Shown here in pieces: positions 1 to 64,000 of a DNA stretch of 64,000 nt. Every line of letters starts with the position of its first letter. The first letter of the stretch is position 1. The notes beneath the pieces were generated by a model. That model had not been told where the DNA came from. It ran no database searches and saw only the letters and a program-made list of their open reading frames with translations. Location of the stretch: assembly GCA_951813015.1 (NCBI GenBank), contig CATOTG010000002.1:325310-389309 (forward strand). The letters are read 5' to 3'. Source of the stretch: an uncultured Thermoanaerobaculia bacterium. Its GTDB lineage: Bacteria; Acidobacteriota; Thermoanaerobaculia; Multivoradales; Multivoraceae. The translations under genes were made by a program, and so were the position numbers.

Positions 1-515
1 CGATTCTCGACGCCTACCGGGAGCTCGGCGTGCGCTTCGGCCTGGAGGTCCACCCGACCGAGATCGCCTTCGACACGGTGAGCGCCGAGCGGGCGGTCGA
101 AGCTCTGGGCGGCCATCCCGCCTTCGGCTTCAACTACGATCCCAGCCACCTCGGCTACCAGGGCGTCGACTACGTCGACTTCATCCGCCGGTTCTTTGAC
201 CGCATCTTCCACGTCCACATCAAGGATGCCTGGTGGTCCGACGGGCCCAGGCCCTGCGGCGTCTTCGGCGGTCACACGAACTTCGGCGATCACCGCCGGT
301 TCTGGGACTTCCGCTCGCCCGGCCGCGGCTCGGTCGACTTCGAGGAGATCATCCGGGCTCTGAACGACATCGGCTACGACGGACCGCTCTCCGTCGAGTG
401 GGAAGACTCCGGGATGGACCGCGAGCACGGCGCCGCCGAAGCGGCCGATTTCGTCAGGGCGCTCGACTTCGCGCCGTCGGTGATCGCCTTCGACGCCGCG
501 TTCGAGGACAACTGA
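1..515 (+). CDS. Sugar phosphate isomerase/epimerase (xylose-isomerase-like TIM barrel), 5' end cut by the window edge
   Basis: ORF 30..515 stays open to position 1 in the same frame. C-terminal motifs ([21 protein letters not shown]) are typical of the AP-endonuclease-2 / xylose-isomerase-like TIM-barrel family. It sits directly upstream of xylA and xylB. Confidence 0.6.
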
Positions 516-540
516 GGAACTCGCCCGAGGAGGTTGACCG

Positions 541-1881
541 ATGACGTTCTTCCCCGAGGTCGAAAGGCCGATCCCCTTTCGCGGACCGGACAGCCGGGAT
601 CCGCTCGCGTTCAAGTACTACGACCGCTCACGCCGGGTCGGCCGCAGGTCGATGGAGCGGCAACTCAAGTTCTCGGTCGCCTGGTGGCACACGTTCAAGG
701 GCGGCGGCCAGGATCCGTTCGGACCGGACCCCGTGTACGACCGGCCCTGGGACGACGCCTCGACGCCGCTAGACGCGGCGCGGCAAACACTCGACGCCGC
801 GTTCGAGTTCTTCACCAAGCTCGGCGTGCCCTACTACTGCTTCCACGACCGGGACATTGCGCCCGAGGGCAACTCCGTCGCCGAGAGCAACGAGTACCTG
901 GACGAGATCGTCCAACTGGCGAAGGCCAGGCAACGGGAGACCGGCGTCAAGCTGCTCTGGGGCACCGCGAACCTGTTCGGCCATCCGCGCTACACCCACG
1001 GCGCGGCGACCAACCCCGATCCCGGAGTCTTCGCCCACGCGGCCGCCCAGGTGCGTCGCGCGATCGACGCGACGATCGAACTCGGCGGCAACGGCTACGT
1101 GTTCTGGGGCGGCCGCGAGGGCTACACCTCGCTGATCAACACGGACATGCGCCACGAGCGGGAGCAGATGGCCGCCTTCCTCCGACTCGCCGTCGACTAC
1201 GCGCGACGTCAGGGCTTCGAGGGCAAGTTCTTCCTCGAGCCCAAGGCGAAGGAGCCCTCGGTTCACCAGTACGACTTCGACTGCGGTCACTGCCTGAACT
1301 TCCTGCGCGAGTTCGATCTGACCGATGACTTCATGCTGAACGTCGAGGCGAATCACGCGACGCTCGCCACCCACTCCTTCGAACACGAACTGGCGACCGC
1401 GGCGGGCGCCGGCATGCTCGGCAGCGTCGACATCAACCGCGGGCTGGAAGGCGTCGGCTGGGACACGGACAACTTCGCGATGAGCCTCCGCGAGTGCGTC
1501 CTGGCCCTGCTCATCATCCAGGGCCAGGGCGGCCTGCGCTGGGGCGGCCTGAACTTCGACGCGAAGGTGCGGCGGGGCTCCTTCGACACGGTCGACCTGT
1601 TCTACGCCCACATCGCGTCGATGGACGTCTTCGCCAAGGCTCTCCTGATCGTCGACCGGATACGGAAGGACGGCGTCCTCGGCCTCGCCGGCAAGCGGAT
1701 CCGGCAACGCTACGCCGGCTACCGGCGCGGCCTCGGCCGCAAGCTCCTGGCCGGCGAAACGACCCTCGAGGAACTCGAGGACTGGGCCGGACGAGTCGGC
1801 GAACCGCCGAAGGTCAGCGGCCGCCAGGAAGAGCTCGAGAGCATCCTCAACGACTACCTGTACAGCACCCGCATCGAGTGA
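541..1881 (+). CDS. xylA: Xylose isomerase, class II (long N-terminus)
   Basis: 446-aa ORF with signature stretches FHDRDIAPEG, WGGREGY, FLLEPKPKEP-like and the class II N-terminal extension. ATG at 541. Confidence 0.9.
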   Translation: MTFFPEVERPIPFRGPDSRDPLAFKYYDRSRRVGRRSMERQLKFSVAWWHTFKGGGQDPFGPDPVYDRPWDDASTPLDAARQTLDAAFEFFTKLGVPYYCFHDRDIAPEGNSVAESNEYLDEIVQLAKARQRETGVKLLWGTANLFGHPRYTHGAATNPDPGVFAHAAAQVRRAIDATIELGGNGYVFWGGREGYTSLINTDMRHEREQMAAFLRLAVDYARRQGFEGKFFLEPKAKEPSVHQYDFDCGHCLNFLREFDLTDDFMLNVEANHATLATHSFEHELATAAGAGMLGSVDINRGLEGVGWDTDNFAMSLRECVLALLIIQGQGGLRWGGLNFDAKVRRGSFDTVDLFYAHIASMDVFAKALLIVDRIRKDGVLGLAGKRIRQRYAGYRRGLGRKLLAGETTLEELEDWAGRVGEPPKVSGRQEELESILNDYLYSTRIE

Positions 1882-3452
1882 GCTGCGGTCCGCTGTACCT
1901 GGGTATCGACGTCGGCACCCAAAGCCTGACCGCGATCCTGATCGAGGCGCCGCCGCCGGACGGGGAGGGCAAGGACAGGGCCAGCCGCGTCGCCGCGCGC
2001 GCAACCGTTCACTACGACTCCGAACTGCCGGCGTACGGCACCGTCAGCGGACAGCTTCCGAACGACGATCCGGCGATCGGACGGGTACCGCCCTGCATGT
2101 GGATCGAGGCCCTGGATCTGGCGTTGGAACGACTGGGCGGCGATCTTTGCGGGAAGGTCTGCGGCCTGTCGGTGTCCGGCCAGCAGCACGGCTCCGTCTA
2201 CCTCCGGGCCGGCAGCGACCGCGCACTCCGGTCTCTGACCGCGGACCGGAACCTCGCCGAGCAGATCGAGCCTCTCCTTGCCCGCAGCGAAGCACCGATC
2301 TGGACCGACTCCTCCACCGGGCGGGAATGCGAAGAGATCCGGCGGGCGCTCGGCGGCGCCGCGGCGACCGCCGAACTCACCGGCAGCAACACCTTCGAGC
2401 GCTTCACCGGGCCTCAGATCCGGCGCTTCGCTCGGACCCGGCCCGACGAATGGACCGATACGGCACACGTCTGCCTGGTCAGCTCGTTCGTCACCTCGGT
2501 CCTGGCCGGCCGGCTGACGGCGATCGACCACGGTGACGGCTCGGGCATGAATCTGCTCGACATCCGGCGGCGGGAGTGGTCGCCCGCGGCGATGGCGGCC
2601 ACCGCAACCGAACTTGAGCGCCGTCTCCTCCCGTCGCAACCGCCCTGGACGGTCGTCGGCGCGATAGCTCCCTGCTTCGTCTCCCGGTACGGCTTCCCGC
2701 CGGATACGCGAGTGTCCATCGGCTCCGGGGACAACCCCTGTTCCCTGGTCGGCGTCGGTGTGCGCGAACCCGGCGAAGCGGTGCTGAGCCTGGGCACCAG
2801 CGACACCTGCTTCTGCCTCATGCCCGACATCGCCGTCGACCCGGACGCCAACGGCCACGTGTTCATCGCGCCGAGTGGACATCCGATGAGCCTGATCTGC
2901 TTCCGCAACGGGTCGCTCGCGCGCGAAGCGGTGCGGGACCGCCACGGTCTCGACTGGCAGGGCTTCGAGGACGCGCTGCGGTCCACGCCGCCGGGCAACG
3001 ACGGGATGATGATGATCCCGTGGTTCGAACCGGAGATCGTCCCGCGCGTGGCGTCGCCCGGGGTCGTTCGGCTGGGCGGTCTGGAGGACGCACCCGAGCA
3101 GGCGGCCGCGAACTGCCGTGCCGTCGTCGAGGGGCAGTTCCTGTCCATGCGGCTCAACTCGGAATGGATGGCGACCCGGCCCAGCCGGATTCTGGCGACC
3201 GGAGGCGGCGCCCACAATCGGGAGATGCTTCAGATCGCCGCCGACGTGATGGGCTGCCCCGTCGAGGGACACGAGGCAACCGACGGCGCAGCCCTGGGCG
3301 CCGCTCTGCGCGCGACCGGGCGCAGGCCGTACCCGCTGCCACCGGCCGGCGGACCCGGACCTGCCGCCGCGCCCCGCCCCCAGGCGGCCGCGGTCTACGA
3401 CCGGTTGCTTGCGCGGTACGCCGAAGCGCAGCGCAGGGCGTTAGGGCCTTAG
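1878..3452 (+). CDS. xylB: Xylulokinase (FGGY carbohydrate kinase)
   Basis: FGGY kinase N-terminus LYLGIDVGTQS...QQHGSVYL. GTG start at 1878 overlaps the xylA stop as GTGA. The long ORF 1494..3452 trimmed to this start gives about 524 aa. Confidence 0.8.
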   Translation: MSCGPLYLGIDVGTQSLTAILIEAPPPDGEGKDRASRVAARATVHYDSELPAYGTVSGQLPNDDPAIGRVPPCMWIEALDLALERLGGDLCGKVCGLSVSGQQHGSVYLRAGSDRALRSLTADRNLAEQIEPLLARSEAPIWTDSSTGRECEEIRRALGGAAATAELTGSNTFERFTGPQIRRFARTRPDEWTDTAHVCLVSSFVTSVLAGRLTAIDHGDGSGMNLLDIRRREWSPAAMAATATELERRLLPSQPPWTVVGAIAPCFVSRYGFPPDTRVSIGSGDNPCSLVGVGVREPGEAVLSLGTSDTCFCLMPDIAVDPDANGHVFIAPSGHPMSLICFRNGSLAREAVRDRHGLDWQGFEDALRSTPPGNDGMMMIPWFEPEIVPRVASPGVVRLGGLEDAPEQAAANCRAVVEGQFLSMRLNSEWMATRPSRILATGGGAHNREMLQIAADVMGCPVEGHEATDGAALGAALRATGRRPYPLPPAGGPGPAAAPRPQAAAVYDRLLARYAEAQRRALGP

Positions 3453-3453
3453 G

Positions 3454-3603
3454 GCAAAGACCGGGCGCCCGCGGAGACCGGGAGCGTGCGCCACCTCCGT
3501 CGACAGCGGCAGGCGCAAGAGCCGGGCGCGCGCGGAGACCGGTCCATCACGGGAGGGGTTCGCCGATGGCGCACAGCCAAGACCGGGCGCCCGCAGAGAC
3601 CGG
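3454..3603. repeat. Three imperfect 28-bp direct repeats (gcaaagaccgggcgcccgcggagaccgg-like) at an exact 61-bp period, leaving 33-bp spacers: a CRISPR-like mini array with no cas genes
   Basis: Repeat copies at 3454-3481, 3515-3542 and 3576-3603, with 2-4 mismatches between copies. They sit in the convergent intergenic gap between xylB and the minus-strand membrane-protein gene. Confidence 0.6.
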
Positions 3604-3612
3604 GTGCGCCGG

Positions 3613-4566
3613 CTAGGGCAGCGCTCCGTAGAGTTCCCTGACCTTCGCGCGAACACGGTCGCCGTTGTCCGGACCCAGGCGCAGCAGGAGCTTCTGAGCC
3701 GGGCTCAATCCTTCGAGCCCGGGATCGACGTACTCGAAGCTGATCACCCGCAACCGGAGTTCCGGCACAGCGTCGGGGACGGGCGTCGCCAGCAGCCTGG
3801 TCACGGCGAGTTCGAGCGTGTCGCCGAACTCGTTGGGGTATCCGAGTTCGTCGTGCGCCTGCTCGAACAAGGGCGCCAGGCGCTGATAGGCGCCGGCGGC
3901 CCCGGACACATCGATCGAGTCGAGGACTTCGACCGCCAGATCGTAGCGGCGGAAGCTCGTCTCGGCCGGGTAGAAGCGCTGCCCCCGCCGCACCACGCTG
4001 AAGCCCTCCTCGGGGCGTAGCGGCTCCAGGCTGGACTGGGGCGGCTCGTCGTAGGCAACGGCGCCGACCGCGCGCACGAAGTTCATCGCCAGTTCCTCGG
4101 GAACAAGCCACGCCAGCCACTCGGCGTGCTGCGACAGGCCGCCCACGACGTCCCGAACCAGGGAATCGCTCCCGGACAGGGCCGGGAGCGCCGGCGGTTC
4201 AGCGGCCGGAACATCGACCGCCGGCGGCGCCGCAGCCGGTTCGGGGGCAGTGACTGCCTCAGCGGCCGCAGCAGCGGCGGCGGGATCGACCGCATCCGCG
4301 GAGCGGCTGGCGAACCACCACCAGATCACGGCGCCGCCGCCAAGCAGAATCAGGCCCGCGATGACGATGACGGTTATCGTCCCGGAACGCGCCGGCGACC
4401 CTTCGGGCGAGTCGCCCGAGTCCCCGTCTCCTCGTTCGGGTCCCTCGGAAGCCGGCGCCCGGCTCAGGTTCAAAGGGAGATCGAAGACCGGATCGCTGCG
4501 GTCAGGCTCGTTCCCGGGCGCCCCAAAATCATCGGGCCGGGTCTCCCCCGGCGGTTTCTCGTCCAT
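3613..4566 (-). CDS. Hypothetical membrane-anchored protein: single N-terminal TM helix, Ala/Pro-rich linker, conserved C-terminal domain (possibly DUF3014-like)
   Basis: Long ORF 3613..4926 trimmed to the internal ATG at 4566 (MDEKPPGETRPDDF...). That choice gives a 71-bp gap to the upstream VWA gene instead of an overlap. Hydrophobic stretch ITVIVIAGLILLGGGAVIWWWF. Last gene of the MoxR-VWA operon. Confidence 0.5.
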   Translation of the reverse strand: MDEKPPGETRPDDFGAPGNEPDRSDPVFDLPLNLSRAPASEGPERGDGDSGDSPEGSPARSGTITVIVIAGLILLGGGAVIWWWFASRSADAVDPAAAAAAAEAVTAPEPAAAPPAVDVPAAEPPALPALSGSDSLVRDVVGGLSQHAEWLAWLVPEELAMNFVRAVGAVAYDEPPQSSLEPLRPEEGFSVVRRGQRFYPAETSFRRYDLAVEVLDSIDVSGAAGAYQRLAPLFEQAHDELGYPNEFGDTLELAVTRLLATPVPDAVPELRLRVISFEYVDPGLEGLSPAQKLLLRLGPDNGDRVRAKVRELYGALP

Positions 4567-4637
4567 TGCCACAGTGTAACGCCGGCCGGCCGACGGACCA
4601 TTCCGCGGCCCCTGGGAGTGAGACCGACTCGCCCCGA

Positions 4638-5831
4638 TCAGGCCGCCAGCGCGCGGTTCGGTCGGATGCCGCGCAGCACGTCGATGCCCTCGGTCAACCC
4701 GTCGATCGTCAACTCGAACATCGGGTAGACCTGCCGGATCAGGTGGATGGTCGGAGCGTTCCAGATCCGCTGCGGCTCCGGATTGAGCCAGATCGAGTTC
4801 GGACAACGGTCGCGGAACTTGCGCAGCCAGTCCAGGCCGGTGACCTGGTTGCTGTGGTAGTAGTCGATCGCGCCGCCGGTGTGGGTCAACTCGTAGGGGC
4901 TCATCCATGCGTCGCCGACCAGGCACACGGACCAGGTGTGATCCAGGCGCTTCAGGATCTCGGACGTGGGTTCGCCCTTCCAGCGGCTGATGTCCGTGTA
5001 CAGGTTCTCGTACACGCAGTTGTGGAAGAACTTGAACTCGAACTTCTTGAAGTGGTTCGCCTTGTGCGCGGCGGAGAACAGCCGCTCGCAGAGCAGGGTG
5101 TGGGGATCCATCGAGCCGCCCACATCGATCAGCAGCAGCAGCTTGATCCGGTTTCGCTTCGGCGGACGGAACACGAGGTCGATCTCGCCGGCGTTGCGGG
5201 CGCTGCTGTCGATCGTCTCGTCGATGTCCAGTTCCTCGGGGCCCTCGTCCTTGTCCAGCTTGCGCAGGCGGCGGAGCGCCAGCCCGATCTGTCGCGTGTC
5301 GAGGATCCGGTCCGACCGCAGATTGCGGAAGCGGCGGTCCGTCGCTACCTGAACCGCGGAGCGCCCGCCGCCCGCACCACCGATGCGAACCCCGGTCGGA
5401 TGCTCGCCGCCATGGCCAAAGGGAGACATGCCACCGGTCCCGATCCAGCGGTTGCCGCCGTCGTGCCGCTCCTTCTGCTCATCCAGCAGGTCCTTGAAGC
5501 GCTCACGCAACTCGTCGAGGTCAAGCGCCTCCAGCCTGGAACGCTCCTCGTCGGTCAACTCCCGCGGCAACTTTGGGTTCGACAGCCACTCCAGCAGTTC
5601 GTCGCTGATGTCGAAGTGGTTCTCGACCCCCATGAAGAAGGAGGCGAAGGCGCGGTCGTAGTTGTCGAAGTCAGCCTCCCGCTTGACCATCAGGCAGCGG
5701 GCCAGGTTGTAGAAGACGTGAAGATCCGCGCGGCTGTAGCCGATCGCGAGCGCCCGCATGAGGGCCAGCCACTCCGTGATCGTCACCTTCAGACCGTAGC
5801 CCCTCAGGTGGTAGAAGAAATCGACGAACAT
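4638..5831 (-). CDS. VWA domain-containing CoxE-like protein (MoxR partner)
   Basis: 397-aa ORF. The C-terminal VWA fold (LLLLIDVGGSMD ...) and N-terminal CoxE-like region are typical of the protein encoded next to MoxR ATPases. Confidence 0.75.
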   Translation of the reverse strand: MFVDFFYHLRGYGLKVTITEWLALMRALAIGYSRADLHVFYNLARCLMVKREADFDNYDRAFASFFMGVENHFDISDELLEWLSNPKLPRELTDEERSRLEALDLDELRERFKDLLDEQKERHDGGNRWIGTGGMSPFGHGGEHPTGVRIGGAGGGRSAVQVATDRRFRNLRSDRILDTRQIGLALRRLRKLDKDEGPEELDIDETIDSSARNAGEIDLVFRPPKRNRIKLLLLIDVGGSMDPHTLLCERLFSAAHKANHFKKFEFKFFHNCVYENLYTDISRWKGEPTSEILKRLDHTWSVCLVGDAWMSPYELTHTGGAIDYYHSNQVTGLDWLRKFRDRCPNSIWLNPEPQRIWNAPTIHLIRQVYPMFELTIDGLTEGIDVLRGIRPNRALAA

Positions 5832-5885
5832 GGCTGGGACTGCGTTCGAGTCGTATCGGGCCTTTGCCGGACCTTCAGCGCGCGC

Positions 5886-6716
5886 TCAGTTGACCCGACC
5901 GCGACGGTGCGCAGCCATCACGGCTTCCAGGTCGTTCTCGCGCTTCATCAGGACACCCAGGAAGGGTAGCTCACTCTCGATCACCTCGGTGCTGACGCCC
6001 CCGCGGCGCAGCGCGGCGATCCAGTCGATCAGCTCGCTGGTCGACGGCTTCTTGCGAATCTCGGGCAGATCGCGCAGCCAGTAGAACCGCAGCAGGACCT
6101 GCTGCAGCAGCTCCGCTTCGACATCCGGATGGTGGACGCGGATGATGTCCTCCATCTCTGCCTTGTCGGGGAACGCGATGTAGTGGAACACGCAGCGGCG
6201 CAGGAAGGCGTCCGGCAGTTCCTTCTCGTTGTTCGAGGTGATGATCACGATCGGCCGGAACCGGGCGCTGTGTTGCTTGCCCGTCTCGTGGACGAAGAAG
6301 CTCATCCGGTCGAGCTCATGGAGCAGGTCGTTCGGGAACTCCATGTCCGCCTTGTCGATCTCGTCGATCAGCAGGACAACGCGCTGATCGGTGAGGAAGG
6401 ACTGCCCGAGCGGGCCGTACTTGATGTACTGGGAGATGTCCGTGATGTCCTTGTCGCCGAAGCGGGCATCGTTGAGCCGTTGCACCGTGTCGTAGACGTA
6501 GAGCCCCTCCTGGGCCTTGCTCGTCGACTTGATGTTCCAGGTCAGCAGCTCCATGACCAGGTTCTCGGCGACCGCCTCGGCGAGCACCGTCTTGCCGGTA
6601 CCCGGTTCGCCACGCACGAGGAGCGGCTTCTCTAGCGCCGCGGCGACGTTCACCGAATCCCGGAGTTCGGGGGCGGCGAGGTAGGAATCCGTGCCTGTGA
6701 AGCTATGAAAGGACAT
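5886..6716 (-). CDS. MoxR-family AAA+ ATPase
   Basis: Start moved to the internal ATG at 6716 (MSFHSFTGTD...). Walker A LLVRGEPGTGKT, Walker B VLLIDEIDKA, sensor and Arg finger are present. Sits 54 bp upstream of the VWA gene. Confidence 0.8.
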   Translation of the reverse strand: MSFHSFTGTDSYLAAPELRDSVNVAAALEKPLLVRGEPGTGKTVLAEAVAENLVMELLTWNIKSTSKAQEGLYVYDTVQRLNDARFGDKDITDISQYIKYGPLGQSFLTDQRVVLLIDEIDKADMEFPNDLLHELDRMSFFVHETGKQHSARFRPIVIITSNNEKELPDAFLRRCVFHYIAFPDKAEMEDIIRVHHPDVEAELLQQVLLRFYWLRDLPEIRKKPSTSELIDWIAALRRGGVSTEVIESELPFLGVLMKRENDLEAVMAAHRRGRVN

Positions 6717-6852
6717 TCTGGCTCTCTCTATCCTCCGGCGTTGCCGGGTCCATCCAACTCGTTTGCGGGCGGGCGCCACTGTAACAGACCGACCGGTCGG
6801 TAGAGAAGAAGCCGTAGACTCGGTCCCACCGTCCAACATGCCGGAGGTCGCC

Positions 6853-7629
6853 ATGAACCAGGTCCAGGAACTTGAACGCCTGATCGACGAAGCGAGCGGG
6901 ATCGTCGCGTTCACGGGAGCGGGCATCAGCACCGAGTCGGGCATCCCGGACTTCCGCAGCCCGGGCGGTATCTGGACGAAGTACAAGCCAATCGACTTCG
7001 GCGAGTTCGTCGCCTCCGAGGAGGCGAGACGCGAGTCCTGGCGGCGCAAGATCGGCAGCGATCGCACGATGTCCAGAGCCAGGCCCAACCGCGGCCACCT
7101 CGCGCTCGCCGAACTCCGCCGCCTGGGAAAGCTCCGGGCCGTGATCACCCAGAACGTCGACGGACTGCACCAGGAATCCGGCATTCCCGACAGCGAGGTG
7201 ATCGAGCTGCACGGCAACGCGACCTACGCCGCCTGCCTCGAGTGCCAGCAGCGCTACGACCTTGGACCCATCGTGGCCGCGTTCCGCGACCGGGAGGAGC
7301 TTCCGGTCTGTTCACGGCAGAACCTGGCCGGCGCCACCTGCGGAGGCATGATCAAGACCGCCACGATCTCGTTCGGCCAGGCGATGCCCGAGCTCGCCAT
7401 GCGACGCGCCCATGAGGCAACCCTGGCCGCCGATCTCTTCCTGGCAATCGGCAGTTCCCTCGTGGTCTACCCGGCCGCCGGCTTCCCCGCCCTCGCCAAA
7501 CAGGCGGGCGCCAGGCTGGTCATCCTGAACCGCGAGGCCACCGACCTCGACGGCATTGCCGACCTCGTGCTCCACGCCGAAATCGGCCCGACGTTGGGTG
7601 CGGTGACCGGCGTGACCGAGCCGAACTAG
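6853..7629 (+). CDS. cobB: NAD-dependent protein deacylase, Sir2 family (CobB-like)
   Basis: Sirtuin motifs GAGISTESGIPDFR, TQNVDGLH and a Zn-binding Cys pair (CLEC...C). ATG at 6853 is preceded by GGAGG with 6-nt spacing. The earlier in-frame ATG at 6838 has no RBS. Confidence 0.8.
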   Translation: MNQVQELERLIDEASGIVAFTGAGISTESGIPDFRSPGGIWTKYKPIDFGEFVASEEARRESWRRKIGSDRTMSRARPNRGHLALAELRRLGKLRAVITQNVDGLHQESGIPDSEVIELHGNATYAACLECQQRYDLGPIVAAFRDREELPVCSRQNLAGATCGGMIKTATISFGQAMPELAMRRAHEATLAADLFLAIGSSLVVYPAAGFPALAKQAGARLVILNREATDLDGIADLVLHAEIGPTLGAVTGVTEPN

Positions 7630-7729
7630 CGAGGCCCGTCCTGTTTCCGGCGACGCACCTGCTTCCGGGTGGACTGCTACAATCCTGGACCGCTCTCGAA
7701 GCTGCGGCCCGTGTCCTCCCTCCAGCACC

Positions 7730-9283
7730 ATGACTGAGACGAACGATCCAGCGCTCGCTCAGGCGCCGGCGGAGGGCGAGGAGCCCCTCGATCCGGCGTC
7801 CCCAACTGCTCAAGACGAAGCGCCCATGGACCAGGTAGAAGCAACGGCCCGGCTGAACGACAACGCGGACCTCGAAGCCGCGACTTCAACCTCCGTGGCG
7901 CCGGAAGCCGAGCAGGCCCCCGGGGCCGAGGCCTCAGCACCGCCCGAGGCCGAAACCCGGCCCGAGGCTGAAACTCGGCCCGAGGCTGGAACCCGGCCCG
8001 AGGCAGTAGCACCGCCCGAGGCTGAAACTCGGCCCGAGGCCGAAACTCGGCCCGAGGCAGTAGCACCGCCCGAGGCCGAAGCCCAGCCCGAGGCCGCGCC
8101 CGAAGAGATGCCGAAAGTCGAACTGGCGCCCGCGGCTATCCCGTTTGCCGCCGCGCTCGAGGCGAAGAACCCGGTCGAGGGCAAGGTGATCGGCTGGAAC
8201 AAGGGCGGCTTTCACGTCCTCTCGGAAGGCGTCGCGACCTTCTGCCCGCGGTCGCTGATGGAACTCGGAAACCGCCCCAAGCCTCCGGCCCGGTACGTGA
8301 ACAACACGTACGCCTTCCACGTCCTCGAAATCAAGGAAGCCGGTCGCCGGATCGTGCTCACCCGGCGCCCGGCCATCCGCAGCGAACGCAGGCGCGCGCT
8401 GGACGAGATTCGCGCCAGGCAGGAGTCCCGCGAGCCGGTCAGCGGCAAGGTGACCTCGGTGACCGACTTCGGCGCCTTCGTCGACCTGGGAGACGGGATC
8501 GGCGGGCTGGTCCACAGGACCCAGATTTCCCGAACCCGATCCGGCGAGCCCGGCGACCTGCTCAAGGTCGGGCAGAGCGTAGAAGCCGTCGTGACCAAGA
8601 TCGAGAAGAAGAAGAGCAAGCGCAGCGCTCGCATCTCGCTGTCGATGAAGGCCCTGGAGGCGGATCCATGGAAGGAGACCGCGAAGAAGTTCACCGCCGG
8701 CGAGAAGTTCAAGGGCAAGGTCGTGCGGCACAGTGAGTTCGGCCTGTTCGTCGAGCTGGCCCCCGGCCTCGACGGTCTCGTGCATACCTCCCAGCTCCCG
8801 ATCGGCAAGCAGATGAGCGCGCCCGAGTTCGCGACCGGCGAGGAGATCGAGGGATGGGTGGTCGAGGTGGCGCCCGGACGGCGCCGGATCGCACTGTCCC
8901 TGCGCGAGGTGCCGGCGAACGATCCCTGGAGGAACCTCGGCGAGCAGTACGAGGAAGGCGCGGAGGTGGAGGGCCGCGTCGAACAGGTCTCGCGCTTCGG
9001 CATCTTCGTTCAACTCGAACCCGGCCTGACCGGTCTGCTGCCGATGTCTGCGGTCACCCTTCCGGACGGCAATCAGGCTCAGCGCGCCTACCCGCCCGGG
9101 CGCCAACTCAAGGTCGTCATCGAGAGCATCGATCGCAAGCGCCGCCGCCTTGGACTCGCGCCGCCGGGCTCGCAGCTCGTCGGCACGAAGGCGGACTACA
9201 AGAACTACCGCAAGCGCCAGAAGAAACCCGCGGCCCTCAACGCGATGGCCGCCGCCTTCGCCAAACTCCAGCAGCCCAAGTGA
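7730..9283 (+). CDS. S1 RNA-binding domain protein: four S1-like domains and an N-terminal acidic PEAETR repeat region
   Basis: 517-aa ORF. Repeated G-K-V-x-x-V-x-x-F-G-x-F-V motifs (S1 fold) occur four times. The low-complexity N-terminus is built from 18-nt repeats. A candidate -10 TACAAT lies at ~7675. Confidence 0.75.
   Translation: MTETNDPALAQAPAEGEEPLDPASPTAQDEAPMDQVEATARLNDNADLEAATSTSVAPEAEQAPGAEASAPPEAETRPEAETRPEAGTRPEAVAPPEAETRPEAETRPEAVAPPEAEAQPEAAPEEMPKVELAPAAIPFAAALEAKNPVEGKVIGWNKGGFHVLSEGVATFCPRSLMELGNRPKPPARYVNNTYAFHVLEIKEAGRRIVLTRRPAIRSERRRALDEIRARQESREPVSGKVTSVTDFGAFVDLGDGIGGLVHRTQISRTRSGEPGDLLKVGQSVEAVVTKIEKKKSKRSARISLSMKALEADPWKETAKKFTAGEKFKGKVVRHSEFGLFVELAPGLDGLVHTSQLPIGKQMSAPEFATGEEIEGWVVEVAPGRRRIALSLREVPANDPWRNLGEQYEEGAEVEGRVEQVSRFGIFVQLEPGLTGLLPMSAVTLPDGNQAQRAYPPGRQLKVVIESIDRKRRRLGLAPPGSQLVGTKADYKNYRKRQKKPAALNAMAAAFAKLQQPK
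7943..8104 (+). repeat. Nine tandem 18-nt repeats (cccgaggcYgaaacYcgg) encoding (P-E-A-E/V-T/A-R/P)n, including a higher-order 54-nt duplication
   Basis: Directly visible in the sequence inside the S1-protein N-terminus. Units 2-4 are nearly identical to units 5-7. Confidence 0.8.
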
Positions 9284-9287
9284 ACCC

Positions 9288-9629
9288 GTGTCCGAAGACC
9301 TGATCTACCGGGTGACGTTCCTGAGCCAGGGCGAGGTCTACGAGGTCTACGCCCGCTCGGTCGCCCAGGGCGGCCTGCTCGGCTTCGTCGAGATCGGCGA
9401 ACTCGTGTTCGGCGAGAAGACGCAGGTCGTCGTCGATCCCTCGGAAGAACGGCTGCAGCGCGAGTTCAGCGGCGTCAGGCGCACGTATCTGCCGATGCAC
9501 TCCGTCCTGCGCATCGACCAGGTGACGAAACAGGGCAACGCCCGCATTCGCGATCTCGAGCGGCCGGAGAACCGGAAGGTCACGCCGTTTCCGATCCCGA
9601 TCTACACGCCCGGTGGAGAGTCCCAATGA
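9288..9629 (+). CDS. Small conserved hypothetical protein (DUF1820-like)
   Basis: GTG at 9288, 4 nt after the S1-gene stop. Conserved core YRVTFLSQGEVYEVYARSV...GFVEIGELVFGE. The ATGA overlap with the downstream skp-like gene suggests an operon. Confidence 0.5.
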   Translation: MSEDLIYRVTFLSQGEVYEVYARSVAQGGLLGFVEIGELVFGEKTQVVVDPSEERLQREFSGVRRTYLPMHSVLRIDQVTKQGNARIRDLERPENRKVTPFPIPIYTPGGESQ

Positions 9630-10174
9630 CCCGTCGTCTCTCACTCTGTGCCCTCCCGATCCTGCTGCTCGCAGCGGCGACGCCTTCCCTGTTTGCCCGG
9701 CAGGCGGACACCGGCGCCGCTCGGGTCGCCATCATCAACGTGGAAGCGGTCGTCGCCGAAGCGCGGGAAGGCAAGGAGCTTGCGGCGTTCCTGCAGCAGG
9801 TCCAGACCGAGACCAGGGCGGCGCTCGAAGCCAATGCCAGCCAGGAACAGAGCCTGCGCCAGAGCGCGGCCGGCAAGGGACCGGACGAACTCCGCAGCAT
9901 CCAGCACCAGGTCCAGGATCTGCAACGGGAGTCGCAACGGCTTGCCGACGATGCCCAGCGCCGGGCGTCGAAGCGCGAAGAGGAGACGCTGCGACAGATC
10001 AACGAGCGGCTGCGTCCGATCGTCCAGCAGTTGATCGACGAGGGAGGCTACGACCTCATCCTGAACGCCAGCATTGGCGGCGTGCTCCACGCCAGCGCCC
10101 GGGTCGACCTGACCCCGCGGGTCATCGGCCTGCTCCAGGCGCGGGAACAGTCGGAGTCGAGCGAGGAACCGTAG
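9626..10174 (+). CDS. OmpH/Skp-family periplasmic chaperone
   Basis: Signal peptide (LCALPILLLAAATPSLFA), then a Gln/Glu/Arg-rich coiled-coil region typical of Skp/OmpH. 182 aa. Confidence 0.7.
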   Translation: MTRRLSLCALPILLLAAATPSLFARQADTGAARVAIINVEAVVAEAREGKELAAFLQQVQTETRAALEANASQEQSLRQSAAGKGPDELRSIQHQVQDLQRESQRLADDAQRRASKREEETLRQINERLRPIVQQLIDEGGYDLILNASIGGVLHASARVDLTPRVIGLLQAREQSESSEEP

Positions 10175-10208
10175 GGCCCGCGGCCGGTCCCGAGGGTTGC
10201 CACGGGCT

Positions 10209-11519
10209 CTAGGGAGGCGCCGGGCGGCTGCCGTACAGCTCGTACGAGCGGCTGTGGCGATTCGCCAGGTCGACGTCGCGGCCACGGATGATCACGTGGT
10301 GCACCGCGGTCCGCACCTCCAACGGGTCGCCGTCGGTGACGACGAGATTCGCCCACTTGCCCGCATCGATCGACCCCAGGCGGTCGTCGAGGCCGAGGAT
10401 CTCGGCCGCGCCAAGCGTCAGGGCTCGCAGTGCTGCCTCCGGGTCGAGACCGAAGGCGACGGCCGTGGCCACTTCGTAGGGCAGGACCCGGGCGCTCGAC
10501 GAGTCGAAGGTGCCGAAAGCGATCGGCACGCCGGCACGCTCGAGATCGCCGGGCGCCGTGAAGGGGCCGTCGTAGGCATCGTCTTCCTGGACCGGAAGCG
10601 CCTGGACGGCGCCCAGGATGACGGGTATCCCCTTCTCGGCGAGCAACTCGGCCTCCTGCGCCGCGTCGCGCCCCGAAGCGAGGACCAGGCGCAAGCCGTG
10701 CTGCCCGGCAAACGCGACCGCATCCCGGATCGCCCGGGCACGGTCGGCCAAAACGACCAGGGGCAACTCGCCCCGTGTGAGCTTCGCCACGGCTGCCAGA
10801 GCGTGGTTGTGCTCCACCGTCGCTCCCGATCCGGCGGCAGACCGTGCATGTTCGTACTGGCGGGCCGCGTCGATCCAATCGCCCAGTTCGTCGATCGTCC
10901 GGTCGTAGTCCTTCTTCGCCTCGGAGAACTTCTTCTCCCGCACGCTGAAGGTCGAGAAGTCGAACTCGCGGGTCTCGAGACTGGGCCACTCGAGCACCAC
11001 GCCGACGCCGGGCTCGATCGCCATCTCCTCCACGGTCCAGCCGTCGAGGAGAATCGCCGACGCCTGGCCCGCCCAGGGGCCGCCGCCGGGCGCCGACAAC
11101 ACGTGAGTGATGCCGTTGGCCCGCGTTACCGGGATGATCTCGCTCGCCGGGTGGACCGCCTCCAGCGCCCGCAGATGAGGCGTGTCTCCCAACTCGCTGT
11201 CGTCCTGCGTGGCCGCAATCGAGCCGATCTCGACCAGACCGACCGAGGTGAAGGCGTTGAACAGGCCCGGATAGACGTGCAACCCCGTCGCGTCGATCAC
11301 TTCGGCGTCCGACGGCGCCTCCACGCCGGCGCCTGCCGCTGCGATCAGTCCGTCGCGCACGACCACGGCGCCGGCATAGGACGGCCCCGAAACCGGATGC
11401 ACCGTGCCGCCCTGAATCGCCACCGTCTGTGCCGCGGCGTACGGGACCCAAGTCGCCGCCAGGGTCAGCAGCCCCGCGATGACGACTGGCAGCGACACCC
11501 GGCCCGCGCGCCGTGTCAC
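10209..11519 (-). CDS. Amidohydrolase-fold protein lacking the HxH metal-binding motif, with signal peptide
   Basis: Start set at GTG 11519 (VTRRAGRVSLPVVIAGLLTLA...), preceded by GGAAGGAAGGTGG. Where the HxH motif is expected the protein reads PGLFNAFTSVGL. The C-terminus has amidohydrolase-like D-box motifs. Confidence 0.7.
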   Translation of the reverse strand: MTRRAGRVSLPVVIAGLLTLAATWVPYAAAQTVAIQGGTVHPVSGPSYAGAVVVRDGLIAAAGAGVEAPSDAEVIDATGLHVYPGLFNAFTSVGLVEIGSIAATQDDSELGDTPHLRALEAVHPASEIIPVTRANGITHVLSAPGGGPWAGQASAILLDGWTVEEMAIEPGVGVVLEWPSLETREFDFSTFSVREKKFSEAKKDYDRTIDELGDWIDAARQYEHARSAAGSGATVEHNHALAAVAKLTRGELPLVVLADRARAIRDAVAFAGQHGLRLVLASGRDAAQEAELLAEKGIPVILGAVQALPVQEDDAYDGPFTAPGDLERAGVPIAFGTFDSSSARVLPYEVATAVAFGLDPEAALRALTLGAAEILGLDDRLGSIDAGKWANLVVTDGDPLEVRTAVHHVIIRGRDVDLANRHSRSYELYGSRPAPP

Positions 11520-11680
11520 TTGTCCACCTTCCTTCCCTGGCTGCCAGTTGGCGATTGTCCAGGTACGACTGCCATTGGCGCAGTCGCGCTTCTCCTTCGC
11601 CGCTGTAGACGTTCTTCGTGCGGGCTGAACAGCCGGATGGTTTGCGGGCGCCGGTTCGGGTGGTGGTTGCATTGGTCGGC

Positions 11681-14647
11681 TCACGGCGCCTCTCCACCCT
11701 CGTCGTCGTCCGATTCCAGGAGCGACTGCTCGAGCGCCGCCAGGTGCTCCCGCCGGACGCGGTCCAGTTCGCGGTCGAAGTAGACCCTGCCGTCGACCAG
11801 GGTGGTCTGGACCACCGCATAGGAACTCAGCGGATGCCCGTCGTAGACGACGAGATCGGCGTCCTTGCCGACCTCGATCGAACCGACGCGGCCGTCGATC
11901 CGAAGCTGCTTCGCGGGATTGATCGTGACCAGCGCGAGTGCCTGCTCGTCGCTCAAGCCTCCCCACCTGACCGCCTTGGCCGCCTCGTGGTTCAGGTGGC
12001 GCATCTCCTCCGCGTCGTCCGAGTTGATCGACACGAGCACGCCGCGGTCGGTCATCAGGGCCGCGTTGTGCGGAATCGCCTCGAAGGCCTCGACCTTGTA
12101 GGCCCACCAGTCGGAGAAGGTCGAAGCCCCCGCGCCGTGGGCAGCGATCTCGTCAGCCACCCGGTATCCCTCGAGCACGTGCTGCAGGGTCGCGATACGA
12201 AAGCCGAACTCCTCCGCCAGACGGAGCAACTGCAGGATTTCGTCGGCCCGGTAGCTGTGGGCGTGGACCAGTCGTTCCCCTTCCAGAATCTCGACCAGGG
12301 CTTCAAGCTCCAGGTCGCGGGCCGGCGGCCGGCTGCGCTCTCCGGCGGCTTCCGCCTGCCGGTGACCCACCCATGCCGCCTGGTACTCCGCGGCCTCGGT
12401 GAACGCCTGCCGGATCACGTCCAGCACGCCCATCCGGGTCGCCGGATAGCGTCGGGGGCCCTGTCCGAAGGACCGCGACCGCTTCGGGTTCTCGCCCAGC
12501 GCGAACTTGATACCGGGAGGCGCGCCCTCGAAACGCAAACCGTCGGCGTCCTGCCCCCAGCGCAGCTTGAGCACCTGGTTCTGACCGCCAATCGGGTTCG
12601 CGCTGCCGTGCAGCACGTTGATCGTCGTCACGCCACCGGCAAGGGCGCGGTAGATCGCGATGTCGGTCGGATCGACCACGTCGGCCACCCGCACCATGGA
12701 CGTCACCGCCAGACTGCCCTCGTTGATCCCGCCCTCGGCCGCGATGTGGGAATGCGCGTCGATGATGCCGGGCGTCACGTACCGGCCCGCGGCATCGATC
12801 ACGTGGGCGCCGCGCGGCGGCCGCACGCGCGTGCCGACCGCGGCGATCCGACCGTCGCGCACGACGACCGTGCCGCCCTCGATCGTCTCGCCGGCCATCG
12901 TCAGGACCGTTCCGCCGACGATCGCCAGCACGCCGTCTTCGCGGTACGGACCCGTCATCGGCACGCCGGAGTCGCCCGCGACCTCCTCGTACTTCTCTGC
13001 CACCTCGGCCAACCGCATCGGTGGCAGCGCCTCACCCGAGGCTCCGGGCGGACCACCCCGGCCACCCGGACCGCGTGCGCCGCGTCCCCGCGGTCGCGAC
13101 TCGTCCGGCGCCACCGCCTCCTCGGAGGATTCCGCTCCGGGCGCGGCCTCCGCAGCGGCCTCGCCGCTCCCGCCTTCGTCTTCGGCGTCTTCGGCGGCCT
13201 CGGTGTCTCCGGTGTGGTCGGAATCTTCGGTCCCTTCGGTGTCCTCGGTACGTTCGGAGTCGGTACCTTCGGCATCCTTGGCCTCTTCGCCGTCTTCACG
13301 GTCCGCCGCGGCGTAGCGGCGGCCGTCGATGAACACCGCCTCGACCCGGGCCGATTCCTGCCAGGGATAGCCGTCGGCGAGCACGAGGTCCGCCGCCATC
13401 CCCTCGGCCACCGTGCCAAGCCGATCCTCCAGTCCGTAGACCGCCGCCGCGTCGCGCGTCAGCGCCGTGAGCGCCCGCGCCGGGTCCAGCCCTGCCGCGA
13501 CCGCGCGGCGCAGGCCGGCCAGGAACTCGTCCGGGCTTCCGGCGCCGCCGGAGGAGAAAGCGAACGGCGCTCCGGCTTCAGCCAGCTCGACCGGCGTCGA
13601 TGGCGCCAGCCGTTCGTGGAGGATCTCCCTCAAGGGCCGGTCCGCGTCCGGATCCCGGTCGCGCTCCGGCAGCGGCGCAGGCCAGTCGACGTCAACGAGG
13701 ACCGGCACGCCGCCGGCGGCGAGTTCCCCGGCGAGGCGGTATGCCTCCTGGCCGCCATAGACGATCGAGTTCAGGCCGAACTCTTCGCGCAGGCGCAGCG
13801 CACGCCCTATCTCGGCGGCGCTTGAACCCGGCAGCAGGATGCGCTCGTTTCCAGCCGCCGCCGGCGCAAGGGGCGCCAGCGCGCGATCGTAGTCGGGCCG
13901 CCGCCAGCCCGCGGGATCCGCCTCGAACGCCGCGACCGAGGCGGCATGGTGACCGGCGTCCAGCAGCACCTGCCGGACATAGGCGATCTGGCCCATCAGC
14001 GAACCGGGATAGGAACCGAACCCGGCGCCCGTGTCGAACGAAGCCATCTGCGCGAGTTCAGGCGCCACGACCTGATGTTCCGGATCGGCCCCCGGTTCAC
14101 CGAACCGCACGAGCGACAATCGCCCCGGGAACAGCCCCTGCCCGGCTCGCGCCGCAACCGAAGTGAACCCCGCCTTGCGCCAGGTCTCGACCGCCTCCGG
14201 GTCGAGCGCCAGATCGTCCGCAGCCCGCTTCCACGGGGTCGTCTGCGGGCGGTCCTCCGGACCACGCGGCAGCTGCTGGTCAGGGTCCGGCCGGCGTCGG
14301 GGGCCACTCCGACCCGGTTCGCCGGCGCCTGGGCCGCCGGGACGTCGCGGCGCCGGCAGCGTGCCCAGGGCGTCGATCAACCCCGGGAACACGGTCAACC
14401 CCTCGCCGTCGACGACCCAGGCATGAGCCGGAACAGCCGCATCTTCTCCCACCGCGGTGATCGTCCCGTTTTCGATGACGACGGTCGCCCGCTCGATCAC
14501 CGTCCCGTCACCGACCTCGACCCGCACGTTCTCGATCGCATGGAACGGCGGCGGCTCGGGTGGCGGTCCAGCAACCGACGCGCTGCCAGCGGCCAAGCCC
14601 AAAGCCAACGAAAGCAGCACCGCGCGAACTGATTCAAACCGCCTCAT
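11681..14647 (-). CDS. Fused double amidohydrolase: N-terminal module lacking HxH, an acidic Asp/Glu/Thr linker, then a catalytic module with HxH
   Basis: 989-aa ORF from ATG 14647 ([21 protein letters not shown], signal peptide). N-module has [11 protein letters not shown] (no His). The linker is [35 protein letters not shown].... C-module has [16 protein letters not shown] (HxH). Confidence 0.7.
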
Positions 14648-14845
14648 GGCAAGTCGCGAGAGCCTAGCAGCCCGTGGCAGAAGTCGCGCTGCATTCCAGC
14701 GCTCCACGCCGGGCGCGGGCGGAAGGCCTTGATTCCCTGCGGGTCGAGAGCCGCGCCGGCGCCAAGTTGCCGATTCCGGAGTGGTTTCCTCACATCGGTC
14801 ACCGAAGTTCCCGACTTTGGAACGGCCCTGGACGGCAGTCATCAA

Positions 14846-15514
14846 CTACACGTCCGGCAACCCGTTGCGCGGACACCAGTCCGCCAGCGTGCAGTTCGCG
14901 CAGTCGGGCCGTCGCGCGGAGCAGACGCGGCGGCCGTGCCAGATGATCGCGTGGCCCATGAAGATCCACTTGTCCTGCGGCAGCCGGTGCATGAGGTCCC
15001 GCTCGACGCGGACCGGATCGGTCTCGGGGGTCATGCCCAGACGTCGGGCCAGTCGGCCGACGTGCGTATCGACGACCACGCCGACCGGCTTCCCGAACCA
15101 GGTTCCCAGCACCACGTTCGCCGTCTTCCGCGCCACGCCTGGCAGGGTGATCAGGTCCTCCATCGTGTCCGGCGTCTCGCCGCCGAAGTCCTCGGCGATC
15201 CTCCTGGCCGCGCCGAGAACGCTCTTCGTCTTGTTGCGGAAAAAGCCGGTGCTTCGGATCTCCTGCTCGAAGACCGCCGGATCGGCGGCCGCGAACTCCT
15301 CCGCACTGCGATAGCGCTCAAAGAGCGTCTCCGTGACCTGGTTCACGCGCACATCGGTCGACTGGGCCGAGAGGATCGTCGCGATCAGGAGCTGCAGCGC
15401 GTTCTCGTGCCGCAGTTCGCAGTCGGCGTCCGGGTAGAGTCGTTCAAGTTCGGCCAGCGCCTGCCGAAGCGCCGACTCGGGAATCGGTTCGAACGGACCT
15501 TCCGGTCTGGGCAC
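14846..15514 (-). CDS. nth: Endonuclease III (DNA glycosylase/AP lyase)
   Basis: HhH-GPD motifs LPGVARKTANVV and C-terminal [4Fe-4S] cysteines CSARRPDCANCTLADWC. GTG start at 15514 (VPRPEGPFEPIPES) lies 2 nt after the upstream M20 gene stop. The 510-aa ORF trims to 223 aa. Confidence 0.85.
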   Translation of the reverse strand: MPRPEGPFEPIPESALRQALAELERLYPDADCELRHENALQLLIATILSAQSTDVRVNQVTETLFERYRSAEEFAAADPAVFEQEIRSTGFFRNKTKSVLGAARRIAEDFGGETPDTMEDLITLPGVARKTANVVLGTWFGKPVGVVVDTHVGRLARRLGMTPETDPVRVERDLMHRLPQDKWIFMGHAIIWHGRRVCSARRPDCANCTLADWCPRNGLPDV

Positions 15515-15516
15515 CG

Positions 15517-16857
15517 CTACGGCTGCAGCAGGTCGAGGACAGCCAGGGTCATCGCCTCGACCCCCGCCCGGATTGCCGGCTCGGGTTCGATGCGAAAATA
15601 GGGCGAGTGGTGCGACGGCACCGGCGCTCCGCCCGCGGCCTCCGCCTCGAGATCCACGGGGGACGTGCCGCCGACGTTGAAGTAGGCGCCGGGCACCTGG
15701 TGCTTCGTGCCGACGAAGTAGGCGAAGTCCTCGGCGCCCATGCCCGAGGGCGGCTCGCTGTAGAACACGTCCTCGCCCATGCCGGCGGCAATCGCGGTGC
15801 GCACCCGGGCCGCAAGTTCCGGATCGTTCACCGTGACCGGCGTCGATTCCCGCGTACGCACCACCTTCGGCAGCAGCGAGGCCGGAAGCCCGGCCGACCT
15901 GCCGACGCCCTCCGCGATCCGCTCGATGGCCGAAAGCAACTGCTCCCGCGTTTCCTCGCTGTTCGCCCGCACCGTGAGCTGGAGTTCGACCCGGTCCGGA
16001 ATCACGTTGTGCTTGAAGCCTCCGTGGAACGAGCCCACGGTGACCACGCCGGGCTCGAGCGGGTCGAGTTCCCGGCTCACGATGCCCTGAAGCGCGACGA
16101 CGAGTTGCGCCGCGATGTAGATCGGGTCCTTGCCCCGGTGGGGCGACGCCCCGTGCGCGCCGACGCCGAACACCGTGATGTCCACGCTGTCCGAAGACGA
16201 CGCGAGCAGACCGGGCGGCACGTCGATCTTCCCCGCCGGCCGACCCGCCGAAACGTGGAGCGCCAGTGCGTAGTCCGGCACGCCGAAGCGCTCGTACAGG
16301 CCGTCCTCGAGCATCTCGCGGGCGCCCATGATCCGTTCCTCCGCCGGCTGGCCGACGAACATGACCGTTCCCGCCCACTCGTCGCGCATCGCGGCGAGCC
16401 GGCGCGCCACGCCGACCATCGTCGTGATGTGCATGTCGTGGCCGCAGGCGTGCATGACCGGGACTTCCTCGCCCGAGAGGTCGACCTGCCTGGCAGTCGA
16501 TGCGTAGGGCAGCTCCGATCTCTCCGCGACCGGAAGACCGTCCATGTCCGCCCGCACCAGAACCAGCGGACCGTCGCCGTTCTCCATCATGCCGACGATG
16601 CCGGTGCGTCCGATCCCCTCCGCGACGTCGACTCCCGACTTCCGCAGCTCGACGGCCAGCCGGGCCGCCGTTTCGTGCTCCAGGAAGGACAGCTCCGGGT
16701 TGCGGTGGAAGTGCTCGAAGAGCGACCTGAGCTCGTTCCGGTAGTCGTCCGCTACGGCGTCGGCGAGGTCCTGGGCGACGCCGGCCGCCGGCAAGGCGGC
16801 GAAGGCGACCGCCAGAGCGGGAGCGAGAGAACGAGCGAGAGAACGAGGGCTGCGCAA
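15517..16857 (-). CDS. M20-family amidohydrolase/peptidase (hippurate-hydrolase-like), secreted
   Basis: 446-aa ORF with a signal peptide. M20D motifs MHACGHDMH, VMFVGQPAEE and the dimerisation domain are present. Confidence 0.8.
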   Translation of the reverse strand: MRSPRSLARSLAPALAVAFAALPAAGVAQDLADAVADDYRNELRSLFEHFHRNPELSFLEHETAARLAVELRKSGVDVAEGIGRTGIVGMMENGDGPLVLVRADMDGLPVAERSELPYASTARQVDLSGEEVPVMHACGHDMHITTMVGVARRLAAMRDEWAGTVMFVGQPAEERIMGAREMLEDGLYERFGVPDYALALHVSAGRPAGKIDVPPGLLASSSDSVDITVFGVGAHGASPHRGKDPIYIAAQLVVALQGIVSRELDPLEPGVVTVGSFHGGFKHNVIPDRVELQLTVRANSEETREQLLSAIERIAEGVGRSAGLPASLLPKVVRTRESTPVTVNDPELAARVRTAIAAGMGEDVFYSEPPSGMGAEDFAYFVGTKHQVPGAYFNVGGTSPVDLEAEAAGGAPVPSHHSPYFRIEPEPAIRAGVEAMTLAVLDLLQP

Positions 16858-17094
16858 GGAACGCCTTTCCGACTGGACTTCCGACTCTAGCCTCTCAGGG
16901 GCGTTCTCCGCCGAAGCTGCTCGCCGTCCGGTCCATGCAGCGCCTCCAATGCACTGGCAGCCCGTGGCGAAGTCGCTTCCTCCTCCTGAGGCTGCTGGAA
17001 CAACCTCGGGGGAGGAATCGGCTGTTCCCTACTTGTCGGTCGGGAACGGGTTGTCCGGCGCCAGCTCCTCGCCCATGTTGACCGAGGACGAAGC

Positions 17095-18204
17095 CTAAGG
17101 GCAGACAACCGTGAAGGTCATGCCTCCCACGGCACCCGCGGCGCTGCGCGTGATGGAGGGCGTGATCTGATTGACGGTGTCAGCGTCCATCGTGATGGTC
17201 AGGGCCACCGGGACGGGGTAGTTGGCGGTGGCGCTGCAGTGAGTTTCGTCGCGCACGATGGTGAACGTCACGACGTGAGGGGTAGTGGTGTCCATCGTGA
17301 TGCCGGCCGCTTCCACGCCGTTCCCGAAGGCCACACTTCCCGGGCCGGAACCCCTTCTCGCCGCAAAAATCAAGCCGGTCAGACGACTTGTTCTGGCGCT
17401 TGTCATCGCAAACTCCGGGTGTCCGAGCCGTGCCTCGCCGTCCGCGGCGGTCGTGAAGTGACCGGTGCCGTTGGCCCACAGGTCGATGGTGATGACGACT
17501 TCGCCGCCCACACCGGCCGGCCGGACGACGCTGGACCCGTCGGCCACCACCGATGTCGCTCCGGTGATGGGGTTCGTGGTCGTCGCGATGGCCATCGTTC
17601 CACCGTTGCCCAGCGCGCAATTGCTGGCCCGGCGGGTGAAGGTGGTACCGCTGACGTCGTAGCCGCACAGCCTGAGAGCAGGCGCCGGCTTTTCCGCCAG
17701 GATGTTCGGCAGGATGCCGACACGCCCCGTGCTGGCCTGCTCGATCAGGACGGCGCCACGGCCATCCATCATCGCGACGTCGGCGGTGCCAGCACTCGTT
17801 ATCTCGACCGCGTCGTTCTCGAGAATGTCCATGGCAACCAGATTGCCAATGGCCGAGTTCGTGTCACGCGTCATCCAGAACCAGCCGCCATCCATGATCG
17901 GGCCGAGCTCGAACTTGTTGCCATCGCCAGCCATGTCGCAGGCGAGGCCATTGTCCATCGTGAACAGCGCGGAGACCATGCCGTCGTCGTTGGCAGCAAG
18001 CTCGCCGCTTCGGGTGACGCCGCCGCAACTGGCGACCCAGGTCACCATCTCGGCGCCGTCGGCCGTGGCAATGAGTCCGCCATTGCCCATGTAGACGGAC
18101 ACGGCGTGCGTGCAGTCGTCGCATTTGACGCTGGTCTGACCGAACGCCATCGCCGGAATCGCGCAAAGAACCAGCGCTATCGTGAGCTGCTTCATCAGCT
18201 TCAT
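17095..18204 (-). CDS. Secreted hypothetical protein of unknown function (Cys-containing, Gly/Thr/Ala-rich)
   Basis: 369 aa. Strong RBS GGAGGG 9 nt upstream of ATG 18204. Signal peptide MKLMKQLTIALVLCAIPAMAFG|QTS. Several Cys (CDDC, C...C) are present. I recognise no family. Confidence 0.6.
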   Translation of the reverse strand: MKLMKQLTIALVLCAIPAMAFGQTSVKCDDCTHAVSVYMGNGGLIATADGAEMVTWVASCGGVTRSGELAANDDGMVSALFTMDNGLACDMAGDGNKFELGPIMDGGWFWMTRDTNSAIGNLVAMDILENDAVEITSAGTADVAMMDGRGAVLIEQASTGRVGILPNILAEKPAPALRLCGYDVSGTTFTRRASNCALGNGGTMAIATTTNPITGATSVVADGSSVVRPAGVGGEVVITIDLWANGTGHFTTAADGEARLGHPEFAMTSARTSRLTGLIFAARRGSGPGSVAFGNGVEAAGITMDTTTPHVVTFTIVRDETHCSATANYPVPVALTITMDADTVNQITPSITRSAAGAVGGMTFTVVCP

Positions 18205-18253
18205 CAGTCTGTTCCCTCCTTGAGCGGCTCGTCGCCGCCGTTAATTGACCGAC

Positions 18254-18267
18254 CCGGCAATTGCCGG
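18254..18267. promoter_or_regulatory. Perfect 14-bp palindrome ccggcaattgccgg ~50 bp upstream of the secreted-protein gene start; candidate operator
   Basis: Seen directly in the sequence, inside the 650-bp intergenic/promoter region. Confidence 0.3.
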
Positions 18268-18854
18268 ACGACCTTCGCGCCGACGGCGTGTTCCCGCGTC
18301 GAGCGACGAAATCGCGGCGGCGAGCAGCGCCGCGATGATCAGCCCGATCACGCCGACCGGCATCCATTCAATCCGAAGATCAAAGCCGCGACAATGCGGA
18401 CAAACCGCGCTGTCACGACCGCTTACGTTCTCTCAAGATGGCTGCCAAGGCTCAACGAGCCGCCAGCCGCCACCCTGACGTGAGGGGAACTGTAGCGGAA
18501 ACGATGGTCAAGACGCCAGTCGCGCCAAAGGTATCAGCCCAAGGGTCACGAACGGATCGAGAAGCGGCGTTCCAACCGAATCCAGTTCCTCTGAAGCGCG
18601 ACACCATAGGGCCTCCGACGGTCTTCGTCAAGGTTCCGGTGTGTGGGAGTCAAACTGCTGAGGGCATTGGGGTTCAGGAGCGTCGGCGAGCCGGGGCAAT
18701 CGTCGGCAACCGGCGCCACATCCTGATCCCGGCAAAGTGGCAGATCCCGAGCACCCCGACGAGATCCCGGATCACCCGTGCGGAGGTCCGCGCGCAGGCG
18801 GATGAAGCGGACGCCATGCCGCGACTGGAGGACTCCGTCGGGACGTTCGAGCTG

Positions 18855-19835
18855 CTAGAACCGTCCCGTCAGCTTCCAGGCGTAGTCGAGCGCATGGCCC
18901 AGGGAATCGGTGAAGGCCCTTCCCTGCCAGGCGATATCGAAGGCGGTGCCGTGGTCCACCGACGTGCGGACGATCGGCAGGCCGACCGTCACGTTGACGC
19001 CCCGCTCGAAGCCGTAGAGCTTCATCGGCGCGTGGCCCTGGTCGTGGTACATGCAGACCACGCCGTCGTAGCGGTCGAGGTGGATCGCCTGGCGGAAGAT
19101 CGTGTCCGCCGGATGCGGGCCGGACACATCCAGACCGTCGGCGGCCGCCCGCTCGATCGTCGGCCGGATGATCTCCTCGTCCTCGGTTCCGAACAGGCCG
19201 TGCTCCCCCGCATGCGGGTTCAGCCCGCAGACCGCGACCCGCGGACGCGCGACGAACCGCGACAGGGCCTCGTGAGTCAAGTCGATCACCTTGCGGATCC
19301 GCACCGGTTCCACGCGCTCGATCGCCTCGCGCAGGCTGACATGAGCGCTGACGTGGGTCACCGCCAGTTCCGGCACGGTCAGCATCATCGCGAAGTCCTC
19401 GGCGCCGCACAGGTCCGCGATGAACTCGGTGTGCCCCCTGAAGTCCGGCCGCGAGGCTCTGGTCGCCTCCTTGTTCATCGGCAAGGTCACGACCCCCGCC
19501 ACCCTGCCCGCCACGGCGTCGCGCGTCGCCCGCTCCACATAGGCCAGCGCCGCCGCACCCGCCTCCGGGCTCAGCACGCCGGGCGTCACGCGGTCAGCGC
19601 TCAACAGCCGTAGATCGCGGACGTTCAGCGCCCCGTCCACCGTCTCGTCCAGACGATCGACCGGGTGAATCGACACGTCCAGGCCCAGCACTTCAGCCGC
19701 ACGCAGCAGGACCGACGCATCCCCATACACCACGGCATCGCTTCCCAGCAGCCCCTTGGCAAACCTGCAAACCGCGATCTCCGGGCCCACGCCGGAAGCA
19801 TCCCCCATCGTCACCGCCATGCGACGCTCGGTCAT
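18855..19835 (-). CDS. pdxA: 4-hydroxythreonine-4-phosphate dehydrogenase
   Basis: 326 aa. PdxA motifs AVTMGDASGVGPEI, GHTEF and HPHAGE are present. Confidence 0.85.
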   Translation of the reverse strand: MTERRMAVTMGDASGVGPEIAVCRFAKGLLGSDAVVYGDASVLLRAAEVLGLDVSIHPVDRLDETVDGALNVRDLRLLSADRVTPGVLSPEAGAAALAYVERATRDAVAGRVAGVVTLPMNKEATRASRPDFRGHTEFIADLCGAEDFAMMLTVPELAVTHVSAHVSLREAIERVEPVRIRKVIDLTHEALSRFVARPRVAVCGLNPHAGEHGLFGTEDEEIIRPTIERAAADGLDVSGPHPADTIFRQAIHLDRYDGVVCMYHDQGHAPMKLYGFERGVNVTVGLPIVRTSVDHGTAFDIAWQGRAFTDSLGHALDYAWKLTGRF

Positions 19836-19969
19836 CGCCGAAATCTACTCTGCTCCTTCTTGCACCGGGCTCGCCATGCGCTTGCAACCCGCTTGCAACC
19901 CACGGTCGACGACTCCATCCCTCGGCGACCGCCAGCCCGCCACGGTCCGCGCGGGCGCCCGGCGCCGGA

Positions 19970-22648
19970 TCAGAAGCTGAAGCCCACCTTCAGCCTGAAC
20001 TCCCGCGGGCGCTGGTACCAGGCGACCTGCGCGTTGGGCCGCCCGGTGGACTGGTTGACGATGGTCGGCTCCTGGTTGTCCGTCAGATTGGCCACCTCCA
20101 AGCCGAGCTTCGCCCGCACATCGCCGACCATCGCCACCGAGTACATCGCCGACAGGTCGATCGTCCAGGTGTCCGGCAACTGCTGCGCGTCCGACGGCTC
20201 ACGGTACGTCGACGTGGTGATCGTCTGTCCCGACACCGGGTGACGCACCTGGGTCGAAACGTGAGTTCCCCACGGCCGGCCCGCAGCGTAGTGGAAGAAG
20301 CCGCCCAGCACGAAGTCGTGCCTGCCGAAGACGAAGCGCTTCATCCCGACCACGTTCGCCAGGTGTTTCCGGTCCTCGAGCAGCCGACCGAACCACCAGT
20401 CGCTCGAGGTCGCGTCGGTCAGCCCGGTTGAGACCTCGGCGCCGCCCAGGCCCTCGAAGAGGTTGAAGTTGTCGTTGAAGGAGTTGATGTTCCCCTTCGT
20501 CGAACTCAGGGTGTAGTTCGTGCGCAGGGTCCAGTTGTCGCGAAACAGCCGGTTCGCTTCGATCTGCAACCCTCGGTACTCGCGGCGGGCGTCAGACCAG
20601 TTGCGGAGATCACGGACCACCCGGCCGGCATCGTCGAACTGGAGCGTGGCGTGGAAGATGTTCGTCGCCTCACTCGCAACCAGGCGCGACTTGACGACCC
20701 ACTTCCCGGACACCTGGAAGTCCGCCCCGAAGGAAACCTCGTCCTTGTAGTACGGGTCGATGTCCTGGATCGCCTGGTCGAATGTCGGCTCGACGCGCCG
20801 CTGGAAGCGGTCGTAGCGCCGGGTCGCCCGGTTCCACAGGAACTGCTCGTAGATGTTCTCGCCGTTGTTCTGGCGCGAGAACTCCTGCAGCACGATGCCC
20901 ATGCCGATCGCGTGGTAGTAGCGCCCCAGGGTGCCGCGGAGCAGAATGCTGCCGTCGGCCTTCACGTCGTAGACGCCGCTCACCCTGGGTACCCACTCGC
21001 TGTACTCGTTGACCCGCTCGCCAATGTCGTTGTCGATCGTCTGCTGATCGCCGCGGACGCCCAGGGTCCAGACCCAGTTGTCGCCGACCTCGAAGCGATC
21101 CTGGGCGAAGACGGCCAGGAAGTCGCTCGTTTCCGTGATCACGTTCGACGGCTCGAACACTCGCTTGTTGACGGGAGTCACGAAGCCGCCGGGCAGGTTG
21201 GGGTCGTAGCCGCGTCCGCGGAACTCGGTGATGATCGAGGTCAGATTGCTGAACTCGATCGCCTGCGCGTCGATCCCGAACTTCCACTCGTGCCGGCCCC
21301 TGAAGCTGGTCAGGGACACGTTCGCCTGGTCTCGCGGGAAGTCGTTGAAGCCCTCGGCCAGGCGCACCGCCGGTCCGTTGTGGCGCAGGCCAGTGGACAG
21401 GTCCCGATAGCGGAAGTTGTTCCCCGGCGGGTCATCCGGCGAAGCGTTCGGGGCGATCGGGTGCTGCTCCGCCGCCTGCCGGCCGACGAACTCCTCACGG
21501 TTGGCGACCTTGAACTCGAGGAAGTTCGAGCTGCCCAGACCAAGACTCCAGTTGAGCGTCTGTACGCGGCCGTTCAGCGGGAAGCTCATGATCGCCCACC
21601 GGTCACCTGGATTTCCCGAAAGGCCGATGGCCTCCGACGGAGCATCGATCGCCGTGATCGCGATCTGCTGGTTGTCCCTGGGCTGGAAGTTCACCTTGGC
21701 GATCAGCGGTCTCGCGTCGCGGCTCAGGTTCACGACCGAGCCGTCCCGCAGCGTGTCGATCCGGTTGTCCGACATCTTGCCGTAGGAGAGAAAGAACCAG
21801 GCCTTGTTGCGGGCAATCGGGCCGCCGAGCCCGGTCTCGAAGCTGTTGATCCGATCGTCCGGACGCTCGAGTTCGAGGATGTCCGGCGCCCGCCACTTCG
21901 GGTTCTGGCCGATGTAGAGGAAGTCGCCGTGGAACTCGTTCGTACCCGTCTTCACCGTCGAGTTGATGATGCCGGACGTCGCCCGGCCGTACTCGGCGCC
22001 GAAACCGGTCGATTCGAGCTTCGTCTCGGTCAGCGCGGTGCCGGGAATGAGCAGACGCATCTCGCCGCCGCGTCGATGCATCGAGGTGTCCACGCCCTCG
22101 ACGTAGACACCCACCTCGGTCGAGATGCCGCCGTTCACCGACGGCAGGGAGTCCGAGTCGTTCCGGTTGACGACCGACGGCAACTGCCGCATCGCCGCGT
22201 TGTAGTTGCGCGTCCCGAAGGCGACGTTCTCCGTCACCTCCTCCGGGATCGTCGCCGCCAGGGCGGTTTCATACCGGCTGATCAGGGGCGCCTCGCCCGT
22301 CACCGTGATCTCTTCTTCGGTCGCCGACACGAGCGTCAGGTCGATGCCGCGCCGCTGCCCCGGATCGAGGTCGGTGGCCAGTTCGGCGGCGCCGAGCCCT
22401 TCGAGTTCCGCGTTCACGGTGTAGCGGCCGGCCAGCAGCAGCGCAAAGCGATAGACGCCGTCCGCGCCGGTGATGACCGTTCGCGTGCTCTGCGGACCGG
22501 TCAGGGTTACCGTGACGCCGGGCAACGGCGCACCCTGGGCGTCGAGGACGCGGCCGTCGATCGTGCCCGTCTGGGGGCCGTCCGCGAGCAGCGGAGCGAC
22601 GCAGATCAGGACGACAAGCCCTCCGAGCCAAACGGAACGTCGCTTCAT
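19970..22648 (-). CDS. TonB-dependent receptor with N-terminal carboxypeptidase-regulatory-like domain
   Basis: Start at ATG 22648 (MKRRSVWLGGLVVLICVAPLLA), preceded by GGAGGGAG. CarbopepD_reg-like segment GRVLDAQGAPLPGVTVTL. The C-terminal residue is F (…RLKVGFSF), typical of outer-membrane beta-barrels. Confidence 0.8.
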   Translation of the reverse strand: MKRRSVWLGGLVVLICVAPLLADGPQTGTIDGRVLDAQGAPLPGVTVTLTGPQSTRTVITGADGVYRFALLLAGRYTVNAELEGLGAAELATDLDPGQRRGIDLTLVSATEEEITVTGEAPLISRYETALAATIPEEVTENVAFGTRNYNAAMRQLPSVVNRNDSDSLPSVNGGISTEVGVYVEGVDTSMHRRGGEMRLLIPGTALTETKLESTGFGAEYGRATSGIINSTVKTGTNEFHGDFLYIGQNPKWRAPDILELERPDDRINSFETGLGGPIARNKAWFFLSYGKMSDNRIDTLRDGSVVNLSRDARPLIAKVNFQPRDNQQIAITAIDAPSEAIGLSGNPGDRWAIMSFPLNGRVQTLNWSLGLGSSNFLEFKVANREEFVGRQAAEQHPIAPNASPDDPPGNNFRYRDLSTGLRHNGPAVRLAEGFNDFPRDQANVSLTSFRGRHEWKFGIDAQAIEFSNLTSIITEFRGRGYDPNLPGGFVTPVNKRVFEPSNVITETSDFLAVFAQDRFEVGDNWVWTLGVRGDQQTIDNDIGERVNEYSEWVPRVSGVYDVKADGSILLRGTLGRYYHAIGMGIVLQEFSRQNNGENIYEQFLWNRATRRYDRFQRRVEPTFDQAIQDIDPYYKDEVSFGADFQVSGKWVVKSRLVASEATNIFHATLQFDDAGRVVRDLRNWSDARREYRGLQIEANRLFRDNWTLRTNYTLSSTKGNINSFNDNFNLFEGLGGAEVSTGLTDATSSDWWFGRLLEDRKHLANVVGMKRFVFGRHDFVLGGFFHYAAGRPWGTHVSTQVRHPVSGQTITTSTYREPSDAQQLPDTWTIDLSAMYSVAMVGDVRAKLGLEVANLTDNQEPTIVNQSTGRPNAQVAWYQRPREFRLKVGFSF

Positions 22649-22935
22649 GCCTCTCCCTCCAGGTCGCGGACTCAACCGGCCGCCGCGACGATTCTGCAGC
22701 GGTACAGTCAATCCGATGGTGTCGCGGGGCCTAATATAGCCAACAACGTTAGGTATGTTCAACTGTGTTCGATTTTTTGAACCCGGGCCGAAAGGAACAG
22801 CCCGATGACCTCACCCACTCGCCGCGACTTCCTCCAGCAGTCCTCGCGCCTGAACGCCGGCGGCGCCCTGGCCGACAGCCGCCGCGGCCAGCTCGGCCTC
22901 CACCTCCGCTTGCGAGGCTTGAGGAAGGGCGGCGG

Positions 22936-24114
22936 TCAAGCGCCGAGGATGCGCAACTCGCGGGGCGAGGAGGTGAGCAGCTCGCAGCCCTGCTTCGTCA
23001 CCCGGACGTTGTCTTCGATGCGTACGCCGCCCCAGCCGTTGAGGTAGAGGCCTGGTTCGATGGTGAAGACGGCGCCTTCTTCGACGACGTCGTCGTTGCC
23101 GGCCATCACGGAGGGGGGCTCGTGGATCTCGAGGCCGAGACCGTGGCCGGTGCGGTGGGTCATGAACTGCTTGAACCGCGGGGCGCGGAGGTTGGCCTGG
23201 CAGTTCTTGTGGACGTAGTCGTAGGTCACTCCGGGACGAGACGCGGCGACGCCGCGGATGTTCGCCTGCAGGACCGCTTCGTAGACCTCCCGCATCCGGT
23301 CGGTGGGCGAACCGCTGACGACGAAGGTGCGCGTGATGTCGCAGTGGTAGCCGTCGAAAGAGGTTCCGAAGTCGATCAGGAGGAACTCGCCTTCCTGCAT
23401 CTCGCGATCGTCCGGCACGCCGTGCGGCAAGGCCGACCTCGGGCCGCTCAAGACGATCGGCCCGAACGAGACGCCTCCTCCGCCCCGCCGCAGCAACTCG
23501 CTTGAGAGCTTGGAGGCAATCTCGACCTCCTTGCGCCCGGGCTTCACGTCGCGCAGCGTGAACTCGAGCGCCGCTTCCGCGATCTTCGACGCCCTCTTCA
23601 TCAGCGCCGCTTCCTCGTCGCTCTTCTTGAGCCGCAGAGCGGTCGCGACCCGTTCGGCGCTTTCGATCCTTGCTTTCGGGAGTTCCCGCTGCACGTGCCC
23701 GAACTCCATGTAGCGCAGGCTCAACGGCTCCACCGCGACCCGGGAGGCCTTGGCCAGGCACTTGAACGCATCCGCGGCGGCCTTCTCCGGGCCATCCGCA
23801 TCGTCCCAGAGGTGAAGCGACTCGACGGACGGCGCCGCGCCGCGGAAGTTCGCCTCTTCCAGAGCCGGAACGACCGCCACCGCCGCGTCGGACGTCGGCA
23901 CGATCAACAGGAAGAGGCGCTCGTGGGCTTCGAACTCGTGGCCCAACAGCCACGTCATCGTGGCCGCCGGAGTCAAGACGACCGCGTCGACGCCGGCCGC
24001 CGAGGCCGCCTGGCGCAACTGGTCCAGGCGCAGGGCATCACGGCTGGCCGGCGCCTGCTCGCCGGCGCCCTCTGCCTGTGCCGCCAAGTCCGCTCCAACC
24101 GTGTCGTCGCTCAT
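22936..24114 (-). CDS. M24-family Xaa-Pro aminopeptidase/dipeptidase
   Basis: C-terminal 392 aa of the 949-aa ORF, from ATG 24114 (MSDDTVGADL...). Pita-bread motifs HRTGHGLGLEIHE and DFG...DGYHCDITRT. The remainder of the long ORF is antisense to the acyl-CoA dehydrogenase gene. Confidence 0.8.
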   Translation of the reverse strand: MSDDTVGADLAAQAEGAGEQAPASRDALRLDQLRQAASAAGVDAVVLTPAATMTWLLGHEFEAHERLFLLIVPTSDAAVAVVPALEEANFRGAAPSVESLHLWDDADGPEKAAADAFKCLAKASRVAVEPLSLRYMEFGHVQRELPKARIESAERVATALRLKKSDEEAALMKRASKIAEAALEFTLRDVKPGRKEVEIASKLSSELLRRGGGGVSFGPIVLSGPRSALPHGVPDDREMQEGEFLLIDFGTSFDGYHCDITRTFVVSGSPTDRMREVYEAVLQANIRGVAASRPGVTYDYVHKNCQANLRAPRFKQFMTHRTGHGLGLEIHEPPSVMAGNDDVVEEGAVFTIEPGLYLNGWGGVRIEDNVRVTKQGCELLTSSPRELRILGA

Positions 24115-24300
24115 TTTGCCCCCGCCGCCACTTTTCGTTGCCCGCCCTCCAGAACCCGGCTGGCGCGGCCAGCGCCACCCCTGAACCAGTCCGCGCGCCC
24201 GATGACGGGCGCACGAACGGCGCCGTCGGATGCAACAGCTTACTCCGAATGCTCCGAAGTGCTGGCGGAGCCCTTCAAGCGCGATAAAGTCCCGCCCATC

Positions 24301-25512
24301 ATGGATACATCGATCGGTTCCCAGTACGACGAACTCCGCCAGGAGGTCCGCTCCTTTTTCGCCGCCAACGAGGACGTCGCGGTCCCCGCCGGACCCGGCT
24401 TCGGCGGCGACGCCTCCGAGGTCCGCAATCGGGTCGTCAAGTGGCAGCAGCGGCTCGTGGACGCCGGTTACGCCGGCCGCGAGATCCCGCAACGCTACGG
24501 CGGCGCCGGCCGCGAGCCCGATGCCCTCGCCAGCCTGGTGATCGAGGAAGAGTTCCAGAACGCAGGGCTCTCCCTCGGGATGGAGAACCAGGGCATCAGC
24601 ATGTTCGTGCCCACTCTTCTGCACTTCGGCCGCGAAGACCAGAAGAAGGACCTGATCGGCCCCACGATCCGCGGCGAGCTGATCTGGTGCCAGGGGTACA
24701 GCGAGCCCGGATCCGGCTCCGACCTGGCGTCGCTGCGCACTTCCGCGGTGCTCGACGGCGACGAGTACGTGATCAACGGTCAGAAGATCTGGACCAGCGG
24801 CGCCCGCGAAGCCGACATGATGTTCGCCCTGATCCGCACCGAAGCGGACGCCGGAAAGCACGGCGGCATCAGCTACCTCGTCCTGTCGATGGACACGCCC
24901 GGCCTCGACGTGCGCCCCCTGATGACGATGACGGGCGACGCCTCCTTCAACGAGGTCTTCTTCACCGACGTGCGGGTGCCCGCAACGAACGTGATCGGCC
25001 GCCCCGGCCAGGGCTGGGAGGTGGGCACGTACACCCTGCGCTTCGAGCGCAACATGCTCGGCCGTTCGAACGCGACGGAGAATTACCTGGCCGGCTGTGT
25101 CGACATCCTGCGCGAGACCGGCCTGATCGATTCGCCCGTCTACCGCGACCGGCTGCTCAAGCTGGAGGGCCGGGTGCAGGCGATGAAGTACCACCAGTTG
25201 CGCCTGCTCACCGATCGGCTGAAGAAGCGGGACTCGGGCGCCGGGGGGCTCATCGTCAAGCTGAACAACTGCCAGTTGAACTACGACGTCTGCGCCCTGG
25301 CGATTGACGCGATGGCCGAGCGCGGCGTCCTCAGGCGCGGCTCGAAGCACGTCCGCGACTACGGCAACTGGCAGCGCAACTACATGTACGCCCTGGGCCT
25401 GATCATCGGCGGCGGCACCGCCCAGATCCAGAAGAACATCATCGGCGAGCGGGGCCTTGGACTGCCTCGGGCGCCGAAGCCGGCCGCGGTCCAGAGTCCG
25501 CGCCGCCCTTGA
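24301..25512 (+). CDS. Acyl-CoA dehydrogenase
   Basis: ACAD N-terminus MDTSIGSQYDELRQEVRSFF and middle-domain motif CQGYSEPGSGSDLASLRT. Start chosen at ATG 24301 inside ORF 23695..25512. Confidence 0.75.
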   Translation: MDTSIGSQYDELRQEVRSFFAANEDVAVPAGPGFGGDASEVRNRVVKWQQRLVDAGYAGREIPQRYGGAGREPDALASLVIEEEFQNAGLSLGMENQGISMFVPTLLHFGREDQKKDLIGPTIRGELIWCQGYSEPGSGSDLASLRTSAVLDGDEYVINGQKIWTSGAREADMMFALIRTEADAGKHGGISYLVLSMDTPGLDVRPLMTMTGDASFNEVFFTDVRVPATNVIGRPGQGWEVGTYTLRFERNMLGRSNATENYLAGCVDILRETGLIDSPVYRDRLLKLEGRVQAMKYHQLRLLTDRLKKRDSGAGGLIVKLNNCQLNYDVCALAIDAMAERGVLRRGSKHVRDYGNWQRNYMYALGLIIGGGTAQIQKNIIGERGLGLPRAPKPAAVQSPRRP

Positions 25513-25528
25513 GCCAAAGGAGTCCGAC

Positions 25529-26581
25529 ATGGACTTTGGACTGACGCAGCCGCAAGAGCTGCTCCGAGATTCGATCGCCCGTTTTCTCGCCCAGGACGTC
25601 GGCATCGAGCGCGTCCGACGCGTGATGGACTCCGAGTCCGGGCAGGACGAAGCAATCCACGGCCAGCTCGGCGACCAGGGCATCACCGGCCTTCTGGTCG
25701 ACATGGACCGCGGCGGCTCGGAACTCGGGATGCAGGAGGCTGCAATCGCCGCCCAGGAGATCGGTCGCGCCGCGGCGCCGGTCAACTTCCACTCCGCCTA
25801 CGTCCTGGCGCCGCTGCTGCTCGCCGGCGCCGACGCCGGCGAGCGCCGGAACGGCCTGCTCGAAGGGATCGCCGAAGGCCGAACGCTCGTCACTCCGATC
25901 CTCGACGCCCCGGTCCAGAACGGCCGCGTCGACGGAACCGTGCTCTACGTGCCCGACGCCGCCTGGTCAGACGCCTTCCTGCTCGAATCCGGAGGCAGCC
26001 TCCACCTGCTCGAGACGAAGACCGCGGGGATCGACATCGAGCCCCTCCAGACCGTCGACGACACGCGCCGGGTTGCCGAAGTCACCTTCTCCGGCGTCGA
26101 CCTGAACGCCGCGGAGAGCCTCGGCGGCAGTGCCGAGAGCACCAGGCGCGCCGTCTACGCGGCCCAGATCGCCATCGCCGCCGACGCCCTCGGCGCCGCC
26201 CGGAAGGGACTGCACATCGCGGTCGACTACGCGAAGGAGCGCAAGCAGTTCGAGCGCATCATCGGCTCCTTCCAGGCGGTCAAACACATCTGCGCCGAAG
26301 TCCTCGCCGAAGTCGAGCCGGTCCAGTCCCTGCTCTGGCACACCGCCGACGCCTGGGACGAAGGTTCGGACGAAATCGACCACTTCGCCCCTCTGCTCAA
26401 GGCCCACGCCACCGACGTGGCAAGCCACGCCGTCACGATGACCACCCAGGTCTTCGGCGGCATCGGCTTTACCCACGAGTGCGACATGCACATCTTCTAC
26501 AAGCGCGCCGGCTACGACCGCCAGGTGCTGGGGAATCCCACGGCGCTGCGGGAGCAGGCGGCGGCGGCGATGTACGCCTGA
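25529..26581 (+). CDS. Acyl-CoA dehydrogenase family protein (probable partner subunit of the upstream ACAD)
   Basis: ATG 25529 (MDFGLTQPQELLRDSI) is preceded by AAGGAG. ACAD C-terminal helical domain. Sits 17 bp after the first ACAD. Confidence 0.75.
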   Translation: MDFGLTQPQELLRDSIARFLAQDVGIERVRRVMDSESGQDEAIHGQLGDQGITGLLVDMDRGGSELGMQEAAIAAQEIGRAAAPVNFHSAYVLAPLLLAGADAGERRNGLLEGIAEGRTLVTPILDAPVQNGRVDGTVLYVPDAAWSDAFLLESGGSLHLLETKTAGIDIEPLQTVDDTRRVAEVTFSGVDLNAAESLGGSAESTRRAVYAAQIAIAADALGAARKGLHIAVDYAKERKQFERIIGSFQAVKHICAEVLAEVEPVQSLLWHTADAWDEGSDEIDHFAPLLKAHATDVASHAVTMTTQVFGGIGFTHECDMHIFYKRAGYDRQVLGNPTALREQAAAAMYA

Positions 26582-26595
26582 GGCCGCCGGGCCGG

Positions 26596-29285
26596 CGCAG
26601 ACGCTTCTGTCGTGAGCCTGGGACTGACGCCGGCCGGTGGCCTGCGCTGGACACAAGACGGCGTTCAGGATGCTGCGGAGGAGACCGGACACCTGGAGCA
26701 GGCCTTCAACGCCGATTGGCGCGAGGCCCTGTTCGCGCTGGCGGCGGGAAGACGAGTACCCTGGGGTCGCCCCCTCTCCGCTTCTGGCAGAGCATCGCCG
26801 AGCGCCATCTGACCGGGCTCTGCCAGCTGCCGGAACGGGCGGCGCAACCCACTGTGGCGCCACCGACCGCGGCCGCGTGCGCCGCTCTCGTAGAAGCCGC
26901 CCCACCGATGGTCGGCGGCGAGTACCTGTCCGTGGAGCGCCTGCAGCGCGTCTGGACCGAGATGGACGACTGGGTGCGCCAGGCGGCCTCGACGGCAGGA
27001 GGGCTGTCCCCGTTCCTGCGTGAGCGAGCGCCGAACTGGCATCAAGGTGGGGCGGGTGTGCTCCACCTGGCCGAGAACAAGAGTGACCCGGCACGGCCGT
27101 TCGCGTTCATGGCCACCTATGCCGCGCGACTCGGCGCGACCGGACGGGCGCGGCACGTGCCGCTGCGACGAGCGCTCGAGCAGTACGCGGGCGCGAACAA
27201 CCGCGCAGCGCTGATCACGCTCCTGTCACCGATTCAGCAAGCCGCGAAGGCGTGCGACTGGGTACGGGAGATCGTGGATTCGGGCGACGTCTACCGGCCG
27301 ATGGCCTGGACACCGGATCGCGCCTATCGACTCCTGCGCAGCGTGCCGGAACTCGAGGAGAGCGGGCTGTCCGTGCGGTTGCCGAACTGGTGGCGCAAAC
27401 GTCCGCGACCGCAGGTCTCCGTGACGTCGGCGAGACGTCATCCCTGGTCGGCGCCGAGGCCATGCTGGACTTTCGCGTCGAAGTCGCTCTCGGCGGCGAG
27501 CCGCTGTCGGAAGCCGACCTGAACGAGATCCTGGAAGGCGACGGCAACCTGGTGCTTCTCAAGGGTCAATGGGTCGAAGTGGACCGCGACCGTCTGCGGC
27601 AGGCGATCGAGCACTGGGATGCCGTGCACCGCGCGGCCGGCGAACACGGCATCTCGTACATCGAGGGAATGCGCCTCCTCGCCGGCGCCTCGGTCGATCT
27701 TCAGGGTGAGGCGGAAGCCGATGCCGAACGCCGCTGGGTCCATGTCGAGGCCGGGGACGGCATGCGCAGGATTCTCGCCGGCATGCGTGATCCGGGAGCG
27801 CTGGCGCCCGTCGACGACGGCACGCTTCAGGGGACCCTGCGGCCATACCAACGCGCAGGTGTCGCATGGCTCGTCTTTCTCACCCGTCTGGGCCTCGGCG
27901 CCTGCCTGGCCGACGACATGGGCCTGGGCAAGACGATCCAGGTTGCTGGCCCTGCTGCTGGCTGACCGCGGCGGGCACGACGACGAGCGACGAGCGCCCT
28001 CGCTGCTCGTGATTCCCGCCTCCCTGCTCGGAAACTGGCGCGCCGAAGCGGCTCGGTTCGCGCCGTCGCTGGTCCTTCGATTCCTGCACCCGTCGGAAAC
28101 GGACCCGCGAGACCCTGAACCGGATTGCCCGCGACCCCGCGCGGTCACTGGCCGACGCCGACCTGGTCGTGACCACGTACGCGATGCTCACGCGGCAGTC
28201 CTGGCTGGCCGAGATGCGGTGGCGACTGATCATCCTGGACGAAGCGCAGGCCATCAAGAACCCCGGCACGCTCCAGAGCCGTTCGGCTCGAAAGCTCGAG
28301 GCCGACGCCCGCGTCGCGATGACGGGCACGCCGGTGGAGAATCGCCCGGGAGACCTGTGGGCGCTCTTCGATTTCCCTCCATCCCGGTCTGCTCGGCTCG
28401 CAAGCCGTGTTTCGGCGCTTCGTCAAGACCCTGCAACAACGCGAACTGCAGCCGTTCGCGCCGCTTCGTCGACTCGTCGCGCCCTACATCCTGCGCCGCC
28501 TGAAGACGGACCGCAGCATCATCGACGACCTGCCCGACAAGACCGAGATGGCGCGCTACTGCCATCTGACCGAACCCAGGTCGCGCTCTACCAGAAGGTG
28601 GTGCGGTCGATGAAACGCGACATGGAGTTGGCCGAGGGCATCAAGCGGCGGGGCCTCGTGCTGCAGGCACTCATGCGATTGAAACAGGTCTGCAACCACC
28701 CCCAGCCAGCTCTCCGGAGACGGCGACTACCGACCGAACCACAGCGGCAAGTTCGAACGCATTGCCGAGATCTGCGCGGAACTCGCCGAACGCCAGGAAC
28801 GCGTTCTCGTGTTCACCCAGTTCCGGGAGATCATCGATCCGCTGTCCACCCATCTCGCCGCAGTCTTCGGCCGGCCGGGACTGGCGCTGCACGGCGGCAC
28901 CGGAGTCAGGGCGCGCCGCGGCCTGGTCGAAGCGTTTCAGCGCGGCGACGGACCGCCGTTCTTCGTGCTTTCCCTCAAGGCGGGAGGCACGGGCCTGAAC
29001 CTGACGGCCGCTTCGCACGTGATCCACTTCGACCGCTGGTGGAACCCGGCGGTGGAGAATCAGGCGACCGACCGGGCCTTTCGGATCGGCCAGCGCCGCA
29101 ACGTGGTCGTCCACAAGTTCATCACTTCCGGCACCATCGAGGAGAAGATCGATCGGCTGATCAGCGAGAAGAACGATCTGGCGAAGGATCTTCTGGAGGA
29201 CGGCCGCGAGGTGAAGCTCACCGAACTCTCCGACGAAGACCTGCTGGACCTGGTCCGCCTCGACATCACCCGAGCGGGGGTCTAG
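26596..29285 (+). pseudogene. SNF2-family helicase with N-terminal SNF2_assoc domain, disrupted by at least six frameshifts
   Basis: Homologous segments switch frame in this order. (1) 26612-26812: LEQAFNADWREALFALAAG. (2) ~26770-27430: RFWQSIAERH...LPNWW. (3) 27430-27960: [12 protein letters not shown]...[10 protein letters not shown]. (4) 27960-28095, then 28100-28380: VVTTYAMLTR...ILDEAQAIKNPGT...MTGTPVENR. (5) 28380-28580: LHPGLLGS...ILRRLKTD. (6) 28580-28700, then 28700-29285: helicase C QATDRAFRIGQ. At least four junctions fall in runs of 4-5 C. Confidence 0.7.
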
Positions 29286-29291
29286 CAGCCC

Positions 29292-30539
29292 ATGTACAGG
29301 TTCCCGACCTACGTTCCAGTCGCCGCGCGACGCGCCAAGGCAGCGCGCAAGGTCGCCAGTCTCCGCAAGCAGGGGAAGAAGGTCCAGCCAGTCGAGATCA
29401 CGGGCAACCTGATCGCCCGGAGCTTCTGGGGCAAGCGCTGGTGCAAGCGCATGGAGTCTTTCTCCGACTACCGCAACCGACTGCCGCGGGGCCGCAGCTA
29501 CGCGCGCCACGGGGCCGTCTGCGACCTGGCCATCCGGGCCGGCCGGGTCGACGCGCTGGTCTTCGGTACCAGGCTCTACCGCGTTTCCATTCGCATCGAA
29601 GGGCTCAAGCCGGCAATCTGGAAGTCGATCAAGACAAAATGCACCGGACAGATCGGTTCCGTCCTCGAACTGCTCCAGGGGAAACTGTCCGATCAGGTGA
29701 TGGACGTGGTCACGGATCGCCGCCGCGGTCTGTTCCCGACCCCGCGCCAGATCGAATTCGATTGCAACTGCCCGGACTGGGCGGGCATGTGCAAGCACGT
29801 GGCTTCCGTCCTGTACGGCGTCGGCAACCGCCTCGACGACAGCCCTGAACTCCTCTTCCTGCTGCGCAAGGTCGACGAATCGGAGTTGATCGATGCCGAG
29901 ATGGCGCTGCCGGCCGGCGCGGCGGGGACGGATTCCCTCGAGGAAGGCGACCTGTCGGGCATCTTCGGCATCGACCTGGACACGGACGATGCGCCGGCTG
30001 CCCGCTCCCGACCGCGGAGGAAGGCGTCGCGCAACGCCCGCGAACGCAGCGCTTCGCGAACCACGAACCCGCGGAAGCGCACCGGCAAGAGGGGCGCCGC
30101 GAGAAAGAGCGCCGCGACGAAGGCCTCCGCACGGAAGCGCGCTTCGACGAAGACCTCCGGGCGCAAGCGCGCCGCGAAGAAGGCCCCGGCGGCGCCGCCG
30201 CCGTTCCGCCCCACCGGCGCCCGGGTGCGCGGTCTCCGTCGGCGCAGCCGCATGTCGGTGGCCGACTTCGCCGCCACACTCGGAGTTTCGCCGGCAACCG
30301 TGCGCCGCTGGGAGTCCGCGCGCGGCCCGCTCACCCCTCAGGTCCGCCTCGCACGACGCGCTGCAGACCCTGAACGAACAGATCGGGACAGCCGGCAGAT
30401 AGCTGCCGCCGTCGTCGCCGGGAACTCGCCGCGAAGCTCGCAGGCAAGTCGCGTCGGCCGGCTTCAGACGGGCGCCGAACCGACCGTCGTGCTCCCGCGA
30501 CCGGCCAGTCCCCTGACCCGGTACGCTCGGCTCGCATGA
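29292..30539 (+). CDS. SWIM zinc-finger protein (SNF2 partner) with HTH segment and a Lys/Arg/Ala-rich histone-H1-like tract
   Basis: 415 aa. SWIM motif CNCPDWAGMCKHVASVLY. Basic tract KRTGKRGAARKSAATKASARKRASTKTSGRKRAAKKAPAA. HTH-like MSVADFAATLGVSPATVRRWE. The stop overlaps the next gene as ATGA. Confidence 0.75.
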   Translation: MYRFPTYVPVAARRAKAARKVASLRKQGKKVQPVEITGNLIARSFWGKRWCKRMESFSDYRNRLPRGRSYARHGAVCDLAIRAGRVDALVFGTRLYRVSIRIEGLKPAIWKSIKTKCTGQIGSVLELLQGKLSDQVMDVVTDRRRGLFPTPRQIEFDCNCPDWAGMCKHVASVLYGVGNRLDDSPELLFLLRKVDESELIDAEMALPAGAAGTDSLEEGDLSGIFGIDLDTDDAPAARSRPRRKASRNARERSASRTTNPRKRTGKRGAARKSAATKASARKRASTKTSGRKRAAKKAPAAPPPFRPTGARVRGLRRRSRMSVADFAATLGVSPATVRRWESARGPLTPQVRLARRAADPERTDRDSRQIAAAVVAGNSPRSSQASRVGRLQTGAEPTVVLPRPASPLTRYARLA

Positions 30540-33500
30540 CGCCCCGCCCCCGCCCGCTCCCCACTTCCCACTTCCCCGGCGAACTCCCCGAACACGACCC
30601 GGAGGTCGGGCAACTCGTTCATGTCCGCAGCCGCCGCTGGCTGGTCGAGCACGTCCGGCCCGGCGAGAGGCCCGGCGAATCCTCGATCGTCCGCCTCGCC
30701 TGCGCCGAAGACGACGCCCAGGGCGAGGAGATCGAGGTCTTCTGGAAGGTCGAGATCGACCGCTGCATCCTGAAGCAGGAAGGCTGGGGCGAACTCGCCG
30801 CGAGAGGATTCGACACGCCGCGCCGGTTCGCCGCCTTCCTCCACACGCTGCGCTGGAACTGCGTCACCGCCACCGACCCGGACCTGTTCCAGGCGCCCTT
30901 CCGCGCCGGCATCAAGCTGGACGCCTACCAGATGGAGCCGCTGCGCAAGGCGCTTCGAATGCCGCGGGTCAACCTCTTCATCGCCGACGACACCGGACTG
31001 GGGAAGACGATCGAGGCCGGCCTGATCGCCCGCGAACTTCTGCTCCGCAAGAAGGTCCGGACGATCGTCGTCTCCGCGCCGAGTTCCGTCCTCGAACAGT
31101 GGCAGGCCGAGATGGAGGAGCGCTTCGGACTGCTGTTCGAGATCCTCGACCGCGCGTACTTCACCCGCATTCGGCGCGAGCGCGGCTTCGGCGTCAACCC
31201 CTGGAAGACCCACAGCCGCTTCCTGGTCTCCCACAACCTGCTCCGGGATCCGACGTACGCCGATCCGATGCGGGCCTGGCTCGGCCCGGTGCTCCGCGGC
31301 AGCCTGTTTATTCTCGACGAAGCACACCACGCGGCGCCTTCGAGCGGCGGACGATACGGCATCGAGTCGAAGTTCACTCGCGCGATTCGGGACCTGAGCC
31401 ACCGCTTCGAGCACCGCCTCTTCCTCTCCGCGACGCCGCACAACGGCCACTCGAACAGCTTCTCCACCCTCCTGGAGCTGCTCGACCCCCATCGATTCAC
31501 ACGCGGAGTCAACGTCCGCAGGGAGTCTCTGGACGCGGTCATGGTGCGCAGGCTCAAGGAGGACATCCGCGAGGTCCAGGGCGGGTTCCCAAGGCGCAAC
31601 GTGGCGCCCGTCAGGATCGAGAGCCTTCCCGAACACCAACCGGAACTCGAACTGTCCCGACTGCTCGACGAGTACCGGGCAGTCCGCGCGGAGAGGTTCA
31701 AGACGGCAACCAGCAGCGCCCGGGCCGCCTCCGGCCTGCTCGTCGTCGGCCTGCAGCAGCGCCTGCTGTCGTCCATCGAGGCGTTCGCGGTCAGCCTGCA
31801 GACCCACCGCAAGACGGTCGCTCGGCAGCGCGACCAGGAACTCCAGCAACAGGCCGGCGCCGCGACGACCGCCCGCGCCAAAACGGAAGCTCAACTCTTC
31901 GTCTCGACATCCGGGGCAACCGGCGCCGACGGCGACCAGGAGGACGAAGCGGCGTGGACCTCGGAGGAGGAAGCCGAGCGGGAAGAAGAGCGGCAGATCG
32001 AGACGATCACCGCCGCGTCGGAAGCAGCCGCGATTTCCGCCGTCAACGGCACAACGACCGAAGCGACGGGCGAGGAACTCTGGCAGCGCGGGAACGCCCT
32101 CCTGGACCGCATGGAGCAGGTCGCCGCGCAAGCCCGTGGCCGGCCCGACGCGAAGACGCGCCGTCTCGTCGACTGGATTCGCGAGAACCTCTGCCCCGAC
32201 CTCCCGCCGCTCGGAACGGCGTTGCCGCCAGGTACGCCGCCACCGCGCTGGAACAACCGGCGGCTGCTGATCTTCACGGAGAACCGCGTGGGCACGAAGC
32301 GCTACCTCCGCAACATGCTGGAGAGCGCCATCGCCTGCTCCGACCGAGCCGAAGATCGCATCGTCACGATCGACGGCCACACCCGCGGCGCCGCCCGGCG
32401 CGAGATCCAGCGCCGGTTCAACGCCGAGCCCGAAGACGATCCGCTGCGCATCCTCCTGGCGACCGACGCCGCCCGCGAGGGACTGAACTTTCAGGCCCAC
32501 TGCACGGACCTGTTCCACTTCGACCTGCCATGGAATCCCGGCCGCATCGAGCAGCGGAACGGTCGCATCGACCGCAAGCTCCAGCCGGCCAGCGAAGTCA
32601 ACTGCCGCTACTTCGTTCTGCCTCAGCGGGCCGAGGACCGCGTACTGGAGGTCCTCGTCGAGAAGACGGAGACGATCCGAAAGGAACTCGGAAGCCTGTC
32701 CAGGGTGATCGACGACCGGATCGAACGTCGCCTGAACAGCGGCGGCATACCCCACGGCACGGTCGACCGACTCGCGGCCGAGATCGCGGCAGCCGATCTT
32801 GAGGTCGAGCGCAAACGCGTCGCCGCCGAGGAACTGGAGAGCGCCCGCCAGCGCCGAAGCGACCTCCAGGACCAGATCAACCGCTGCCAGACCCTGCTCC
32901 AGAACTCGCGAAAGTGGGTCCAGTTCGACGTCGAGCCGTTCCGGGACGCGCTTTCCTGTTCGCTCGAGCTGCTGGGCGCAAAGCCGCTGCAAGCGACGCG
33001 GAACGAGAACCGCGAAACGATCTGGACCTTCCCCGCCCTCGACGGCCAGACCTCCGCCGACCCCACCTGGGCACGCACCCTCGACTCCCTGCGCCGGCCG
33101 CGGCGGCGCAATCAGAAGCTCACCGACTGGCGCAAGGAGCAGCCGCCCCGCCCCATCGTGTTCGAAGACGCCGGCGTGCTGACCGACGAGACGGTCCACC
33201 TGCATCTCGAACAACGGGTAGCGCAGAGGCTCCTCGCTCGCTTTCGCTCCCAGGGCTTCCTTCACCACGACTTGTCGCGCGCCTGTCTCGCCCAAGCCGC
33301 CGACTCGATCCCCAGAGTCGTCCTCCTCGCCCGGCTGTCTCTCTACGGCAGCGGCGCCGAACGGCTGCACGAGCAGGTCATCACCGTGGCCGCGCGCTGG
33401 GTCGAACCGTCGCGCCGCACGGCGCCGCTGAGGGCCTACGCCCGTGACGCGGAACAACGCACGCTCGACCTGCTTGAAGCGTCCCTTGCCGGAACGAGCA

Positions 33501-33922
33501 GACGACCGGTGAACGAGGTTGTAGCGCAGAGGCTCCTGAACGCCGCAGCGCGCGACATAGAGGAACTGCGTCCTCAGCTCGAACCACGAGCCAGGGAACT
33601 CGCCGCAGTCGCGACAAAGCGGCTCCAGGAGCGCGGCGAGCGAGAGTCTCGTGAACTGCGCGCGATTCTGAAACAGCAGCGCCAGCGGGTCCGCGACGAA
33701 CTGCAACTGAGAGACAACCAGTTCGTTCAGCGCACACTCGCCTTCAACCGCGACGAAGAGCGGCAGTTGCAGGCCGACATGCGTTCCTGGCGCACGCGAC
33801 TGGAGCAATTCGACCGCGACCTGGAGCACGAACCCCAACGCATTCGCAACTTCTACGAAGTCCGCGTAGCGCCGCCCGTCGAACCGCTGGGCATCGTCTA
33901 CCTGTGGCCGGAGACGAACTGA
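30536..33922 (+). CDS. SNF2-like superfamily-2 helicase (DISARM DrmD-like)
   Basis: 1128 aa. Motif I LFIADDTGLGKTIEAG, DEAH box ILDEAHHA, LSATPHNG, motif VI QRNGRIDRKLQ. It lies directly upstream of a large N6-adenine methyltransferase. Confidence 0.7.
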   Translation: MTPRPRPLPTSHFPGELPEHDPEVGQLVHVRSRRWLVEHVRPGERPGESSIVRLACAEDDAQGEEIEVFWKVEIDRCILKQEGWGELAARGFDTPRRFAAFLHTLRWNCVTATDPDLFQAPFRAGIKLDAYQMEPLRKALRMPRVNLFIADDTGLGKTIEAGLIARELLLRKKVRTIVVSAPSSVLEQWQAEMEERFGLLFEILDRAYFTRIRRERGFGVNPWKTHSRFLVSHNLLRDPTYADPMRAWLGPVLRGSLFILDEAHHAAPSSGGRYGIESKFTRAIRDLSHRFEHRLFLSATPHNGHSNSFSTLLELLDPHRFTRGVNVRRESLDAVMVRRLKEDIREVQGGFPRRNVAPVRIESLPEHQPELELSRLLDEYRAVRAERFKTATSSARAASGLLVVGLQQRLLSSIEAFAVSLQTHRKTVARQRDQELQQQAGAATTARAKTEAQLFVSTSGATGADGDQEDEAAWTSEEEAEREEERQIETITAASEAAAISAVNGTTTEATGEELWQRGNALLDRMEQVAAQARGRPDAKTRRLVDWIRENLCPDLPPLGTALPPGTPPPRWNNRRLLIFTENRVGTKRYLRNMLESAIACSDRAEDRIVTIDGHTRGAARREIQRRFNAEPEDDPLRILLATDAAREGLNFQAHCTDLFHFDLPWNPGRIEQRNGRIDRKLQPASEVNCRYFVLPQRAEDRVLEVLVEKTETIRKELGSLSRVIDDRIERRLNSGGIPHGTVDRLAAEIAAADLEVERKRVAAEELESARQRRSDLQDQINRCQTLLQNSRKWVQFDVEPFRDALSCSLELLGAKPLQATRNENRETIWTFPALDGQTSADPTWARTLDSLRRPRRRNQKLTDWRKEQPPRPIVFEDAGVLTDETVHLHLEQRVAQRLLARFRSQGFLHHDLSRACLAQAADSIPRVVLLARLSLYGSGAERLHEQVITVAARWVEPSRRTAPLRAYARDAEQRTLDLLEASLAGTSRRPVNEVVAQRLLNAAARDIEELRPQLEPRARELAAVATKRLQERGERESRELRAILKQQRQRVRDELQLRDNQFVQRTLAFNRDEERQLQADMRSWRTRLEQFDRDLEHEPQRIRNFYEVRVAPPVEPLGIVYLWPETN

Positions 33923-33980
33923 TGAGCGGAGTGCGACAGGTGGCAGGGTTCGCGTCATCAGCACGGCGCCGCCCGTAGCG

Positions 33981-36900
33981 ATGCCGAAGCTCGACGCGAA
34001 CACAAGAGCCCACCTCGAGTGGCTCGGCTTCGTCCGGCCGACCGGCCTCGTGGTGTCGCCGCCGGCGCTCAACAAGGCCGGCGCCGTGCTGGAACGGGCC
34101 GATCGGGAGGGCCAGCGGCTGCTTCGCGACGCGGTATCCGAGCGGGAGTTCAAGCCCGGCGAAGGTCGCCAGCCCTGGCTGCCCGCCTTCGAGGACTTCG
34201 CCCGCTCGGTCCTCGGCTGGCGCTTCTCTCCCGCGGGCTACGCGGGCGGGAACGCGGCGCCGATTCCCGACGAACTGAGCCTTCACCTTCCGGACTGCGG
34301 CGAGACCCTCCGACCCGACTTCGCGGTCCGCGAACGAAGCCCGGACGAGGATGGCTCGCGCTGGCAACTGCTCGTGCAGACCGTCGAACCGGGCCAGAGC
34401 TTCGACCGCGCGGTCTCCGGCGCCGGCAAGCTGGAAGCCTCCCCGCACAGCCGCATGGAACGCCTGCTGCGAGCGAAGGCGGTTCCCGCCGGGCTGCTGT
34501 TCAACGGCCGCGCCTTGCGCCTCGTCTCGGCGCCGCGCGGCGAGACTTCCGGCTGGATCGATTTCCAACTCGCCGACATGCTGCTTGTCGCGGGCCGCCC
34601 GATCTGCACGGCCCTGCGCCTGCTCCTGAACGAGCAGCGGCTGCTCGCCCTGCCCAGGCGCCAGCGACTGGCTGCGCTTCTCGCGGACAGCCGCAAGTAC
34701 CAGAACGAGGTCAGCGAACGCCTGGCCGAGCAGGTCCTGCATGCCCTCTACGAACTGCTGCGCGGCTTCCAGGCGGCGCACGACGCGTCGAGAAAGGAAC
34801 TCCTGGGCGACCAGTTGCGCGAGGATCCGGGCGGCATCTACCACGGCCTTCTCACCGTGGTGCTGCGCCTGGTCTTCCTGCTCTACGCCGAAGAGCGCGA
34901 TCTCCTCTCCGAAGACGCAACCTTCGTCCGCCACTACTCCCTGGCCAGTCTCCACGACCGGCTGCGGGCCGACGCGGCGCTTCACCCCGACACGATGGAC
35001 CAGCGCTACGGCGCCTGGGCCCAGTTGCTGGCGCTGTTCCGCATGATCCACAACGGCGCCGCAGCCGCCGGCCTCCGCCTCCCGCCACGGCACGGCGTGC
35101 TCTTCGATTTCGACCGCTTTCCGTTCCTGGAGGGTCGGCCCCCGGGAAGCGTGGCCCAGAACCACGAGCGCGTCGCGGCGCCGCTCGTATCCGACGGCAC
35201 GGTTCATCGCGCTCTGGAGAAGCTCCTCGTGCTCGACGGCGACCGCCTCTCCTACCGCGCGCTGGACGTCGAGCAGATCGGCTCCGTCTACGAAACGATG
35301 ATGGGCTTCCGCCTCGAACGCGCCGAGGGACCTTCGTGCGCGATCAAGCCGGCCAAAAGGCACGGCGCGCCCGCCACGGTGAACCTGGCAGCGCTGCTCG
35401 AAAAACCAGTCGATCGGCGCGTCCGCTGGTTCCGCGAACGGACCGACCGCAGGCTGACCGACAAGGCCGCGAAGGCGCTACGGAACGCCCGGACGATCGA
35501 CGAACTTCACGCCGGCCTCGACCGCGTGATCGACCGCGCCGCGACCCCCGACCTGGCGCCGAACGGCCACATGATCCTCCAACCGAGCGATGAACGCCGA
35601 CGCTCGGGCTCGCACTACACGCCGCGCGAACTCACCGAACCGATCGTCCGGGACACCCTGGAACCGATCCTCGACCGGCTGCGAGGGCGAGCCGCGGGAA
35701 GCGCGGGCCAGGGACAGGCAACACCGGCCGCCCTGTCGGCGCCCGCTGAACACGGATCGCGAGTACGTAGCCCACGTCATCAGGGACCGGCAACAGCGCC
35801 CGACCTGTCGGCGCCCGGGCCTTCCGGACCGCATCCGGCTCCGACGACACGAACGCCTCGGCCGGAACAGATCCTCGGGCTCAAGGTCTGCGACCCGGCG
35901 ATGGGCTCCGGCGCCTTCCTCGTCGAAGCCTGCCGTCAACTCGGCGACGTCCTGGTCGACTCCTGGCACGCCCACGACGCGGCGCCGCCCATCCCGCCCG
36001 ACGAAGACGAAACCGTCCACGCCCGGCGTCTCGTCGCCCGCAACTGCCTCTACGGCGTAGATCGCAATCCCGTCGCCGTGGACCTGGCGAAGCTCTCGCT
36101 CTGGCTGACCACCCTCGCCAGGGACCATCCCCTGACGTTCCTCGACCATGCGCTTCGCCACGGCGATTCCCTGGTCGGCCTTGCGCCGGAACAGATCCAG
36201 GCCTTCCACTGGAAGGGCAAGGAGAAGCGCTTCCAGGCCGGCATCGAGACGACCTGGATTCGAGAGCAGGTCAAGAAGGCGTTGCGCCTGAGACGGGCGA
36301 TCCAGGAGGCGCGCGACGACACGCCGGACCGGGTGCTGCGCGATCGGCTGGACGAGGCGGAACACGAACTGGCTCGGGTCAAGCAGAACGGCGATCTCGT
36401 CGTTGCGGCCTTCTTCGAATGCCAGAAGCCGAAGGACCGTGAAGCCCTGCGCCGGTCGTTCGCCGCCGAACTTCAGTTCGAGACTGCGAGCGGCTCAGGG
36501 GGCAAGCCATCGTCCCGGCCTGGCGATGACGCACAAGCATCCGTTCCGGCTTCCGTCTCGGGTCACTCCGGCATGACCGGCCGCATCCGCGCCTCCCGCT
36601 CGGACGCGATCTCGACCATCGGTTGGCTGGAGGAAAGCCGAAACGGCGACCCGCCTCTGGCGCCGTTTCACTGGGCAATCGAGTACCCCGAGGTCTTCCT
36701 GCTTGAAGAGCGCGAGAATCCCGGCTTCGACGGGATCGTCGGCAACCCGCCGTTCGCCGGCAAGAACACGATCGGCAACGCGAACGTACCGGGCTACAAG
36801 GCTTGGCTGAAGCAGCTCCACGAAGAAAGCCACGGCAACGCGGACCTTGTCGCCCACTTCTTCAGGCGCGCGTTCACGCTGGTTCGCGCAGGCGGCGCCT

Positions 36901-38495
36901 TCGGCCTGATCGCCACCAACACGATCGCCCAGGGCGACACGCGCTCGACCGGATTGCGCTTCATCTGCAAGCACGGCGGGGAGATCTTCCGCGCCCGAAG
37001 ACGCGTCAAGTGGCCCGGCTTGGCCGCCGTCGTCGTCAGCGTCGTCCATCTGCACCGCGGTCCCTGGCATGGTCCGCGGATGCTCGACGGCGTGCCGCAA
37101 CCGAAGATCACGGCCTTCCTGTTTCACCGCGGCGGGCACGAGGATCCTGCACGCCTCGCCGAGAACGCCGGCAAGAGCTTCCAGGGCAGCATCGTGCTCG
37201 GCATGGGTTTCACCTTCGACGATACGGACACGAAGGGCGTGGCGACGCCGATTGCCGAGATGAACCGCCTGGTCGAACAGGACCCGAAGAACAGGGAGGC
37301 GATCTTCCCGTACATCGGCGGCGCCGAGGTCAACAAGAGCCCGACGCACGGGCATCACCGGTACGTGATCAACTTCCGGGACTACCCGCTGCGCCGGGCC
37401 GATCCCGGGTCCGCGGCGCCGGGCCGCCGGGGCGCGGCGGCGCAGAGCGGTCGCGCCCTCGGAGACAGTCCGGTTGCGTTGTCGACCGGTGAGCCCAACT
37501 CCCCCCACGTCAGCGGATCCCGACTCGGCCTCGGCGTCGTTCGAAGTGCCGTCCGCCGGGCGCCGCCTTCGCGCCGCTCTTTGGAGCGCGGCTCGCTTCA
37601 GGTGGATGATCGGCAGGAACCAGGATCGATCCCGGAAGGCACGGCCACGTCGTGGCACGGCGCCTCCGATGGGCAGCGCGAGGAGTGGCGCCGCAGCGGG
37701 ATCGTGCCGCATGACTATCCGGATCCGGTTGCGGCGGACTGGCCGGAGCTGCTGGCGATCGTTGAGGAGCGTGTCAAGCCCGATAGAGACGTGCAGAAGC
37801 GCAAGGCACTGCGCGAGCGCTGGTGGCAGTACGCCGAGAAGAGACCCGGGCTCTACAAAGCCATCGCCGACCTCGACCGCGTGTTGGCGATCAACTGTGG
37901 TGCAACGCCACATCTGGCCTTGGCGTTTCTTCCCGCCAAGATGGTCTTTGCGCACAGTTTGGCAGTCTTTCCCTTCCCCACCCACGCCGCCTTCTGCGCC
38001 CTCCAGTCCCGCCCTCACGAACTCTGGGCGCGCTTCTTCGGATCCTCTCTGGAGGACCGACTCAGGTACACGCCGTCCGACTGCTTCGAGACCTTTCCCT
38101 TCCCCGAGAACTGGGAGACTCACTCCGACCTGGAAGTCGCCGGCGCCGCGTACCACGGTTTCCGAGCCGACCTGATGCTCCGGAGCGTCGAGGGCCTGAC
38201 GAAGACGTACAACCGCTTCCACGATCCTGAGGAGCAGAGCCCCGGCATCACCCGGCTTCGCGAGCTCCACGCGGCCATGGACCGTGCCGTCCTCGACGCC
38301 TACGGCTGGACCGACATCTCCACCGACTGCGAGTTCCTCCTCGACCACGAGATCGACGAGAGACCTGAGGGCAAGAAAAAGAAGCCCTACCGCTACCGCT
38401 GGCCCGACGAAGTCCGCGACGAGGTGCTCGCCCGCCTGCTCGAACTCAACGCCCAACGCGCCGCCGAGGAGAAGCGCAGCGGTTCCCGCCGATGA
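33981..38495 (+). CDS. Large N6-adenine DNA methyltransferase, gamma class (DISARM DrmMI-like; PglX/Eco57I-like)
   Basis: 1504 aa. SAM-binding motif I VCDPAMGSGAFLVEA and catalytic motif IV IVGNPPFAGKN. Long N- and C-terminal extensions. No nuclease domain recognised. Confidence 0.75.
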   Translation: MPKLDANTRAHLEWLGFVRPTGLVVSPPALNKAGAVLERADREGQRLLRDAVSEREFKPGEGRQPWLPAFEDFARSVLGWRFSPAGYAGGNAAPIPDELSLHLPDCGETLRPDFAVRERSPDEDGSRWQLLVQTVEPGQSFDRAVSGAGKLEASPHSRMERLLRAKAVPAGLLFNGRALRLVSAPRGETSGWIDFQLADMLLVAGRPICTALRLLLNEQRLLALPRRQRLAALLADSRKYQNEVSERLAEQVLHALYELLRGFQAAHDASRKELLGDQLREDPGGIYHGLLTVVLRLVFLLYAEERDLLSEDATFVRHYSLASLHDRLRADAALHPDTMDQRYGAWAQLLALFRMIHNGAAAAGLRLPPRHGVLFDFDRFPFLEGRPPGSVAQNHERVAAPLVSDGTVHRALEKLLVLDGDRLSYRALDVEQIGSVYETMMGFRLERAEGPSCAIKPAKRHGAPATVNLAALLEKPVDRRVRWFRERTDRRLTDKAAKALRNARTIDELHAGLDRVIDRAATPDLAPNGHMILQPSDERRRSGSHYTPRELTEPIVRDTLEPILDRLRGRAAGSAGQGQATPAALSAPAEHGSRVRSPRHQGPATAPDLSAPGPSGPHPAPTTRTPRPEQILGLKVCDPAMGSGAFLVEACRQLGDVLVDSWHAHDAAPPIPPDEDETVHARRLVARNCLYGVDRNPVAVDLAKLSLWLTTLARDHPLTFLDHALRHGDSLVGLAPEQIQAFHWKGKEKRFQAGIETTWIREQVKKALRLRRAIQEARDDTPDRVLRDRLDEAEHELARVKQNGDLVVAAFFECQKPKDREALRRSFAAELQFETASGSGGKPSSRPGDDAQASVPASVSGHSGMTGRIRASRSDAISTIGWLEESRNGDPPLAPFHWAIEYPEVFLLEERENPGFDGIVGNPPFAGKNTIGNANVPGYKAWLKQLHEESHGNADLVAHFFRRAFTLVRAGGAFGLIATNTIAQGDTRSTGLRFICKHGGEIFRARRRVKWPGLAAVVVSVVHLHRGPWHGPRMLDGVPQPKITAFLFHRGGHEDPARLAENAGKSFQGSIVLGMGFTFDDTDTKGVATPIAEMNRLVEQDPKNREAIFPYIGGAEVNKSPTHGHHRYVINFRDYPLRRADPGSAAPGRRGAAAQSGRALGDSPVALSTGEPNSPHVSGSRLGLGVVRSAVRRAPPSRRSLERGSLQVDDRQEPGSIPEGTATSWHGASDGQREEWRRSGIVPHDYPDPVAADWPELLAIVEERVKPDRDVQKRKALRERWWQYAEKRPGLYKAIADLDRVLAINCGATPHLALAFLPAKMVFAHSLAVFPFPTHAAFCALQSRPHELWARFFGSSLEDRLRYTPSDCFETFPFPENWETHSDLEVAGAAYHGFRADLMLRSVEGLTKTYNRFHDPEEQSPGITRLRELHAAMDRAVLDAYGWTDISTDCEFLLDHEIDERPEGKKKKPYRYRWPDEVRDEVLARLLELNAQRAAEEKRSGSRR

Positions 38496-38639
38496 GAAGC
38501 CTGGACCGCCCTAGGTCCAGGTCCGATCACGTCGCGGCCCCGCTTTGCAGTCACCCCTGCCCGTGTGAGAGAGTTGTCCGCAGCAAGCCGACCGGCCCAC
38601 CAGTGCCGACACCTCCCTCGCCTTCCCGCGCACCCCGCC

Positions 38640-39635
38640 ATGACTAGCGGCAAGCTTTTGCGCCGACTCATCGTCTCGGGCGCCGATGGCGACCTCGCGG
38701 CATTCCGTGCCGCCGCGGACGACGTGATCGCCGACGAGCGGCAGAAGCAACACCACCTCCTGGCGAACGACCTCGAGTCCATTCTCTATGGCCGCACTCG
38801 CGCTCCCACGTCGCCTGGCCTGCGGAGGCTCGCCCAGGCGGTCCCCGAGGATCGAGAGCGTGGTTTGGCCTTGCTGTCACTGCGCGAGCCCGTCCGTGGA
38901 ATCGAGGACGTTGTTCTCTCAAGCTCCAACCGCTCCATCGTCCGGGCCGTCCTTCACGAGCAAAACCGCGAGGAACTGCTTCAAGCGCACGGGCTCCGGC
39001 CCGTCGATCGTCTCCTGTTGTGCGGACCGCCCGGCTGCGGCAAGACGCTGACCGCAGAGGTCATCGCAAATGAGCTCGGCAGACCTCTCGCCATCGTCCG
39101 GGTCGACAGCGTCGTGTCTTCTTTCCTGGGTGAAACCGCAGCCAATCTGCGTCGCGTCTTTGACTTCATCGAAACGACGCCGACAGTAGCGCTCTTCGAC
39201 GAGTTCGACGCCTTGGGCAAGGAGCGGGACGACTCCTCGGAACACGGCGAGCTGCGCCGCGTTGTCAACGCGGTGCTGCAGATGCTTGACGCATACGACG
39301 GCCGCAGCCTCATCGTCGCTGCCACCAATCACCAATCCATGCTCGACTCGGCCGTCTGGCGCCGTTTTGAGGAGATCCTCTATCTGAGGCTGCCGACCGC
39401 AAGGCAGATTCGGGAGCTCCTCCGCGTCAAGCTGCGCGGCGTACGCCGAGCCTTCGACATCGACGCGGTCGCCGTTGAGTCGCTCTTCCCCAAAAGTACG
39501 CACGCCGACGTCGAGCGCGTGCTTCGCCGAGCCGTCAAGGAAATGGTCCTGAGCGGTGAAGGTCGCCTTGGCCTGAACCACATCCGCAGGGCCGTGCGCC
39601 GAGAGAAGGCGCGGCGTCAACCTGGGCGTACTTGA
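38640..39635 (+). CDS. AAA+ ATPase (IetA-like)
   Basis: ATG 38640 (MTSGKLLRRL). Classic AAA domain LLCGPPGCGKTLTAEVIA, Walker B ALFDEFDAL, and SRH with Arg finger. Confidence 0.65.
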   Translation: MTSGKLLRRLIVSGADGDLAAFRAAADDVIADERQKQHHLLANDLESILYGRTRAPTSPGLRRLAQAVPEDRERGLALLSLREPVRGIEDVVLSSSNRSIVRAVLHEQNREELLQAHGLRPVDRLLLCGPPGCGKTLTAEVIANELGRPLAIVRVDSVVSSFLGETAANLRRVFDFIETTPTVALFDEFDALGKERDDSSEHGELRRVVNAVLQMLDAYDGRSLIVAATNHQSMLDSAVWRRFEEILYLRLPTARQIRELLRVKLRGVRRAFDIDAVAVESLFPKSTHADVERVLRRAVKEMVLSGEGRLGLNHIRRAVRREKARRQPGRT

Positions 39636-39644
39636 GTCAGGCCA

Positions 39645-42008
39645 TTGCAGCAGCGCCTCTTCGATCACACACAAATGCGCCCGCACCTGCGCCTCAACCG
39701 AGAGCGGCCAACCACAAAGCGCCGCCCGCCTGGCGGATTCCCTCCTTCCCCGCCTCCGCCACAGGATCCGCAGGTCCACGGAGCCTCGCTGCACCAGAAA
39801 CTGCGTTCCGCACGCGAAAAGGCCGCCGCGGCTCTCGGCGGCTACGACCAGCGACGATTGATCAAGCTCAAGCTGGCAACGCAAGTATCGCCGGAGGCTC
39901 TCGCCCGGATTTCGCCCGGGATGGAGGCAGTAAGCCAGGAGGGCGAGAAGCTGATTCTCTACTTTGCGACCGACGATGCGCTGGAGACGTTTGAGGCGAA
40001 ACTCTCAAGTCTCAGCCAAGGCGAGGCGGTAACGCGCAAGGACCTGCTCTACGCTCTCAGCGACATCGATCATTGGAGCGAGGACGACCGCACTGGCCGG
40101 AGCCTCAAGCAGCACGGTCTGCCACCGGGCAAATCGGTAACGCTCGATGTGGAGCTATGGCCGTTGGACAGCCCGCAGGCCCCAACGCTTGCCACTTTCT
40201 CCGAGTGGTTGAAGGAACGTGGCGGCAAGGTCCTGGACAAGGTGAAGAAGGCCTACCTTGTGCTGTGCCGTGTCCGTTGCGACCGCGCTGTTGCCAGCGA
40301 CCTGCTTCGACACCGGGACGTTCGCACAATCGAACTTCCTCCGCGTCTGGCCCTGCCCCGGGAGATTCTCAGCGCCGATGTCCAGAACATTCCCGAGGTT
40401 GAAGCGCCACTGACCGATGCACCCGCTATCGTGGTTCTCGACTCCGGCCTCGCTTCCGGACACCCTCTGCTCGCACCCGCCGTGGGAGATTCCCAGAGCT
40501 TCCTGCCGGGCAGGTCGGCAGCCGACGAACACGGCCACGGTACGCTGGTCTCGGGCATCGCCCTGTACGGCGACGTAGCGAAAGCAATGGGCGCCCAGAG
40601 CCTTGTCCCGGATCTGCGTCTTTTCAGCGGACGGATACTGGACGAAACGAACCAGAGCAACGAGTCCCTCGTCGAGAACCAGATCGAAGACGCGGTCCGC
40701 TACTTCGTGGATCACTACGGCTGCCGCGTGTTCAACCTCTCCTACGGCGATCCCAACAGGTCCTACGAAGGCGGCAGGATCACGGGCCTCGCTGTGACGC
40801 TGGATGCGCTGAGTCGAGAACTGGGTGTGCTGTTCGTTGTACCCACCGGCAACTACGAGGGCGGCCCTGAGGGGCCGGAAGACTGGCGAGAAGACTACCC
40901 TGACTATTTGTCTGAGTCGAGTGCCCGCCTTCTCGACCCGGCCCCCGCCTTGAATGCCCTCACCGTCGGAAGTCTGGCACGTTGGGAGAAAACGATTCAG
41001 GCCGAAAGCTATTCAGACGATCCTGCCTACCAGCCCGTAGCGCGAACCGACGAACCGTCCCCGTTTACCAGAAGCGGCCCTTCGGTGAGAGGCGCGATCA
41101 AACCGGATCTTGTCGACTACGGTGGCAATCGAGCCGTTGATCTGCGGACGGGAAGCGAACTCACCGTCGGCAGGGCCGGCATCGGCGAACGCTCGACATC
41201 TCGCGACTTCGCGGCCGGCTCGCCATTCGCCGAGGGCTGCGGAACAAGCTTCGCCGCTCCGCGAGTCGCGCATGTTGCCGCGCACCTGCTGAGGGAGCTT
41301 CCAGGCGCAAGCGCCAATCTCTGCCGCGCTCTCCTCGTCGCGCACGCGCGGACTTCGCTCGCCTGCGCTGAGCTCTTCTCAGATGACCGCGCCGCCCTCC
41401 GCCGAATCACCGGCTACGGTCTGATCGACCGCTCCGCTCTCTACCGTTCGCCCGACGATTGCGTCTCGCTCTGGGCGACGGAGTCGATGACCAACAATCG
41501 GCACCACTTCTACGAGCTGCCGGTCCCGGATGAGTTCTGGTCTTCAGGTCGCCGCGAGCGGAGGATCACCGTTGCTCTTGCCTACTCTCCCGCTGTGAGG
41601 ACGACGCGCATCGACTACCGCGCGGCGAAAATCAGCTTCAAGTTGGTACAGGCTCAGTCGCTCGACGAAGTCGCCAGCTGGTTCAGCGCGGTGGAAGACA
41701 ATCCGGGAGCAGCACCGGTTGCCGAGCTGCCCACGGGAAGGAACATCACGGAGCAAAACCGCTCAAAGGGAACAGTGCAGGCTTCGAGTTGGACCTTTAC
41801 CGTAGCGAACCAATCCAGAAAGAAAGGATCCTGGTTCGTGGTCGTCACGCGCAACGATTTCCCGTGGGGGCAGAACATCTCCAACGAAAATGAAGAATAC
41901 GCTCTCGTAGCCACGATCGCGGATCGGCAATTTGCCGAGGCGCGACTCTATTCGCAGATCCAGGTCAGACTCCGACAACGCGCTCGAGCTCGAGCGAGCG
42001 ACCGTTGA
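39645..42008 (+). CDS. Subtilisin-like S8 serine peptidase (IetS-like)
   Basis: About 780 aa, starting 10 nt after the AAA gene. Start is either TTG 39645 or ATG 39675. Catalytic triad contexts VVLDSG (Asp), HGHGTLVSG (His), GTSFAAPRVA (Ser). Confidence 0.65.
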   Translation: MQQRLFDHTQMRPHLRLNRERPTTKRRPPGGFPPSPPPPQDPQVHGASLHQKLRSAREKAAAALGGYDQRRLIKLKLATQVSPEALARISPGMEAVSQEGEKLILYFATDDALETFEAKLSSLSQGEAVTRKDLLYALSDIDHWSEDDRTGRSLKQHGLPPGKSVTLDVELWPLDSPQAPTLATFSEWLKERGGKVLDKVKKAYLVLCRVRCDRAVASDLLRHRDVRTIELPPRLALPREILSADVQNIPEVEAPLTDAPAIVVLDSGLASGHPLLAPAVGDSQSFLPGRSAADEHGHGTLVSGIALYGDVAKAMGAQSLVPDLRLFSGRILDETNQSNESLVENQIEDAVRYFVDHYGCRVFNLSYGDPNRSYEGGRITGLAVTLDALSRELGVLFVVPTGNYEGGPEGPEDWREDYPDYLSESSARLLDPAPALNALTVGSLARWEKTIQAESYSDDPAYQPVARTDEPSPFTRSGPSVRGAIKPDLVDYGGNRAVDLRTGSELTVGRAGIGERSTSRDFAAGSPFAEGCGTSFAAPRVAHVAAHLLRELPGASANLCRALLVAHARTSLACAELFSDDRAALRRITGYGLIDRSALYRSPDDCVSLWATESMTNNRHHFYELPVPDEFWSSGRRERRITVALAYSPAVRTTRIDYRAAKISFKLVQAQSLDEVASWFSAVEDNPGAAPVAELPTGRNITEQNRSKGTVQASSWTFTVANQSRKKGSWFVVVTRNDFPWGQNISNENEEYALVATIADRQFAEARLYSQIQVRLRQRARARASDR

Positions 42009-42293
42009 CCAATATGCCGCCCTCAACCTCGCCCTTCCCGTTCAACCGCCACCGTCTCGCCGCCTCTGAGCTTCTCGGAGTCCGTTCCGGCACAACATCG
42101 AGGCCCGGGCCGACCGGCGCGGGCAAGTGACGGCGTTCACCTTCGACAGCCTGACCAGCATCCCCCGCCCCGTCCCCTGCAGCGAACTTCAGAGACTGGA
42201 TTGCGTCGGTCCCGCGAACTACGTGGCGGCAGAACCGATTTCACACGATCAACTCCTGAGGATCGTTCAGGCGGGCTTCCGAGAATCGGGCTC

Positions 42294-42782
42294 ATGACCG
42301 ACATCCTCATGTCGATCAAGCCGCCGTACGTCGACATGATCGTCTCCGGCTCCAAGACGGTCGAGATCCGGAAGCGAGCTGTCCGGGTACCAGCGGGAGC
42401 AAGGATCTGGATCTACGCAACCAGTCCGCGGCGGCAGGTAGTCGCATCCGCCCGGCTCGAAGAAGTCGTGCTCGACACGGCGGACGAGATCTGGCGCACC
42501 TTCGGCGACCGGGCCGGCATCGACCGCCTCGACTTCAACGCCTACGTTGGAGACAGCAGACTCGTCGCCGCACTATCCCTGACCGACGTCACCGCACTCG
42601 CCGCGCCACTATGCCCTCGCAGCGAGACGCCGGCATTCCGCCCGCCGCAGTCCTACTCGTTCCTTCGTGATGCCGAACTTCTGGCAGCCTTGGAGGAAAG
42701 GCATAGCACGGAGCGTTCAGCAGACGAGAACCAGATCAGTCCTCCGGCGCAACCAACCGAAACGGCCTTCGCAACCCCGTAG
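42294..42782 (+). CDS. ASCH-domain (PUA-like) protein
   Basis: N-terminus MTDILMSIKPPYVDMIVSGSKTVEIRKR matches the ASCH/EVE-type beta-barrel signature. About 160 aa. Start chosen inside ORF 42201..42782. Confidence 0.6.
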   Translation: MTDILMSIKPPYVDMIVSGSKTVEIRKRAVRVPAGARIWIYATSPRRQVVASARLEEVVLDTADEIWRTFGDRAGIDRLDFNAYVGDSRLVAALSLTDVTALAAPLCPRSETPAFRPPQSYSFLRDAELLAALEERHSTERSADENQISPPAQPTETAFATP

Positions 42783-42998
42783 ATCGGGCCGTGGACTCCC
42801 GGTCCACGAGGTCCGGCGCAACTCTCACGCTCCGCCGTCGTGCTACCGTCGCTTTGACAGCCATCGTCCCCCGGTCCGCCTGGGCCACACAGTTGCGGAT
42901 CGACTGCGCTGCCGGCTCGAACTCGCGAGCCAGTTGGTCCGGGGTTGACTGCCGAGCTCTTTTCGAACAACGAAGCCGCTGGCAATTCCAAGAAAACC

Positions 42999-44156
42999 CT
43001 AATGAAACAAGGCCTCCTGCTTCGGGAGAAGCGACAGTGACCCTCCGCGCCGCCTGAGCCGTTTTTGCTGCTTTAGTTCCGCCTCTACATCTCCAAGGTG
43101 CTTCCACCTCCAGATCTTCGAGCGCAGCTCCTCCTTCAGGACGTCCCTCAAGACCGGCCCCGCCTGGAGCCTGGCCACCAACCACCGACGCAGCGGCGCC
43201 AGATCGGGCTTCTCTTCGATCAAAAGGAACTGGTTCGGGTTCTCGGATCGCCGCACGCTCATGCTGCCGCCGGGGCAAACCGTCCAGACACACTCCTTCA
43301 TCAGGTCCCGTCCGTCATCGTGATTCGTCAGATGGAGCAGAAAGAAGCGCACCGCATCGCCACCCGAGACCATCCGCACATGGGTCCACCACTTCGCGCC
43401 TACTCGATCAGCCAGCAGCTTCGCGGCCTGATCGGCCCTCTCAACCATCGTTTCGCCCCGGATGTTCCGCCACGCATCGCCTCCGAAGAGCCGGTCGAGA
43501 TTCTCGGCCTGACCGTGTCCAGCTTTGAGCTCCTGGTGCATCGCCATGTCGAGTTCGCGCCACATCACGTTGACGAAGAGCTCGACGCGCTCAAACTCCA
43601 TGATCTCCGCGAGCAGGTCGCCCGGCAAACTGAAGCCATACGGATCCACGAAGAGGAAGGCAGGCGCCATCTGCTGACCCGCTGACTTCAGGGCGTCGAC
43701 CTCCCGGCGCAACACCTCGAACGCGTCGCCCGGCTCGACATCGACGACGATCCGGCGGGGCAGATCTTCAATCCGCTCAACCTCTCCCCTCAGCTCGGAC
43801 GCGTTCTGTTCATCCAGCTCCAGAAACACGAACCGGAACTCGGAGTTTTCCAAGAGCCGGTCTCTCGCCGTGTGGTCAAGCAGCGTCCTCAGCGCCACGA
43901 GTGGCGAACCGGGATTCTCGCCTGCATAGCTACCACGCCCGGCGTGAGTGTCAAAGTACACGACTTTGCCGGACCACAAGCCGAGTTTGGGAAACCAGCC
44001 TTTCAGGTAGGCGTCAATCAGCTCGTGCTTGACCCGCTGGAAACGACCGTAGTCCCTCCAATGATCCGGCTGTGGATCGACAGATCTGTTCACAGTCCCT
44101 TGGTCCTCAGTTCGCCGGGAACTCGTCGTAAGTCCTACCCTTGAGCAGGCGCCCAT
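42999..44156 (-). CDS. Three-Cys-motif partner protein TcmP-like
   Basis: 385-aa ORF encoded immediately downstream of a Gp37/Gp68 gene, overlapping it by 14-50 nt depending on the start. An alternative GTG start lies about 21 codons in. Confidence 0.55.
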   Translation of the reverse strand: MGACSRVGLTTSSRRTEDQGTVNRSVDPQPDHWRDYGRFQRVKHELIDAYLKGWFPKLGLWSGKVVYFDTHAGRGSYAGENPGSPLVALRTLLDHTARDRLLENSEFRFVFLELDEQNASELRGEVERIEDLPRRIVVDVEPGDAFEVLRREVDALKSAGQQMAPAFLFVDPYGFSLPGDLLAEIMEFERVELFVNVMWRELDMAMHQELKAGHGQAENLDRLFGGDAWRNIRGETMVERADQAAKLLADRVGAKWWTHVRMVSGGDAVRFFLLHLTNHDDGRDLMKECVWTVCPGGSMSVRRSENPNQFLLIEEKPDLAPLRRWLVARLQAGPVLRDVLKEELRSKIWRWKHLGDVEAELKQQKRLRRRGGSLSLLPKQEALFH

Positions 44157-44832
44157 TCACATGCTTCCGCGGCCCTCCCCACTGCTTGAAGAAGAAGGGG
44201 ACGTCATCTCGCCGGCACTGAAGCAGGACATTGATCACCCACGCTTCCAGCATGGGCCGCGCTCCGGGACCGCTCTCGCCGCCGACGATGACCCAGTCGA
44301 TGCCGGTCAGGTCGAACTCCTCCAGATCCTCAAGAAGCGGTTCGATTGAGGCAAAGCGAACCGCTGCCGGCGTCTGCCGTAACGCCTGCAGCCGCGGCAA
44401 GCCCTGCCGTCGGTTCTCGACGCTCACTCCAAACCAGACGTTCGGCAACTCACCCATCCAGGAAAGAGGCCCCACAAGAAGCTCGTGCATTCGCTCGTGT
44501 CTCTTCGTGAGCACCTGGTAGGTGTGTCGCTGGACTTCGCTCATCACCCGGCCCACCTCGGCGATGTAGCTCACGGGAACCTGCGGATGGAAGAGGTCGC
44601 TCATCGAGTTCACGAACACGCGGCGAGGCCGACGCCAGCGACGCGGCTGATCAAGCTTGGCCGGTACCAGGCGAAGGTCGAAACCCTGCTCGAAGGGGTG
44701 CCTCGGGACGCCACGGAAGCGCTCCGAGAAGCGCTCTGCGTAGCAATGTGCGCAGCCTGCACTGACCTTTGTGCAGCCGAGCACCGGGTTCCAGGTCGCG
44801 TCGGTCCATTCGATCGCACTCTTCTCTGACAT
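44107..44832 (-). CDS. Phage Gp37/Gp68 family protein (DUF5131)
   Basis: N-terminus IEWTDATWNPVLGCTKVSAGCAHCYAE is the family three-Cys signature. ATG 44832 is preceded by GGAGAG. 241 aa. Confidence 0.7.
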   Translation of the reverse strand: MSEKSAIEWTDATWNPVLGCTKVSAGCAHCYAERFSERFRGVPRHPFEQGFDLRLVPAKLDQPRRWRRPRRVFVNSMSDLFHPQVPVSYIAEVGRVMSEVQRHTYQVLTKRHERMHELLVGPLSWMGELPNVWFGVSVENRRQGLPRLQALRQTPAAVRFASIEPLLEDLEEFDLTGIDWVIVGGESGPGARPMLEAWVINVLLQCRRDDVPFFFKQWGGPRKHVNGRLLKGRTYDEFPAN

Positions 44833-44868
44833 GCAGGCTCTCCAGGTGCCGGGCCTAACGCATCGCCA

Positions 44869-44898
44869 AGCCCAGCCCGTTATACAGGATCATGCATG
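44869..44898 (-). promoter_or_regulatory. Candidate sigma70-like promoter for the gp37-tcmP operon: TTGCGC-17 nt-TATAAC on the minus strand
   Basis: Read as reverse complement. The spacer contains the palindrome tcatgcatga. This is a locally AT-richer stretch in an otherwise high-GC locus. Confidence 0.3.
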
Positions 44899-44983
44899 AA
44901 AGCGCAACTAGGGCGTAACCGGAGCCGCACCATCCAAGCTCTTTGCGGAACAGGAGCGGGAGGACCGCCCGCCCGCCGGGAAG

Positions 44984-46019
44984 TTGCGCGCCGACGCACT
45001 GGCTCTGGTGGCGGAGAGCGCGCTTGCGGGAGGTCTCGATCCTGGAACCAGCGGCGACCGATACCAGGTCGTCGTTCACGTCAACGACCGTGAGTTGGAA
45101 GCCCCCGAATCCGCGGCCACGAGGAACCGGCCCGGCGTTTCCGCGGGAACGCCGCGGCAGGCCGAAGTCCAGGCCAACGGCGCGGCGGAAGTGAACGGCC
45201 GCGTTCCCGCGGGAACGTCGGTGCACCCCGAAGTTCAGGCCAACGGAGCGGCAGGAGTAGACGGCCACGTTCCCGCGGGAACGTCGGGGGACCCGGCGCG
45301 ACGCTCTGTCGCAGCCGAATCTGCCAGGACCGAATCTGCCGACTGCGAGCACTCCGCCGGCGCCTGGGTGGGCAGGTCGCATGTCCGCGTTTCCGCTGAA
45401 ACGGCTCAGGCGCATCGCCTGCGACGCCGGGAAGGTCGTCATGCGGCACCGTTCCGGGCAGATCCTGAGCGTGGGCCGCAAGACGCGGACCATCCCGCCG
45501 CCCATCCGCCGCGCCCTGGAGTTCCGCGACCGGGGCTGCCGCTTCCCCGGCTGCACCTCGCAGCACTGCGACGCCCACCACATCGAGCACTGGGCCGACG
45601 GCGGCGAAACGAAGCTCTCGAACCTCGTGCTGCTCTGCCGCCGACACCACCGCCTGCTCCACGAAGGCGGTTTCAGCCTGCGCATGGACGACCAAGGCGC
45701 CGTGGGGTTCTACAACTCGCGCGGGCGACTGCTCGAACGGAGCCCGGCGCCGCCGGTCGTCGGCGACGACGCCGCCCGGGAGTTGATCGAACACCTGGAG
45801 GATGCTGGCATCCTGATCACCGGGGACGAATCGATGCCGGCCTGGAACGGTGAACCGATGGACCTGCACTACGTCATGAAATGCCTGTGGAGACCGCCTC
45901 CGCACCTCGAAGCCATCGTGGCCCGGGAGCGGGGTACCTCCAAACAGCTCGTCGACCCGGCGCAGCCAGAGTCTCCTCACCAGACGAGCAGCTCCTCACT
46001 CTCGCCCTTCGGGCGCTAG
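44984..46019 (+). pseudogene. DUF222/HNH endonuclease (13E12-type), 5'-truncated and frameshifted
   Basis: Two frames carry homologous pieces. Frame 44984..: ADALALVAESALAGG...RYQVVVHV (DUF222 middle region). Frame 45381..46019: HNH core with CRFPGC...HHIEHWADGG...LLCRRHHRLLHEGG. No complete N-terminal domain. Confidence 0.6.
45135..45283. repeat. Tandem ~66-bp duplication carrying three copies of the 16-bp palindrome cgttcccgcgggaacg
   Basis: Palindromes at 45135-45150 (one mismatch), 45201-45216 and 45268-45283. They lie inside the HNH pseudogene. Confidence 0.6.
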
Positions 46020-46116
46020 TACAGCGAAGAGCGCGAGAGGTCGAGCAGACGGCACTGGCGGAAAAGGCTCAACGCCTCTTCGTCCCGCTTCACCATCCGC
46101 CTGCGCTCGGGCCGGC

Positions 46117-46431
46117 TCAGTGCCCGAGCCTTCTCGACAAGAAGTCCCGCTCGACCGTCAACTCCCCGATCTTCGCCTGCAGGTCCCTGACCTCCTCCTC
46201 CCGGTCACGGCGACGCTCCGGCCCCGCCGAGAAGGTCTCCTGCATCCCCTCGACCGCCTTCCGCTTCCAACTGCCGACCTGGTCCGGGTGAACGCCGTGC
46301 CGCGACGCAATCGCCGAAATCGGTTTCCCCTGGCGCAGCGCCTCGAGCGCCACCTTCGACTTCTCCTGGCTCCTCCTCTCGGTTGAGGAGTACACCTTAG
46401 CCACCTGTCCAGTTCTTCGGGGCCACCTCAT
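46117..46431 (-). mobile_element. IS3-family transposase orfA (HTH) remnant with no orfB
   Basis: 104 aa (...KVALEALRQGKPISAIASRHGVHPDQVGSWKRK...ELTVERDFLSRRLG) matches the IS3/IS911 OrfA consensus. No integrase-domain ORF or inverted repeats follow. Confidence 0.65.
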
Positions 46432-46508
46432 CGTTCAGGGTTGGACGCGAAGAGTGAGGTGGTGAGCGCGGTTGACGCCCGCCGCACCCATGTGTCACAT
46501 TTGTGCAC

Positions 46509-46748
46509 ATGGAACAGATCGGCATTCGCGAACTCCATCTGAAGACCGGCGAGTGGGTGCGGCGAGCCGCCAGAGGACGGGGCGTCGTCGTCACGGAGCG
46601 TGGCCGCCCGGTGGCTTCGCTTCTACCGTTCCGCGAAGACGCACTGGGGGTTTCCTTCGCCGACCGTCAACTGCTGCCCGAGTTCGAGGCCCTGCCGGAG
46701 ATCCGCGGCGACTCGGCCGCGGGTATCTCGGAGGACCGGGACCGCTAG
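46509..46748 (+). CDS. Type II antitoxin, Phd/YefM family
   Basis: MEQIGIRELHLKTGEWVRRAARGRGVVVTERGRPVASLLPF. 79 aa. Followed immediately by a PIN-domain gene. Confidence 0.7.
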   Translation: MEQIGIRELHLKTGEWVRRAARGRGVVVTERGRPVASLLPFREDALGVSFADRQLLPEFEALPEIRGDSAAGISEDRDR

Positions 46749-47191
46749 TGGCGTACTTCGACACCGCCTATCTGGTCAAGTGCTACGTGAAGGAGGAAGG
46801 GTGGGACAGCGTCCGAGCGTTGGCTGCCGAGCGCGGCTGGGTTGCCTGCTCGGTGTTTGGGCGCCTGGAGCTGCACGCGGCGCTGCACCGGACATTCCGT
46901 GAGGGTCGCCTCACACGAAGGGAGCTTGAGGTCGTCCTCGATCAACTGAGCGCCGACGAGGCGATGAGAATGTGGCACTGGCTGCCGCTCTCCGCGGCGG
47001 TGAGGACGGCGGTAGTTGACCTGTTCGGGCAGCTTGCACCGGGAGTCTTCCTGCGAACCGGGGACGCGGTCCACCTGATGTCGGCCAGGGAGAGCGGCTT
47101 TCGGGAGGTCTTCAGCAATGACCGACGCCTCCTGGCGGCGGCACGGCACGTCGGCATCACCGGCGTGGATGTCATCGGAGGGCGCCAGTGA
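46748..47191 (+). CDS. vapC: Type II toxin VapC (PIN domain)
   Basis: GTG 46748 overlaps the antitoxin stop as taGTG. PIN acidic residues VAYFDTAYLVK...; 147 aa. Confidence 0.7.
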   Translation: MAYFDTAYLVKCYVKEEGWDSVRALAAERGWVACSVFGRLELHAALHRTFREGRLTRRELEVVLDQLSADEAMRMWHWLPLSAAVRTAVVDLFGQLAPGVFLRTGDAVHLMSARESGFREVFSNDRRLLAAARHVGITGVDVIGGRQ

Positions 47192-47201
47192 GAAAGTCCG
47201 A

Positions 47202-47417
47202 GTGAGCGAATCGAACGACCGGGACGCCACGGCGCAGACGTCCGTCGAGGTCCGCGAGGACATCGTCGACGCCCTCAAGGTCGACCTCGTCGGCCCCGGC
47301 GCCGGCCACGAACTCGCGCGCGAGCGGTTGCCCGCAAACGAAGCGCCCTCGAAGTGGCATCTCGCCGGCTTCCTGATTCCATCCGGCACGCCGCCGGTTA
47401 AGCGGCTCAACTGCTGA
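47202..47417 (+). pseudogene. Diverged 5' fragment (about 70 codons) of a drmA paralog
   Basis: VSESNDRDATAQTSVEVREDIVDALKVDLVGPGAGHELARERLPANEAPSKWHLAGFLIPSGTPP aligns, at about 60% identity, with the N-terminus of the 1141-aa drmA at 49396 (MSEPNNHDAAAVTSLDVRRTLVEAIELDLIGPWRGHELARERLPVFEAPSNWYLTGFLIPTGTPP). It ends in a stop after 71 codons. Confidence 0.55.
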
Positions 47418-47591
47418 CGCCTACCGTCAGACAGCCATCGTTGCGCCCCCCAACGACTAGACTCGCCGCATGAGCGGGCGCGACCTCAGGAGCCCCAAGC
47501 CGACTGCAAGGCGCGTGGTTCACCGCACCGCCTCCAGTCAGTCGGTCGTCAGAGCCCGACGGTCCCGCCAGCGCGGCCCCAGAGATCCAGC

Positions 47592-48797
47592 GTGACCGCC
47601 GACCGCCGCCTGTTGACTCGCGTTGCCCTCCGCAACTACAAGAGCATCGCCGCATGCGACGTGTCGCCAGCGAAGCTGTGCTTCCTCGTAGGTCCGAACG
47701 GCTCCGGCAAGAGCAACTTCCTCGACGCGCTTCGGTTCATCGCCGAGTCTCTTCGGTCTTCGATGGATCAGGCGCTGCTCGCACGCGGAGGCATCAACGA
47801 GGTGCGGCGGCGCTCTGGTGGCCACCCGACGCACTTCACCATCCGTGTCGAGTTCGCCCTCGACGCATCGCGAGGCCACTATGCGTTCACTGTCGGGTCC
47901 AAACGCCAGGCCCGCTACCAGGTCCAGCGCGAAGAGTGTCTCGTCGTACCGACGAACGGGCAGAGCGCTCACTTCTTCAAGGTCGAGAGCGGGCGAGTTA
48001 CCAAGACGACCCTCTCGCCAGCGCCAGCGGCACTGCCCGATCGCCTGTACCTTGTGAATGTCTCCGGTCTCAAGGCGTTTCGGCCCGTCTACGACGCCCT
48101 CTCGAGGACTGGCTTCTACAACCTGAACCCGGCAGCCATACGCGACCTTCAGCCGCCCGACACGGGCGAACTCCTCAAGCGGGACGGGAGCAACATCGCA
48201 AGTGTCCTGGCCAACCTCGCCACGAGTTCGCCTCCGTCAAAACGGAAGATCGAGGAGTACCTCGGGACCGTCGTTCCTGGCATGGCGGGCGTCGGTCGTC
48301 ATCGGCTCGGTCCCAGAGAGACGCTCGAGTTCCGGCAGGAGGTGCGCGGTGCGGAGCATCCCTCGCGCTTCCTCGCCAACAACATGTCCGACGGAACGCT
48401 TCGCGCACTCGGCCTGCTCGTCGCACTCTTTCAGGGCGCGAGCAACGGCGCCGCAGGGCCCGGACTGGTGGGCATCGAAGAGCCGGAAGTCGCGCTTCAC
48501 CCCGCAGCCGTGGAAGTCCTCATCGATGCGCTGCTTGACGCTGCTGAACACGCCCAGATCCTCGTCACGAGCCACAGCACCGAACTGCTCGATCACCCGG
48601 AAATTCGGGACGACTCGATCCTTGCCGTGGTAGCAGAGCACGGCGAGAGCCGCATCGGTCCGCTGGACGAGGTTGGGCGGTCGGCGTTGAAGAAGCACCT
48701 CTTCACCGCCGGCGAACTGCTCAGAATGAACCAACTCGATCCGGATCCAGTGCTCTCGAAACCCGGGCAAATCAGGCTCTTCGGTCCCGAGCCCTAG
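47592..48797 (+). CDS. AAA_21/SMC-like ATPase (OLD/AbiL-type ATPase component)
   Basis: 401 aa. Walker A FLVGPNGSGKSNFLDAL. ABC-type signature and Walker B LVGIEEPEVALHP. Typical of two-gene ATPase plus Toprim-like systems. Confidence 0.7.
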   Translation: MTADRRLLTRVALRNYKSIAACDVSPAKLCFLVGPNGSGKSNFLDALRFIAESLRSSMDQALLARGGINEVRRRSGGHPTHFTIRVEFALDASRGHYAFTVGSKRQARYQVQREECLVVPTNGQSAHFFKVESGRVTKTTLSPAPAALPDRLYLVNVSGLKAFRPVYDALSRTGFYNLNPAAIRDLQPPDTGELLKRDGSNIASVLANLATSSPPSKRKIEEYLGTVVPGMAGVGRHRLGPRETLEFRQEVRGAEHPSRFLANNMSDGTLRALGLLVALFQGASNGAAGPGLVGIEEPEVALHPAAVEVLIDALLDAAEHAQILVTSHSTELLDHPEIRDDSILAVVAEHGESRIGPLDEVGRSALKKHLFTAGELLRMNQLDPDPVLSKPGQIRLFGPEP

Positions 48798-48799
48798 CC

Positions 48800-49399
48800 G
48801 TGCTCACGATCGCCTCCATCGTGGAAGGTCACGGTGAAGTCGCGGCCCTGCCGATCCTTCTGCGGAGGATCGCGGCAGTGGTAGCGCCCGAAGAACCCAT
48901 CTCCGTGCCCCGACCCATCCGGGTAAAGCGGCAACTCGTAGTGAAACCCGGAGAGTTGGAGCGGTATGTCGAGGTTGCCGCGAGCCGAGCCGGTGCCGGA
49001 GGAGCAATCCTGCTCGTGCTGGACGCCGATACCGACTGTCCGGCTGAACTCGCCGTCGAGTTGTGCCGGCGCGCCCGAGCCGCACGGGCGGACCGTGCCA
49101 TCCGCACCGTACTGGCCAAGGCGGAGTACGAGTCGTGGTTCGTCGCCGCGGTCGAGTCGATTGCGGAACGGCCGCTGCACGCTGTCGCACCGCCGCCCGA
49201 TCCAGAGTCGATCAGGGACGCCAAGGGCTGGTTGAGTCGAAACGCGCTGGCTCACGGAACCTACCGCCCCACACGCCACCAGGCCAGATTCACTGCTGCC
49301 TTCGACCTGAGCGCCGCGCGGTCGGCGCCCTCGTTCGACAAGCTGTGGCGTGACGTAACCTCCCTGCTCGTTCCGCCGGCAACGATCATCTCCGAATGA
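48800..49399 (+). CDS. DUF4276-family protein (Toprim-like partner of the AAA_21 ATPase)
   Basis: 199 aa (IVEGHGEVAALPILLRRI...LVLDADTDCP...KAEYESWF). GTG 48800 sits 2 nt after the ATPase stop. Its own stop overlaps the drmA start as ATGA. Confidence 0.55.
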   Translation: MLTIASIVEGHGEVAALPILLRRIAAVVAPEEPISVPRPIRVKRQLVVKPGELERYVEVAASRAGAGGAILLVLDADTDCPAELAVELCRRARAARADRAIRTVLAKAEYESWFVAAVESIAERPLHAVAPPPDPESIRDAKGWLSRNALAHGTYRPTRHQARFTAAFDLSAARSAPSFDKLWRDVTSLLVPPATIISE

Positions 49400-52300
49400 G
49401 CGAACCGAACAACCACGACGCTGCGGCCGTGACGTCTCTCGATGTCCGCCGGACCCTCGTCGAAGCGATCGAACTCGACCTCATCGGCCCATGGCGAGGT
49501 CACGAGCTTGCCCGGGAGCGGCTGCCGGTTTTCGAGGCGCCATCCAACTGGTACCTCACCGGCTTCCTGATTCCGACCGGAACGCCGCCGGAACTGAGCC
49601 GGGACGACGAGCAGGACGACGGCGGGCCTGACGAGACGCCCGAGCGACCCGGCCTCGCCGAGGAATCGACGGAGGGCCGGATGGCAGCGAAGAAGCTCTT
49701 CTTCCCTTCCTCGATGGGTCTGAGCTTCCTCGCAACCGCGGACAGCCGGCTCGATGTCTCCGTTCGCTGGGGCGACTACGAACTGGTCGCAACCGCCACC
49801 GATGCTGTGGAAGGCGACGGCGGCAACGACAAGGCCGGGGCGCAATACTGGCAGCGGAACACCGGAGAGGAGACCGTGGAGATCGCCCTCCAGATAGCGA
49901 CGGAGGAGCCCGTCCACGACGTACCCGGCTCGGGCGGGCTGAGACTTCACGTCGAGCAGAGGCCCATCTCCCAGATCGCCTCCATCCCCGAAGGCACGCG
50001 GGCTGTCAGCGTGTTCCTCGTGAACGAGCGGGAGCCTGCGACTTCGCTCCAGGACACCGAGCCGACCTACGCGTTCCAGGCCGAAGTCGAGATCCGCAGC
50101 GAACAGCCGTTCGTGCCGAGACCGGACCCACGCTCGGCGGAGACCGATGACTGGGATGAACAGGTCGCGGCCCTTCACTACCTGGACGCCCCGAGCTACG
50201 CCACCGGTCACAACGTCGGCGCCACCTGGGACGTCGACAGCGACGGGAAGTGCCGGAAGATCCGCACGACCTGGATGCCCCGGGCAGAGGTCGAGAAGAC
50301 GGAGACCAGCGAACCGGACGGGGTCGACCTGTCGATGGACCGGCTCGGCCAGCTTGCCGGCGCCGACGATGCGGACAGGACCCTGCGACCGCTCGTCGCC
50401 GCTTACCGCGAGTGGATCAACGAACAGCGCAGGGCGCTCGAGGAAGTTCCCGAAGAGCACGCGGAGACCGCGGTCGAACTCCTCGATCAGGCCAAGTTCG
50501 CCGCCTCGCGGATGGAGCGAGGGGTCGAGGCGCTCCAAAGCGACGAACAGGCACTCGACGCCTTCCGCCTGGCGAATCGCGCCGTGGCCCAGGCTCTTCG
50601 GCGCCGAACCCCTGAGGTCTTCGAAGATGCAGCGCCCCGATGGCGGGCATTCCAGCTCGCCTTCATCCTGCTGAACCTCGCGCCGCTCGCGGACCCCACC
50701 GACCCGCACCGGGAGATGGTCGACCTGCTCTTCTTTCCCACCGGCGGCGGCAAGACGGAGGCCTACCTGGGTCTCGCCGCCTTCGCGATCGTACTGAGGC
50801 GGCTCCGGAATCCGGAGGCGGGCGGGCGGGCAGGCGCGGGCGTCTCTGTTGTCATGCGCTACACGCTGAGGCTGCTGACCCTCGATCAACTCTCGCGCGC
50901 CGCGGGCCTGATCTGCGCGCTGGAACTGGAGCGGGCCGACGCGCCCGAGCGCTACGGCGAGTGGCCGTTCGAGATCGGCCTGTGGGTCGGCAGGGCGGCG
51001 ACGCCGAACCACATGGGGCGAAAGGGCGCCGAACCGCCCGGTTCCGCCCGCCAGAAGGTGCGGCGCTTCAAGGCGAAACCCGGCTACGAGCCGTCACCCG
51101 TCCCCATTGAGGACTGCCCCTGGTGCGGTACGAAGTTCGAGCCCAGCTCCTTCACGCTGCAACCGAACGACGACGAGCCGACCAACCTGCGCGTGATCTG
51201 CGCAAACTGGGAGTGCGAGTTCTCCGGCGACCGGCCGCTCCCCATCGTCGCCGTCGACGAACCGTTGTACCGCCGCCTGCCCTGCTTTCTCGTTGCCACG
51301 GTGGACAAGTTCGCGGCCCTGCCGTGGGAGGCCCGCGCCGGCGCGCTCCTCGGCGGCGCCGACCGACACGATGCGGAGGGCTTCTACGGCGCGGCGGCGC
51401 CGAGCCGGGGCCAGCCGCTGCCCTCGCCCCTGCCGCCGCCCGACCTCATCGTCCAGGACGAACTCCACCTGATCTCCGGACCCCTGGGGTCGATGGCCGG
51501 CCTCTACGAGACGGCGGTCGAGGCGCTGGCGCTCCGCGGTTCCGGCAGCCGCGGCGCGAAACCGAAGATCGTCGCCTCGACCGCCACCACCCGGCGGGCG
51601 CAGGAACAGATCCGGGCCCTCTTCGGCCGTCAGATGACCCGCGTCTTCCCGCCGCTCGGACCGTCGCGGCGCGACTCGTTCTTCTCCCAGGTCGTACCGG
51701 CGAGCGTGAAGCCGGCTCGGCTATACCTCGGCATCGCGTCGCCGGGCAGGAATGCGAAGGTCCAGATGCGGCGCGTTCTGCTGCCGCTGATGGCGGCGGC
51801 GCAGCAGGCCTTCCGGAACGCGGGCGGCCACGACAACGAGAACAACGCCGCCGACCCGTACATGACGGTGCTTGCCTACTTCAACAGCCTTCGCGAACTC
51901 GGCGGTGCGCGGCGCATCGTCGAGGAGGAGGTCCAGAACACTCTGGGCCGCTACGGAGCAAGGCGCAGACTGAACCAGGAGAGGAGGTACTTCCGCGATC
52001 GCGGGCGTCTCTACGAGCCGCTGGAGTTGACCTCCCGGGTCTCGACGGCCCAGGTCGCCGCTGCGCGACGGCGGCTTGGTCAGCCTTTCCATGCGACGGA
52101 CCGGGTCGACGTGGCCCTGGCGACGAACATGATCTCCGTCGGCCTCGACATCCAGCGACTCGGGCTCATGGTCGTCATGGGTCAGCCGAAGACGACCGCC
52201 GAGTACATCCAGGCGACCAGCCGAGTCGGCCGCGCAGACGCGAAGCCCGGTCTCGTCATCACCCTGCTCAACGCCCACAAGCCGCGCGACCGCTCCCACT

Positions 52301-52821
52301 ACGAACGCTTCCGGCACTACCACGAGACCTTCTACCGCGCGGTCGAGGCTGGAAGCGTCACGCCGTTCGCGGCCCGGGCGTTGGACCGGGGAATGGCCGG
52401 AACCCTCGTCGCGCTCGCTCGGCACGCGGAACCGTCTCTGACGCCGGCCACCGCTCCGCCAGGGCTCGCCGAGGTCCGCGCGCAGCTCGAGGCACTGCTC
52501 CTCGATGCGTTCTCCGAGCGGCTCAGCCGCCAGAACATGCCGGAAGCCGAGCGGGAAGAGAAGCTCGGCTCGGTTCGTCGGCGCGTAGGCGACCTGCTCG
52601 ACTCCTGGCAGTACGTCGTGGACGACTATCGGGACACCGGCACCGCGGTGAAGTACCAGCAGTACGAGCGGGAGCAGGGCAAACCACTGCTCCGCGAGAT
52701 GTTGGACACGGACTTCGAGTCACCCCATCACAAGAAGTTCCGCGTCAACCGCTCGCTTCGTGACGTGGAGCCCCAAGTGAACCTGTTCATCACGAAGCCG
52801 GCCGGTGGCGGAGCGGATTGA
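49396..52821 (+). CDS. DISARM DrmA-like helicase
   Basis: 1141 aa. Helicase motif I LFFPTGGGKTEAYLGL, DExH-like DELHLISGP, helicase C region and a Zn-ribbon CPWCGTKF...C. Followed by DUF1998 and PLD genes with overlapping start/stop codons. Confidence 0.65.
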   Translation: MSEPNNHDAAAVTSLDVRRTLVEAIELDLIGPWRGHELARERLPVFEAPSNWYLTGFLIPTGTPPELSRDDEQDDGGPDETPERPGLAEESTEGRMAAKKLFFPSSMGLSFLATADSRLDVSVRWGDYELVATATDAVEGDGGNDKAGAQYWQRNTGEETVEIALQIATEEPVHDVPGSGGLRLHVEQRPISQIASIPEGTRAVSVFLVNEREPATSLQDTEPTYAFQAEVEIRSEQPFVPRPDPRSAETDDWDEQVAALHYLDAPSYATGHNVGATWDVDSDGKCRKIRTTWMPRAEVEKTETSEPDGVDLSMDRLGQLAGADDADRTLRPLVAAYREWINEQRRALEEVPEEHAETAVELLDQAKFAASRMERGVEALQSDEQALDAFRLANRAVAQALRRRTPEVFEDAAPRWRAFQLAFILLNLAPLADPTDPHREMVDLLFFPTGGGKTEAYLGLAAFAIVLRRLRNPEAGGRAGAGVSVVMRYTLRLLTLDQLSRAAGLICALELERADAPERYGEWPFEIGLWVGRAATPNHMGRKGAEPPGSARQKVRRFKAKPGYEPSPVPIEDCPWCGTKFEPSSFTLQPNDDEPTNLRVICANWECEFSGDRPLPIVAVDEPLYRRLPCFLVATVDKFAALPWEARAGALLGGADRHDAEGFYGAAAPSRGQPLPSPLPPPDLIVQDELHLISGPLGSMAGLYETAVEALALRGSGSRGAKPKIVASTATTRRAQEQIRALFGRQMTRVFPPLGPSRRDSFFSQVVPASVKPARLYLGIASPGRNAKVQMRRVLLPLMAAAQQAFRNAGGHDNENNAADPYMTVLAYFNSLRELGGARRIVEEEVQNTLGRYGARRRLNQERRYFRDRGRLYEPLELTSRVSTAQVAAARRRLGQPFHATDRVDVALATNMISVGLDIQRLGLMVVMGQPKTTAEYIQATSRVGRADAKPGLVITLLNAHKPRDRSHYERFRHYHETFYRAVEAGSVTPFAARALDRGMAGTLVALARHAEPSLTPATAPPGLAEVRAQLEALLLDAFSERLSRQNMPEAEREEKLGSVRRRVGDLLDSWQYVVDDYRDTGTAVKYQQYEREQGKPLLREMLDTDFESPHHKKFRVNRSLRDVEPQVNLFITKPAGGGAD

Positions 52822-54665
52822 TGGCCAAGGCCAAGGGAACAGGTGCGCCTACCGGCAGCATTCGCCGCAGTCAGGTCATCACGACCTACGGACCGGGCGC
52901 ACTGATCGACCTGCCCCACGACTCCGCCATCGTCGGCGGGCTGGATTTCTGGCCACGGCATGGTTCTCTCGAGCAGATAGACGAACCCAGGCTCAGCGCC
53001 AGGCTGCGCAGCCTGACGGGCGGCACGCTGCCCGCCCTCCACGCCCCGCCCGCCGCTTCGGACCGGCCCGGCGACGCCTCGGCCGGCATCGACGCGCCCC
53101 GGTTCCCCGAGTGGTTCGTCGTGCAGCGGGAGAAGTCCTCAGCCGACCATCAGGGCGGCCGCCGTTCGCGCCGCCTGGTTCAACGCAAGTCGCTCGACGA
53201 ACGACGCAAATTCAAGAACCTGGTCCATGGCGGCCAGCCGGTCGTCGCGATCCGCTTCGTGCGCGGCTGCCCGCGCGGCCATGTCGACGACATCGACTGG
53301 TGGAGCTTCGTCCACCGCGGCGTGACGGACTGCCGGGGCGAACTGGGAATCGAGGAACAGGGCACCGGCGGAGACCTCTCGAACCTCTTCGTTCGCTGCA
53401 GTTGCGGCAACTCGCGGGGGCTGCACGAAGCCAAGGAGATGGCCGACCGGCCGCTCGGTCACTGCAGCGGCGCCCGACCGTGGCTGGGCCGACACGCCAA
53501 CGAGGAGTGCGGCGAGCCGGCGCGGCTGCTGATCCGGACCGCCACGAACGCGTGGTTTCCGCAGATCGTCACGGTGCTCTCGCTGCCGAAGCCGAGCGAG
53601 GCGGTCGACGGCATCGTCGCCGAACTGTGGGACGACCTGGAGATCGTCACCGAGCAGGACGAACTTCGGTTCCTGAAGAAGAAGCCGAGAGTCGAGGCCG
53701 CCCTGCACGGCGTCGACGACGCCGACGTGCTCGCGGCAATCGAACGCCGAAAGGCGGGCGACCCGGACGACCGACCAGTCAAGCTCGCCGAACTGGACGC
53801 CCTGCTGAAAGCGCCGGAAGGCTACGACGACGACGTGCCGGTCGACGACCGATTCCACGCCCGGCGCCTGCCAGAGTCCGTATGGCGGGAGGGTGCACGG
53901 CCCTTCGCGGACCGGATAGATGCCGTCGTGCAGGTTCACCGCCTGCGCGAGGTTTCGGCACTCACCGGTTTCACCCGCTTCGAGGCGCCGACACCGGACA
54001 TCCTGGGGGAGGTCGACACGGATGTGGAGCGCGCCGCGCTCGCGCTGGAGCCCGCCTGGTTCCCGGCCGTGGAGAACCGGGGCGAAGGCGTCTTCGTCCA
54101 GTTGGCGACCACAGCCGTTGCGGAGTGGTGCGGCCGCGAGGATGTCCAGATGCGCTGCGCCACTCTGGCCGCGGGCCACGAGCGCCGTGAAGCGGAACGA
54201 CCGACGAGTGCGAAGCGGCGGCCGTTTCCGGGCGGCCCCTACATCCTCCTGCACACGCTGTCTCACCTGCTGATCACGTCCCTGGCGCTGCGCTGCGGTT
54301 ATCCCGCGGCATCGATTCGGGAGCGCGTCTACGTCGACGAAGTCGCGAAGAGGTACGGACTCCTCCTCTACACCGCCAGCGCCGACGCCGAGGGAACGCT
54401 GGGCGGCCTCGTACAGCAGGCCCGGACCATCGGAGAGCATCTCCGCCACGCTCTCCTCCTCGGCCAGCTCTGTTCGAACGACCCGGTCTGTGCCCACCAC
54501 CGACCCGACCACAGCGCCGAGAAACGGTGGCTTCACGGCGCCGCCTGCCACGGCTGCACGCTGATCGCCGAGACCTCCTGCGAGACGCGGAACGACCATC
54601 TCGACCGCAGCCTGGTTGCGCGGATCATCGGCGGCGGCGCGGGCTTCTTCGGTCCGATCGAGTGA
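52821..54665 (+). CDS. DISARM DrmB-like protein (DUF1998)
   Basis: ATG 52821 overlaps the drmA stop as TGATG. N-terminal SQVITTYGPGALIDLP and C-terminal four-Cys cluster CSNDPVC...CHGCTL are typical of DUF1998. Confidence 0.65.
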   Translation: MAKAKGTGAPTGSIRRSQVITTYGPGALIDLPHDSAIVGGLDFWPRHGSLEQIDEPRLSARLRSLTGGTLPALHAPPAASDRPGDASAGIDAPRFPEWFVVQREKSSADHQGGRRSRRLVQRKSLDERRKFKNLVHGGQPVVAIRFVRGCPRGHVDDIDWWSFVHRGVTDCRGELGIEEQGTGGDLSNLFVRCSCGNSRGLHEAKEMADRPLGHCSGARPWLGRHANEECGEPARLLIRTATNAWFPQIVTVLSLPKPSEAVDGIVAELWDDLEIVTEQDELRFLKKKPRVEAALHGVDDADVLAAIERRKAGDPDDRPVKLAELDALLKAPEGYDDDVPVDDRFHARRLPESVWREGARPFADRIDAVVQVHRLREVSALTGFTRFEAPTPDILGEVDTDVERAALALEPAWFPAVENRGEGVFVQLATTAVAEWCGREDVQMRCATLAAGHERREAERPTSAKRRPFPGGPYILLHTLSHLLITSLALRCGYPAASIRERVYVDEVAKRYGLLLYTASADAEGTLGGLVQQARTIGEHLRHALLLGQLCSNDPVCAHHRPDHSAEKRWLHGAACHGCTLIAETSCETRNDHLDRSLVARIIGGGAGFFGPIE

Positions 54666-54720
54666 CGATGTACCGGGCCGCACCTCCGCCGGCATCGGCG
54701 ACCGGCACGACCGGGCGAAG

Positions 54721-55635
54721 GTGCTTAGGCAGCACAGGCAGTCATTTGCCGCCGACCCGCCCACGGAACAGCAATCCAGGAGGTTGCCGGACCTGCCTGC
54801 CTTCTCGCGGAAACCGCCTGACCGCAAACCGACAGGCGTGAACGAGCAGGCATTCAACGCTCTGATCGAACTTCCGGCGCATCTCCGGAGCTCGCTGGCG
54901 GCCGCGCTGGACGCAGGTCTGCTCCGGTTCGACTCCACCGCGACGGCCGTTCGGGCCAACCTGTCGCCCGGGGCCGACCGGGAGGGGCAGGTGCTCCGAC
55001 TGCTCGGCGCCTGGCGGCGGCTCGGTCTCTCCGAACCAGCGGCCGCCGCGTGGCTTCGAAGCCTGAACCGACTCGCGGGCGCCTCCCCGGGCCCCGACTT
55101 CGTGTGGTCCGGGCCGGAGGTTCCCGGCCTTCACGCCCGCGACACGCGGCGTGTCTACGACGAGGTCATCGGCGCGGCGTCCCGGTCGATCTGGGCGTCC
55201 ACGTACGCCTTCTTCGACGGGGAACGCGCCTTCAGGGTTCTGGCCGAGAAGATGGACGCACTGCCCGCCCTCGACGTCACCCTGCTGCTGAACATCCACC
55301 GCGGACGCGGCGTCACGACCGCCGCGGACCATCTTGTTCGCAGCTTCGCGGACAGCTTCTGGAAGCGAGAATGGCCCGGCGCCGCGCGGCCCACCGTGTT
55401 CTACGACCCGCGCTCAGTGGAACCGGATGGTCCGAAGGGCGTTCTCCACGCGAAGGCCGTCGTGGCCGACGAAGAAGTCGTCTTCATCACCTCGGCCAAT
55501 TTCACTGAAGCGGCGCTCGACCGCAACATCGAGACCGGTCTCGTGTCCCGGGACCGTCACCTTGCCCTGACCGCCGTCAGGCACTTCAGGGCGCTGATCG
55601 ACCGCAAGCTGCTGCTGCCTCTGCCGATGGACTGA
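54721..55635 (+). CDS. DISARM DrmC-like phospholipase-D-family nuclease
   Basis: HKD motif GVLHAKAVVADEEVVFITSANFTEAALDRN. Start is uncertain: GTG 54721 or GTG 54838. The ORF track begins it at 54616, overlapping drmB. Confidence 0.6.
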   Translation: MLRQHRQSFAADPPTEQQSRRLPDLPAFSRKPPDRKPTGVNEQAFNALIELPAHLRSSLAAALDAGLLRFDSTATAVRANLSPGADREGQVLRLLGAWRRLGLSEPAAAAWLRSLNRLAGASPGPDFVWSGPEVPGLHARDTRRVYDEVIGAASRSIWASTYAFFDGERAFRVLAEKMDALPALDVTLLLNIHRGRGVTTAADHLVRSFADSFWKREWPGAARPTVFYDPRSVEPDGPKGVLHAKAVVADEEVVFITSANFTEAALDRNIETGLVSRDRHLALTAVRHFRALIDRKLLLPLPMD

Positions 55636-55782
55636 CGCCAACCCTCGCAGCCGGCGCAGGAGCGGCGCTTCCGGGCGGGAGACGCATCGTCAGGGGTCGC
55701 CAGCACGCGGCGTCAAGGGGCGCGGCCGCGGCGGACATCGCGACGGTCGTTGGAGCTTGCTCCTCTTCATCTCCGCGCTGCC

Positions 55783-57123
55783 CTACTCCACGATCGCCTG
55801 GTAGGTCAGCACCTCCATCGTCGGACGCAGCGGATAGGTGCCCGTCGGCAGCAACTGGGTCAGCACCATGCCGACGACTCGCTCCTCGGGGTCGACCCAG
55901 AAGTCGGTCGAGGCGGCGCCGCCCCAGCCGTAGGCGCCGGGCGAAGCCGGCAGACCGGTCAGGCCGGTGTCGGTGACCGAGTACCCGCCCAGGCCGTAAC
56001 CCATGCCCTCGCTCATCCCCATGTCGAGGTTGAGGCTCGACATGGGCGACGGCCCGTAAGCCGATCCGAGGTGGTTGTCCATCATCAAGGCCACGGTCTG
56101 CGGACCGAGGATCCGCACACCGTCGAGCGCGCCGCCGTTCGCGAGCATCTGGGCGAACCGCAGGTAGTCGCCGGCGGTCGCGACCAGGCCGGAACCGCCC
56201 ATCTCGACCTTCGGCGGCTTGCGGTAGGCGCTGGTCTCGGGATCGTCCATCACGACGATGCCGCCCTCCGGCGTCGGCGCGTAGTTCACGGCAAGGCGAT
56301 CGAGCTTCTCGTCGGGGACGTAGAAGTCCGTGTCGACCATGCCCAGCGGGTCGAAGATTCGCTCCTTCAGGAACTCGCGGAAGGTCTGGCCGGAAGCGAC
56401 CTCGACCACCCGGCCCGCGACTTCGAGGCCGACGCTGTAGTTCCAGGCGGCGCCGGGGTGAGTGAGCAGGGGCTGCTTCGCCAGCTCCCGGACGTAGTGC
56501 GCCAGGTCGTCGTGGGGGACCGCGTCGGCCGAGCCTTCCAGACCGTTCGCCGCGTAGGAGGCAGCGACCGGGCTAGGGATGAAGGTGTAGGTCAGACCGG
56601 AGGTGTGGGTCATCAGGTCGCGGATGAGAATGGGCCGCCGCGGCGCCTCCGTCACCATGTCGTCGCCGTCGCCGGAGACGTAGACCTGCGTATCCGCGAA
56701 CTCGGGGAGAATCGCGGACAGCGGCGTCGACAGCAGGAAGTGGCCCTCCTCCCAGAGGATCATCAACGCCGCCGAGGCAATCGGCTTGGTCATCGAGTAC
56801 ATGCGGAAGAGGGTGTCCTCGGCCATCGGCTCGCCGGCCTCGACGTCCTGGTTGCCGCTGGCTTCGAAGTGAACGACCTGGCCGTCTCGCGCGACGACGG
56901 TGACCACGCCGGAGAGCTTGCCTTCCGTCACGTAGCTCTCGAACGCCGGCCGGATCCGGTCGAGCCGCTCGCTCGACATGCCCGCGCTTTCGGGTGTCGC
57001 GCGGGGGAGGCCGGCGAAGGTATCGGCGCCCGCGCCGCCAGTGTCCTGAGGGGCGCAGGCCGCAAGCAGGACGAAACAGGTCGCGACGATCAAGGCAACG
57101 ATTGAGAATGGTCGATGGCGCAT
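55783..57123 (-). CDS. Serine hydrolase of the beta-lactamase/transpeptidase fold (class C-like), lipoprotein
   Basis: ATG 57123 is preceded by GGGAGG. Lipobox LLAAC. SxxK motif YSMTKP. 446 aa. Confidence 0.8.
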   Translation of the reverse strand: MRHRPFSIVALIVATCFVLLAACAPQDTGGAGADTFAGLPRATPESAGMSSERLDRIRPAFESYVTEGKLSGVVTVVARDGQVVHFEASGNQDVEAGEPMAEDTLFRMYSMTKPIASAALMILWEEGHFLLSTPLSAILPEFADTQVYVSGDGDDMVTEAPRRPILIRDLMTHTSGLTYTFIPSPVAASYAANGLEGSADAVPHDDLAHYVRELAKQPLLTHPGAAWNYSVGLEVAGRVVEVASGQTFREFLKERIFDPLGMVDTDFYVPDEKLDRLAVNYAPTPEGGIVVMDDPETSAYRKPPKVEMGGSGLVATAGDYLRFAQMLANGGALDGVRILGPQTVALMMDNHLGSAYGPSPMSSLNLDMGMSEGMGYGLGGYSVTDTGLTGLPASPGAYGWGGAASTDFWVDPEERVVGMVLTQLLPTGTYPLRPTMEVLTYQAIVE

Positions 57124-57155
57124 GGGAAACCTCCCGGTTGAACGTGTTGCCTCGC

Positions 57156-58472
57156 TCAGCTTTCGCCGAGCAGCCAGGCTTCGTCGAAGCTGACGTGCTT
57201 GATGCTCTTGCCCTGGCCACCGTCGTCGAGCTCGCCGGCAACGTGGTAGCTGTAGGTCACGTGGATGCGGCCGTCGCCGGACTGAATCACCGACGGATAG
57301 TGATAGCGGCCGACGCCCTTCTCCTCGCGCTCGATGTAGCGCCGGCGCTTGAAGGTCCTGCCCTCGTCCTCGGAGACGGACACCGCGAGCCGGTAGCGGC
57401 CGTCGGGGATGTCGTTGTGGACCGCAATCCAGCGGCCGCTCGCGAGCTTCAGGACTTCCAGCCCGGCGCCGGTCTCGACCAAATCCGGGTGGTCGCGGGC
57501 GATGGACCAGGTGGCGCCGAAGTCCTTCGACTCGGCAACGTGGGCGCGCTTGGGCGGCGGCCCGTTGTCGCGCATGAAGGCCAGGAGCGTGCCGTCGCGG
57601 CGAAGCGCGAAGGTGGGCTGAACGCTGCCGCCGCCGATGATCGGCTCGGTGAACGTCCAACTGTGGCCGCCGTCGTCGCTGTAGGTCGCGGCGGCGAAAC
57701 TGAAGCCGTCCGAGTAGAGCCCCAGGAGCAGCCGCTGGCCGCCCTCAGGAAGAGGGAGGACGACCGGATGCGCGCGGGTGAACCAGCCGATCCGCCGGGT
57801 CAGCTTGTCCGCAGCCTGCTCCAGGTTGCGCGCGGCCCACGCCCGGGACGACTCCGGGGCGGCCGGATCCGACGCGCCGGCGAAGCCCAGGCTGCGAAAG
57901 TACTCGTCGGTCCTCGCCGCCACCAGGTCGTGGAAGCCGTCGCCGGGCTTCATGTGGAGCACGTCCTGCCAGTCCCACACCGGCGGCCCCGGGGCCTCGA
58001 AGTCGGTCGACACCTTGACCTTCATCAGGGCGCTCTGCCAGAGATTCGCCTGAATCGTGGGCCAGAACAGCCACAGCCGGTGTCCGCCAGCGCTCACCGG
58101 CTCCAGCAGCAGGGTGCAGTTCGTGTCCGGGAAGCCCGGCGTGTCGGCGAGCAGGAACGGCTCGCTCCAGGTTTCTGCGCCGGCCCGCATCCGGGCGCCC
58201 AGGATGCGCACGTCGTCGGCTGTCCGCTCCCCCGAACCGTGGAACCAGGCCACGAGCAGATCGCCATTCGGCAGCTCCACGAGAGAGGACCCGTGGTTGT
58301 GCCAGTGCTCGAGCGGGAAGATCAGCTCCCCCACCGGACCCTGGGCATCCGATCCCTCCTGGGCCGTGGCCGGCAGGGTGGCAAGAGCGGCGAGCGCCGC
58401 AAGGACCAGGGTCAGCCGAACCCGTGTGGCGCGTTTCGCGCCACGCGCGCCCCACCTCCGGGCGCCAGTCAT
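57156..58472 (-). CDS. Sialidase-like BNR/Asp-box repeat protein (exo-alpha-sialidase fold), secreted
   Basis: Asp-boxes SDDGGHSW, SKDFGATW and SEDEGRTF. Signal peptide after ATG 58472 (start uncertain). Confidence 0.65.
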   Translation of the reverse strand: MTGARRWGARGAKRATRVRLTLVLAALAALATLPATAQEGSDAQGPVGELIFPLEHWHNHGSSLVELPNGDLLVAWFHGSGERTADDVRILGARMRAGAETWSEPFLLADTPGFPDTNCTLLLEPVSAGGHRLWLFWPTIQANLWQSALMKVKVSTDFEAPGPPVWDWQDVLHMKPGDGFHDLVAARTDEYFRSLGFAGASDPAAPESSRAWAARNLEQAADKLTRRIGWFTRAHPVVLPLPEGGQRLLLGLYSDGFSFAAATYSDDGGHSWTFTEPIIGGGSVQPTFALRRDGTLLAFMRDNGPPPKRAHVAESKDFGATWSIARDHPDLVETGAGLEVLKLASGRWIAVHNDIPDGRYRLAVSVSEDEGRTFKRRRYIEREEKGVGRYHYPSVIQSGDGRIHVTYSYHVAGELDDGGQGKSIKHVSFDEAWLLGES

Positions 58473-58515
58473 CGAGCACCCGGATGGCACTCCGGCGGCG
58501 AGTCCTCGAAGGGCG

Positions 58516-59862
58516 CTATTGGGCGGCCAGGGAGACACGGATGATCTCCTCGTCGTTGCGCGCGATGATGTGGCGGTTGGCGTAGGCCGGGTGGGTCCAG
58601 TTCACCATCGCGTCGTAGAACCTGCCCGGACCGAAGCCGGATCGCGTCGTCGGCTCGATCAGCCTGGCGCGATCGATCTCCTCGTAGCCGTCACGGGTGA
58701 AGCGGGCGATGATCAGGTCGCCGACGTCGTTGTTGACGAACCAGCGGTCGCCGTGCTTGACCATGAAGGCGGCGCCCCAGCGGCCCTGGCGGGTCATCCC
58801 GTCGCTCTCCCAGAGGCGTGAGCCGTCCGACGCGTCCAGACCGCGCAACTGGCCGTAGCTGCAGACCCCGTAGATCGTGTCGCCCTCGAGGATCGGCGTC
58901 GTGATCAGGGAGTGGAGGCCCTGCGTCTCCTCCGGCATCTCGCTGCGACTCTGGCCCCGCCACAGCTCCTTGACCTCCGGCTTGTCCTCAGCGAGTTCCA
59001 GCAGCAGCGAACCGCGGTAGAAGTGGCTGAACAACAGCCGGTTGTCGTCAATCACGGGGGTCGTCACCGTCATGCCCGAGGCCACTTCCCAGGGAACGGT
59101 CCAGTAAACCTCGCCGGTCGCCGGATCGAGTGAGTTGACCGCCTTCGGTTCCCAGATGATGAGCTGCTCCACGCCGCCGGCTTCAAAGATCATCGGCTGG
59201 CCGTAGCCCATCTCCCAGTCCGAGGACAGGGACCGCCAGACCTCTTCGCCCGTGTGCTTGTTGAAGGCGATCACCTTGCCGTTTGGCTCGGCCCCCACGA
59301 TCTGGATCAGCAGGTCGCCGTGCACGAGCGGTGAAGTGGCGAACCCCCAGATCGTGACGCTGGCGTCGCCCTGCTCCACCGAGTCGTAGCCCCAGATCAC
59401 CTCGCCGGTCTCTGCCTCAAGCGCGATCAGGTGGCCGACGGCCCCCATCACGTACAGCGTGTCGCCGTCGACCGCCGGCGTCGAGCGGGGACCGATCGCA
59501 TAGCTCTGCTGCAGCGCCGAGTAGTTCACGTCCCACTCGCGGCGCCAGAGCTCCTCGCCGGTCTCCTCGTCGAGCGCCAGGACGCGTTCCTTGCCCGTGA
59601 TGGCGCGAGTGCCTTCCACGCGCCGCCAGTCGGTCACGAACACGCGACCGTCCGCGACCACCGGCCCCGAGTAGCCGCCGTGGATCGGCACCCGCCAGAC
59701 CGCTTCGAGGCCGCCCTCGGGAAACTCCTCCACGATGCCGTCCTCCTGCCACACGCCGGAACGGTCGACGCCCCTCCACTGCGGCCAGTCGTCGGCCAAC
59801 GCCGGCACGGTCAACGTCAACCCCAGCACGATGCCAAGGGTGCGAATCGCTAAGGCTTGCAC
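58516..59862 (-). CDS. PQQ-repeat beta-propeller protein (BamB-like), secreted
   Basis: 448 aa. Signal peptide and repeated W-motifs (...LYVMGAVGHLIALEAETGEVIW...) characteristic of PQQ-like propellers. Confidence 0.75.
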   Translation of the reverse strand: MQALAIRTLGIVLGLTLTVPALADDWPQWRGVDRSGVWQEDGIVEEFPEGGLEAVWRVPIHGGYSGPVVADGRVFVTDWRRVEGTRAITGKERVLALDEETGEELWRREWDVNYSALQQSYAIGPRSTPAVDGDTLYVMGAVGHLIALEAETGEVIWGYDSVEQGDASVTIWGFATSPLVHGDLLIQIVGAEPNGKVIAFNKHTGEEVWRSLSSDWEMGYGQPMIFEAGGVEQLIIWEPKAVNSLDPATGEVYWTVPWEVASGMTVTTPVIDDNRLLFSHFYRGSLLLELAEDKPEVKELWRGQSRSEMPEETQGLHSLITTPILEGDTIYGVCSYGQLRGLDASDGSRLWESDGMTRQGRWGAAFMVKHGDRWFVNNDVGDLIIARFTRDGYEEIDRARLIEPTTRSGFGPGRFYDAMVNWTHPAYANRHIIARNDEEIIRVSLAAQ

Positions 59863-59970
59863 GGAAGGGACCTCCTCCTGCTGGCGACGGAGCCTGCTTG
59901 CTCGTCGGCGCGCGTTGTGGGATGGAGGCGTAACTTACCAGCAGCCAAGGTGGCCTCCATTCCTGCAGGG

Positions 59971-60007
59971 AAAAAAAGCCGGCCGCGCAGCGATGCGCGG
60001 CCGGCCA
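59971..60007 (-). terminator. Rho-independent terminator of glnA
   Basis: On the glnA strand, a perfect GC stem ggccggccgcgc/gcgcggccggcc with loop atcgct, followed by a T7 run, about 70 nt after the glnA stop. Confidence 0.7.
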
Positions 60008-60075
60008 GTGTCGCGGGTCTTCCGACCCGCGATTCCGGAATCCACCGAGCGCCGCCAACGGCGCCGGCTTCCCGA

Positions 60076-61497
60076 CTAGATGTCGTAGTACAGCGCGAAC
60101 TCGTGCGGATGCGGCCGCAGCGCCACCTCCTGGCACTCGCTCTCCCGCTTGTACGCGATGTGGTTTTCGATCACGTCCTCGTCGAACACGCCGCCCGCTG
60201 TGAGGAAGTCGTGGTCGTCCTCGAGGGCGTCGAGCGCCTCGTCCAGCGTCGCCGGCGTGGTCGGAACCCCTTGGCTCTCCTCCGGCGACAGGTCGTAGAT
60301 GTCGACGTCGAGCGAGCTGCCCGGATCGGTCTCGTTCTGGATGCCGTCGAGGGCCGCCATCAGGAGCGCCGCGAAGGCGAGATACGGGTTGCAGCTCGGG
60401 TCGGGGCAACGGAACTCGACCCGCTTCGCCTTCGGCGAGGGCGAGTACATCGGAATCCGCACCGCGGCGCTCCGATTGCGCTGCGAGTACACCAGGTTGA
60501 CCGGCGCCTCGAAGCCCGGCACCAGCCGCTTGTAGCTGTTCGTCGTCGGGTTGGTGAAGGCGAGCAGCGCCGGCGCGTGCTTGAGCAGACCGCCGATCGC
60601 GTGCATTGCCATGTCGGACAGTCCGGCATAGCCGTCGCCCGCGAACAGAGGCACTCCGTCCTTCCAGAGCGAAAGGTGGATGTGCATGCCGCTGCCGTTG
60701 TCCTCGAACAGGGGCTTGGGCATGAAGGTGACGGTCTTGCCGTGCTTGGCGGCCGTGTTCTTGATGATGTACTTGTAGAGCATCATCGCGTCCGCCATCT
60801 CGACCAGCGGCGAAAACCGGAGGTCGATCTCGGCCTGACCACCGGTGCCGACTTCGTGGTGCTGGCACTCGGGGTTGAGACCGAGATCCTCCATCATCAG
60901 GATCATCTCGCTGCGCATGTCCTGGTGCTTGTCGGTCGGCGGTACCGGGAAGTAGCCCTCCTTGTAGCGCGGCTTGTAGCCCAGGTTCGGCCCTTCGTCG
61001 GCGCCGCTGTTCCAGCGGCCCTCGATCGAGTCGACCTCGTAGAAGGCGAAGTTCGGCCCACCGTCGAAGCGCACGTCGTCGAAGATGAAGAACTCCGCCT
61101 CCGGGCCGAAGTAGGCAGTGTCGGCGAGACCCGTCGACTGCACGTAGGCCTCCGCGGCCCTGGCGACGCCGCGCGGGTCGCGCCCATAGCTCTCACGCGT
61201 GATCGGGTCGACGATGTTGCACGTCATGACCAGCGTCTTGTGCTCGAAGTACGGGTCGATGAAGGCAGTGCCGGGCTCGGGCACGACCAGCATGTCCGAC
61301 TCGTTGATCACCTGCCAACCGCGAATACTCGATCCGTCGAACCCGAGTCCGTCCTCGAACGTGCTCTCGTCGACCTCGCTGGCCGGCACCGAGAAGTGCT
61401 GCCAAAGACCGGGGAAGTCCGTGAACCTGAAATCGACGATCTGGACGCCCTCGTCCCGGATCCGTCCGATGATCGACTGGGGGCTAACCTCTGCCAT
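60076..61497 (-). CDS. glnA: Glutamine synthetase type I
   Basis: 473 aa. GS-I signatures [39 protein letters not shown], and a Tyr adenylylation-loop region. RBS AAAGGAGG sits before ATG 61497. Confidence 0.95.
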
Positions 61498-62029
61498 GAA
61501 GTCCTCCTTTGCTTTTCCTTGCCGCGGTGAAGCCGCGCTGAACCTGTCTGGTCAAGCCGCCGACCCGACGGCCCTTCTGCATGCGCGAAACGCGCTTTCG
61601 CCGCGTGTCTATCAGCGAGTCCATCAACTGGCAACCCACGACGCCGGCACCGTGGTTCTTCCGCTAGCAACCTCCGTGCCCGCGTGCGTTTCGGCCTGGT
61701 TGCCCAGACGGTGGCACGGCCCTGATTCTTGGTGCCGAAGGGGCGAACGTGACACCCGCTCCCCGATCGCCCCCTCTCACACGGGCTGTCGTCCGGCAGG
61801 CGGACCAACAACTCTGTCGCAACCAGGCCAGGGATCCGACGTTTCTGTAGCCATCCTGTCGTCCGGACCTGGCAACCCGCATGGCCGGATGCCGGCGCGC
61901 AAGCCGGCCCTCATCGCTGTCACGCGCATCTCTCCGGAGTCGAGCCAACGGCTCTCTCGCGGCTCCGGAACGCCCCCTACACAAGTCGCCCCGAGGAGGC
62001 CCCCGGAGCCTGTGATGCACTTCGGGGAG

Positions 62030-63340
62030 CTACCCCGTTTCCAGGCGACTCAGGACGGCGGCATCCTCGCGCCAGCCCGGCTCTGTCCGCACCCGCAGCT
62101 CCAGGTACACCCGCCGACCCAGGAACCCCTCCAGGTCCCGACGGGCGGCGGTGCCGATCTCCTTGATCCGCTTGCCGCCGCGACCGATCACGATGCCCTT
62201 GTGGCTGTCCCGGTCGACGAGGATGTGCGCCAGCAGATCCGTTCGTTTCGCGCCCTCCTCCCAGGCTTCGATCACGACCGCGGTCGTGAACGGCAGCTCG
62301 TCGTGCGTCTGCTCGAGCACCTTCTCCCGGATGAGCTCCGCTGCCAGGAACCGCTCCGTCTGCACGGTCAGGAGCTCCGGGTCGTGCCGGCGCTCGCCCG
62401 TCGGCAGGTGACGCCAGAGGATCTCCAGGACCTGTTCCACGCCGTCCCCGGTGAGCGCCGAGATCGGTACGATGTCCTTGAACACGCCGCTTTCCGCGTA
62501 ACGCTCGATCTCGGGCAGAATCTTCGGCTTCGAGACCTGGTCGATCTTGTTCAGCAGGCACAAGACGGGGCGCTCTCGTTCGGCCGCCGCGGCAGCGCCG
62601 ACGAGATCGAGGGCATAGGCCTCTCCCTTGCCGAAGGGAACCGCCACGTCGCGGATCAGACACACGACGTCGGCCTCCTTGACCGCCGCGGAAGCCGCGT
62701 GAACCATGCGCCGGTTAAGCCGGTGCAGGGGACGGTGCAGGCCCGGGGTGTCGTGAAACACCATCTGGCCAAGCTCCGTGGTCAGAATGCCGATCAACCG
62801 GTGGCGGGTGGTCTGCGGCTTGTCCGACACGATCGCCAGCTTCTCTCCCAGCAACCGGTTCATCAGCGTCGACTTGCCCGCGTTCGGTCGCCCCACGAAG
62901 GCCACCGTTCCGGCCTTGTACGGCCCGAGGAACTGCGACCGCAGCCGCTGCTCCAGAGCCTCCATCTCGCCCTCGTCCGTCTCGTGGTCGTATCCCAGGC
63001 AGTGGAGGATTCCGTGCAGTGCGAGCACCTGAAGTTCCCGCTCCAGGGCCGTGCCGCTGCGCTCGTGCGCCGTCTCCACCGAGATCACGACATCGCCAAG
63101 GTGACGCCCCTCGGGAGTCGTCTCGCCGGGAAAGGAGAGCACGTCGGTCGCCGAATCGGCCGCCCTGTAGCGGTGGTTCAGTTCCCGGATCTCGTCGTCG
63201 TCGACAAGTCGAAGGGTCAACGTCGCGGAATCCGCCGCCAGTTCACCGACCGCGTCGTGAGCGACGCGGCGCAGGCCAGGAAGACAGGCCCGGCACGTGG
63301 CCTCCACACAAGCCGCCACCTGCAGATCGATGGTCACCAC
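62030..63340 (-). CDS. YbeY endoribonuclease fused in-frame to GTPase Era
   Basis: One 436-aa ORF. Residues 1-140 carry the YbeY motif HGILHCLGYDHETDEGEMEALE. From about 145, Era motifs G1 GRPNAGKST, G3 DTPG, G4 NKID and a C-terminal KH domain GIVIGRGGKRIKEIG. There is no stop between the two parts. Confidence 0.8.
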   Translation of the reverse strand: MVTIDLQVAACVEATCRACLPGLRRVAHDAVGELAADSATLTLRLVDDDEIRELNHRYRAADSATDVLSFPGETTPEGRHLGDVVISVETAHERSGTALERELQVLALHGILHCLGYDHETDEGEMEALEQRLRSQFLGPYKAGTVAFVGRPNAGKSTLMNRLLGEKLAIVSDKPQTTRHRLIGILTTELGQMVFHDTPGLHRPLHRLNRRMVHAASAAVKEADVVCLIRDVAVPFGKGEAYALDLVGAAAAAERERPVLCLLNKIDQVSKPKILPEIERYAESGVFKDIVPISALTGDGVEQVLEILWRHLPTGERRHDPELLTVQTERFLAAELIREKVLEQTHDELPFTTAVVIEAWEEGAKRTDLLAHILVDRDSHKGIVIGRGGKRIKEIGTAARRDLEGFLGRRVYLELRVRTEPGWREDAAVLSRLETG

Positions 63341-63350
63341 GCTGAAGAAG

Positions 63351-64000
63351 TCAGTCGGACCGACCGCCGCCGGCGCCGCCCGCTGCTCCGCCGGGAAGAA
63401 CCCGCAGGGAACCCCGACCTTCCCCGTCCCATTCGAAGCCCGGGTACTCCACCCGATGGTGGTGGATCGTCTTCAGGACATTCTGCAGGGTGTAGCTCAG
63501 CCGCCGCAGGTCAAAGAGCGTCAGATCCGTCTGATCCAGCTGGCCATCCTCGACGATGTCGTCCAGAAGACGCGTCACCAGTTTCCGAATCGAATCCTCG
63601 GAGAAGTCCTCCAGGGTTCGGCTCGCGGCCTCCACCGTATCGGCGACCATCAGCACGCCCATCGTCTTGTTCTGGGGCATGGGACCCGTGTAGCGGTACT
63701 GGTGCTCGTTTACCTTTTGCCCCGGCTCGGCCCGCTCCTTCGCGCGGGCGAGGAAGTAGCCGACCGTGCGAGTGCCGTGGTGCTGTTCGATCGCGTCGAC
63801 GATCGGCTGCGGCAGCCCCTGCTCCCGAGCGAGGACGACGCCTTCCTTCACGTGATCGAGGAGGATCAGCGCCGACACCGACGGCGCGAGGCTGTCGTGC
63901 GGGTTGTCGCCATCCCGCTGGTTCTCCACGAAGTACCGGGGCCGAAGCACCTTGCCGATGTCGTGGTAGAGGCCTCCCACATACGCCAGCGTCGGGTTCC
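63351..64000 (-). CDS. HDIG-domain membrane-associated phosphohydrolase (YqfF-like), 5' end beyond the window
   Basis: C-terminal HD-domain residues LYHDIGK...HHGT. The ORF is open to the window end. Conserved phoH-HDIG-ybeY-era neighbourhood. Confidence 0.7.
   Translation of the reverse strand, partial: NPTLAYVGGLYHDIGKVLRPRYFVENQRDGDNPHDSLAPSVSALILLDHVKEGVVLAREQGLPQPIVDAIEQHHGTRTVGYFLARAKERAEPGQKVNEHQYRYTGPMPQNKTMGVLMVADTVEAASRTLEDFSEDSIRKLVTRLLDDIVEDGQLDQTDLTLFDLRRLSYTLQNVLKTIHHHRVEYPGFEWDGEGRGSLRVLPGGAAGGAGGGRSD

Follow-up and report, generated by a model that had tools for sequence, protein, structure and literature searches.

A class 1 DISARM gene set with defence and mobile cargo between drmMI and drmA

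The DISARM genes and their upstream neighbours

The window, a stretch of 64,000 nucleotides from an uncultured Thermoanaerobaculia bacterium, encodes a class 1 DISARM anti-phage system that is complete: drmD, drmMI, drmA, drmB and drmC are all present and intact on the + strand. Class 1 DISARM, reportedly described by Ofir et al. in 2018, consists of the same five genes in the same order on one strand; here, drmMI and drmA lie 10.9 kb apart, and the gap is occupied by nine intact foreign genes and four relics. The DISARM genes, and the gene preceding them, are as follows.

29292-30539, +: HTH gene, 415 aa, with an XRE-type HTH at the C-terminus (Pfam HTH_31 and HTH_3, aa 309-367)
30536-33922, +: drmD, SNF2-like helicase (PADLOC, NCBIfam)
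33981-38495, +: drmMI, MmeI-like gamma-class N6-adenine methyltransferase, 1504 aa (PADLOC DrmMI)
49396-52821, +: drmA, DExH helicase, short form (NCBIfam, PDB)
52818-54665, +: drmB, DUF1998/MZB protein, its start overlapping the drmA stop (NCBIfam, Pfam MZB)
54838-55635, +: drmC, PLD-family nuclease, 265 aa from its most likely start (NCBIfam)

All genes named in the first-pass annotation were confirmed at or near the positions where it had placed them. DrmD matched PADLOC PDLC02621 (E 4e-302) and NCBIfam DISARM_DrmD (NF038317; 1022 bits, cut-off 610), and carries GLGKT at 154 and DEAH at 261. The ORF at 49396 is full-length DrmA, as had been proposed: residues 17-1131 align with positions 1-1164 of the 1165 in the short-form model NF038325 (1157 bits against 950), the solved Serratia DrmA (PDB 7S9V) is matched at E 4.5e-168, and GGGKT and DELH occur at 450 and 688. 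At 1141 aa it is shorter than Serratia DrmA (1325 aa). DrmB scored 554 bits on DrmB_fam (cut-off 240) and DrmC 166 bits on DISARM_DrmC_I (cut-off 133); counted along the long ORF, the HKD motif of DrmC (HAKAVVAD) is at residue 278. The drmC start first placed at 54616 is too early; since every close homologue is 265 aa long, GTG 54838 is the most likely start.

These four proteins exceed the NCBIfam curated cut-offs; DrmMI has no NCBIfam model. On PADLOC it scored 1308 bits (E=0) with the DrmMI model, against 561 bits for the top type IIG model and 32 bits for PglX (39 bits with the NCBIfam PglX models, cut-off 500), which bears out its first assignment as DrmMI rather than a type IIG or PglX enzyme. 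Across the family alignment, its motifs DPAMGSG (at 638) and NPPF (at 922) do not vary, and the gene contains an in-frame hypervariable linker (37397-37663). The annotated genes of the locus include no drmMII.

The five DISARM ORFs (265-1504 aa) are uninterrupted, and catalytic motifs are intact in DrmD, DrmMI, DrmA and DrmC. Relative to L003, a 96%-identical locus, dN/dS is 0.29 for DrmD, 0.41 for DrmMI and 0.32 for DrmA.

The stop codon of the HTH gene overlaps the drmD start codon. Its product is about 90% identical in amino acids to that of L007:4703-5728, likewise directly upstream of drmD, and the gene is absent upstream of drmD in L001/L003, L002 and L006; it is possibly a regulator, and its membership of the DISARM system is uncertain. 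Also directly upstream of drmD is an SNF2-type helicase pseudogene, whose reading frame switches at least six times. The first-pass annotation had listed neither of these, nor the PDC-M11A relic at 42094-42291 described below.

Cargo at the drmMI/drmA junction

The thirteen features of the gap, and the composite insertion to which five of them belong, are given below.

38565-39635, +: ietA, AAA+ ATPase, embedded cargo (PADLOC IetA E 2e-93; Pfam AAA)
39645-42008, +: ietS, S8 subtilase, embedded cargo (PADLOC IetS E 8e-257, full length; Pfam Peptidase_S8)
42094-42291, +: relic of the 3' end of a PDC-M11A-like gene, last 66 codons, after ietS
42294-42782, +: ASCH-domain gene, PDC-M11B (Pfam ASCH; PADLOC PDC-M11B E 6.5e-30)
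42999-44156, -: TcmP, three-Cys-motif partner protein, PDC-M30A/M41A-like (NCBIfam TIGR04474, 156 bits, cut-off 53; PADLOC PDC-M30A E 3e-17)
44107-44832, -: DUF5131, Gp37/Gp68 family, PDC-M30B/M41B (Pfam DUF5131 E 5e-95; PADLOC PDC-M41B E 4e-101)
44833-47597, no strand: composite insertion of 2.76 kb between DUF5131 and HEC-01A, relative to the arrangement of L084
45381-46019, +: pseudogene, C-terminal fragment of a DUF222-type HNH endonuclease (Pfam HNH at aa 53-94)
46117-46431, -: IS3-family OrfA (HTH_Tnp_1) remnant (Pfam HTH_Tnp_1 E 7e-9)
46503-46748, +: vapB-like Phd/YefM antitoxin (Pfam PhdYeFM_antitox 23.7 bits, below the 29.8 cut-off)
46748-47191, +: vapC, PIN-domain toxin, 147 aa (Pfam PIN)
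47202-47396, +: drmA 5' relic, initial 65 codons of an allele other than the resident one (sequence comparison)
47592-48797, +: HEC-01A, ABC-type ATPase, AAA_21 (PADLOC HEC-01A E 1.6e-159; Pfam AAA_21)
48800-49399, +: HEC-01B, TOPRIM-like DUF4276 (PADLOC HEC-01B E 3e-67; Pfam DUF4276)

The intact genes are ietAS, the ASCH gene, the minus-strand TcmP/DUF5131 pair, vapBC and HEC-01AB; the relics are the PDC-M11A 3' end, the HNH fragment, the IS3 OrfA fragment and the drmA 5' end. The drm genes have a GC3 of 0.84-0.86, the intact cargo genes one of 0.72-0.78. The HEC-01B stop overlaps the drmA ATG by 4 nt, as it does in L084.

The ASCH ORF as first drawn included, in its 5' part, the relic of another gene, which is 68% identical in amino acids to the C-terminus of a 725-aa GNAT protein (L002:14382-16559), itself a match to PDC-M11A (E 6e-12). 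Given the L001 and L002 gene calls and the relic's stop codon, the ASCH gene most likely starts near 42294; it stands here without its usual partner, a PDC-M11A-like gene. TcmP probably starts near 44093, its L001 orthologue being called at 364 aa.

By blastn, L084 has only 257 bp where the window has the segment 44833-47597. This segment contains the HNH fragment, which retains only the last 46 positions of Pfam DUF222 and lies in a 1.15-kb segment (44935-46085) absent from L003; the IS3 OrfA remnant, with no adjoining transposase catalytic ORF in the ORF lists; vapB, with a 100% identical copy in L083; vapC, called as an identical 147-aa gene in L083/L086 and truncated to 44 codons in L003; and the drmA relic. 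The latter is 63% identical in amino acids to the N-terminus of the resident DrmA, against 80% (88.7% in nucleotides) for the drmA of L006, and 85-87.5% in nucleotides for those of L002, L007 and L008. The relic is nearer to these other alleles than to the resident gene. The truncated gene ends are marks of earlier cassette replacement, in which one cassette came in with a fragment of drmA from another locus.

Such debris might instead signal a DISARM system that repeated insertions have uncoupled and inactivated, the intact frames reflecting early erosion in a junk-accumulating "genomic sink". Besides the four relics and the helicase pseudogene upstream, the closest relative (L003) has lost most of vapC and of HEC-01B, and drmMI or drmB is interrupted in other relatives (L017, L071 and L041). 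Against this stand the five uninterrupted ORFs with their intact motifs, next to a pseudogene that shows what decay looks like locally, the dN/dS values of 0.29-0.41, and the maintenance of the same framework in relatives down to 72% DrmMI identity. We consider this explanation quite improbable; with decay seen around and inside the locus, it is nonetheless possible for DISARM function to have been lost without an ORF-breaking mutation.

Layout and co-inheritance in relatives

For comparison, we used the 80 loci most similar to the window DrmMI, a set biased towards it among all DISARM systems, of which 66 were informative. These showed that (i) in 33 loci, cargo of 1.6-9.8 kb (median 4.8 kb) lies between drmMI and drmA, (ii) in 10 loci the two genes are contiguous, with gaps of at most 400 bp, (iii) in 6 loci the order is drmABC-drmD-drmMI, and (iv) in 17 loci there is no drmA within 10 kb of drmMI, 6 of these also lacking drmD. 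The split layout is thus the commonest arrangement in this DISARM subfamily and not an exception, and the earlier description of the gene set as normally contiguous does not apply to it. That the two halves co-occur was confirmed, drmA being found within 10 kb of drmMI in 49 of the 66 loci, on the same strand in all 49.

The close Thermoanaerobaculia relatives all retain the DISARM genes, which diverge together, but differ in their cargo. The ietAS pair is carried by the window and L003; L002 and L007 share a gene pair encoding about 250 and 754 aa, with NACHT/STAND-type NTPase hits for the L002 copy; L006 and L008 carry a minus-strand set, which in L006 includes a CapP-like gene. Persisting across the clade are DUF5131, absent only from L006 and kept at the same position in L002, L007, L008 and L084, and HEC-01AB adjoining drmA. 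Both halves have remained together despite at least three cargo turnovers. Mantel correlations between DrmA and DrmMI (r = 0.76 overall, 0.74 in split loci alone) are as tight as that of the adjacent pair DrmD and DrmMI (r = 0.79), although they could partly be due to shared species phylogeny rather than to linkage of the halves.

These data bear on an alternative raised with the first annotation, an independent type ISP/IIG-like pair next to an orphan drmABC. In a fuller form of this proposal, DrmD and DrmMI would act alone as a type IIG/ISP-like or methylation-only module, and drmABC, co-transcribed with HEC-01AB, would be a separate orphan effector. DrmMI is indeed collinear with the structure of the type IIL enzyme MmeI (5HR4) across the methyltransferase and target recognition domains; the 17 loci without a nearby drmA fit this proposal, and the halves are probably separate transcription units here, because TcmP/DUF5131 lies between them on the opposite strand. 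In Serratia sp. SCBI, moreover, deletion of either drmABC or drmD and drmMI leaves partial protection against some phages (Aparicio-Maldonado et al., bioRxiv 10.1101/2021.12.28.474362), so the modules are not strictly interdependent. However, models specific to DrmMI give more than double the score of those for MmeI-family type IIL/IIG enzymes, and drmMI is consistently found paired with drmD and, as a rule, with drmABC. By eye, the N-terminal region of DrmMI shows RPDFAV...WQLLVQT at the expected PD-(D/E)xK positions and no E-x-K, hence no recognisable nuclease catalytic motif, in a placement over which the solved MmeI structure is unaligned. Model fit, full-length DrmA, co-occurrence and correlated divergence disfavour an independent pair, which we regard as unlikely.

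A probable cassette landing site within one DISARM system

We favour, with a probability of about 0.78, a single class 1 DISARM system in which cassettes of other defence and toxin-antitoxin genes land at the junction of drmMI and drmA. The suggestion of a DISARM operon tolerating cassettes holds for the nested cargo, also seen in 33 of 66 relatives, and probably not for the operon, since two intact gap genes are on the opposite strand. From the orientation of the genes and the overlaps between stop and start codons, there seem to be at least two DISARM transcription units, one running from drmD, or perhaps the HTH gene, through drmMI and ietAS to the ASCH gene, and the other comprising HEC-01AB-drmA-drmB and then drmC, with the minus-strand TcmP/DUF5131 unit and the stretch of debris between them. 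No promoter-like sites were found between drmMI and drmA, and the frequency of terminator-like sites there did not exceed that in shuffled sequence.

By analogy with the Serratia class 1 system and its DrmAB structures (Bravo et al., PMC9142583), DrmMI would mark host DNA with m6A, and the DrmAB helicase complex would load on incoming DNA at 5' single-stranded overhangs and be less active on methylated DNA, DrmD and DrmC having assisting roles. Since DISARM proteins act in trans, the two halves could still cooperate despite being apart on the DNA.

The locus is a large and well-resolved instance of a phenomenon that is clear but not new, defence genes "embedded" in DISARM having been published in 2024 (Payne et al., bioRxiv 10.1101/2024.01.29.577857). 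As in that study, foreign defence cassettes are nested within a multi-gene modification-based system, and the cargo families are ones named there (the HEC-01, PDC-M11, PDC-M30 and PDC-M41 candidates). The present locus differs in holding thirteen features in one junction, and in that 2 of 9 intact genes oppose the host system, against 96.7% of embedded genes sharing its orientation there; cassette-replacement relics and import of a foreign drmA end were not found described in the sections consulted.

Other known systems share parts of this architecture. PrrC in the EcoprrI type I R-M system is likewise an ABC-type ATPase module nested in a restriction-modification-like system, and HEC-01AB is here coupled to drmA through overlapping codons; however, HEC-01 is partnered by a DUF4276 protein of TOPRIM-like type rather than by an anticodon nuclease, and a role of HEC-01 in sensing DISARM inactivation would be hypothetical. 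According to Payne et al., HEC-01 alone gave no protection in E. coli tests. In ARMADA II (armABCD; PMC13463889), too, a YprA/DUF1998 helicase module is joined by an adenine methyltransferase and a helicase of the SNF2 type, but here DrmA and DrmB are separate proteins, accompanied by the PLD-type DrmC.

Within a single DISARM system of this kind, IetAS, TcmP/DUF5131, VapBC and HEC-01AB would most likely each provide a further, independent layer that is inherited and transferred together with DISARM.

The five DISARM genes and the identity of the methyltransferase

The first-pass annotation had proposed a class 1 DISARM system split by inserted cargo, and this was borne out, as all five genes match their families and the cargo in the gap could be identified. 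Because the G+C content per kilobase is 62-72% in this region, many spurious ORFs overlap the real genes; genes were chosen on family matches together with third-position G+C. All five DISARM genes are uninterrupted and lie on the plus strand.

DISARM genes of the window (scores against model cut-offs)
30536-33922, plus: drmD, SNF2-like helicase (PADLOC E = 4e-302; NCBIfam DISARM_DrmD, 1022 bits against 610)
33981-38495, plus: drmMI, N6-adenine methyltransferase (PADLOC DrmMI, E = 0, 1308 bits)
49396-52821, plus: drmA (NCBIfam NF038325, short form, full length, 1157 bits against 950)
52818-54665, plus: drmB, DUF1998/MZB protein (NCBIfam DrmB_fam, 554 bits against 240; Pfam MZB)
Start probably 54838, plus: drmC, PLD-domain protein (NCBIfam DISARM_DrmC_I, 166 bits against 133)

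The ORF at 49396, whose assignment had been flagged for checking, is thus matched by the DrmA model along its full length, and the solved Serratia DrmA (PDB 7S9V) also matches its product (E = 4.5e-168). The catalytic motifs were found in DrmD (GLGKT, DEAH), DrmMI (motif I, DPAMGSG; motif IV, NPPF), DrmA (GGGKT, DELH) and DrmC (HKD motif, HxKxxxxD). drmB adjoins drmA, its start codon overlapping the drmA stop, while drmC most likely starts at the GTG at 54838, giving a product of 265 aa, since all close homologues have this length. Exact-sequence look-ups with DrmA and DrmMI returned no match. Compared with L003, a relative's locus of 96% identity, dN/dS is 0.29 for DrmD, 0.41 for DrmMI and 0.32 for DrmA, and third-position G+C is 0.84-0.86 in the drm genes versus 0.72-0.78 in the intact cargo genes.

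BREX PglX and type IIG enzymes were each considered for the methyltransferase or for the system as a whole, and were rejected on scores and gene content. The protein scores 1308 bits with DrmMI, versus 561 bits with the best type IIG model and 32 bits with the PADLOC PglX model; the NCBIfam PglX models give 25-39 bits against cut-offs of 400-900 (the 39-bit match against 500), and no DrmMI model of NCBIfam matched. ARMADA (PMC13463889) was likewise rejected, as DrmA is encoded separately from DrmB and the system includes a PLD-type DrmC; nor did a UvrD-like gene turn up in the locus. DrmMI resembles MmeI in its methyltransferase and target recognition domains. Its N-terminus scores 24.6 bits with Pfam MmeI_N, under the cut-off of 27, and inspection by eye for a PD-(D/E)xK motif there found no E-x-K at the expected place.

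A homologue query coverage of 76% had raised the possibility of a swapped target recognition domain in DrmMI; it is mostly explained instead by an in-frame, low-complexity, hypervariable linker, which has 106 aa in the window and reaches 191 aa at most, the usual length among relatives being 27 aa. Linker and following sequence span 37397-37999, and a divergent patch after the linker (37500-37999) shows 73% DNA identity to L003, as against 94-99% in the rest of the block. As this patch lies where the MmeI-type target recognition region begins, the window and L003 strains may methylate different motifs.

The drmMI/drmA junction in the window and in relatives

The 10.9-kb gap between the two halves (38496-49395) holds thirteen features, consisting of nine intact genes and four relics.

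Features of the gap
Plus: ietA and ietS, 9 nt apart (PADLOC E = 2e-93 and 8e-257; Pfam AAA and Peptidase_S8)
Plus: ASCH gene (PDC-M11B), intact
Minus: TcmP and DUF5131 genes (PDC-M30/M41-like), intact
Plus: vapBC, Phd-type antitoxin and PIN toxin, intact
Plus: HEC-01A and HEC-01B, ABC-type ATPase and TOPRIM-like DUF4276 protein (PADLOC E = 1.6e-159 and 3e-67)
42094-42291, plus: PDC-M11A-like relic, last 66 codons
Relic: HNH/DUF222 C-terminal fragment
Relic: IS3 OrfA fragment
47202-47396, plus: drmA relic, first 65 codons

IetAS is a known defence pair. The cargo listed in the first-pass annotation was recovered in full, the PDC-M11A-like relic being the one gap feature it had overlooked. Seven of the nine intact genes are co-oriented with DISARM, TcmP and DUF5131 being opposite; with a gap of this size holding two intact opposite-strand genes, the five drm genes do not make up a single contiguous DISARM locus, and probably not one operon. 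Three tandem 66-nt units (45135-45290), each with the palindrome CGTTCCCGCGGGAACG, sit within a 1.15-kb segment (44935-46085) that is present in the window and absent from L003. In a repeat search, neither the cargo nor its sub-segments proved to be bounded by terminal inverted repeats or target-site duplications, so that no transposon-type mechanism can be assigned; nor were tRNA genes or Rfam matches found in the window, which therefore offers no tRNA-linked integration site.

The stop codon overlaps the next start codon or lies close to it at HEC-01A/HEC-01B, HEC-01B/drmA and drmA/drmB. The same is seen upstream of drmD, where a plus-strand gene (29292-30539; 415 aa, with a C-terminal XRE-type HTH) has a stop codon that overlaps the drmD start. 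This HTH gene is about 90% identical to the gene at the same position in the relatives' loci L007 and L008, is absent upstream of drmD in L002, L003 and L006, and may encode a regulator of the drmD-drmMI unit. Given these overlapping or abutting codons and the minus-strand TcmP/DUF5131 pair, DISARM would here comprise at least two transcription units. A consensus scan of the gap for promoters and terminators detected nothing promoter-like, and terminator-like sites were scarcer than in shuffled sequence; the scan as a whole supports no transcription unit.

Strong homologues of DrmMI number more than 6000, the closest of which come from metagenome-assembled genomes of Thermoanaerobaculia (Acidobacteriota). 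We mapped the window proteins onto the 80 sampled loci with the DrmMI most similar to that of the window, each taken with flanks of 10 kb; 66 of these loci were informative.

Arrangements among the 66 informative loci
10 loci: drmD-drmMI-drmA-drmB-drmC with at most 400 bp between drmMI and drmA, including Anaeromyxobacter oryzae and Alkalispirochaeta alkalica
33 loci: 1.6-9.8 kb (median 4.8 kb) at the drmMI/drmA junction
6 loci: drmABC upstream of drmD-drmMI
17 loci: no drmA within 10 kb

The two halves thus co-occur within 10 kb in 10 + 33 + 6 of the 66 loci, and drmA has the same orientation as drmMI in every locus where it was found. As a gap separates drmMI from drmA in half of the informative loci, the split state is the commonest arrangement, and strict contiguity is no property of this DISARM subfamily; the description of the gene set as normally contiguous does not apply to it. 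The window gap of 10.9 kb lies at the upper end of what 10-kb flanks could reveal. Pairwise divergences of DrmA and DrmMI are correlated (Mantel r = 0.76 overall and 0.74 in split loci alone) about as strongly as those of the adjacent pair DrmD and DrmMI (r = 0.79), a correlation to which shared species phylogeny may contribute.

Other departures from the canonical layout were seen among the relatives' loci: three tandem drmMI copies (L065, 6833-19297), drmMI broken by insertions of 1.5 kb (L017, 10252-11804) or 5.4 kb (L071, 13840-19236), and an IS3-like element interrupting drmB (L041, 21230-22736).

Turnover of the cargo and probable exchange of the block

The block formed by DISARM and its cargo shares 96% DNA identity with L003, the left flank of which differs (ABC-type ATPase and DcuC genes). 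The left flank of the window, made up of acyl-CoA dehydrogenase genes, an SNF2 pseudogene and the HTH gene, corresponds to that of L007 and L008, and positions 23695-30539 match L006, L007 and L008, in which the DISARM genes are only 72-80% identical. That the block matches L003 but the left flank L007 and L008 suggests that either the whole block or its surroundings were exchanged, with a breakpoint near 30577, in a recent transfer or replacement. The SNF2-type helicase pseudogene upstream of DISARM (26610-29285, plus strand; closest PADLOC models DpdE and ZorD) switches its best-matching frame at least six times relative to an intact 1003-aa orthologue (L007, 1674-4685); genuine decay seems likelier here than an assembly error, as the adjoining long DISARM genes are free of frameshifts. 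The window is 98.5% identical over 45775-54683 and 97.3% identical over 54762-64000 to L083, an alternate contig of the metagenome that also yielded the relative's locus L001, and the two have the right flank in common. In the window, the first gene after drmC encodes a beta-lactamase-family serine hydrolase (55783-57126, minus strand), recognized through a 97%-identical annotated L083 gene; a plus-strand ORF at 55750-57105 is spurious. The drmB-drmC spacer of the window carries an insertion of about 80 bp (54684-54764) relative to L083 and a further relative's locus, L084.

Within the Thermoanaerobaculia clade, the framework drmD-drmMI ... DUF5131(-)-HEC-01AB-drmABC is kept, DUF5131 being absent only from L006, and the slot after drmMI varies. 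It is occupied by (i) ietAS in the window and L003, (ii) a PDC-M11A GNAT protein, an ASCH gene and two paired genes (245 and 754 aa) that match NACHT/STAND-type NTPases in L002, a similar-sized pair being found in L007, and (iii) a set of minus-strand genes in L006 and L008, which in L006 includes a CapP-like gene. Most of the relatives' cargo genes had no match in PADLOC. In L003, the closest relative, no more than 44 codons of vapC and the last 40 of HEC-01B remain (21457-23245), whereas both genes are intact in the window and L083; the segment with the HNH fragment is also missing from L003.

The changes in the window can be read against L084, which is 86% identical over HEC-01AB-drmABC and has the order M11A-ASCH-TcmP-DUF5131-HEC-01AB-drmABC, DUF5131 and HEC-01A being just 257 bp apart. 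Relative to L084, comparison of the two sequences indicates that ietAS replaced most of M11A, leaving its 3' relic behind, and the window has a 2.76-kb insertion (44833-47597) with the HNH and IS3 fragments, vapBC and the drmA relic. This relic is nearer to the L006 drmA (80% protein and 88.7% DNA identity) than to the resident drmA (63% and 75%) and so derives from another allele. A local duplication of drmA upon insertion of HEC-01AB was rejected on this ground, other clade alleles resembling the relic more than the resident gene does, and also because L084 has HEC-01AB-drmA without a relic. Most simply, the relic and vapBC would have come together from a different DISARM locus, one with vapBC directly upstream of drmA; in the relative's locus L015, a PIN gene lies directly upstream of drmA.

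At the other end of the gap, ietA, usually with ietS, comes first after drmMI in six loci besides the window (L004, L024, L035, L047, L054 and L073), belonging to Vicinamibacterales, Thiotrichales, Pseudomonadales and other Gammaproteobacteria, and Spirochaetia; the association is tied to this position and recurs in different phyla. In L027, a foreign drmMI 3' relic (17890-18384) lies directly upstream of HEC-01A.

Function of the split locus and relation to published embedding

In Serratia, DrmMI of class 1 DISARM methylates adenine in a specific motif, and deletion of either drmABC or drmD plus drmMI weakens defence (bioRxiv 10.1101/2021.12.28.474362). DrmAB is autoinhibited by a trigger loop and loads on DNA with a 5' single-stranded overhang, its ATPase being stimulated more by unmethylated than by methylated DNA (PMC9142583). 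If this mechanism applies to the window locus, its DISARM proteins would act in trans, so that separation of the genes need not affect function. The cargo most likely supplies independent defence layers.

In the parts of the study by Payne et al. drawn on here (bioRxiv 10.1101/2024.01.29.577857), Hma, BREX, DISARM and type I R-M loci are described as frequently holding embedded genes, from which the HEC and PDC candidates were derived; a "genomic sink", linked transfer and back-up functions are discussed, HEC-01 alone gave no protection in E. coli, and 96.7% of embedded genes are co-oriented with the host system. Co-orientation is a tendency and no strict criterion. Since embedding had already been reported, and the window likewise has foreign genes nested inside a known multi-gene defence system, the locus is an instance of this published phenomenon. 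It differs from the cases in those parts of the study in being larger and more layered than the search span used there allowed, in its two opposite-strand genes and in the relics that document cassette replacement.

A further reading, which we consider unlikely at present, is that the junction is a cassette-exchange platform beyond a tolerated insertion site, with HEC-01AB as a possible functional partner of DrmABC. Defence cassettes may, on this proposal, be passed among DISARM loci in different lineages through recombination in which the conserved drmMI and drmA ends are used or carried along. Hints in this direction are the arrival of vapBC with 65 codons of foreign drmA, the foreign drmMI relic beside HEC-01A in L027, and the invariable first place of ietAS after drmMI in seven loci of several phyla. 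HEC-01AB, long resident and coupled to drmA by codon overlap, may be no passenger but, for instance, a PrrC-like guard. Were the exchange proposal true, DISARM would be a vehicle that spreads other defences.

As the commonest arrangement of the subfamily holds kilobases of cargo, rule-based detectors that require near-contiguity could miss or mislabel such DISARM systems. The current picture of DISARM is unchanged, and the locus would not surprise a specialist; what is extended is the published phenomenon. Candidate defence genes can readily be drawn from the unannotated genes that relatives carry at this junction. Together with its relatives, the locus offers a nucleotide-resolution view of the build-up and turnover of a defence island inside a defence system, and a clean test system for whether embedded cassettes, HEC-01AB above all, hitch-hike or cooperate.

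Follow-up and report, generated by a model that had tools for sequence, protein, structure and literature searches.

A divergent Y4kK-type IetAS gene pair within a class 1 DISARM locus

Results

An AAA+ ATPase gene and an S8 peptidase gene lie between DrmMI and DrmA

The window, by which we mean the whole 64-kb stretch of DNA analysed here, contains a DISARM locus which, judged by its matches to PADLOC models (E-values from 4e-302 to 1.7e-68, and E=0 for DrmMI), is a complete class 1 system with DrmD, DrmMI, DrmA, DrmB and DrmC in a single orientation and in canonical order. This gives a precise identity to what the original prediction had called a DISARM-like locus. Between DrmMI and DrmA lie 10.9 kb of cargo, and this region includes the two genes under study, IetA and IetS, the first of which is found 145 nt from the end of DrmMI. 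The features of the locus are as follows.

30536..33922, plus strand: DrmD, SNF2 helicase of class 1 DISARM (PADLOC PDLC02621, 4.2e-302)
33981..38495, plus strand: DrmMI, N6-adenine methyltransferase (PADLOC PDLC02643, E=0, 1308 bits; Pfam Eco57I/MmeI)
38640..39635, plus strand: IetA, 331-aa classic-clade AAA+ ATPase (PADLOC, Pfam, conserved motifs)
39645..42008, plus strand: IetS, 787-aa predicted cytoplasmic S8 peptidase, or 777 aa from ATG 39675 (PADLOC, homologues)
39762..40340, plus strand: IetS N-terminal region, aa ~40-232, two alpha/beta units (Pfam Y4kK_N, Y4kK_2nd)
40422..41420, plus strand: IetS S8 catalytic domain, aa 260-592 (Pfam Peptidase_S8, catalytic residues)
41442..42005, plus strand: IetS C-terminal beta-rich domain, aa ~600-787 (pLDDT, alignment with pTi IetS)
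42201-42782, plus strand: ASCH/PDC-M11B, cargo
42999-44156, minus strand: PDC-M30A/M41A, cargo
44107-44832, minus strand: DUF5131, cargo
45381-46019, plus strand: HNH, cargo
46117-46431, minus strand: IS3 OrfA remnant, cargo
46503-46748, plus strand: Phd, cargo, toxin-antitoxin pair with PIN
46745-47191, plus strand: PIN, cargo, toxin-antitoxin pair with Phd
47202-47396, plus strand: DrmA 5' relic, cargo
47592-48797, plus strand: HEC-01A, cargo
48800-49399, plus strand: HEC-01B, cargo
49396-52821, plus strand: DrmA (PADLOC 2.3e-275)
52818-54665, plus strand: DrmB (PADLOC 7.3e-81)
54616-55635, plus strand: DrmC (PADLOC 1.7e-68; match begins at ORF aa 82)

The IetA reading frame on the plus strand extends from a GTG at 38565 to 39635, and we favour the internal ATG at 38640, which yields 331 aa, because homologues are 328-335 aa long and the alignment to the model begins at residue 4. 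The start of IetS is ambiguous, as had been pointed out in the original prediction: the plus-strand frame runs from TTG 39645 to 42008 (787 aa) and has an in-frame ATG at 39675 (777 aa). The TTG is favoured by about ten residues that precede a conserved HPHLEL motif in IetS homologues, whereas the ATG is the start called for P0001, a database protein 97% identical to IetS. No Shine-Dalgarno-like sequence was found ahead of either codon, a promoter and terminator scan of 38300-42400 gave no signal above chance and no repeats were found flanking the IetAS cassette. Rfam and tRNA searches gave no match within the 64-kb window and thus revealed no integration site.

The two genes are co-oriented, with 9 nt between the IetA stop codon (39633-39635) and TTG 39645. 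They share one reading frame, separated by a TGA; a read-through fusion across this codon was considered and rejected, since relatives differ in both spacing and frame. Of 80 related loci, 78 have IetA followed by IetS, and contig ends truncate the remaining two; the spacing is 0-23 nt in most. This retained gene order, together with HMM E-values of 1e-93 and 1e-257, excludes a chance pairing.

IetA and IetS belong to a divergent IetAS subfamily

The original prediction had proposed a pair consisting of a 331-aa AAA+ ATPase and an S8 peptidase, and both domains are readily detected by Pfam (AAA PF00004, 3.7e-30, IetA aa 125-250; Peptidase_S8 PF00082, 2.7e-37, IetS aa 260-592). The suggested comparison with PADLOC models gave full-length matches for both proteins: IetA aligns with PDLC02196 at 1.6e-93 (aa 4-324 on model positions 4-323 of 374) and also matches three more IetA models, while IetS aligns with PDLC02198 at 7.8e-257 (aa 14-786 on model positions 6-789 of 795) and also matches seven more IetS models. 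IetS has 1884 homologues at E<=1e-10. Based on these profile matches, we conclude that the two genes are true members of IetAS, a known anti-phage family.

The Walker A (GPPGCGKT, 39024-39047) and Walker B (VALFDE, 39186-39203) motifs of IetA, its pore loop SFLGET and its AATN and RRF motifs, with the Arg fingers intact, are conserved across 67 homologues. As read from its sequence, IetA has the full motif set of a hexameric, substrate-threading classic AAA+ ATPase. The predicted catalytic triad of IetS likewise proved intact. In 787-aa numbering, Asp266 (codon 40440-40442), His298 (40536-40538), the oxyanion Asn403 (40851-40853) and Ser535 (41247-41249) are all invariant in a 25-sequence IetS alignment; an alignment of 113 sequences shows no variation at His298, Asn403 or Ser535 and retains Asp266 in at least 90%.

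The N-terminal region of IetS carries Pfam PF27160/PF27210 (Y4kK_N/Y4kK_2nd), which were found on the 97% homologue. It is predicted with an AlphaFold pLDDT of 72-91 (aa 41-230), gives only weak fold matches, to pro-subtilisin and ACT-like domains, and has no similarity to the N-terminus of pTi IetS. The C-terminal domain (pLDDT about 62-93, weak jelly-roll-like fold matches) is common to pTi IetS, with an alignment that reaches aa 772. The catalytic core is poorly modelled in the structure prediction. A PDB sequence search found no solved structure of IetA or IetS, and its matches to the IetS catalytic domain were subtilisins only. Kyte-Doolittle hydropathy revealed neither a signal peptide nor a transmembrane segment in IetS, the maximal 19-residue mean being 0.15 in the first 70 aa and 1.49 overall, which does not fit the secreted subtilase that had been named as the result that would overturn the IetAS reading.

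The best NCBIfam matches are IteA_antiphage and IteS_antiphage, which score well above the proteasomal, CbbX-like and mycosin families. A proteasome-type ATPase would equally have spoken against the original prediction, but the window ATPase matches PAN at 1.6e-27 (96.6 bits, cut-off 500) as compared with 2.4e-69 for IteA; CDC48 reaches 90.5 bits (cut-off 802), and PAN and CDC48 have only the generic AAA module in common with it. EccA (4.6e-06, 25.5 bits, cut-off 466.65) and, for the protease, mycosin (3.2e-13, 49.5 bits, cut-off 278.75) likewise stay well under their cut-offs. The IteA and IteS scores are themselves below their equivalog cut-offs (234.3 bits against 510 and 150.3 bits against 900), which marks the pair as a divergent subfamily and not an ortholog of the curated IteA/IteS pair. 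We therefore assign the window pair, by profile and domain content, to a divergent Y4kK-type IetAS subfamily. The proposed IetAS identity is thus upheld at the level of the family, but not as the classic two-gene type, the closest studied relative being the helicase-dependent ietHAS system.

The lineage usually resides in restriction-type operons and the pair is probably exchangeable cargo

We surveyed the surroundings of related pairs, with context classes based on tblastn probes because gene calls, which were scored by codon-position GC, are unreliable in some loci with a GC content of at least 0.69. Operons combining an SNF2 helicase with type III R-M genes are the usual setting of the window's IetS lineage, and about 50 of 80 loci lie inside SNF2/UvrD-helicase, methylase and restriction operons or DISARM. 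Within the window's own IetS clade, 14 of 20 copies occupy the DrmMI-DrmA slot of DISARM across several phyla, and sister clades adjoin SNF2 helicases. Some members of the clade have no helicase nearby, and six stand-alone pairs in it (L009, L012, L013, L015, L017, L165) are found among non-defence genes. Other stand-alone pairs reside on plasmids, one of them beside the record start of a small plasmid. The Y4kK-type subfamily is rarely free-standing in chromosomes.

We also sampled from the side of DISARM: none of 80 class 1 loci anchored on DrmA contained IetAS, which indicates that DISARM does not need the pair. DrmMI and DrmA are 65-171 nt apart in about 20 of roughly 46 sampled loci, and in 26 the gap is 0.8-9 kb; ORFs in these gaps match 102 PADLOC families, including DarT, RmrA/CapP, type IV REase, AbiLi and HEC-06. 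Judged by DrmA, the DISARM loci with IetAS occupy two or more distinct lineages and are intermixed with loci that lack it, and the histories of IetS and DrmA disagree in rough neighbour-joining trees. Where IetAS sits with respect to DrmMI and DrmA differs between loci, other cargo being found on either flank, and GC3 is lower in IetS than in the DISARM core in every one of the 14 loci examined. Recombination scars are visible in the window (the DrmA 5' relic at 47202-47396) and elsewhere (L010 has an additional DrmMI 3' fragment, L030 a solitary one), and indels and remnants are seen in the cargo adjoining IetAS. The absence of IetAS from the DrmA-sampled loci, the many other cargos of the slot and these scars are best explained if IetAS is exchangeable cargo. 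The variable slot of the window locus holds at least four independent passenger modules, of which IetAS is one. The pair probably arrived by recombinational cassette exchange between DISARM loci. DrmMI is about 10 points more similar among IetAS-bearing loci. This holds for all slices and not the last alone, so that a specific co-transfer of the DrmMI 3' end with IetAS was only partly borne out.

Discussion

We believe that the window pair is a bona fide Y4kK-type IetAS that works as a toxin-antitoxin-like abortive-infection unit, a recombined passenger in the DISARM slot and an autonomous second layer of defence, a joint reading to which we assign a probability of roughly 0.6. Relatives of the pair defend against phage; their IetS is a toxin that confers defence only when proteolytically active, IetA has to be present for IetS to remain harmless, and a Bacillus IetAS aborts infection upon expression of a phage protein (PMC13069673; bioRxiv 10.1101/2022.08.27.505566). 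By analogy, we infer the mode of restraint, the trigger and the substrates as follows. In the uninfected cell, IetA, with ATP, would hold or remodel IetS and leave it inactive; an infection cue would lift this restraint, and the freed IetS may then cleave essential host or phage proteins, bringing growth and phage production to a halt. The most likely role of IetAS is that of an autonomous second layer behind DISARM. The stand-alone pairs on plasmids and, in the window's clade, among non-defence genes support such autonomy, which is nevertheless not assured for the window pair since a helicase is required in ietHAS, the sole experimentally studied member of the subfamily.

The foremost alternative, which we regard as unlikely but worth serious weight, is that IetAS is coupled to DISARM, with DrmD in the role of IetH and the pair acting by analogy as a guard or back-up that would fire when the helicase or R-M machinery is inhibited or overwhelmed by phage. 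In ietHAS, the nearest studied relative (55% identity for IetA, 41% for IetS), defence depends on the SNF2 ATPase, and inactivating this ATPase leads to toxicity (PMC13069673). The E. coli SNF2-IetA-IetS trio, identified indirectly by the residues K65 and D165 that its SNF2 protein shares with the published IetH, is always followed by Mod and Res (74 of 74 genomes), forming a five-gene operon; the publication does not discuss these neighbours (PMC13069673). Coupling would also account for the frequent residence of the lineage in helicase, methylase and restriction operons or in DISARM, and is consistent with the co-orientation of IetAS with DrmD-DrmMI, between which no terminator-like site was found on the plus strand. 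However, DrmMI intervenes between DrmD and IetA, DrmD resembles IetH in helicase motifs only, and the empty DrmA-anchored sample, the clade members without a nearby helicase, the discordant IetS and DrmA histories and the many unrelated cargos of the slot all argue against it. Selection for coupling could explain the embedding in DISARM as well as trapping by flanking homology could.

More speculative still is a generalisation of this idea, in which Y4kK-type IetAS would be a dedicated companion of SNF2-helicase restriction-like systems (class 1 DISARM, and SNF2 with type III-like Mod/Res in E. coli and many others) that spreads by recombination in conserved flanking genes. The resident helicase, be it DrmD or 'IetH', would serve as sensor or restraint, and the protease as an abortive back-up unleashed once phage has knocked out or saturated the restriction layer. 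What was published as 'IetH' would then in truth belong to the host R-M-like system as its SNF2 subunit.

It is improbable that the pair is mainly an addiction module, stabilising the defence island through post-segregational killing and not acting against phage. The earliest account of IetAS is that of a toxin-antitoxin pair stabilising the plasmid pTiC58 (as cited in PMC13069673), and both the plasmid-borne stand-alone pairs and the Phd/PIN pair in the same cargo region agree with such a role, but the relatives defend against phage, the neighbours are defence genes, and addiction and defence are not mutually exclusive.

We hold it to be very improbable that the window copy is a decaying or inactive remnant carried in the cargo region. 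The IetS copy could be under relaxed constraint as judged by its substitutions: relative to the 97% homologue its omega is about 0.79, an imprecise value given the few substitutions (dS 0.017), as against 0.25-0.29 for IetA, DrmD and DrmA, and 10 of the 22 amino-acid differences are window-derived, among them P571S and P739F at sites at least 94% conserved in the family. The indels and remnants of the neighbouring cargo would fit decay as well. Yet both ORFs are full length and free of frameshifts, all catalytic and ATPase residues are intact, and IetA is under purifying selection. A housekeeping pair, such as a secreted nutritional subtilase or T7SS mycosin with a proteasomal, EccA- or CbbX-type AAA protein, has a negligible likelihood, given that the PAN, mycosin and EccA matches lie far under their cut-offs and are far weaker than those to IteA/IteS and the PADLOC models, that IetS appears to lack export signals, and that no T7SS or proteasome genes were found near the pair.

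The IetAS call itself is routine, as PADLOC-type annotation would make it unaided, and the pair is ordinary. What our analysis adds is the context, namely a subfamily found inside helicase, methylase and restriction operons across many phyla, a mildly interesting habit of the lineage, and a DrmMI-DrmA junction documented as a cargo-exchange hotspot. Should the protease module keep watch on the restriction machinery, the IetAS trigger would gain a concrete, testable model and DISARM would take part in a case of layered 'guard' immunity. In the literature searched, we found no description of IetAS in the DrmMI-DrmA slot.

Among known systems, E. coli ietHAS (Liu-DS4; SNF2 helicase IetH, IetA and IetS; PMC13069673) is the closest to the window pair, which shares with it the identity of IetA over its full length and of IetS over aa 41-784, the N-terminal Y4kK-type domains included, as well as a co-oriented operon with an SNF2 helicase and a setting among methylase and restriction-type genes. 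It differs in that the E. coli helicase lies directly ahead of IetA whereas DrmMI (33981-38495) separates the two here, in that the partners are type III-like Mod and Res and not class 1 DISARM, and in that the likeness of DrmD to IetH is confined to two patches of 27-31% identity. With classic IetAS, i.e. the pTiC58 toxin-antitoxin pair, the anti-phage IetAS of Gao et al. 2020 and the B. cereus IetAS, it has in common the two-gene order of AAA+ followed by S8. The pTi IetA is collinear (35% identity over aa 1-266) and the S8 and C-terminal domains of IetS are shared (26% identity over aa 252-772), but the N-terminal ~250 aa of the window IetS are unrelated to the founding protein, and classic pairs stand alone whereas this one sits inside DISARM. 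As for class 1 DISARM, all five genes and their order are retained, and the long cargo region sets the locus apart from those in which DrmMI and DrmA nearly adjoin. Finally, the arrangement recalls embedded defence systems such as the HEC candidates in Hma and PrrC in the EcoprrI type I R-M system, where, likewise, a toxic effector module lies in a restriction-type operon. PrrC sits inside the EcoprrI locus and is held in check by EcoprrI, and by analogy we put forward, as a hypothesis, that a PrrC-like guard relationship may exist for the window IetAS.

An IetA-IetS pair inside a DISARM locus

The original prediction described an ATPase-protease gene pair in a DISARM-like locus. All five class 1 DISARM genes were found, which makes that system complete, and the gap between its DrmMI and DrmA genes holds 10.9 kb of cargo, IetAS among it.

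Features of the DISARM locus and its cargo
30536-33922, +, DrmD (PADLOC)
33981-38495, +, DrmMI (PADLOC)
38565 (GTG) or 38640 (ATG, 331 aa) to 39635, +, IetA, AAA+ ATPase (ORF listing)
39645 (TTG, 787 aa) or 39675 (ATG, 777 aa) to 42008, +, IetS, S8 peptidase (ORF listing)
within 42201-44832, +, ASCH protein, candidate defence cargo (PDC-M11B, 6.5e-30)
within 42201-44832, -, PDC-M30A/M41A protein and DUF5131, candidate defence cargo (PDC-M41B, 4.3e-101)
45131-45294, palindrome CGTTCCCGCGGGAACG, three to four copies at 66-nt spacing
45381-46019, HNH endonuclease ORF, 3' of the palindromic repeats
46117-46431, -, IS3-family OrfA-like remnant (HTH_Tnp_1, 6.8e-9)
46503-47191, +, Phd-type antitoxin and PIN toxin pair
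47202-47396, +, 65-aa relic of a DrmA N-terminus (63% identity to the resident DrmA)
47592-49399, +, complete HEC-01A/B candidate system (HEC-01A, ABC/AAA_21 ATPase, 1.6e-159; HEC-01B, 3.1e-67), abutting DrmA
49396-52821, +, DrmA (PADLOC)
52818-54665, +, DrmB (PADLOC)
54616-55635, +, DrmC (PADLOC)

Just 5' of DrmD, the region 28169-30539 encodes SNF2 helicase fragments (an SNF2-related piece opening the ORF 28169-29848 and a Helicase_C match at 28809-29285) and a 415-aa HTH protein.

Both ORFs of the pair are present as predicted at 38640-42008, with 9 nt between the IetA stop and the IetS TTG, and match the Pfam families AAA (3.7e-30) and Peptidase_S8 (2.7e-37). The anatomy of the pair is that of a AAA+ ATPase followed by a subtilase, and its motifs are intact: the S8 protein has its triad Asp266, His298 and Ser535, as the prediction had it, which two alignments (25 and 113 homologues) show to be conserved together with Asn403, and IetA keeps Walker A (GPPGCGKT), Walker B (VALFDE), SFLGET, AATN and RRF across 67 homologues. 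We take SFLGET to be the aromatic pore-loop motif, as in substrate-threading classic AAA+ proteins (Vps4, katanin, p97). Both proteins lack a hydrophobic N-terminus and transmembrane segments, and the pair is cytoplasmic. Homologue lengths and the profile alignment favour ATG 38640 as the IetA start, while the IetS start is as ambiguous as first noted, TTG 39645 and ATG 39675 both staying possible after homologue comparison. The IetS TTG is in frame with the TGA that ends IetA, at a distance of three codons (39633-39647), which is probably chance since spacing and frame vary among relatives.

HMM comparison with PADLOC matched both proteins end to end to the IetA (1.6e-93) and IetS (7.8e-257) models, and the best NCBIfam matches were IteA_antiphage (2.4e-69) and IteS_antiphage (6.5e-44), below their equivalog cut-offs (234 against 510 bits and 150 against 900 bits); PAN, CDC48, FtsH, mycosin and EccA matched far more weakly. 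We rejected a proteasome-type AAA protein with a secreted subtilase, because the IteA/IteS and PADLOC matches are far stronger and a hydrophobic N-terminus is absent. The IetAS identification therefore stands, with the rider that the pair is, judged by sequence, a divergent IetAS subfamily. A PDB sequence search returned no structure for IetA or IetS; predicted models were confident only in an N-terminal stretch (aa 41-230) and a C-terminal one (aa ~600-787) of IetS, and the fold matches were weak.

Differences from a close relative

The nearest relative was a Thermoanaerobaculia MAG chromosome (L001) that shares the gene order of the window at 96-97% DNA identity. Homology with it starts only at 30577, upstream of which L001 carries a DcuC transporter. 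The two differ by four indels, every one of them within the DISARM locus and outside IetAS. L001 lacks a 1.15-kb block (44935-46085) with the palindromes and the HNH ORF, lacks the 3' part of the PIN gene, and has lost most of HEC-01B (48820-49277), and part of the DrmA 5' relic is present. An in-frame DrmMI segment (37397-37663) encoding a Pro/Arg/Ser-rich low-complexity stretch measures 267 nt in the window and 38 nt in L001, and has no second copy in the window or the fetched loci. Based on small counts, omega against L001 is ~0.79 for IetS (dN 0.0134, dS 0.0170) and 0.25-0.29 for IetA, DrmD and DrmA. Ten IetS differences are window-derived, two of which, P571S and P739F, fall at sites at least 94% conserved in the family.

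Genomic settings and cassette exchange

IetS has hundreds of full-length homologues. We fetched 80 genome loci of relatives from many phyla and probed them with the window proteins and proteins from those loci; IetA precedes IetS in 78. Fifteen loci, besides the window, are DISARM-embedded. In about 33, a DrmD-type SNF2 helicase (PADLOC DrmD match 2.7e-203) or a UvrD-PDDEXK helicase is followed by IetA, IetS, optional cargo (AIPR/AbiU, DUF4391, RhuM) and type III Mod and Res, and in two, SNF2 and a type IIG-like methylase precede IetAS. The others, many of them short contigs, show none of these settings. The neighbour-joining IetS tree places the window in a clade of 20, 14 of them DISARM-embedded; no helicase or R-M neighbours were found at the other six. 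Independent look-ups added one methylase-linked and one free-standing locus.

Conversely, 80 metagenomic loci were collected with DrmA as the anchor (37-67% identity), and IetA or IetS was in none of them. In about 20, DrmMI and DrmA are separated by 65-171 nt, whereas 26 have 0.8-9.2 kb between the two genes, with ORFs matching 102 PADLOC families, including DarT, RmrA/CapP, type IV REase, AbiLi, HEC-06 and AriA. Thus the DrmMI-DrmA junction is a general hotspot for embedded cargo, which IetAS occupies rarely. A ParA/MinD-like ATPase and a 480-aa protein without Pfam match recur as a cargo pair between DrmMI and IetA in the alphaproteobacterial loci L002 (6039-8866) and L004 (5915-8772).

Several observations, taken together, favour cassette exchange between DISARM loci via conserved flanking genes. 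The DrmA tree distributes the loci with IetAS over at least two lineages, interleaved with IetAS-free loci, and the fetched loci L002, L004 and L006 are on par with L005 in IetS identity to the window (59-60%), whereas their DrmA is 50-52% identical against 63% for L005. Isolated gene fragments, left by recombination or decay, lie beside IetAS at loci that lack the full gene or have it elsewhere: a surplus piece of the DrmMI 3' end, sharing 79% identity with that of the window, between DrmMI and IetA (L010, 7093-7275), a DrmMI present before IetA as a 3' fragment only (L030, 8518-8892), and downstream DrmA and DrmB fragments (L014, 19368-20003). The window's DrmA relic, 5' of HEC-01A/B and 2 kb ahead of the true DrmA start, was apparently left behind when cargo was inserted or exchanged at the 5' end of DrmA. 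Finally, IetS GC3 lies below that of the DISARM core genes in 14 of 14 loci (the window, L001, L002, L004-L008, L010, L011, L016, L018, L025 and L028), the core exceeding the IetA/IetS mean by 0.09 on average, which may point to a foreign origin or to codon usage particular to the gene.

Autonomous cargo or a partner of DISARM

By analogy with studied relatives, the protease would be a toxin required for defence, the ATPase its restraint, and defence would proceed by abortive infection. IetA, with ATP, may hold or remodel IetS until an infection cue lifts this restraint, whereupon freed IetS would cleave essential proteins. We believe that the window IetAS is autonomous cargo, with a probability of roughly 0.6. 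Functional coupling to DISARM, with a need for DrmD, appears unlikely: it draws on the ietHAS data and on the persistent tie of the lineage to helicase-bearing R-M-like operons, but IetAS is absent from the 80 sampled DISARM loci, free-standing clade members exist, the histories are discordant and many unrelated cargos share the slot. Exchange alone would keep a cargo lineage 'trapped' in a DISARM setting. The literature searched contained no paper connecting IetAS to DISARM. Were the protease instead unleashed when a phage disables or saturates the resident helicase and restriction machinery, the interest would be considerably greater than the modest one of the pair itself.

Comparison with known systems

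One IetAS from Bacillus works through abortive infection, with the SPbeta protein YosG as its trigger (bioRxiv 10.1101/2022.08.27.505566). The variant ietHAS, the subject of a 2026 paper, adds to IetAS an SNF2 helicase 'resembling DrmD'; its defence needs the helicase Walker A (K65A) and DEAH (D165A) residues, ietH mutation is toxic and cloning of an ietA mutant failed, and the paper gives the IetAS mechanism as unknown (PMC13069673). We located this operon in E. coli, and K65 and D165 of its SNF2 protein fall precisely on the two motifs. In 74 of 74 E. coli genomes carrying the trio, the genes that come directly after it encode a DNA methyltransferase and a DEAD/DEAH Res-like protein, and the published trio is always part of a five-gene operon, SNF2-IetA-IetS-methyltransferase-DEAD/DEAH helicase, which O104:H4 and strain 042 have. 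In NZ_CP038857.1 (locus L166, 6757-17592) it is carried by an island that has a tyrosine integrase adjoining tRNA-Leu. The Mod/Res-like genes agree with the co-localisation of type III R-M and ietAS that was reported earlier.

The window pair belongs to the known IetAS family, and standard defence annotation would detect it. Identity to the founding pTi pair is 35% for IetA over aa 1-266 and 26% for IetS, restricted to aa 252-772, the N-terminal ~250 aa of the window's IetS (Pfam Y4kK_N and Y4kK_2nd) differing from pTi IetS. Against E. coli ietHAS, identity rises to 55% (IetA) and 41% (IetS) over the full length, and whereas that variant was reported from Pseudomonadota only (PMC13069673), the window's lineage has members in Acidobacteriota, Chloroflexota, Bacteroidota-type MAGs and others.

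Follow-up and report, generated by a model that had tools for sequence, protein, structure and literature searches.

A DUF5131-TcmP gene pair in a DISARM island of a Thermoanaerobaculia bacterium: a mobile cassette with a predicted radical SAM enzyme and an RlmJ-like partner

Introduction

TcmP and its partner Gp37/Gp68 (DUF5131) have been a named, conserved gene pair with no assigned function for over a decade, and the two families are now listed as a defence candidate. [quoted passage not shown] Our literature search on DUF5131, TcmP and PDC-M30/PDC-M41 turned up survey mentions only and no study of function. Several proteins with described activities are relevant for comparison: ZmASCH is an ssRNA ribonuclease (PMC5615036), YqfB is an ac4C amidohydrolase (PMC6972931), and SplB-like enzymes are encoded by LexA-regulated (SOS) DNA repair genes (PMC3765255, PMC4951493).

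Here, we analyze such a pair and its surroundings in a stretch of 64,000 nucleotides, referred to as the window, from an uncultured Thermoanaerobaculia bacterium (GCA_951813015.1, contig CATOTG010000002.1, positions 325,310 to 389,309). A preliminary description of the locus had proposed that an ASCH gene and the pair form an undescribed defence or DNA-modification module. "Undescribed" is an overstatement, since PADLOC-DB v2 already contains the pair as PDC-M30/PDC-M41 and the ASCH gene as PDC-M11B. The locus adds a further example of an already catalogued, predicted defence candidate, and its ASCH neighbour belongs to a decayed unit.

Results

The central part of the locus comprises the following features:

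42094-42291, + strand: 3' remnant (about 66 codons) of a GNAT gene, the PDC-M11A-like partner of ASCH, found by tblastn; ATGA overlap with the ASCH start
42294-42782, + strand: ASCH (PUA-like) gene, PF04266
42787-42996, - strand: probable IS3-family OrfA (HTH) remnant, in the 216-bp spacer between ASCH and tcmP
42999-44093, - strand: tcmP, 364 aa, GTG start; RlmJ-like class I SAM-methyltransferase fold with C-terminal winged HTH
44107-44832, - strand: DUF5131 (Gp37/Gp68) gene, 241 aa; compact radical-SAM-type protein, closest to spore photoproduct lyase
44907-44879, - strand: weak promoter-like element TTGCGC-N17-TATAAC, found by eye, 47 nt before the ATG of DUF5131
44984-46019, + strand: DUF222/HNH endonuclease pseudogene, 5'-truncated and frameshifted, flanking the cassette; the distal frame matches HNH (7e-7) and DUF222 (0.0021)

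The three family assignments made beforehand all hold: the ASCH product lies above the gathering cutoff of PF04266 (E = 1.6e-7; 32.4 bits vs. 21.2), TcmP passes the NCBIfam cutoff of TIGR04474 (1.7e-45; 156 bits vs. 53), and DUF5131 covers the profile of PF07505 over its full length (5e-95; 318 bits vs. a gathering cutoff of 28.9). The ASCH product also matches PDC-M11B (3.9e-30) and ZmASCH in the PDB (5GUQ, 6e-16), and the adjacent genes of the pair match both candidate entries (PDC-M30A 3.3e-17, PDC-M41A 2.5e-9, PDC-M30B 2e-99, PDC-M41B 4.3e-101).

The arrangement of the genes differs in several respects from the preliminary description. The ASCH gene and the pair, described as divergent, are actually convergent, tail to tail, with stop codons at 42782 (+) and 42999 (-) and 216 bp between them. 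The reported overlap within the pair (50 bp) exists only if tcmP starts at ATG 44156, which is unlikely, since all 34 of 34 aligned homologues, about 362-366 aa long (a few with longer C-terminal tails), begin at the position of GTG 44093, as does the gene call in a 96 %-identical relative. With this GTG, tcmP starts 13 bp past the DUF5131 stop on the same strand; the overlap is thereby lost, but co-transcription of the two genes is still likely. The sigma70-like promoter that had been attributed to the pair was not recovered by a consensus scan (0 sites in 42000-45500), and the element found by eye has 3/6 and 5/6 matches, with the final T missing. Likewise, the AT-richer spacer is confined to the 100 bp upstream of DUF5131, which are modestly AT-richer (58-59 % GC vs. 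63-73 % nearby), whereas the whole spacer (44833-45380) has 69 % GC.

TcmP adopts an RlmJ-like class I SAM-methyltransferase fold, with the SAM/substrate motifs of the RlmJ family and a variable C-terminal winged HTH (wHTH; residues about 290-364), which recombines between sister genomes. A methyltransferase fold was what the preliminary description had proposed to look for. Its closest structural relatives are rRNA/tRNA methyltransferases. At the level of sequence, no Pfam family, methyltransferase models included, matches the window TcmP at E-values up to 10; a PDB profile search returns RlmJ only at an E-value of about 1.2, over a motif, and PDB sequence searches with TcmP and DUF5131, as single sequences and as profiles, yield nothing significant. 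Motif IV of TcmP reads DPY(G)F as opposed to (D/N)PPY, and given this deviation TcmP may not be a methylating enzyme.

A radical-SAM-like fold, one of the outcomes named there for a structure comparison of Gp37, was also found. DUF5131 displays a partial TIM-barrel radical SAM fold, for which spore photoproduct lyase (SPL) is the best structural match; this likeness is structural only, as PF07505 alone is reported for the protein and the SPL Pfam model, PF20903, is not matched. The cysteines C20-x6-C27-x2-C30, which have a non-canonical spacing, are invariant in 31 close homologues, and in divergent homologues C20 and C30 are invariant while C27 is shifted in two. The glycine-rich SAM motif GGESG is invariant as well. 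DUF5131 is a predicted radical SAM enzyme with a putative three-Cys [4Fe-4S] site and putative SAM cleavage.

The pair is located within a larger defence island, whose further elements are:

30536-55635, + strand: class 1 DISARM operon, interrupted by embedded genes over about 11 kb (PADLOC)
30536-33922, + strand: drmD (PADLOC DrmD, 4e-302)
33981-38495, + strand: drmMI (PADLOC DrmMI, 0)
38565-39635, + strand: IetA (2.1e-93), within DISARM, preceding the ASCH remnant block
39645-42008, + strand: IetS (7.8e-257), within DISARM, preceding the ASCH remnant block
49396-52821, + strand: drmA (PADLOC DrmA, 2e-275)
52818-54665, + strand: drmB (PADLOC DrmB, 7e-81)
54616-55635, + strand: drmC (PADLOC DrmC, 2e-68)

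The class 1 DISARM system is complete, all of its five genes being matched at E-values from 2e-68 down to 0. A Phd/PIN pair and the frameshifted HNH/DUF222 scar are also recognized by profile matches, which corroborates the original placement of the pair between IetAS and a toxin-antitoxin/HNH scar inside DISARM. The proximal frame of the DUF222/HNH pseudogene was read from its translation, and the pseudogene contains a 66-bp tandem repeat (2.4 copies, 45135-45294; TRF). On the other side of the cassette, the translation of 42787-42996 includes STPDQLAREFEPAAQSIRNCVAQADRG. Along 24-25 aa, it is 72-79 % identical to multi-copy plasmid sequences, including one that carries the annotation IS3 family transposase. 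The remnant shows no similarity to the IS3 OrfA gene at 46117-46431 and is not its copy; other IS3-like sequences match instead. It probably marks the junction of separately acquired cassettes. The third-position GC content (GC3) of the pair is 0.76-0.78, compared to 0.84-0.91 in the DISARM and housekeeping genes.

The ASCH gene is an orphan B component: the A gene of its PDC-M11-like unit, which comprises two genes (a GNAT protein and ASCH), has decayed. In relatives, ASCH sits after a 741-aa GNAT gene (PDC-M11A). The product of this gene in one of them (locus L088) matches PDC-M11A at 1.2e-10 as well as Acetyltransf_1, and the two genes are co-oriented with a 4-bp overlap. The translated remnant at 42094-42291 has 70 % amino acid identity to residues 675-740 of the L088 protein (tblastn). 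The possibility that a 56-aa ORF in this remnant (42127-42297) is a small gene partnering ASCH was rejected: it is the tail of the deleted GNAT gene and has no PADLOC match; a selection comparison with a 96-98 % identical relative involves sequences too similar to inform.

DUF5131 is adjacent to and co-directional with tcmP in 65 of 80 TcmP loci from other genomes, in either gene order, and a sister genome (L002, with a 95 %-identical backbone) carries the pair with an IS110 element in the same hotspot, which there contains neither DISARM nor IetAS nor ASCH. Both observations indicate that DUF5131-tcmP is a self-standing cassette. Together with the low GC3 and the flanking IS3 and HNH remnants, the pair-only sister locus identifies it as an intact, horizontally mobile two-gene cassette. 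The nearest relatives have a third, YopA-like gene (in L088, the three-gene version spans 13638-16820); it is absent in the window, where the cassette may therefore lack a component.

At least seven other genome loci and three metagenome contigs have the pair within DISARM or next to it, a recurrence that makes the defence or DNA-modification role first argued from position reasonable. The pair is also present on 41 plasmids, adjoining ImmA, JAB, PIN and ThiF genes, and in the Gordonia phage ThankyouJordi, where the integrase and the immunity repressor flank it. DUF5131 and tcmP are convergent or divergent in actinobacterial plasmids and Gordonia phages. Housekeeping genes are frequent among flanking genes as well, and the enrichment in defence islands is accordingly real, but not universal. 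The view that the pair is not prophage cargo agrees with the data: no relatives of the window TcmP subfamily were confirmed in IMG/VR (2.9 M contigs), and the top Pfam families recorded for 279 flanking genes (two nearest per side) include no phage structural family. Phage records with TcmP number 10 of 50,697, and 170 of 180 phage DUF5131 genes occur without TcmP, which implies that DUF5131 does not strictly need TcmP. DUF5131 is found in cyanophages, haloarchaeal viruses and an algal virus, too; phage copies are placed amid DNA-metabolism genes, and the one in Gordonia phage Bakery adjoins a C5 DNA methylase. In five loci, a tcmP gene of the same subfamily (about 40-44 % identity) instead precedes an SplB-family radical SAM gene (PF20903, 4e-19), the two being located between imuB and dnaE2. 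As a separate observation, 'mad2' PADLOC matches recur among the genes flanking TcmP loci.

Discussion

The reading that we favour, tentatively and with slightly less than even confidence, is that DUF5131-TcmP constitutes a mobile, DNA-directed modification module, next to which ASCH stands as a separate orphan of a PDC-M11-like unit. TcmP might bind DNA via its variable wHTH and present a base in an RlmJ-type, SAM-binding pocket resembling that of N6-adenine methylases. DUF5131 would then reductively cleave SAM at its three-Cys [4Fe-4S] site and direct radical chemistry to the same DNA site, and the pair would thereby install or remove a covalent base modification. Such a modification could be used in genetic conflict, either marking and protecting the DNA of the carrier element or discriminating foreign DNA. 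The putative link to DNA is suggested by the SplB variant between imuB and dnaE2 and by the position of phage DUF5131 amid DNA-metabolism genes. Several observations speak against this reading: the TcmP relatives nearest among solved structures have rRNA rather than DNA as substrate, TcmP itself reaches no Pfam methyltransferase model and deviates at motif IV, a defence role would be exerted without an obvious effector, housekeeping genes are frequent around the pair, the window lacks the YopA-like gene, and most phage DUF5131 genes occur without TcmP.

A quite unlikely alternative is that the pair works in a restriction-modification-like or addiction mode as a bona fide anti-phage system, in which DUF5131 damages unmarked DNA by a radical-mediated lesion or strand break and TcmP is the protective methylase. 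Obligate pairing, the location in defence islands, plasmids and prophage lysogeny regions, and the PADLOC listing are consistent with this, as are the convergent or divergent gene orders in actinobacterial plasmids and Gordonia phages, which are often seen in R and M genes, and the translational coupling of a phage DUF5131 to a C5 methylase. However, a protective methylase would hardly be expected to pair with an SplB-like enzyme in an SOS mutagenesis operon, and most phage DUF5131 genes do without TcmP altogether. A toxin-antidote asymmetry is not apparent either, because tcmP is disrupted beside an intact DUF5131 about as often as the reverse (about six loci each, a count blurred by frameshift errors of long reads). 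That the pair serves DNA repair, with TcmP recognizing a lesion and flipping the base and DUF5131 reversing the damage (UV-type or inflicted by competitors), so that mobile elements protect their own DNA, is clearly improbable. SPL as the best structural match, the SOS regulation of SplB-like genes (PMC3765255, PMC4951493), the TcmP-SplB variant within imuB-dnaE2 operons and the viral range of DUF5131 would fit; yet in the loci examined the DUF5131-type pair is never beside lexA, imuB or dnaE2, DUF5131 itself has no SPL Pfam match, and a distribution that is patchy and multi-copy, with IS elements as neighbours and copies embedded in DISARM, characterizes conflict genes rather than repair genes.

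Mobile elements also carry Cfr, and the best structural relatives of TcmP modify rRNA or tRNA, which raises the prospect that TcmP, together with Cfr/RlmN-like radical chemistry by DUF5131, modifies rRNA or tRNA and alters translation, e.g., conferring resistance to a toxin or antibiotic that targets the ribosome, or reprogramming translation in the course of infection. We consider this highly improbable in view of the wHTH in TcmP, the fact that the top structural match of DUF5131 is a DNA enzyme, and the DNA-centred contexts (DISARM, DNA methylases, imuB-dnaE2, phage replication regions). Least credible of all, to the point of being nearly dismissed, is the three-gene module of the preliminary description, in which ASCH would read the pair's modification. 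Five related DISARM islands (those of the window, L001, L088, L089 and L090) do contain ASCH and the pair in convergent orientation and only a few kb apart, but all five belong to one clade with shared synteny. Among the 80 TcmP loci of other genomes, ASCH occurs only in a near-identical relative, and within 10 kb of TcmP it is absent in about 75 other loci; the sister genome L002 has the pair without ASCH, PDC-M02 and PDC-S32 genes separate ASCH from the pair in L088, and an IS remnant does so in the window. This distribution and the GNAT gene as the real partner of ASCH rule out a shared module. ASCH is unrelated to DUF5131-tcmP, as the preliminary description had itself allowed for, and is a bystander outside the module.

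Returning to a DNA-directed module, DUF5131-TcmP and its SplB-TcmP sibling could represent an unrecognized class of DNA-modifying systems, in which an RlmJ-like methylase/wHTH subunit guides a radical SAM enzyme that adds or removes a non-canonical base mark. We regard this generalization as unlikely, but if true, defence islands would harbour a radical-SAM-based self/non-self system. To our knowledge, such chemistry is not yet known among restriction-modification-type defences. A DNA mark written or removed by radical chemistry would be an enzymology new to both phage-host conflict and DNA modification. To a pair that was merely named, the present analysis adds fold assignments, an alternative SplB-like partner and an optional YopA-like third gene; the RlmJ-like fold with its variable wHTH, the SPL-like and interchangeable partners, and the pair-only sister locus provide handles for further work.

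Comparison with known systems

Compared to the described TIGR04474/PF07505 pair, the window pair scores far above both cutoffs, and the partners are adjacent. With PDC-M30/PDC-M41 it shares the two families, their adjacency and the DISARM-embedded location of the discovery set; these entries are predicted candidates only, and the window TcmP belongs to the A models as a distant member. Of the embedded genes, 96.7 % are co-oriented with their host system (Payne et al., 2024, bioRxiv 10.1101/2024.01.29.577857), whereas the window pair and DISARM are encoded on opposite strands. RlmJ, the 23S rRNA m6A2030 methyltransferase (PDB 6QE5), and LPL1258 (2OO3) resemble TcmP without a significant sequence-family match; RlmJ has DPPY at motif IV where TcmP has DPY(G)F, and unlike both proteins TcmP possesses an extra C-terminal wHTH, an obligate radical SAM partner and a mobile context. 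SplB (PDB 4FHC; PF20903) differs from DUF5131, which is about 100 aa shorter, has CX6CX2C instead of CX3CX2C and lacks the Pfam match. Regarding ASCH, the window gene matches PDC-M11B and ZmASCH, and of the PDC-M11 unit the window retains the B gene next to a 66-codon C-terminal remnant of A.

Organization of the locus

The gene cluster that the preliminary description had presented as one undescribed defence or DNA-modification-dependent module in a DISARM island (ASCH, TcmP and Gp37/Gp68) is real, yet mis-assembled. The open reading frame map and profile searches bore out the identity of all three genes and also their surroundings: IetA, IetS, a complete class 1 DISARM system (drmD, drmMI, drmA, drmB, drmC), a Phd/PIN pair, and an HNH scar, i.e., a 5'-truncated, frameshifted DUF222/HNH gene near the pair.

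Features in the window
42294-42782, plus strand: ASCH gene (PF04266, 1.6e-7, above cutoff)
Stop end at 42999, minus strand: tcmP (TIGR04474, 1.7e-45)
44107-44832, minus strand: DUF5131 (Gp37/Gp68) gene (PF07505, 5e-95)
43013-43029, minus strand: terminator-like hairpin with T-rich tail, overlapping the last tcmP codons
45135-45294: 66-bp tandem repeat (2.4 copies, 84 % matches) within the HNH/DUF222 pseudogene
47592-49399 (plus strand) and 47197-47397: AAA_15/21 ATPase gene and 199-aa gene, embedded in the DISARM operon, with a drmA remnant just upstream

ASCH and tcmP, described as divergent, are convergent, with 216 bp between their stops. The 50-bp overlap within the pair hinges on an ATG at 44156, whereas the homologue alignment favours a GTG at 44093: the 34 aligned tcmP homologues (about 362-366 aa) have their N-terminus there, AAGGGA precedes this codon, and tcmP of a 96 %-identical relative is called from the same point, which leaves 13 bp between the DUF5131 stop and the tcmP start. 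No site was returned by a promoter scan for the proposed sigma-70-like promoter, the weak TTGCGC-N17-TATAAC upstream of the pair being a by-eye reading only. The AT-richer spacer is present (58-59 % GC in the 100 bp upstream), but the difference is modest. Terminator-like sites in the tcmP region are within chance expectation in number.

Each unit of the 66-bp repeat contains a GTTCCCGCGGGAAC-type palindrome, and the repeat encodes a repeated VPAGTS...EVQANGAA peptide. The ATPase and 199-aa genes match HEC-01A/B (1.6e-159 and 3.1e-67). Directly upstream of them, part of the drmA 5' end is present a second time as a remnant; its identity is 84 % to drmA of loci L088 and L040 but only about 75 % to drmA of the close relative L001, suggesting insertion by recombination.

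The ASCH gene and its lost partner

In 185,579 species genomes, a pattern scan yielded 80 loci with TcmP relatives, among which ASCH lies within 10 kb of TcmP only in the near-identical Thermoanaerobaculia relative; a role for ASCH in the pair's module is therefore not borne out. ASCH homologues were traced to three metagenome contigs, each with a related DISARM island. In one of these, L088, the stop end of a GNAT-domain gene (741 aa) and ASCH overlap by 4 bp. The GNAT gene matches the PADLOC model PDC-M11A (1.2e-10), and the window ASCH matches PDC-M11B (3.9e-30). The 198 bp upstream of ASCH in the window (42094-42291) still encode the last ~66 GNAT residues (70 % identity), which identifies ASCH as what survives of another two-gene candidate, a PDC-M11-like unit, and as a bystander to the pair. 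The IetAS block now occupies the place of the remaining GNAT (A) gene, and the ASCH-tcmP spacer carries a minus-strand IS3 OrfA-like remnant, a recombination scar joining separately acquired cassettes.

The window ASCH resembles ZmASCH (6e-16), an ssRNA ribonuclease (PMC5615036), and other characterised ASCH proteins are ac4C amidohydrolases/erasers (PMC6972931; bioRxiv 10.64898/2026.02.27.708502). Such activities fit a GNAT partner rather than a radical SAM pair. The L088 island (7779-13570) is a dense stack of predicted candidates: PDC-M11 (GNAT + ASCH), PDC-M02A/B (DUF4365 and a 378-aa protein) and PDC-S32 (AbiJ_NTD4) follow one another, ahead of a reversed TcmP cassette.

Pairing, mobility and genomic context

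DUF5131 is adjacent to and co-directional with tcmP in 65 of the 80 loci (52 upstream, 13 downstream); the rest are mostly contig edges, fragments or a variant with SplB. In the sister genome L002, the backbone to either side of the island is ~95 % identical to that of the window (64000-55771 and 26583-20227), and the interval between these flanks contains nothing more than a Phd-like gene, DUF5131-tcmP (92.9 % identical to the window pair) and an IS110 transposase. As flanks match and contents differ, window 26.6-55.8 kb is a ~29-kb variable island; the comparison bounds this chromosomal hotspot at 26583-55771. In L002, the pair occupies this hotspot without DISARM, IetAS or ASCH; it is an independent, mobile cassette. 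Mobility is also indicated by the GC3 of the embedded genes, 0.72-0.78 against 0.84-0.91 for DISARM and backbone, and by a second DUF5131 copy (P0143) in the genome of the relative. TcmP is also found on 41 plasmids, mostly of Streptomyces and haloarchaea, with ImmA, JAB/MPN, PIN and ThiF genes among its neighbours. In actinobacterial plasmid records and Gordonia phages, the pair is convergent or divergent, not co-directional.

Features in related loci
L088 13638-14987; L089 7618-8964; L090 6317-7690; L040 11098-12438: YopA-like gene
L023 13422-15167; L068 11998-13527; L079 10702-12678: intact DUF222-HNH gene
L085 (Gordonia phage ThankyouJordi) 4992-6859: gp41 (DUF5131) and gp42 (TcmP-like, annotated methyltransferase), convergent
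L055 8374-15530 (also L056, L060, L067, L075): imuB (IMS), tcmP, SplB-like radical SAM and dnaE2 operon

The YopA-like gene (~450 aa; PF26308/PF27216) lies directly 3' of tcmP in the four nearest relatives, forming a three-gene operon; no trace of it was found in the window or the other 75 loci. In three other genomes, intact DUF222-HNH genes that resemble the HNH scar of the window adjoin the pair in varying positions and orientations, and may be mobile HNH elements targeting the same regions.

The view that the pair is not prophage cargo held up in IMG/VR, phage-record and flanking-gene searches. In IMG/VR, this TcmP subfamily has no relative that could be confirmed, and TcmP occurs in only 10 of 50,697 phage records, all of Gordonia phages. 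Among 279 genes flanking the pair (two on each side, about 77 loci), no phage structural family is among the top Pfam families; many of the neighbours are housekeeping genes, and others encode DrmA/DrmB, type II and IIG methylases or resolvases. Nine of the 279 match the PADLOC mad2 (MADS system) model (best E 6.9e-19; L005-L084 flanks), with no common similarity cluster or Pfam family. DrmA/DrmB lie within 10 kb of the pair in seven genome loci (Thermoanaerobaculia, other Acidobacteriota, Gemmatimonadaceae), co-oriented with it in L038 and L009, and three additional contigs (L088-L090) show the same association, which is far more than chance would give for a rare system. In ThankyouJordi, the pair is bordered by the integrase (gp38) on one side and the immunity repressor (gp43, co-oriented with gp42) on the other, a region where prophage-encoded defences cluster in actinophages. 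By contrast, 180 phage records, most of them from phages of Mycobacterium, Gordonia and Burkholderia, carry DUF5131 alone, located within DNA-metabolism regions; its direct neighbour in phage Bakery is a C5 DNA methylase gene.

The two proteins and an alternative partner

The TcmP AF2 model (pLDDT 81, pTM 0.81) accompanies invariant motifs in the homologue alignment: K22-H23, DTHAGRG, GSP and D150-P151-Y152-x-F154. In profile searches, DTHAGxG and GSPL align to RlmJ, and the N-terminal KH and motif IV are presumably RlmJ counterparts as well. A winged HTH makes up the C-terminal ~75 residues (GMT-wHTH match in close homologues, just under cutoff). This is the most variable part of the family, and homology with the sister genome is interrupted there, consistent with a putative specificity domain. 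A TcmP profile retrieved 3,963 clusters at E <= 1e-3 from 1.84 billion representatives. In DUF5131 (pLDDT 79), C20-x6-C27-x2-C30 is accompanied by an invariant GGESG; a fourth cysteine, C206, is not kept in divergent members. RadicalSAM.org places DUF5131 in megacluster 5-2, adjoining SPL at 5-3 (PMC9477430), and the window protein is also similar to TIGR04471, 'radical SAM mobile pair protein A'.

DUF5131 is missing from five Acidobacteriota loci (L055, L056, L060, L067, L075), where tcmP encodes a member of the same subfamily (39-44 % identity; PDC-M30A 6.8e-19) and the next gene a 340-aa SplB-family radical SAM protein (PF20903, 4.3e-19). The two are flanked by a gene for an ImuB-type Y-family polymerase and by dnaE2; a TcmP paralogue is here inserted in an SOS mutagenesis cassette. 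No paper on this operon was found. SplB-like radical SAM 'photolyases' are LexA-regulated, ImuB-C-linked repair genes (PMC3765255, PMC4951493). On a Halopiger plasmid, two other radical SAM genes precede TcmP. Together with the TIGR04471 likeness, these neighbours suggest that TcmP partners SPL-clade, DNA-directed radical SAM enzymes in general.

Possible function

Folds and motifs are shown, as are pairing, mobility and genomic context; substrate, cooperation of the two enzymes and biological role are proposals. TcmP would bind DNA and provide a SAM-dependent, base-flipping, methylase-type pocket, DUF5131 would contribute radical chemistry, and the product would be a covalent base modification, or its removal, serving genetic conflict. 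Such a two-enzyme, DNA-directed modification module is the most economical reading, although we hold it tentatively, at somewhat less than an even chance. The same enzymes could work much as a restriction-modification system does, the radical enzyme serving for 'restriction' and the methylase for protection; this is unlikely, if conceivable. An SPL-like repair function, to be set beside the SOS-cassette paralogues on one side and the DISARM neighbourhoods on the other, is quite unlikely. The RlmJ likeness would suit an RNA-modifying cassette and the winged HTH a DNA-directed one, and we regard the former as improbable. Least probable by far is the original three-gene module: the genes do adjoin, but the pair recurs without ASCH. 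The enzymology of the pair could be novel.

Comparison with catalogued candidates

The pair had been taken for an undescribed system, but it is not new as a candidate, since it matches models PDC-M30A/B and PDC-M41A/B of PADLOC-DB v2. These originate from Payne et al. 2024, where seven Hma-embedded systems were validated and 145 PDCs are predicted candidates (bioRxiv 10.1101/2024.01.29.577857). For PDC-M30, only mentions in survey papers were found, and for DUF5131 or TcmP no functional paper. For S. meliloti, one regulated-gene table lists a tcmP gene (SMa2243) beside hna (SMa2245) (PMC12445080). The locus is a member of a catalogued candidate kind (PDC-M30/M41; TIGR04474 + PF07505) beside a decayed PDC-M11 remnant.

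Follow-up and report, generated by a model that had tools for sequence, protein, structure and literature searches.

Why should a DISARM locus carry the beginning of drmA twice? The question is raised by the window, by which we mean the whole stretch of 64,000 nucleotides that was analysed, from an uncultured Thermoanaerobaculia bacterium. The locus possesses drmD, drmMI, drmA, drmB, and drmC on one strand and is thus a class 1 DISARM system, with 10.9 kb of embedded cargo between its two halves. Its resident genes are arranged as follows.

30374-33922, plus strand: drmD (PADLOC DrmD, 5e-302; Pfam SNF2 and Eco57I/MmeI domains were found for the drmD-drmMI pair)
33870-38495, plus strand: drmMI (PADLOC DrmMI, E=0)
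38496-42008, same strand as the drm genes: IetA/IetS, between drmMI and drmA
42999-44832, minus strand: tcmP-like and DUF5131 genes
47592-49399, plus strand: HEC-01, an embedded two-gene module made of an AAA_21 ABC-type ATPase gene (47592-48797) and a DUF4276 gene (48800-49399)
49396-52821, plus strand: resident drmA (PADLOC DrmA, 2e-275; Helicase_C; PDB 7s9v DrmA, 4.5e-168)
52818-54665, plus strand: drmB (PADLOC DrmB, 7e-81)
54616-55635, plus strand: drmC (PADLOC DrmC, 2e-68)
After drmC: a beta-lactamase-family gene

The HEC-01 assignment rests on an AAA_21 ATPase followed by a DUF4276/TOPRIM-like protein within a larger defence system (Pfam AAA_21 1e-29 and DUF4276 1e-9; PADLOC HEC-01A 1.6e-159 and HEC-01B 3e-67). 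The same module lies directly upstream of drmA, or near it, in about 15 other loci. Defence systems embedded in DISARM, BREX, Hma, and type I RM loci have been catalogued by Payne et al., where HEC-01 (PADLOC Hma-embedded candidate 01) is listed without demonstrated defence activity; the origin of embedding is left open there, the discussion offering only the idea of a "genomic sink" (bioRxiv 10.1101/2024.01.29.577857). In the window, HEC-01, IetAS, and a vapBC pair fit that pattern, being located between drmMI and drmA on the same strand. The second beginning of drmA lies among this cargo.

47202-47417, plus strand: open reading frame of 71 codons, from GTG at 47202 to TGA at 47415-47417, picked out by an earlier sequence-only reading of this DNA
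47202-47408, plus strand: drmA 5' relic, codons 1-69 of an earlier drmA allele, a pseudogene fragment of 207 bases

The open reading frame starts 10 nt past the vapC stop codon (47189-47191), and the working drmA is found 2.2 kb downstream. BLASTP of its product against the resident DrmA (49396-52818; 1141 aa) gave 42/65 identities (65%) and 53/65 positives (E=4e-28) in a gapless alignment that sets residue 1 on residue 1 and covers DrmA residues 1-65, so the identity of "about 60%" proposed by the sequence-only reading was slightly low. At the DNA level, the alignment is likewise gapless, beginning some 5 nt ahead of the start codon (TCCGA[G/A]TGAGCGAA) and reaching GCCGCCGG at 47408, with 75% identity over 202 nt (blastn) and 71% over codons 14-68. 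Beyond 47408 the similarity ends altogether, which agrees with the termination that had been described; the final six codons (VKRLNC) and the stop codon are junction sequence unrelated to DrmA. The proposed comparison of 47202-47417 with 49396-49610 therefore upheld the similarity. It is no low-complexity artefact, because the relic matches the DrmA N-terminus in all of the approximately 75 loci that include the drmA start, nor is it an assembly artefact, since the relic occupies the identical position in two independent assemblies, L010 and L091.

The fragment was not assigned to any family by Pfam or PADLOC, Rfam detected no RNA family across 44800-49500, and a promoter/terminator scan of 46300-47700 returned no consensus-like site. 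Apart from the relic, no further DISARM gene fragments were detected in 26000-49395 or downstream of drmC. A homologue search with the 71-aa sequence retrieved short fragments only and no full-length DrmA, a result that reflects the word-index bias of the tool and is uninformative on the frequency of fragments. DrmA is reportedly the helicase of DISARM. The relic shares its N-terminus but makes up 6% of the protein, and it has no helicase motifs, no helicase core, and nothing near the length of approximately 1,100-1,300 aa expected of a functional DrmA. Likewise, drmB (DUF1998/MZB) and drmC do not adjoin it; a 38-nt filler and then HEC-01 are found instead. The solved Serratia DrmA (PDB 7s9v/7s9w) aligns only from residue 93 of the window's DrmA, and the N-terminal segment is therefore without a structural counterpart by sequence.

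From which drmA does the fragment come? A DrmA scan with one genome per species yielded 79 loci, and the closest match to the relic is the drmA of L008, a sister genome that carries the gene at the same chromosomal site. Codons 14-69 of the relic are 85-89% identical in nucleotides to L008 drmA versus about 71% to the resident gene. With blastn, the match to L008 was 88.7% over 168 nt, and those to L001, L003-L006, L009, and L052 were 83-87%; the relic protein shares 52/65 residues (80%) with L008 DrmA. When 47241-47408 was bootstrapped, L008 was the nearest neighbour in 1803 of 2000 replicates (90%), and the L008-type allele was nearer to the relic than the resident, L071, L087, or L007 type in all 2000. 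The identity of the relic to L008 equals that of the flanking DNA between the window and L008 (about 87%), while the resident drmA reaches about 74% with L008. These affinities mark the relic as the 5' end of another drmA allele and rule out a recent duplication in place, in agreement with what the sequence-only reading had proposed.

The parent allele was itself composite.

47181-47240, plus strand: segment A of the relic, comprising the leader and codons 1-13, of the L087/L071/resident type by informative sites

This segment is 78% identical to L087 and L071 versus 43% to L008, 70% identical to the resident gene, and the pattern is reversed in the remainder of the relic. Informative sites are split 25:4 in 47181-47240 versus 4:28 in 47241-47408 (Fisher p=4e-9, for a boundary at 47240/47241 that was picked post hoc from the alignment and in a gene whose first 13 codons are a hypervariable stretch). 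The parent allele being mosaic, more than one event shaped it. The dN/dS ratio of the relic versus L008 is 0.27, and that of L008 versus L004 is 0.14; most of the divergence of the relic therefore took place before truncation, when the gene was functional, with some relaxation since.

The sequence that precedes the relic retains an older history of the site.

46464-47191, plus strand: vapBC cassette with PhdYefM and PIN domains (promoter region from 46464; vapB 46503-46748; vapC 46748-47191)
47184-47204, plus strand: 21-nt remnant of the 3' end of a DUF4276 (HEC-01B) gene, CCAGTGAGAAAGTCCGAGTGA, read directly from the sequence as PVRKSE-stop

The vapBC cassette is 96% identical in nucleotides to those of L001 and L085, and its left boundary at 46464 is common to four different contexts. 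The TGA of the DUF4276 remnant overlaps the start of the relic, and an out-of-frame TGA within the remnant now terminates vapC, whose native C-terminus was taken by a 43-nt deletion in the window, L085, and L001. The DUF4276 3' end of L071 (...PPVSKSE-stop, with a GTGA overlap) and the corresponding tail in L087 (...SPVSNSA-stop, with an ATGA overlap) both align with the remnant, and a DUF4276-drmA junction of the TCCGAxTGA type is common to the relic, the resident gene, L071, and L087.

Contigs of the same chromosomal site (L085-L088), found by a VapC search and context look-ups, provided the syntenic comparison that the sequence-only reading had suggested. In L087 and L088, whose flanks are 86% identical to those of the window, vapB and vapC (153 aa, with a stop codon of its own) precede about 35 nt that end in the DUF4276 tail SPVSNSA-stop, and an ATG overlapping the stop of this tail opens a drmA that is continuous for at least 1.4 kb; then come the 3' part of drmB, drmC, and the same flank as in the window. 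The vapBC junction is also the same, at 96% identity, in L001 and in L085 and L086 (flanks 94-95% identical in nucleotides), where the homology to the window ends at 47216/47217, in codon 6, and the flank follows soon after. As the SPVSNSA-stop tail matches the C-terminus of the L071 DUF4276 protein, vapBC once displaced a HEC-01 module and left the last 21 nt of DUF4276 behind. On these alignments, vapBC, DUF4276 remnant, and drmA are the ancestral layout at this site, which was cut at codon 6 in one branch and at codon 69 in that of the window.

On its other side, the relic joins unrelated DNA, and the elements of this junction and of the region left of vapBC are the following.

44897-44918: left copy of the DUF5131-promoter motif (AAAGCGCAACTAGGGCGTAA), at the left edge of a segment that is putatively present twice
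44919-46463: debris between DUF5131 and vapBC (Pfam)
45261-46019, plus strand: HNH/DUF222 fragment (Pfam)
46117-46434, minus strand: IS3-family OrfA HTH remnant (Pfam)
47409-47446, plus strand: 38-nt junction filler with a 6-bp hairpin (CTGACG...CGTCAG), matched in L010 and L091 only
47447-47591, plus strand: conserved region upstream of HEC-01, with the motif CAACGACTAGACT and then ATGAGCGGGCG

In L001, L003, L006, L009, L052, and L008, homology to the window begins at 47447-47453 regardless of the upstream context, and an upstream reading frame of 41 codons (47470-47595) in the conserved region overlaps the AAA_21 start. A search for the origin of the 38-nt filler gave no match outside L010 and L091. 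Its RNA fold z is -2.3. The filler opens with TAAGCG, in register with the intergenic motif of the L003 type (type ii) and at an equal distance of 52 nt from the HEC-01 motif, and a similar arrangement (AGCGCAACT...GCTGACG) occurs in L090; overall identity to the type-ii intergenic region is 35%, which is not significant (shuffle p ~0.09). The filler could possibly be diverged DUF5131/HEC-01 intergenic DNA of another allele. The DUF5131-promoter motif, which by eye reads TTGCGC-17-TATAAC on the minus strand, is conserved in L004, L005, L007, and L090 and has a variant form in L003, L009, and L052; the left copy in the window is identical to the L004 type. If the filler is the intergenic DNA of the other allele, then the window has two copies of the stretch that runs from the DUF5131-promoter motif to the drmA 5' end, each of a different allelic form and with its own cargo. 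We infer that such a duplication would be expected if two alleles of the island had undergone unequal illegitimate recombination, and which allele was the "donor" is therefore immaterial to the structure. The debris left of vapBC is itself variable: window positions 44934-46086 are missing from L010, and the IS3 remnant has diverged by about 6% from that of L010, with indels. A Pfam search of every reading frame in 44107-49399 detected no integrase or recombinase, the only trace of a mobile element being the IS3 OrfA remnant outside the cassette.

DISARM is found at the window's chromosomal site in L003, L006, L007, L008, L009, L052, and L071, whose downstream flank proteins are 82-90% identical to those of the window. 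The window's DrmA is 72-74% identical to those of its same-site relatives, which share 76-85% between groups and 98-99% within the L003 group. The DISARM proteins of this clade are thus far more diverged than the flanks, and this weakens any label of "native" versus "foreign". Two layouts recur: DUF5131, intergenic region, and drmA (L004, L005, and L007), and DUF5131, intergenic region, HEC-01, and drmA (L003, L006, L009, and L052). Over all loci compared, the gap between drmMI and drmA ranges from 64 bp to more than 10 kb. Along HEC-01-drmABC, no clear similarity step was seen against L008, L003, L071, L004, L007, L001, or L087, and resident drmA-drmC shows a uniform 65-88% to every relative. 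A right-hand junction was thus not found, so the replacement of the old drmABC is something that we only infer. Neither the exact pre-event allele nor a donor sharing at least 95% identity with HEC-01-drmABC of the window turned up in any genome. Beyond the population to which the window belongs (L010 and L091), the best HEC-01 matches are AAA_21 genes at 79-86%; L090 has an AAA_21 gene at 86% nucleotide identity and drmABC at 74% and is without DUF4276, and L089 has an AAA_21 protein at 79% amino acid identity.

Taken as a whole, the structure suggests that the relic is probably the scar of one unequal illegitimate recombination between two class 1 DISARM island alleles. The history would have started with HEC-01 upstream of drmA. 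vapBC would then have displaced HEC-01, the 21-nt DUF4276 remnant staying between vapBC and an intact drmA, so that the ancestor of this Thermoanaerobaculia lineage would have had vapBC directly upstream of an intact drmA at this site. The other allele of the island would have read DUF5131, intergenic region, HEC-01 (AAA_21/DUF4276), and drmABC. The simplest route between the two would be homology-facilitated illegitimate recombination, with one end anchored in shared flanking or DISARM sequence and the other joined without homology, so that the old drmA, broken at codon 69, would have come to adjoin the intergenic DNA that precedes HEC-01. The resulting island would have kept the old cargo, vapBC, gained a new one, HEC-01, and acquired a complete drmA of a different lineage, while the stranded start of the old drmA would have drifted neutrally. 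The number of events, the mechanism, the donor partner, and the position of the right-hand junction belong to this reconstruction, which starts from the homology, the truncation, the allelic origin, the ancestral vapBC-drmA layout, and the decay seen in the alignments.

Homology-facilitated illegitimate recombination has reportedly been described in experiments. The window resembles it in having a junction without homology, between drmA codon 69 and intergenic DNA; the other junction would be invisible because it lies within shared sequence. The window also resembles unequal crossing-over between alleles, which leaves a partial duplication of the region between two break points. Measured against this history, the sequence-only reading was right about the neighbours of the relic (the PhdYefM/PIN pair, which is vapBC, an IS3-type transposase HTH remnant, and AAA_21 with DUF4276) and about a recombination scar in a remodelled island, but not about the toxin-antitoxin module as part of the inserted material: L087, L085, L086, and L001 indicate that vapBC is older. 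Its idea of cassette replacement stands only in part, because the old cargo vapBC was kept and HEC-01 was added beside it, with the exchange of drmABC a matter of reconstruction. Recombination at conserved gene ends is not what took place: at codon 69, the coding sequence of drmA passes into unrelated intergenic DNA, and breakpoints vary elsewhere.

Could the 71-aa product nonetheless be functional, a small protein in which the DrmA N-terminus, set free, modulates DISARM or the adjacent toxin-antitoxin pair? The reading frame is intact in the window and in L091, it is called as a gene in public records (as an unnamed or hypothetical 71-aa protein, P0001), and its position 10 nt after vapC makes translational coupling conceivable. 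It is not conserved as a gene, however. L010, about 96-97% identical to the window and with the same architecture, lacks window positions 46865-47267, a 402-bp deletion that covers the 3' part of vapC and the first 65 nt of the relic, and what is left of its relic is frameshifted by indels. Compared with L010, the window shows 0.8-3.4% substitutions in the surrounding genes, whereas the relic reaches 7.0%, the filler 7.9%, and the IS3 remnant 6.0%; the surrounding genes have no frameshifting indels, and one 3-nt in-frame deletion is found in drmA. L091 is 98.5% identical to the window and has kept the reading frame, but three of the four base differences in its relic change amino acids, conserved residues being affected in two cases (D to H and E to G). 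A histidine in the relic replaces the tyrosine (of WYLTGF) that is invariant in 74/74 full-length DrmA proteins. The relic deviates at three columns that are at least 90% conserved, as many as in only two of the 74 full-length proteins, and the drmA fragments of L001 and L082 show similar changes at conserved columns. Other drmA fragments are of different lengths and have frameshifts, the last six codons in the window are junction sequence, and the frame has neither a Pfam or PADLOC family nor a promoter-like site. A peptide function is hence very improbable; truncated into unrelated sequence, not preserved in L010, and altered at an invariant site, 47202-47408 is by these marks a pseudogene fragment and not a small gene, an ordinary kind of feature.

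Three other origins of the scar were weighed against unequal recombination. A tandem duplication of the drmA 5' end within this genome, followed by divergence in place, would leave two copies in direct orientation, 2.2 kb from one another, with the same start codon position and similar upstream nucleotides, as is observed, and the leader and first 13 codons of the relic are of the resident type (70% identity). We consider it scarcely credible, given that codons 14-69 are 85-89% identical to L008 versus about 70% to the resident gene (2000/2000 bootstraps), that in L087 vapBC is immediately followed by an uninterrupted drmA of the relic's lineage, and that the dN/dS of 0.27 versus L008 places the divergence in a functional phase. 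Site-specific or Campbell-type integration of a HEC-01 cassette carrying its own drmA 5' end, and so restoring the target gene, shares with known integrative elements that bring a replacement gene end the layout of a displaced truncated copy, cargo, and intact gene. Both copies cease to be similar at the same 13 nt, GG(C/A)ACGCCGCCGG, HEC-01 travels with a drmA 5' fragment in L001, and the TCCGAxTGA junction type is shared as noted above. Unlike such elements, the window has no integrase or recombinase in or beside the cassette, the IS3 OrfA remnant lying left of vapBC; the insertion point varies from locus to locus, and the two copies share an end of just 13 nt, one of which is mismatched. 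No attL/attR pair is apparent either: relic ends differ among L001, L079, L082, L084, L085, and the window (codon 6, 69, ~87, ~100, or ~290). Varied break points and the lack of an associated recombinase therefore argue against site-specific insertion. Moreover, the affinity of the resident drmA stays the same across codon 69, and a Campbell-type crossover near codon 13 was rejected because the resident gene does not resemble L008 in its first 45 nt, contrary to the crossover model. Integration of this kind is improbable. Somewhat less so, but still unlikely, is the import of the segment from vapBC to the relic as a passenger, for example by an IS, into the DUF5131-HEC-01 intergenic region of an island in which HEC-01-drmABC was native. 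Compared with L003, L006, L009, and L052, 2.5 kb of additional DNA (44919-47446) does lie in the window, exactly in the interval from DUF5131 to the HEC-01 promoter, and this DNA holds the IS3 remnant and the HNH fragment. However, the DUF5131-promoter motif would flank it on both sides in two allelic forms, which is not the 3-4 bp target duplication of IS3, and the vapBC-drmA junction is present at this same chromosomal locus in L087, L085, and L001. Import would then be the same unequal recombination with donor and recipient swapped, and its product would be identical.

Unequal recombination between alleles, if it made this scar, may have left others. A second drmA 5' copy was found in 2/79 genome loci. 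L079 (Pseudomonadales) has a 0.8-kb drmA 5' relic, 75% identical in nucleotides to its own resident gene, in the order relic, DUF4258 / DUF2283-HTH pair, and intact drmA. In L082, two drmA 5' fragments, both 87 codons long, stand in tandem, and each is fused to a small piece of the drmMI C-terminal region (ETAPDILKLRERHAAMD); L084 contains an 87-codon fragment followed by an unrelated open reading frame. In L001, HEC-01 comes first, next a drmA fragment of about 100 codons with a frameshift, and last vapBC. Support for a general process so far comes from no more than five independent lineages: the window with L010 and L091 (counted as one), L001, L079, L082, and L084. A literature search for drmA relics found no description of them.

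The relic is functionless in itself, yet it would order the events in one defence island: HEC-01, its displacement by vapBC, and then a second HEC-01 with its drmA. It goes beyond the catalogue of embedded systems in being the physical trace of one embedding or stacking event, and such scars would be dated junctions from which the mechanism of embedding can be read. This suggests that surveys that drop pseudogene-bearing loci lose informative cases. Fragments of drmA are annotated as hypothetical proteins, and flagging them would improve both annotation and automated defence-system calls. More tentatively, and with the balance of probability against it for now, drmA 5' relics, together with DUF4276 3' and drmMI 3' remnants, might be a recurrent signature of unequal allelic recombination that stacks cargos and swaps alleles of the core genes. 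If this is true, systems would become "embedded" by recombination between alleles and not by the insertion of mobile cassettes.

The end of vapC, immediately upstream of the drmA 5' relic, has been remodeled in the window and in two relatives, L085 and L001. By comparison with a further relative, L087 (10440-10500), a 43-nt deletion removed the native last 6 codons and the stop codon of vapC (window 47140-47191), and the stop is now a TGA within the DUF4276 remnant in all three. The product is 147 aa long after the deletion, versus 153 aa in L087.

Between the relic and HEC-01, the following leader was found:

Window 47447-47595: conserved motif, CAACGACTAGACT followed by ATGAGCGGGCG

This interval also contains a 41-codon upstream ORF, the stop codon of which overlaps the AAA_21 start (GTGA). 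Locus L008 lacks the 130-nt leader, and the same motif there directly adjoins the AAA_21 start. For HEC-01, the motif and upstream ORF may represent a leaderless promoter or else a small upstream gene.

Most of the DUF4276 gene is missing from both L010 (11551/11552), a near relative sharing the window's architecture, and the relative L090 (11235/11241). The left breakpoint of this loss is common to both (window 48819), and the right breakpoints differ between them (window 49278 and 49380). The homology of L010 to the window ends within drmC, at window 54942. Beyond this break, L010 (17132-25089) continues for 8 kb or more with sequence that matches, at 83-91% identity, what follows drmC in another relative, L004.

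Further embedded cargo lies behind drmMI:

Window 38496-42008: IetA/IetS pair (AAA ATPase and S8 subtilase)

Its start follows the drmMI stop codon by 1 nt, and IetA/IetS homologs are also embedded in L010 and in loci L039 and L051. The island's left edge holds the SNF2/DUF3670 helicase gene (window 26612-29276), which is a pseudogene in the window; the L001 homolog is intact, and its 890 aa align to this interval in six pieces, in frames 2, 1, 3, 1, 2, and 3.

Two loci at the same chromosomal site, flanked by an acyl-CoA dehydrogenase on one side and a beta-lactamase on the other, harbor reduced islands. In L089, a sponge metagenome contig, a lone AAA_21 gene is all that is left of the island; in L085, the island is cut down to a STAND NTPase and vapBC, with drmD crumbs of 114-273 nt.

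Other arrangements of HEC-01 were observed among the compared loci. L054 (6227-9944) encodes two HEC-01 modules in tandem, with drmMI on one side and drmA on the other. Of HEC-01, L039 retains only a frameshifted 3' piece of HEC-01A, directly upstream of drmA. A distant AAA_21-like gene lies between drmA and drmB in L039, L047, and L067. The coordinates listed for these HEC-01/AAA_21-like arrangements are:

L039: 9628-9869 and 13510-14442
L047: 13524-14447
L067: 13471-14559

Contig L064 carries two DISARM drmABC sets in opposite orientation (1462-9997 and 10001-14922), with an AAA_21 gene between them.

In L082 (JGI contig Ga0483997_027662, 363-1320), a drmA 5' fragment of approximately 87 codons is present in two tandem copies separated by a 73-aa Cys-rich ORF. 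Both copies are fused to a 20-residue piece of the drmMI C-terminal region, and the second one contains a frameshift. In L044 (1789-2391 and 6668-6961), drmMI is split: 4.3 kb separates the main part of the gene from the sequence for its last ~95 residues, which lies downstream. The split falls close to the drmMI position (approximately residue 1445-1455) where the L082 drmMI fragment starts, and it may mark a domain boundary tolerant of cargo insertion.
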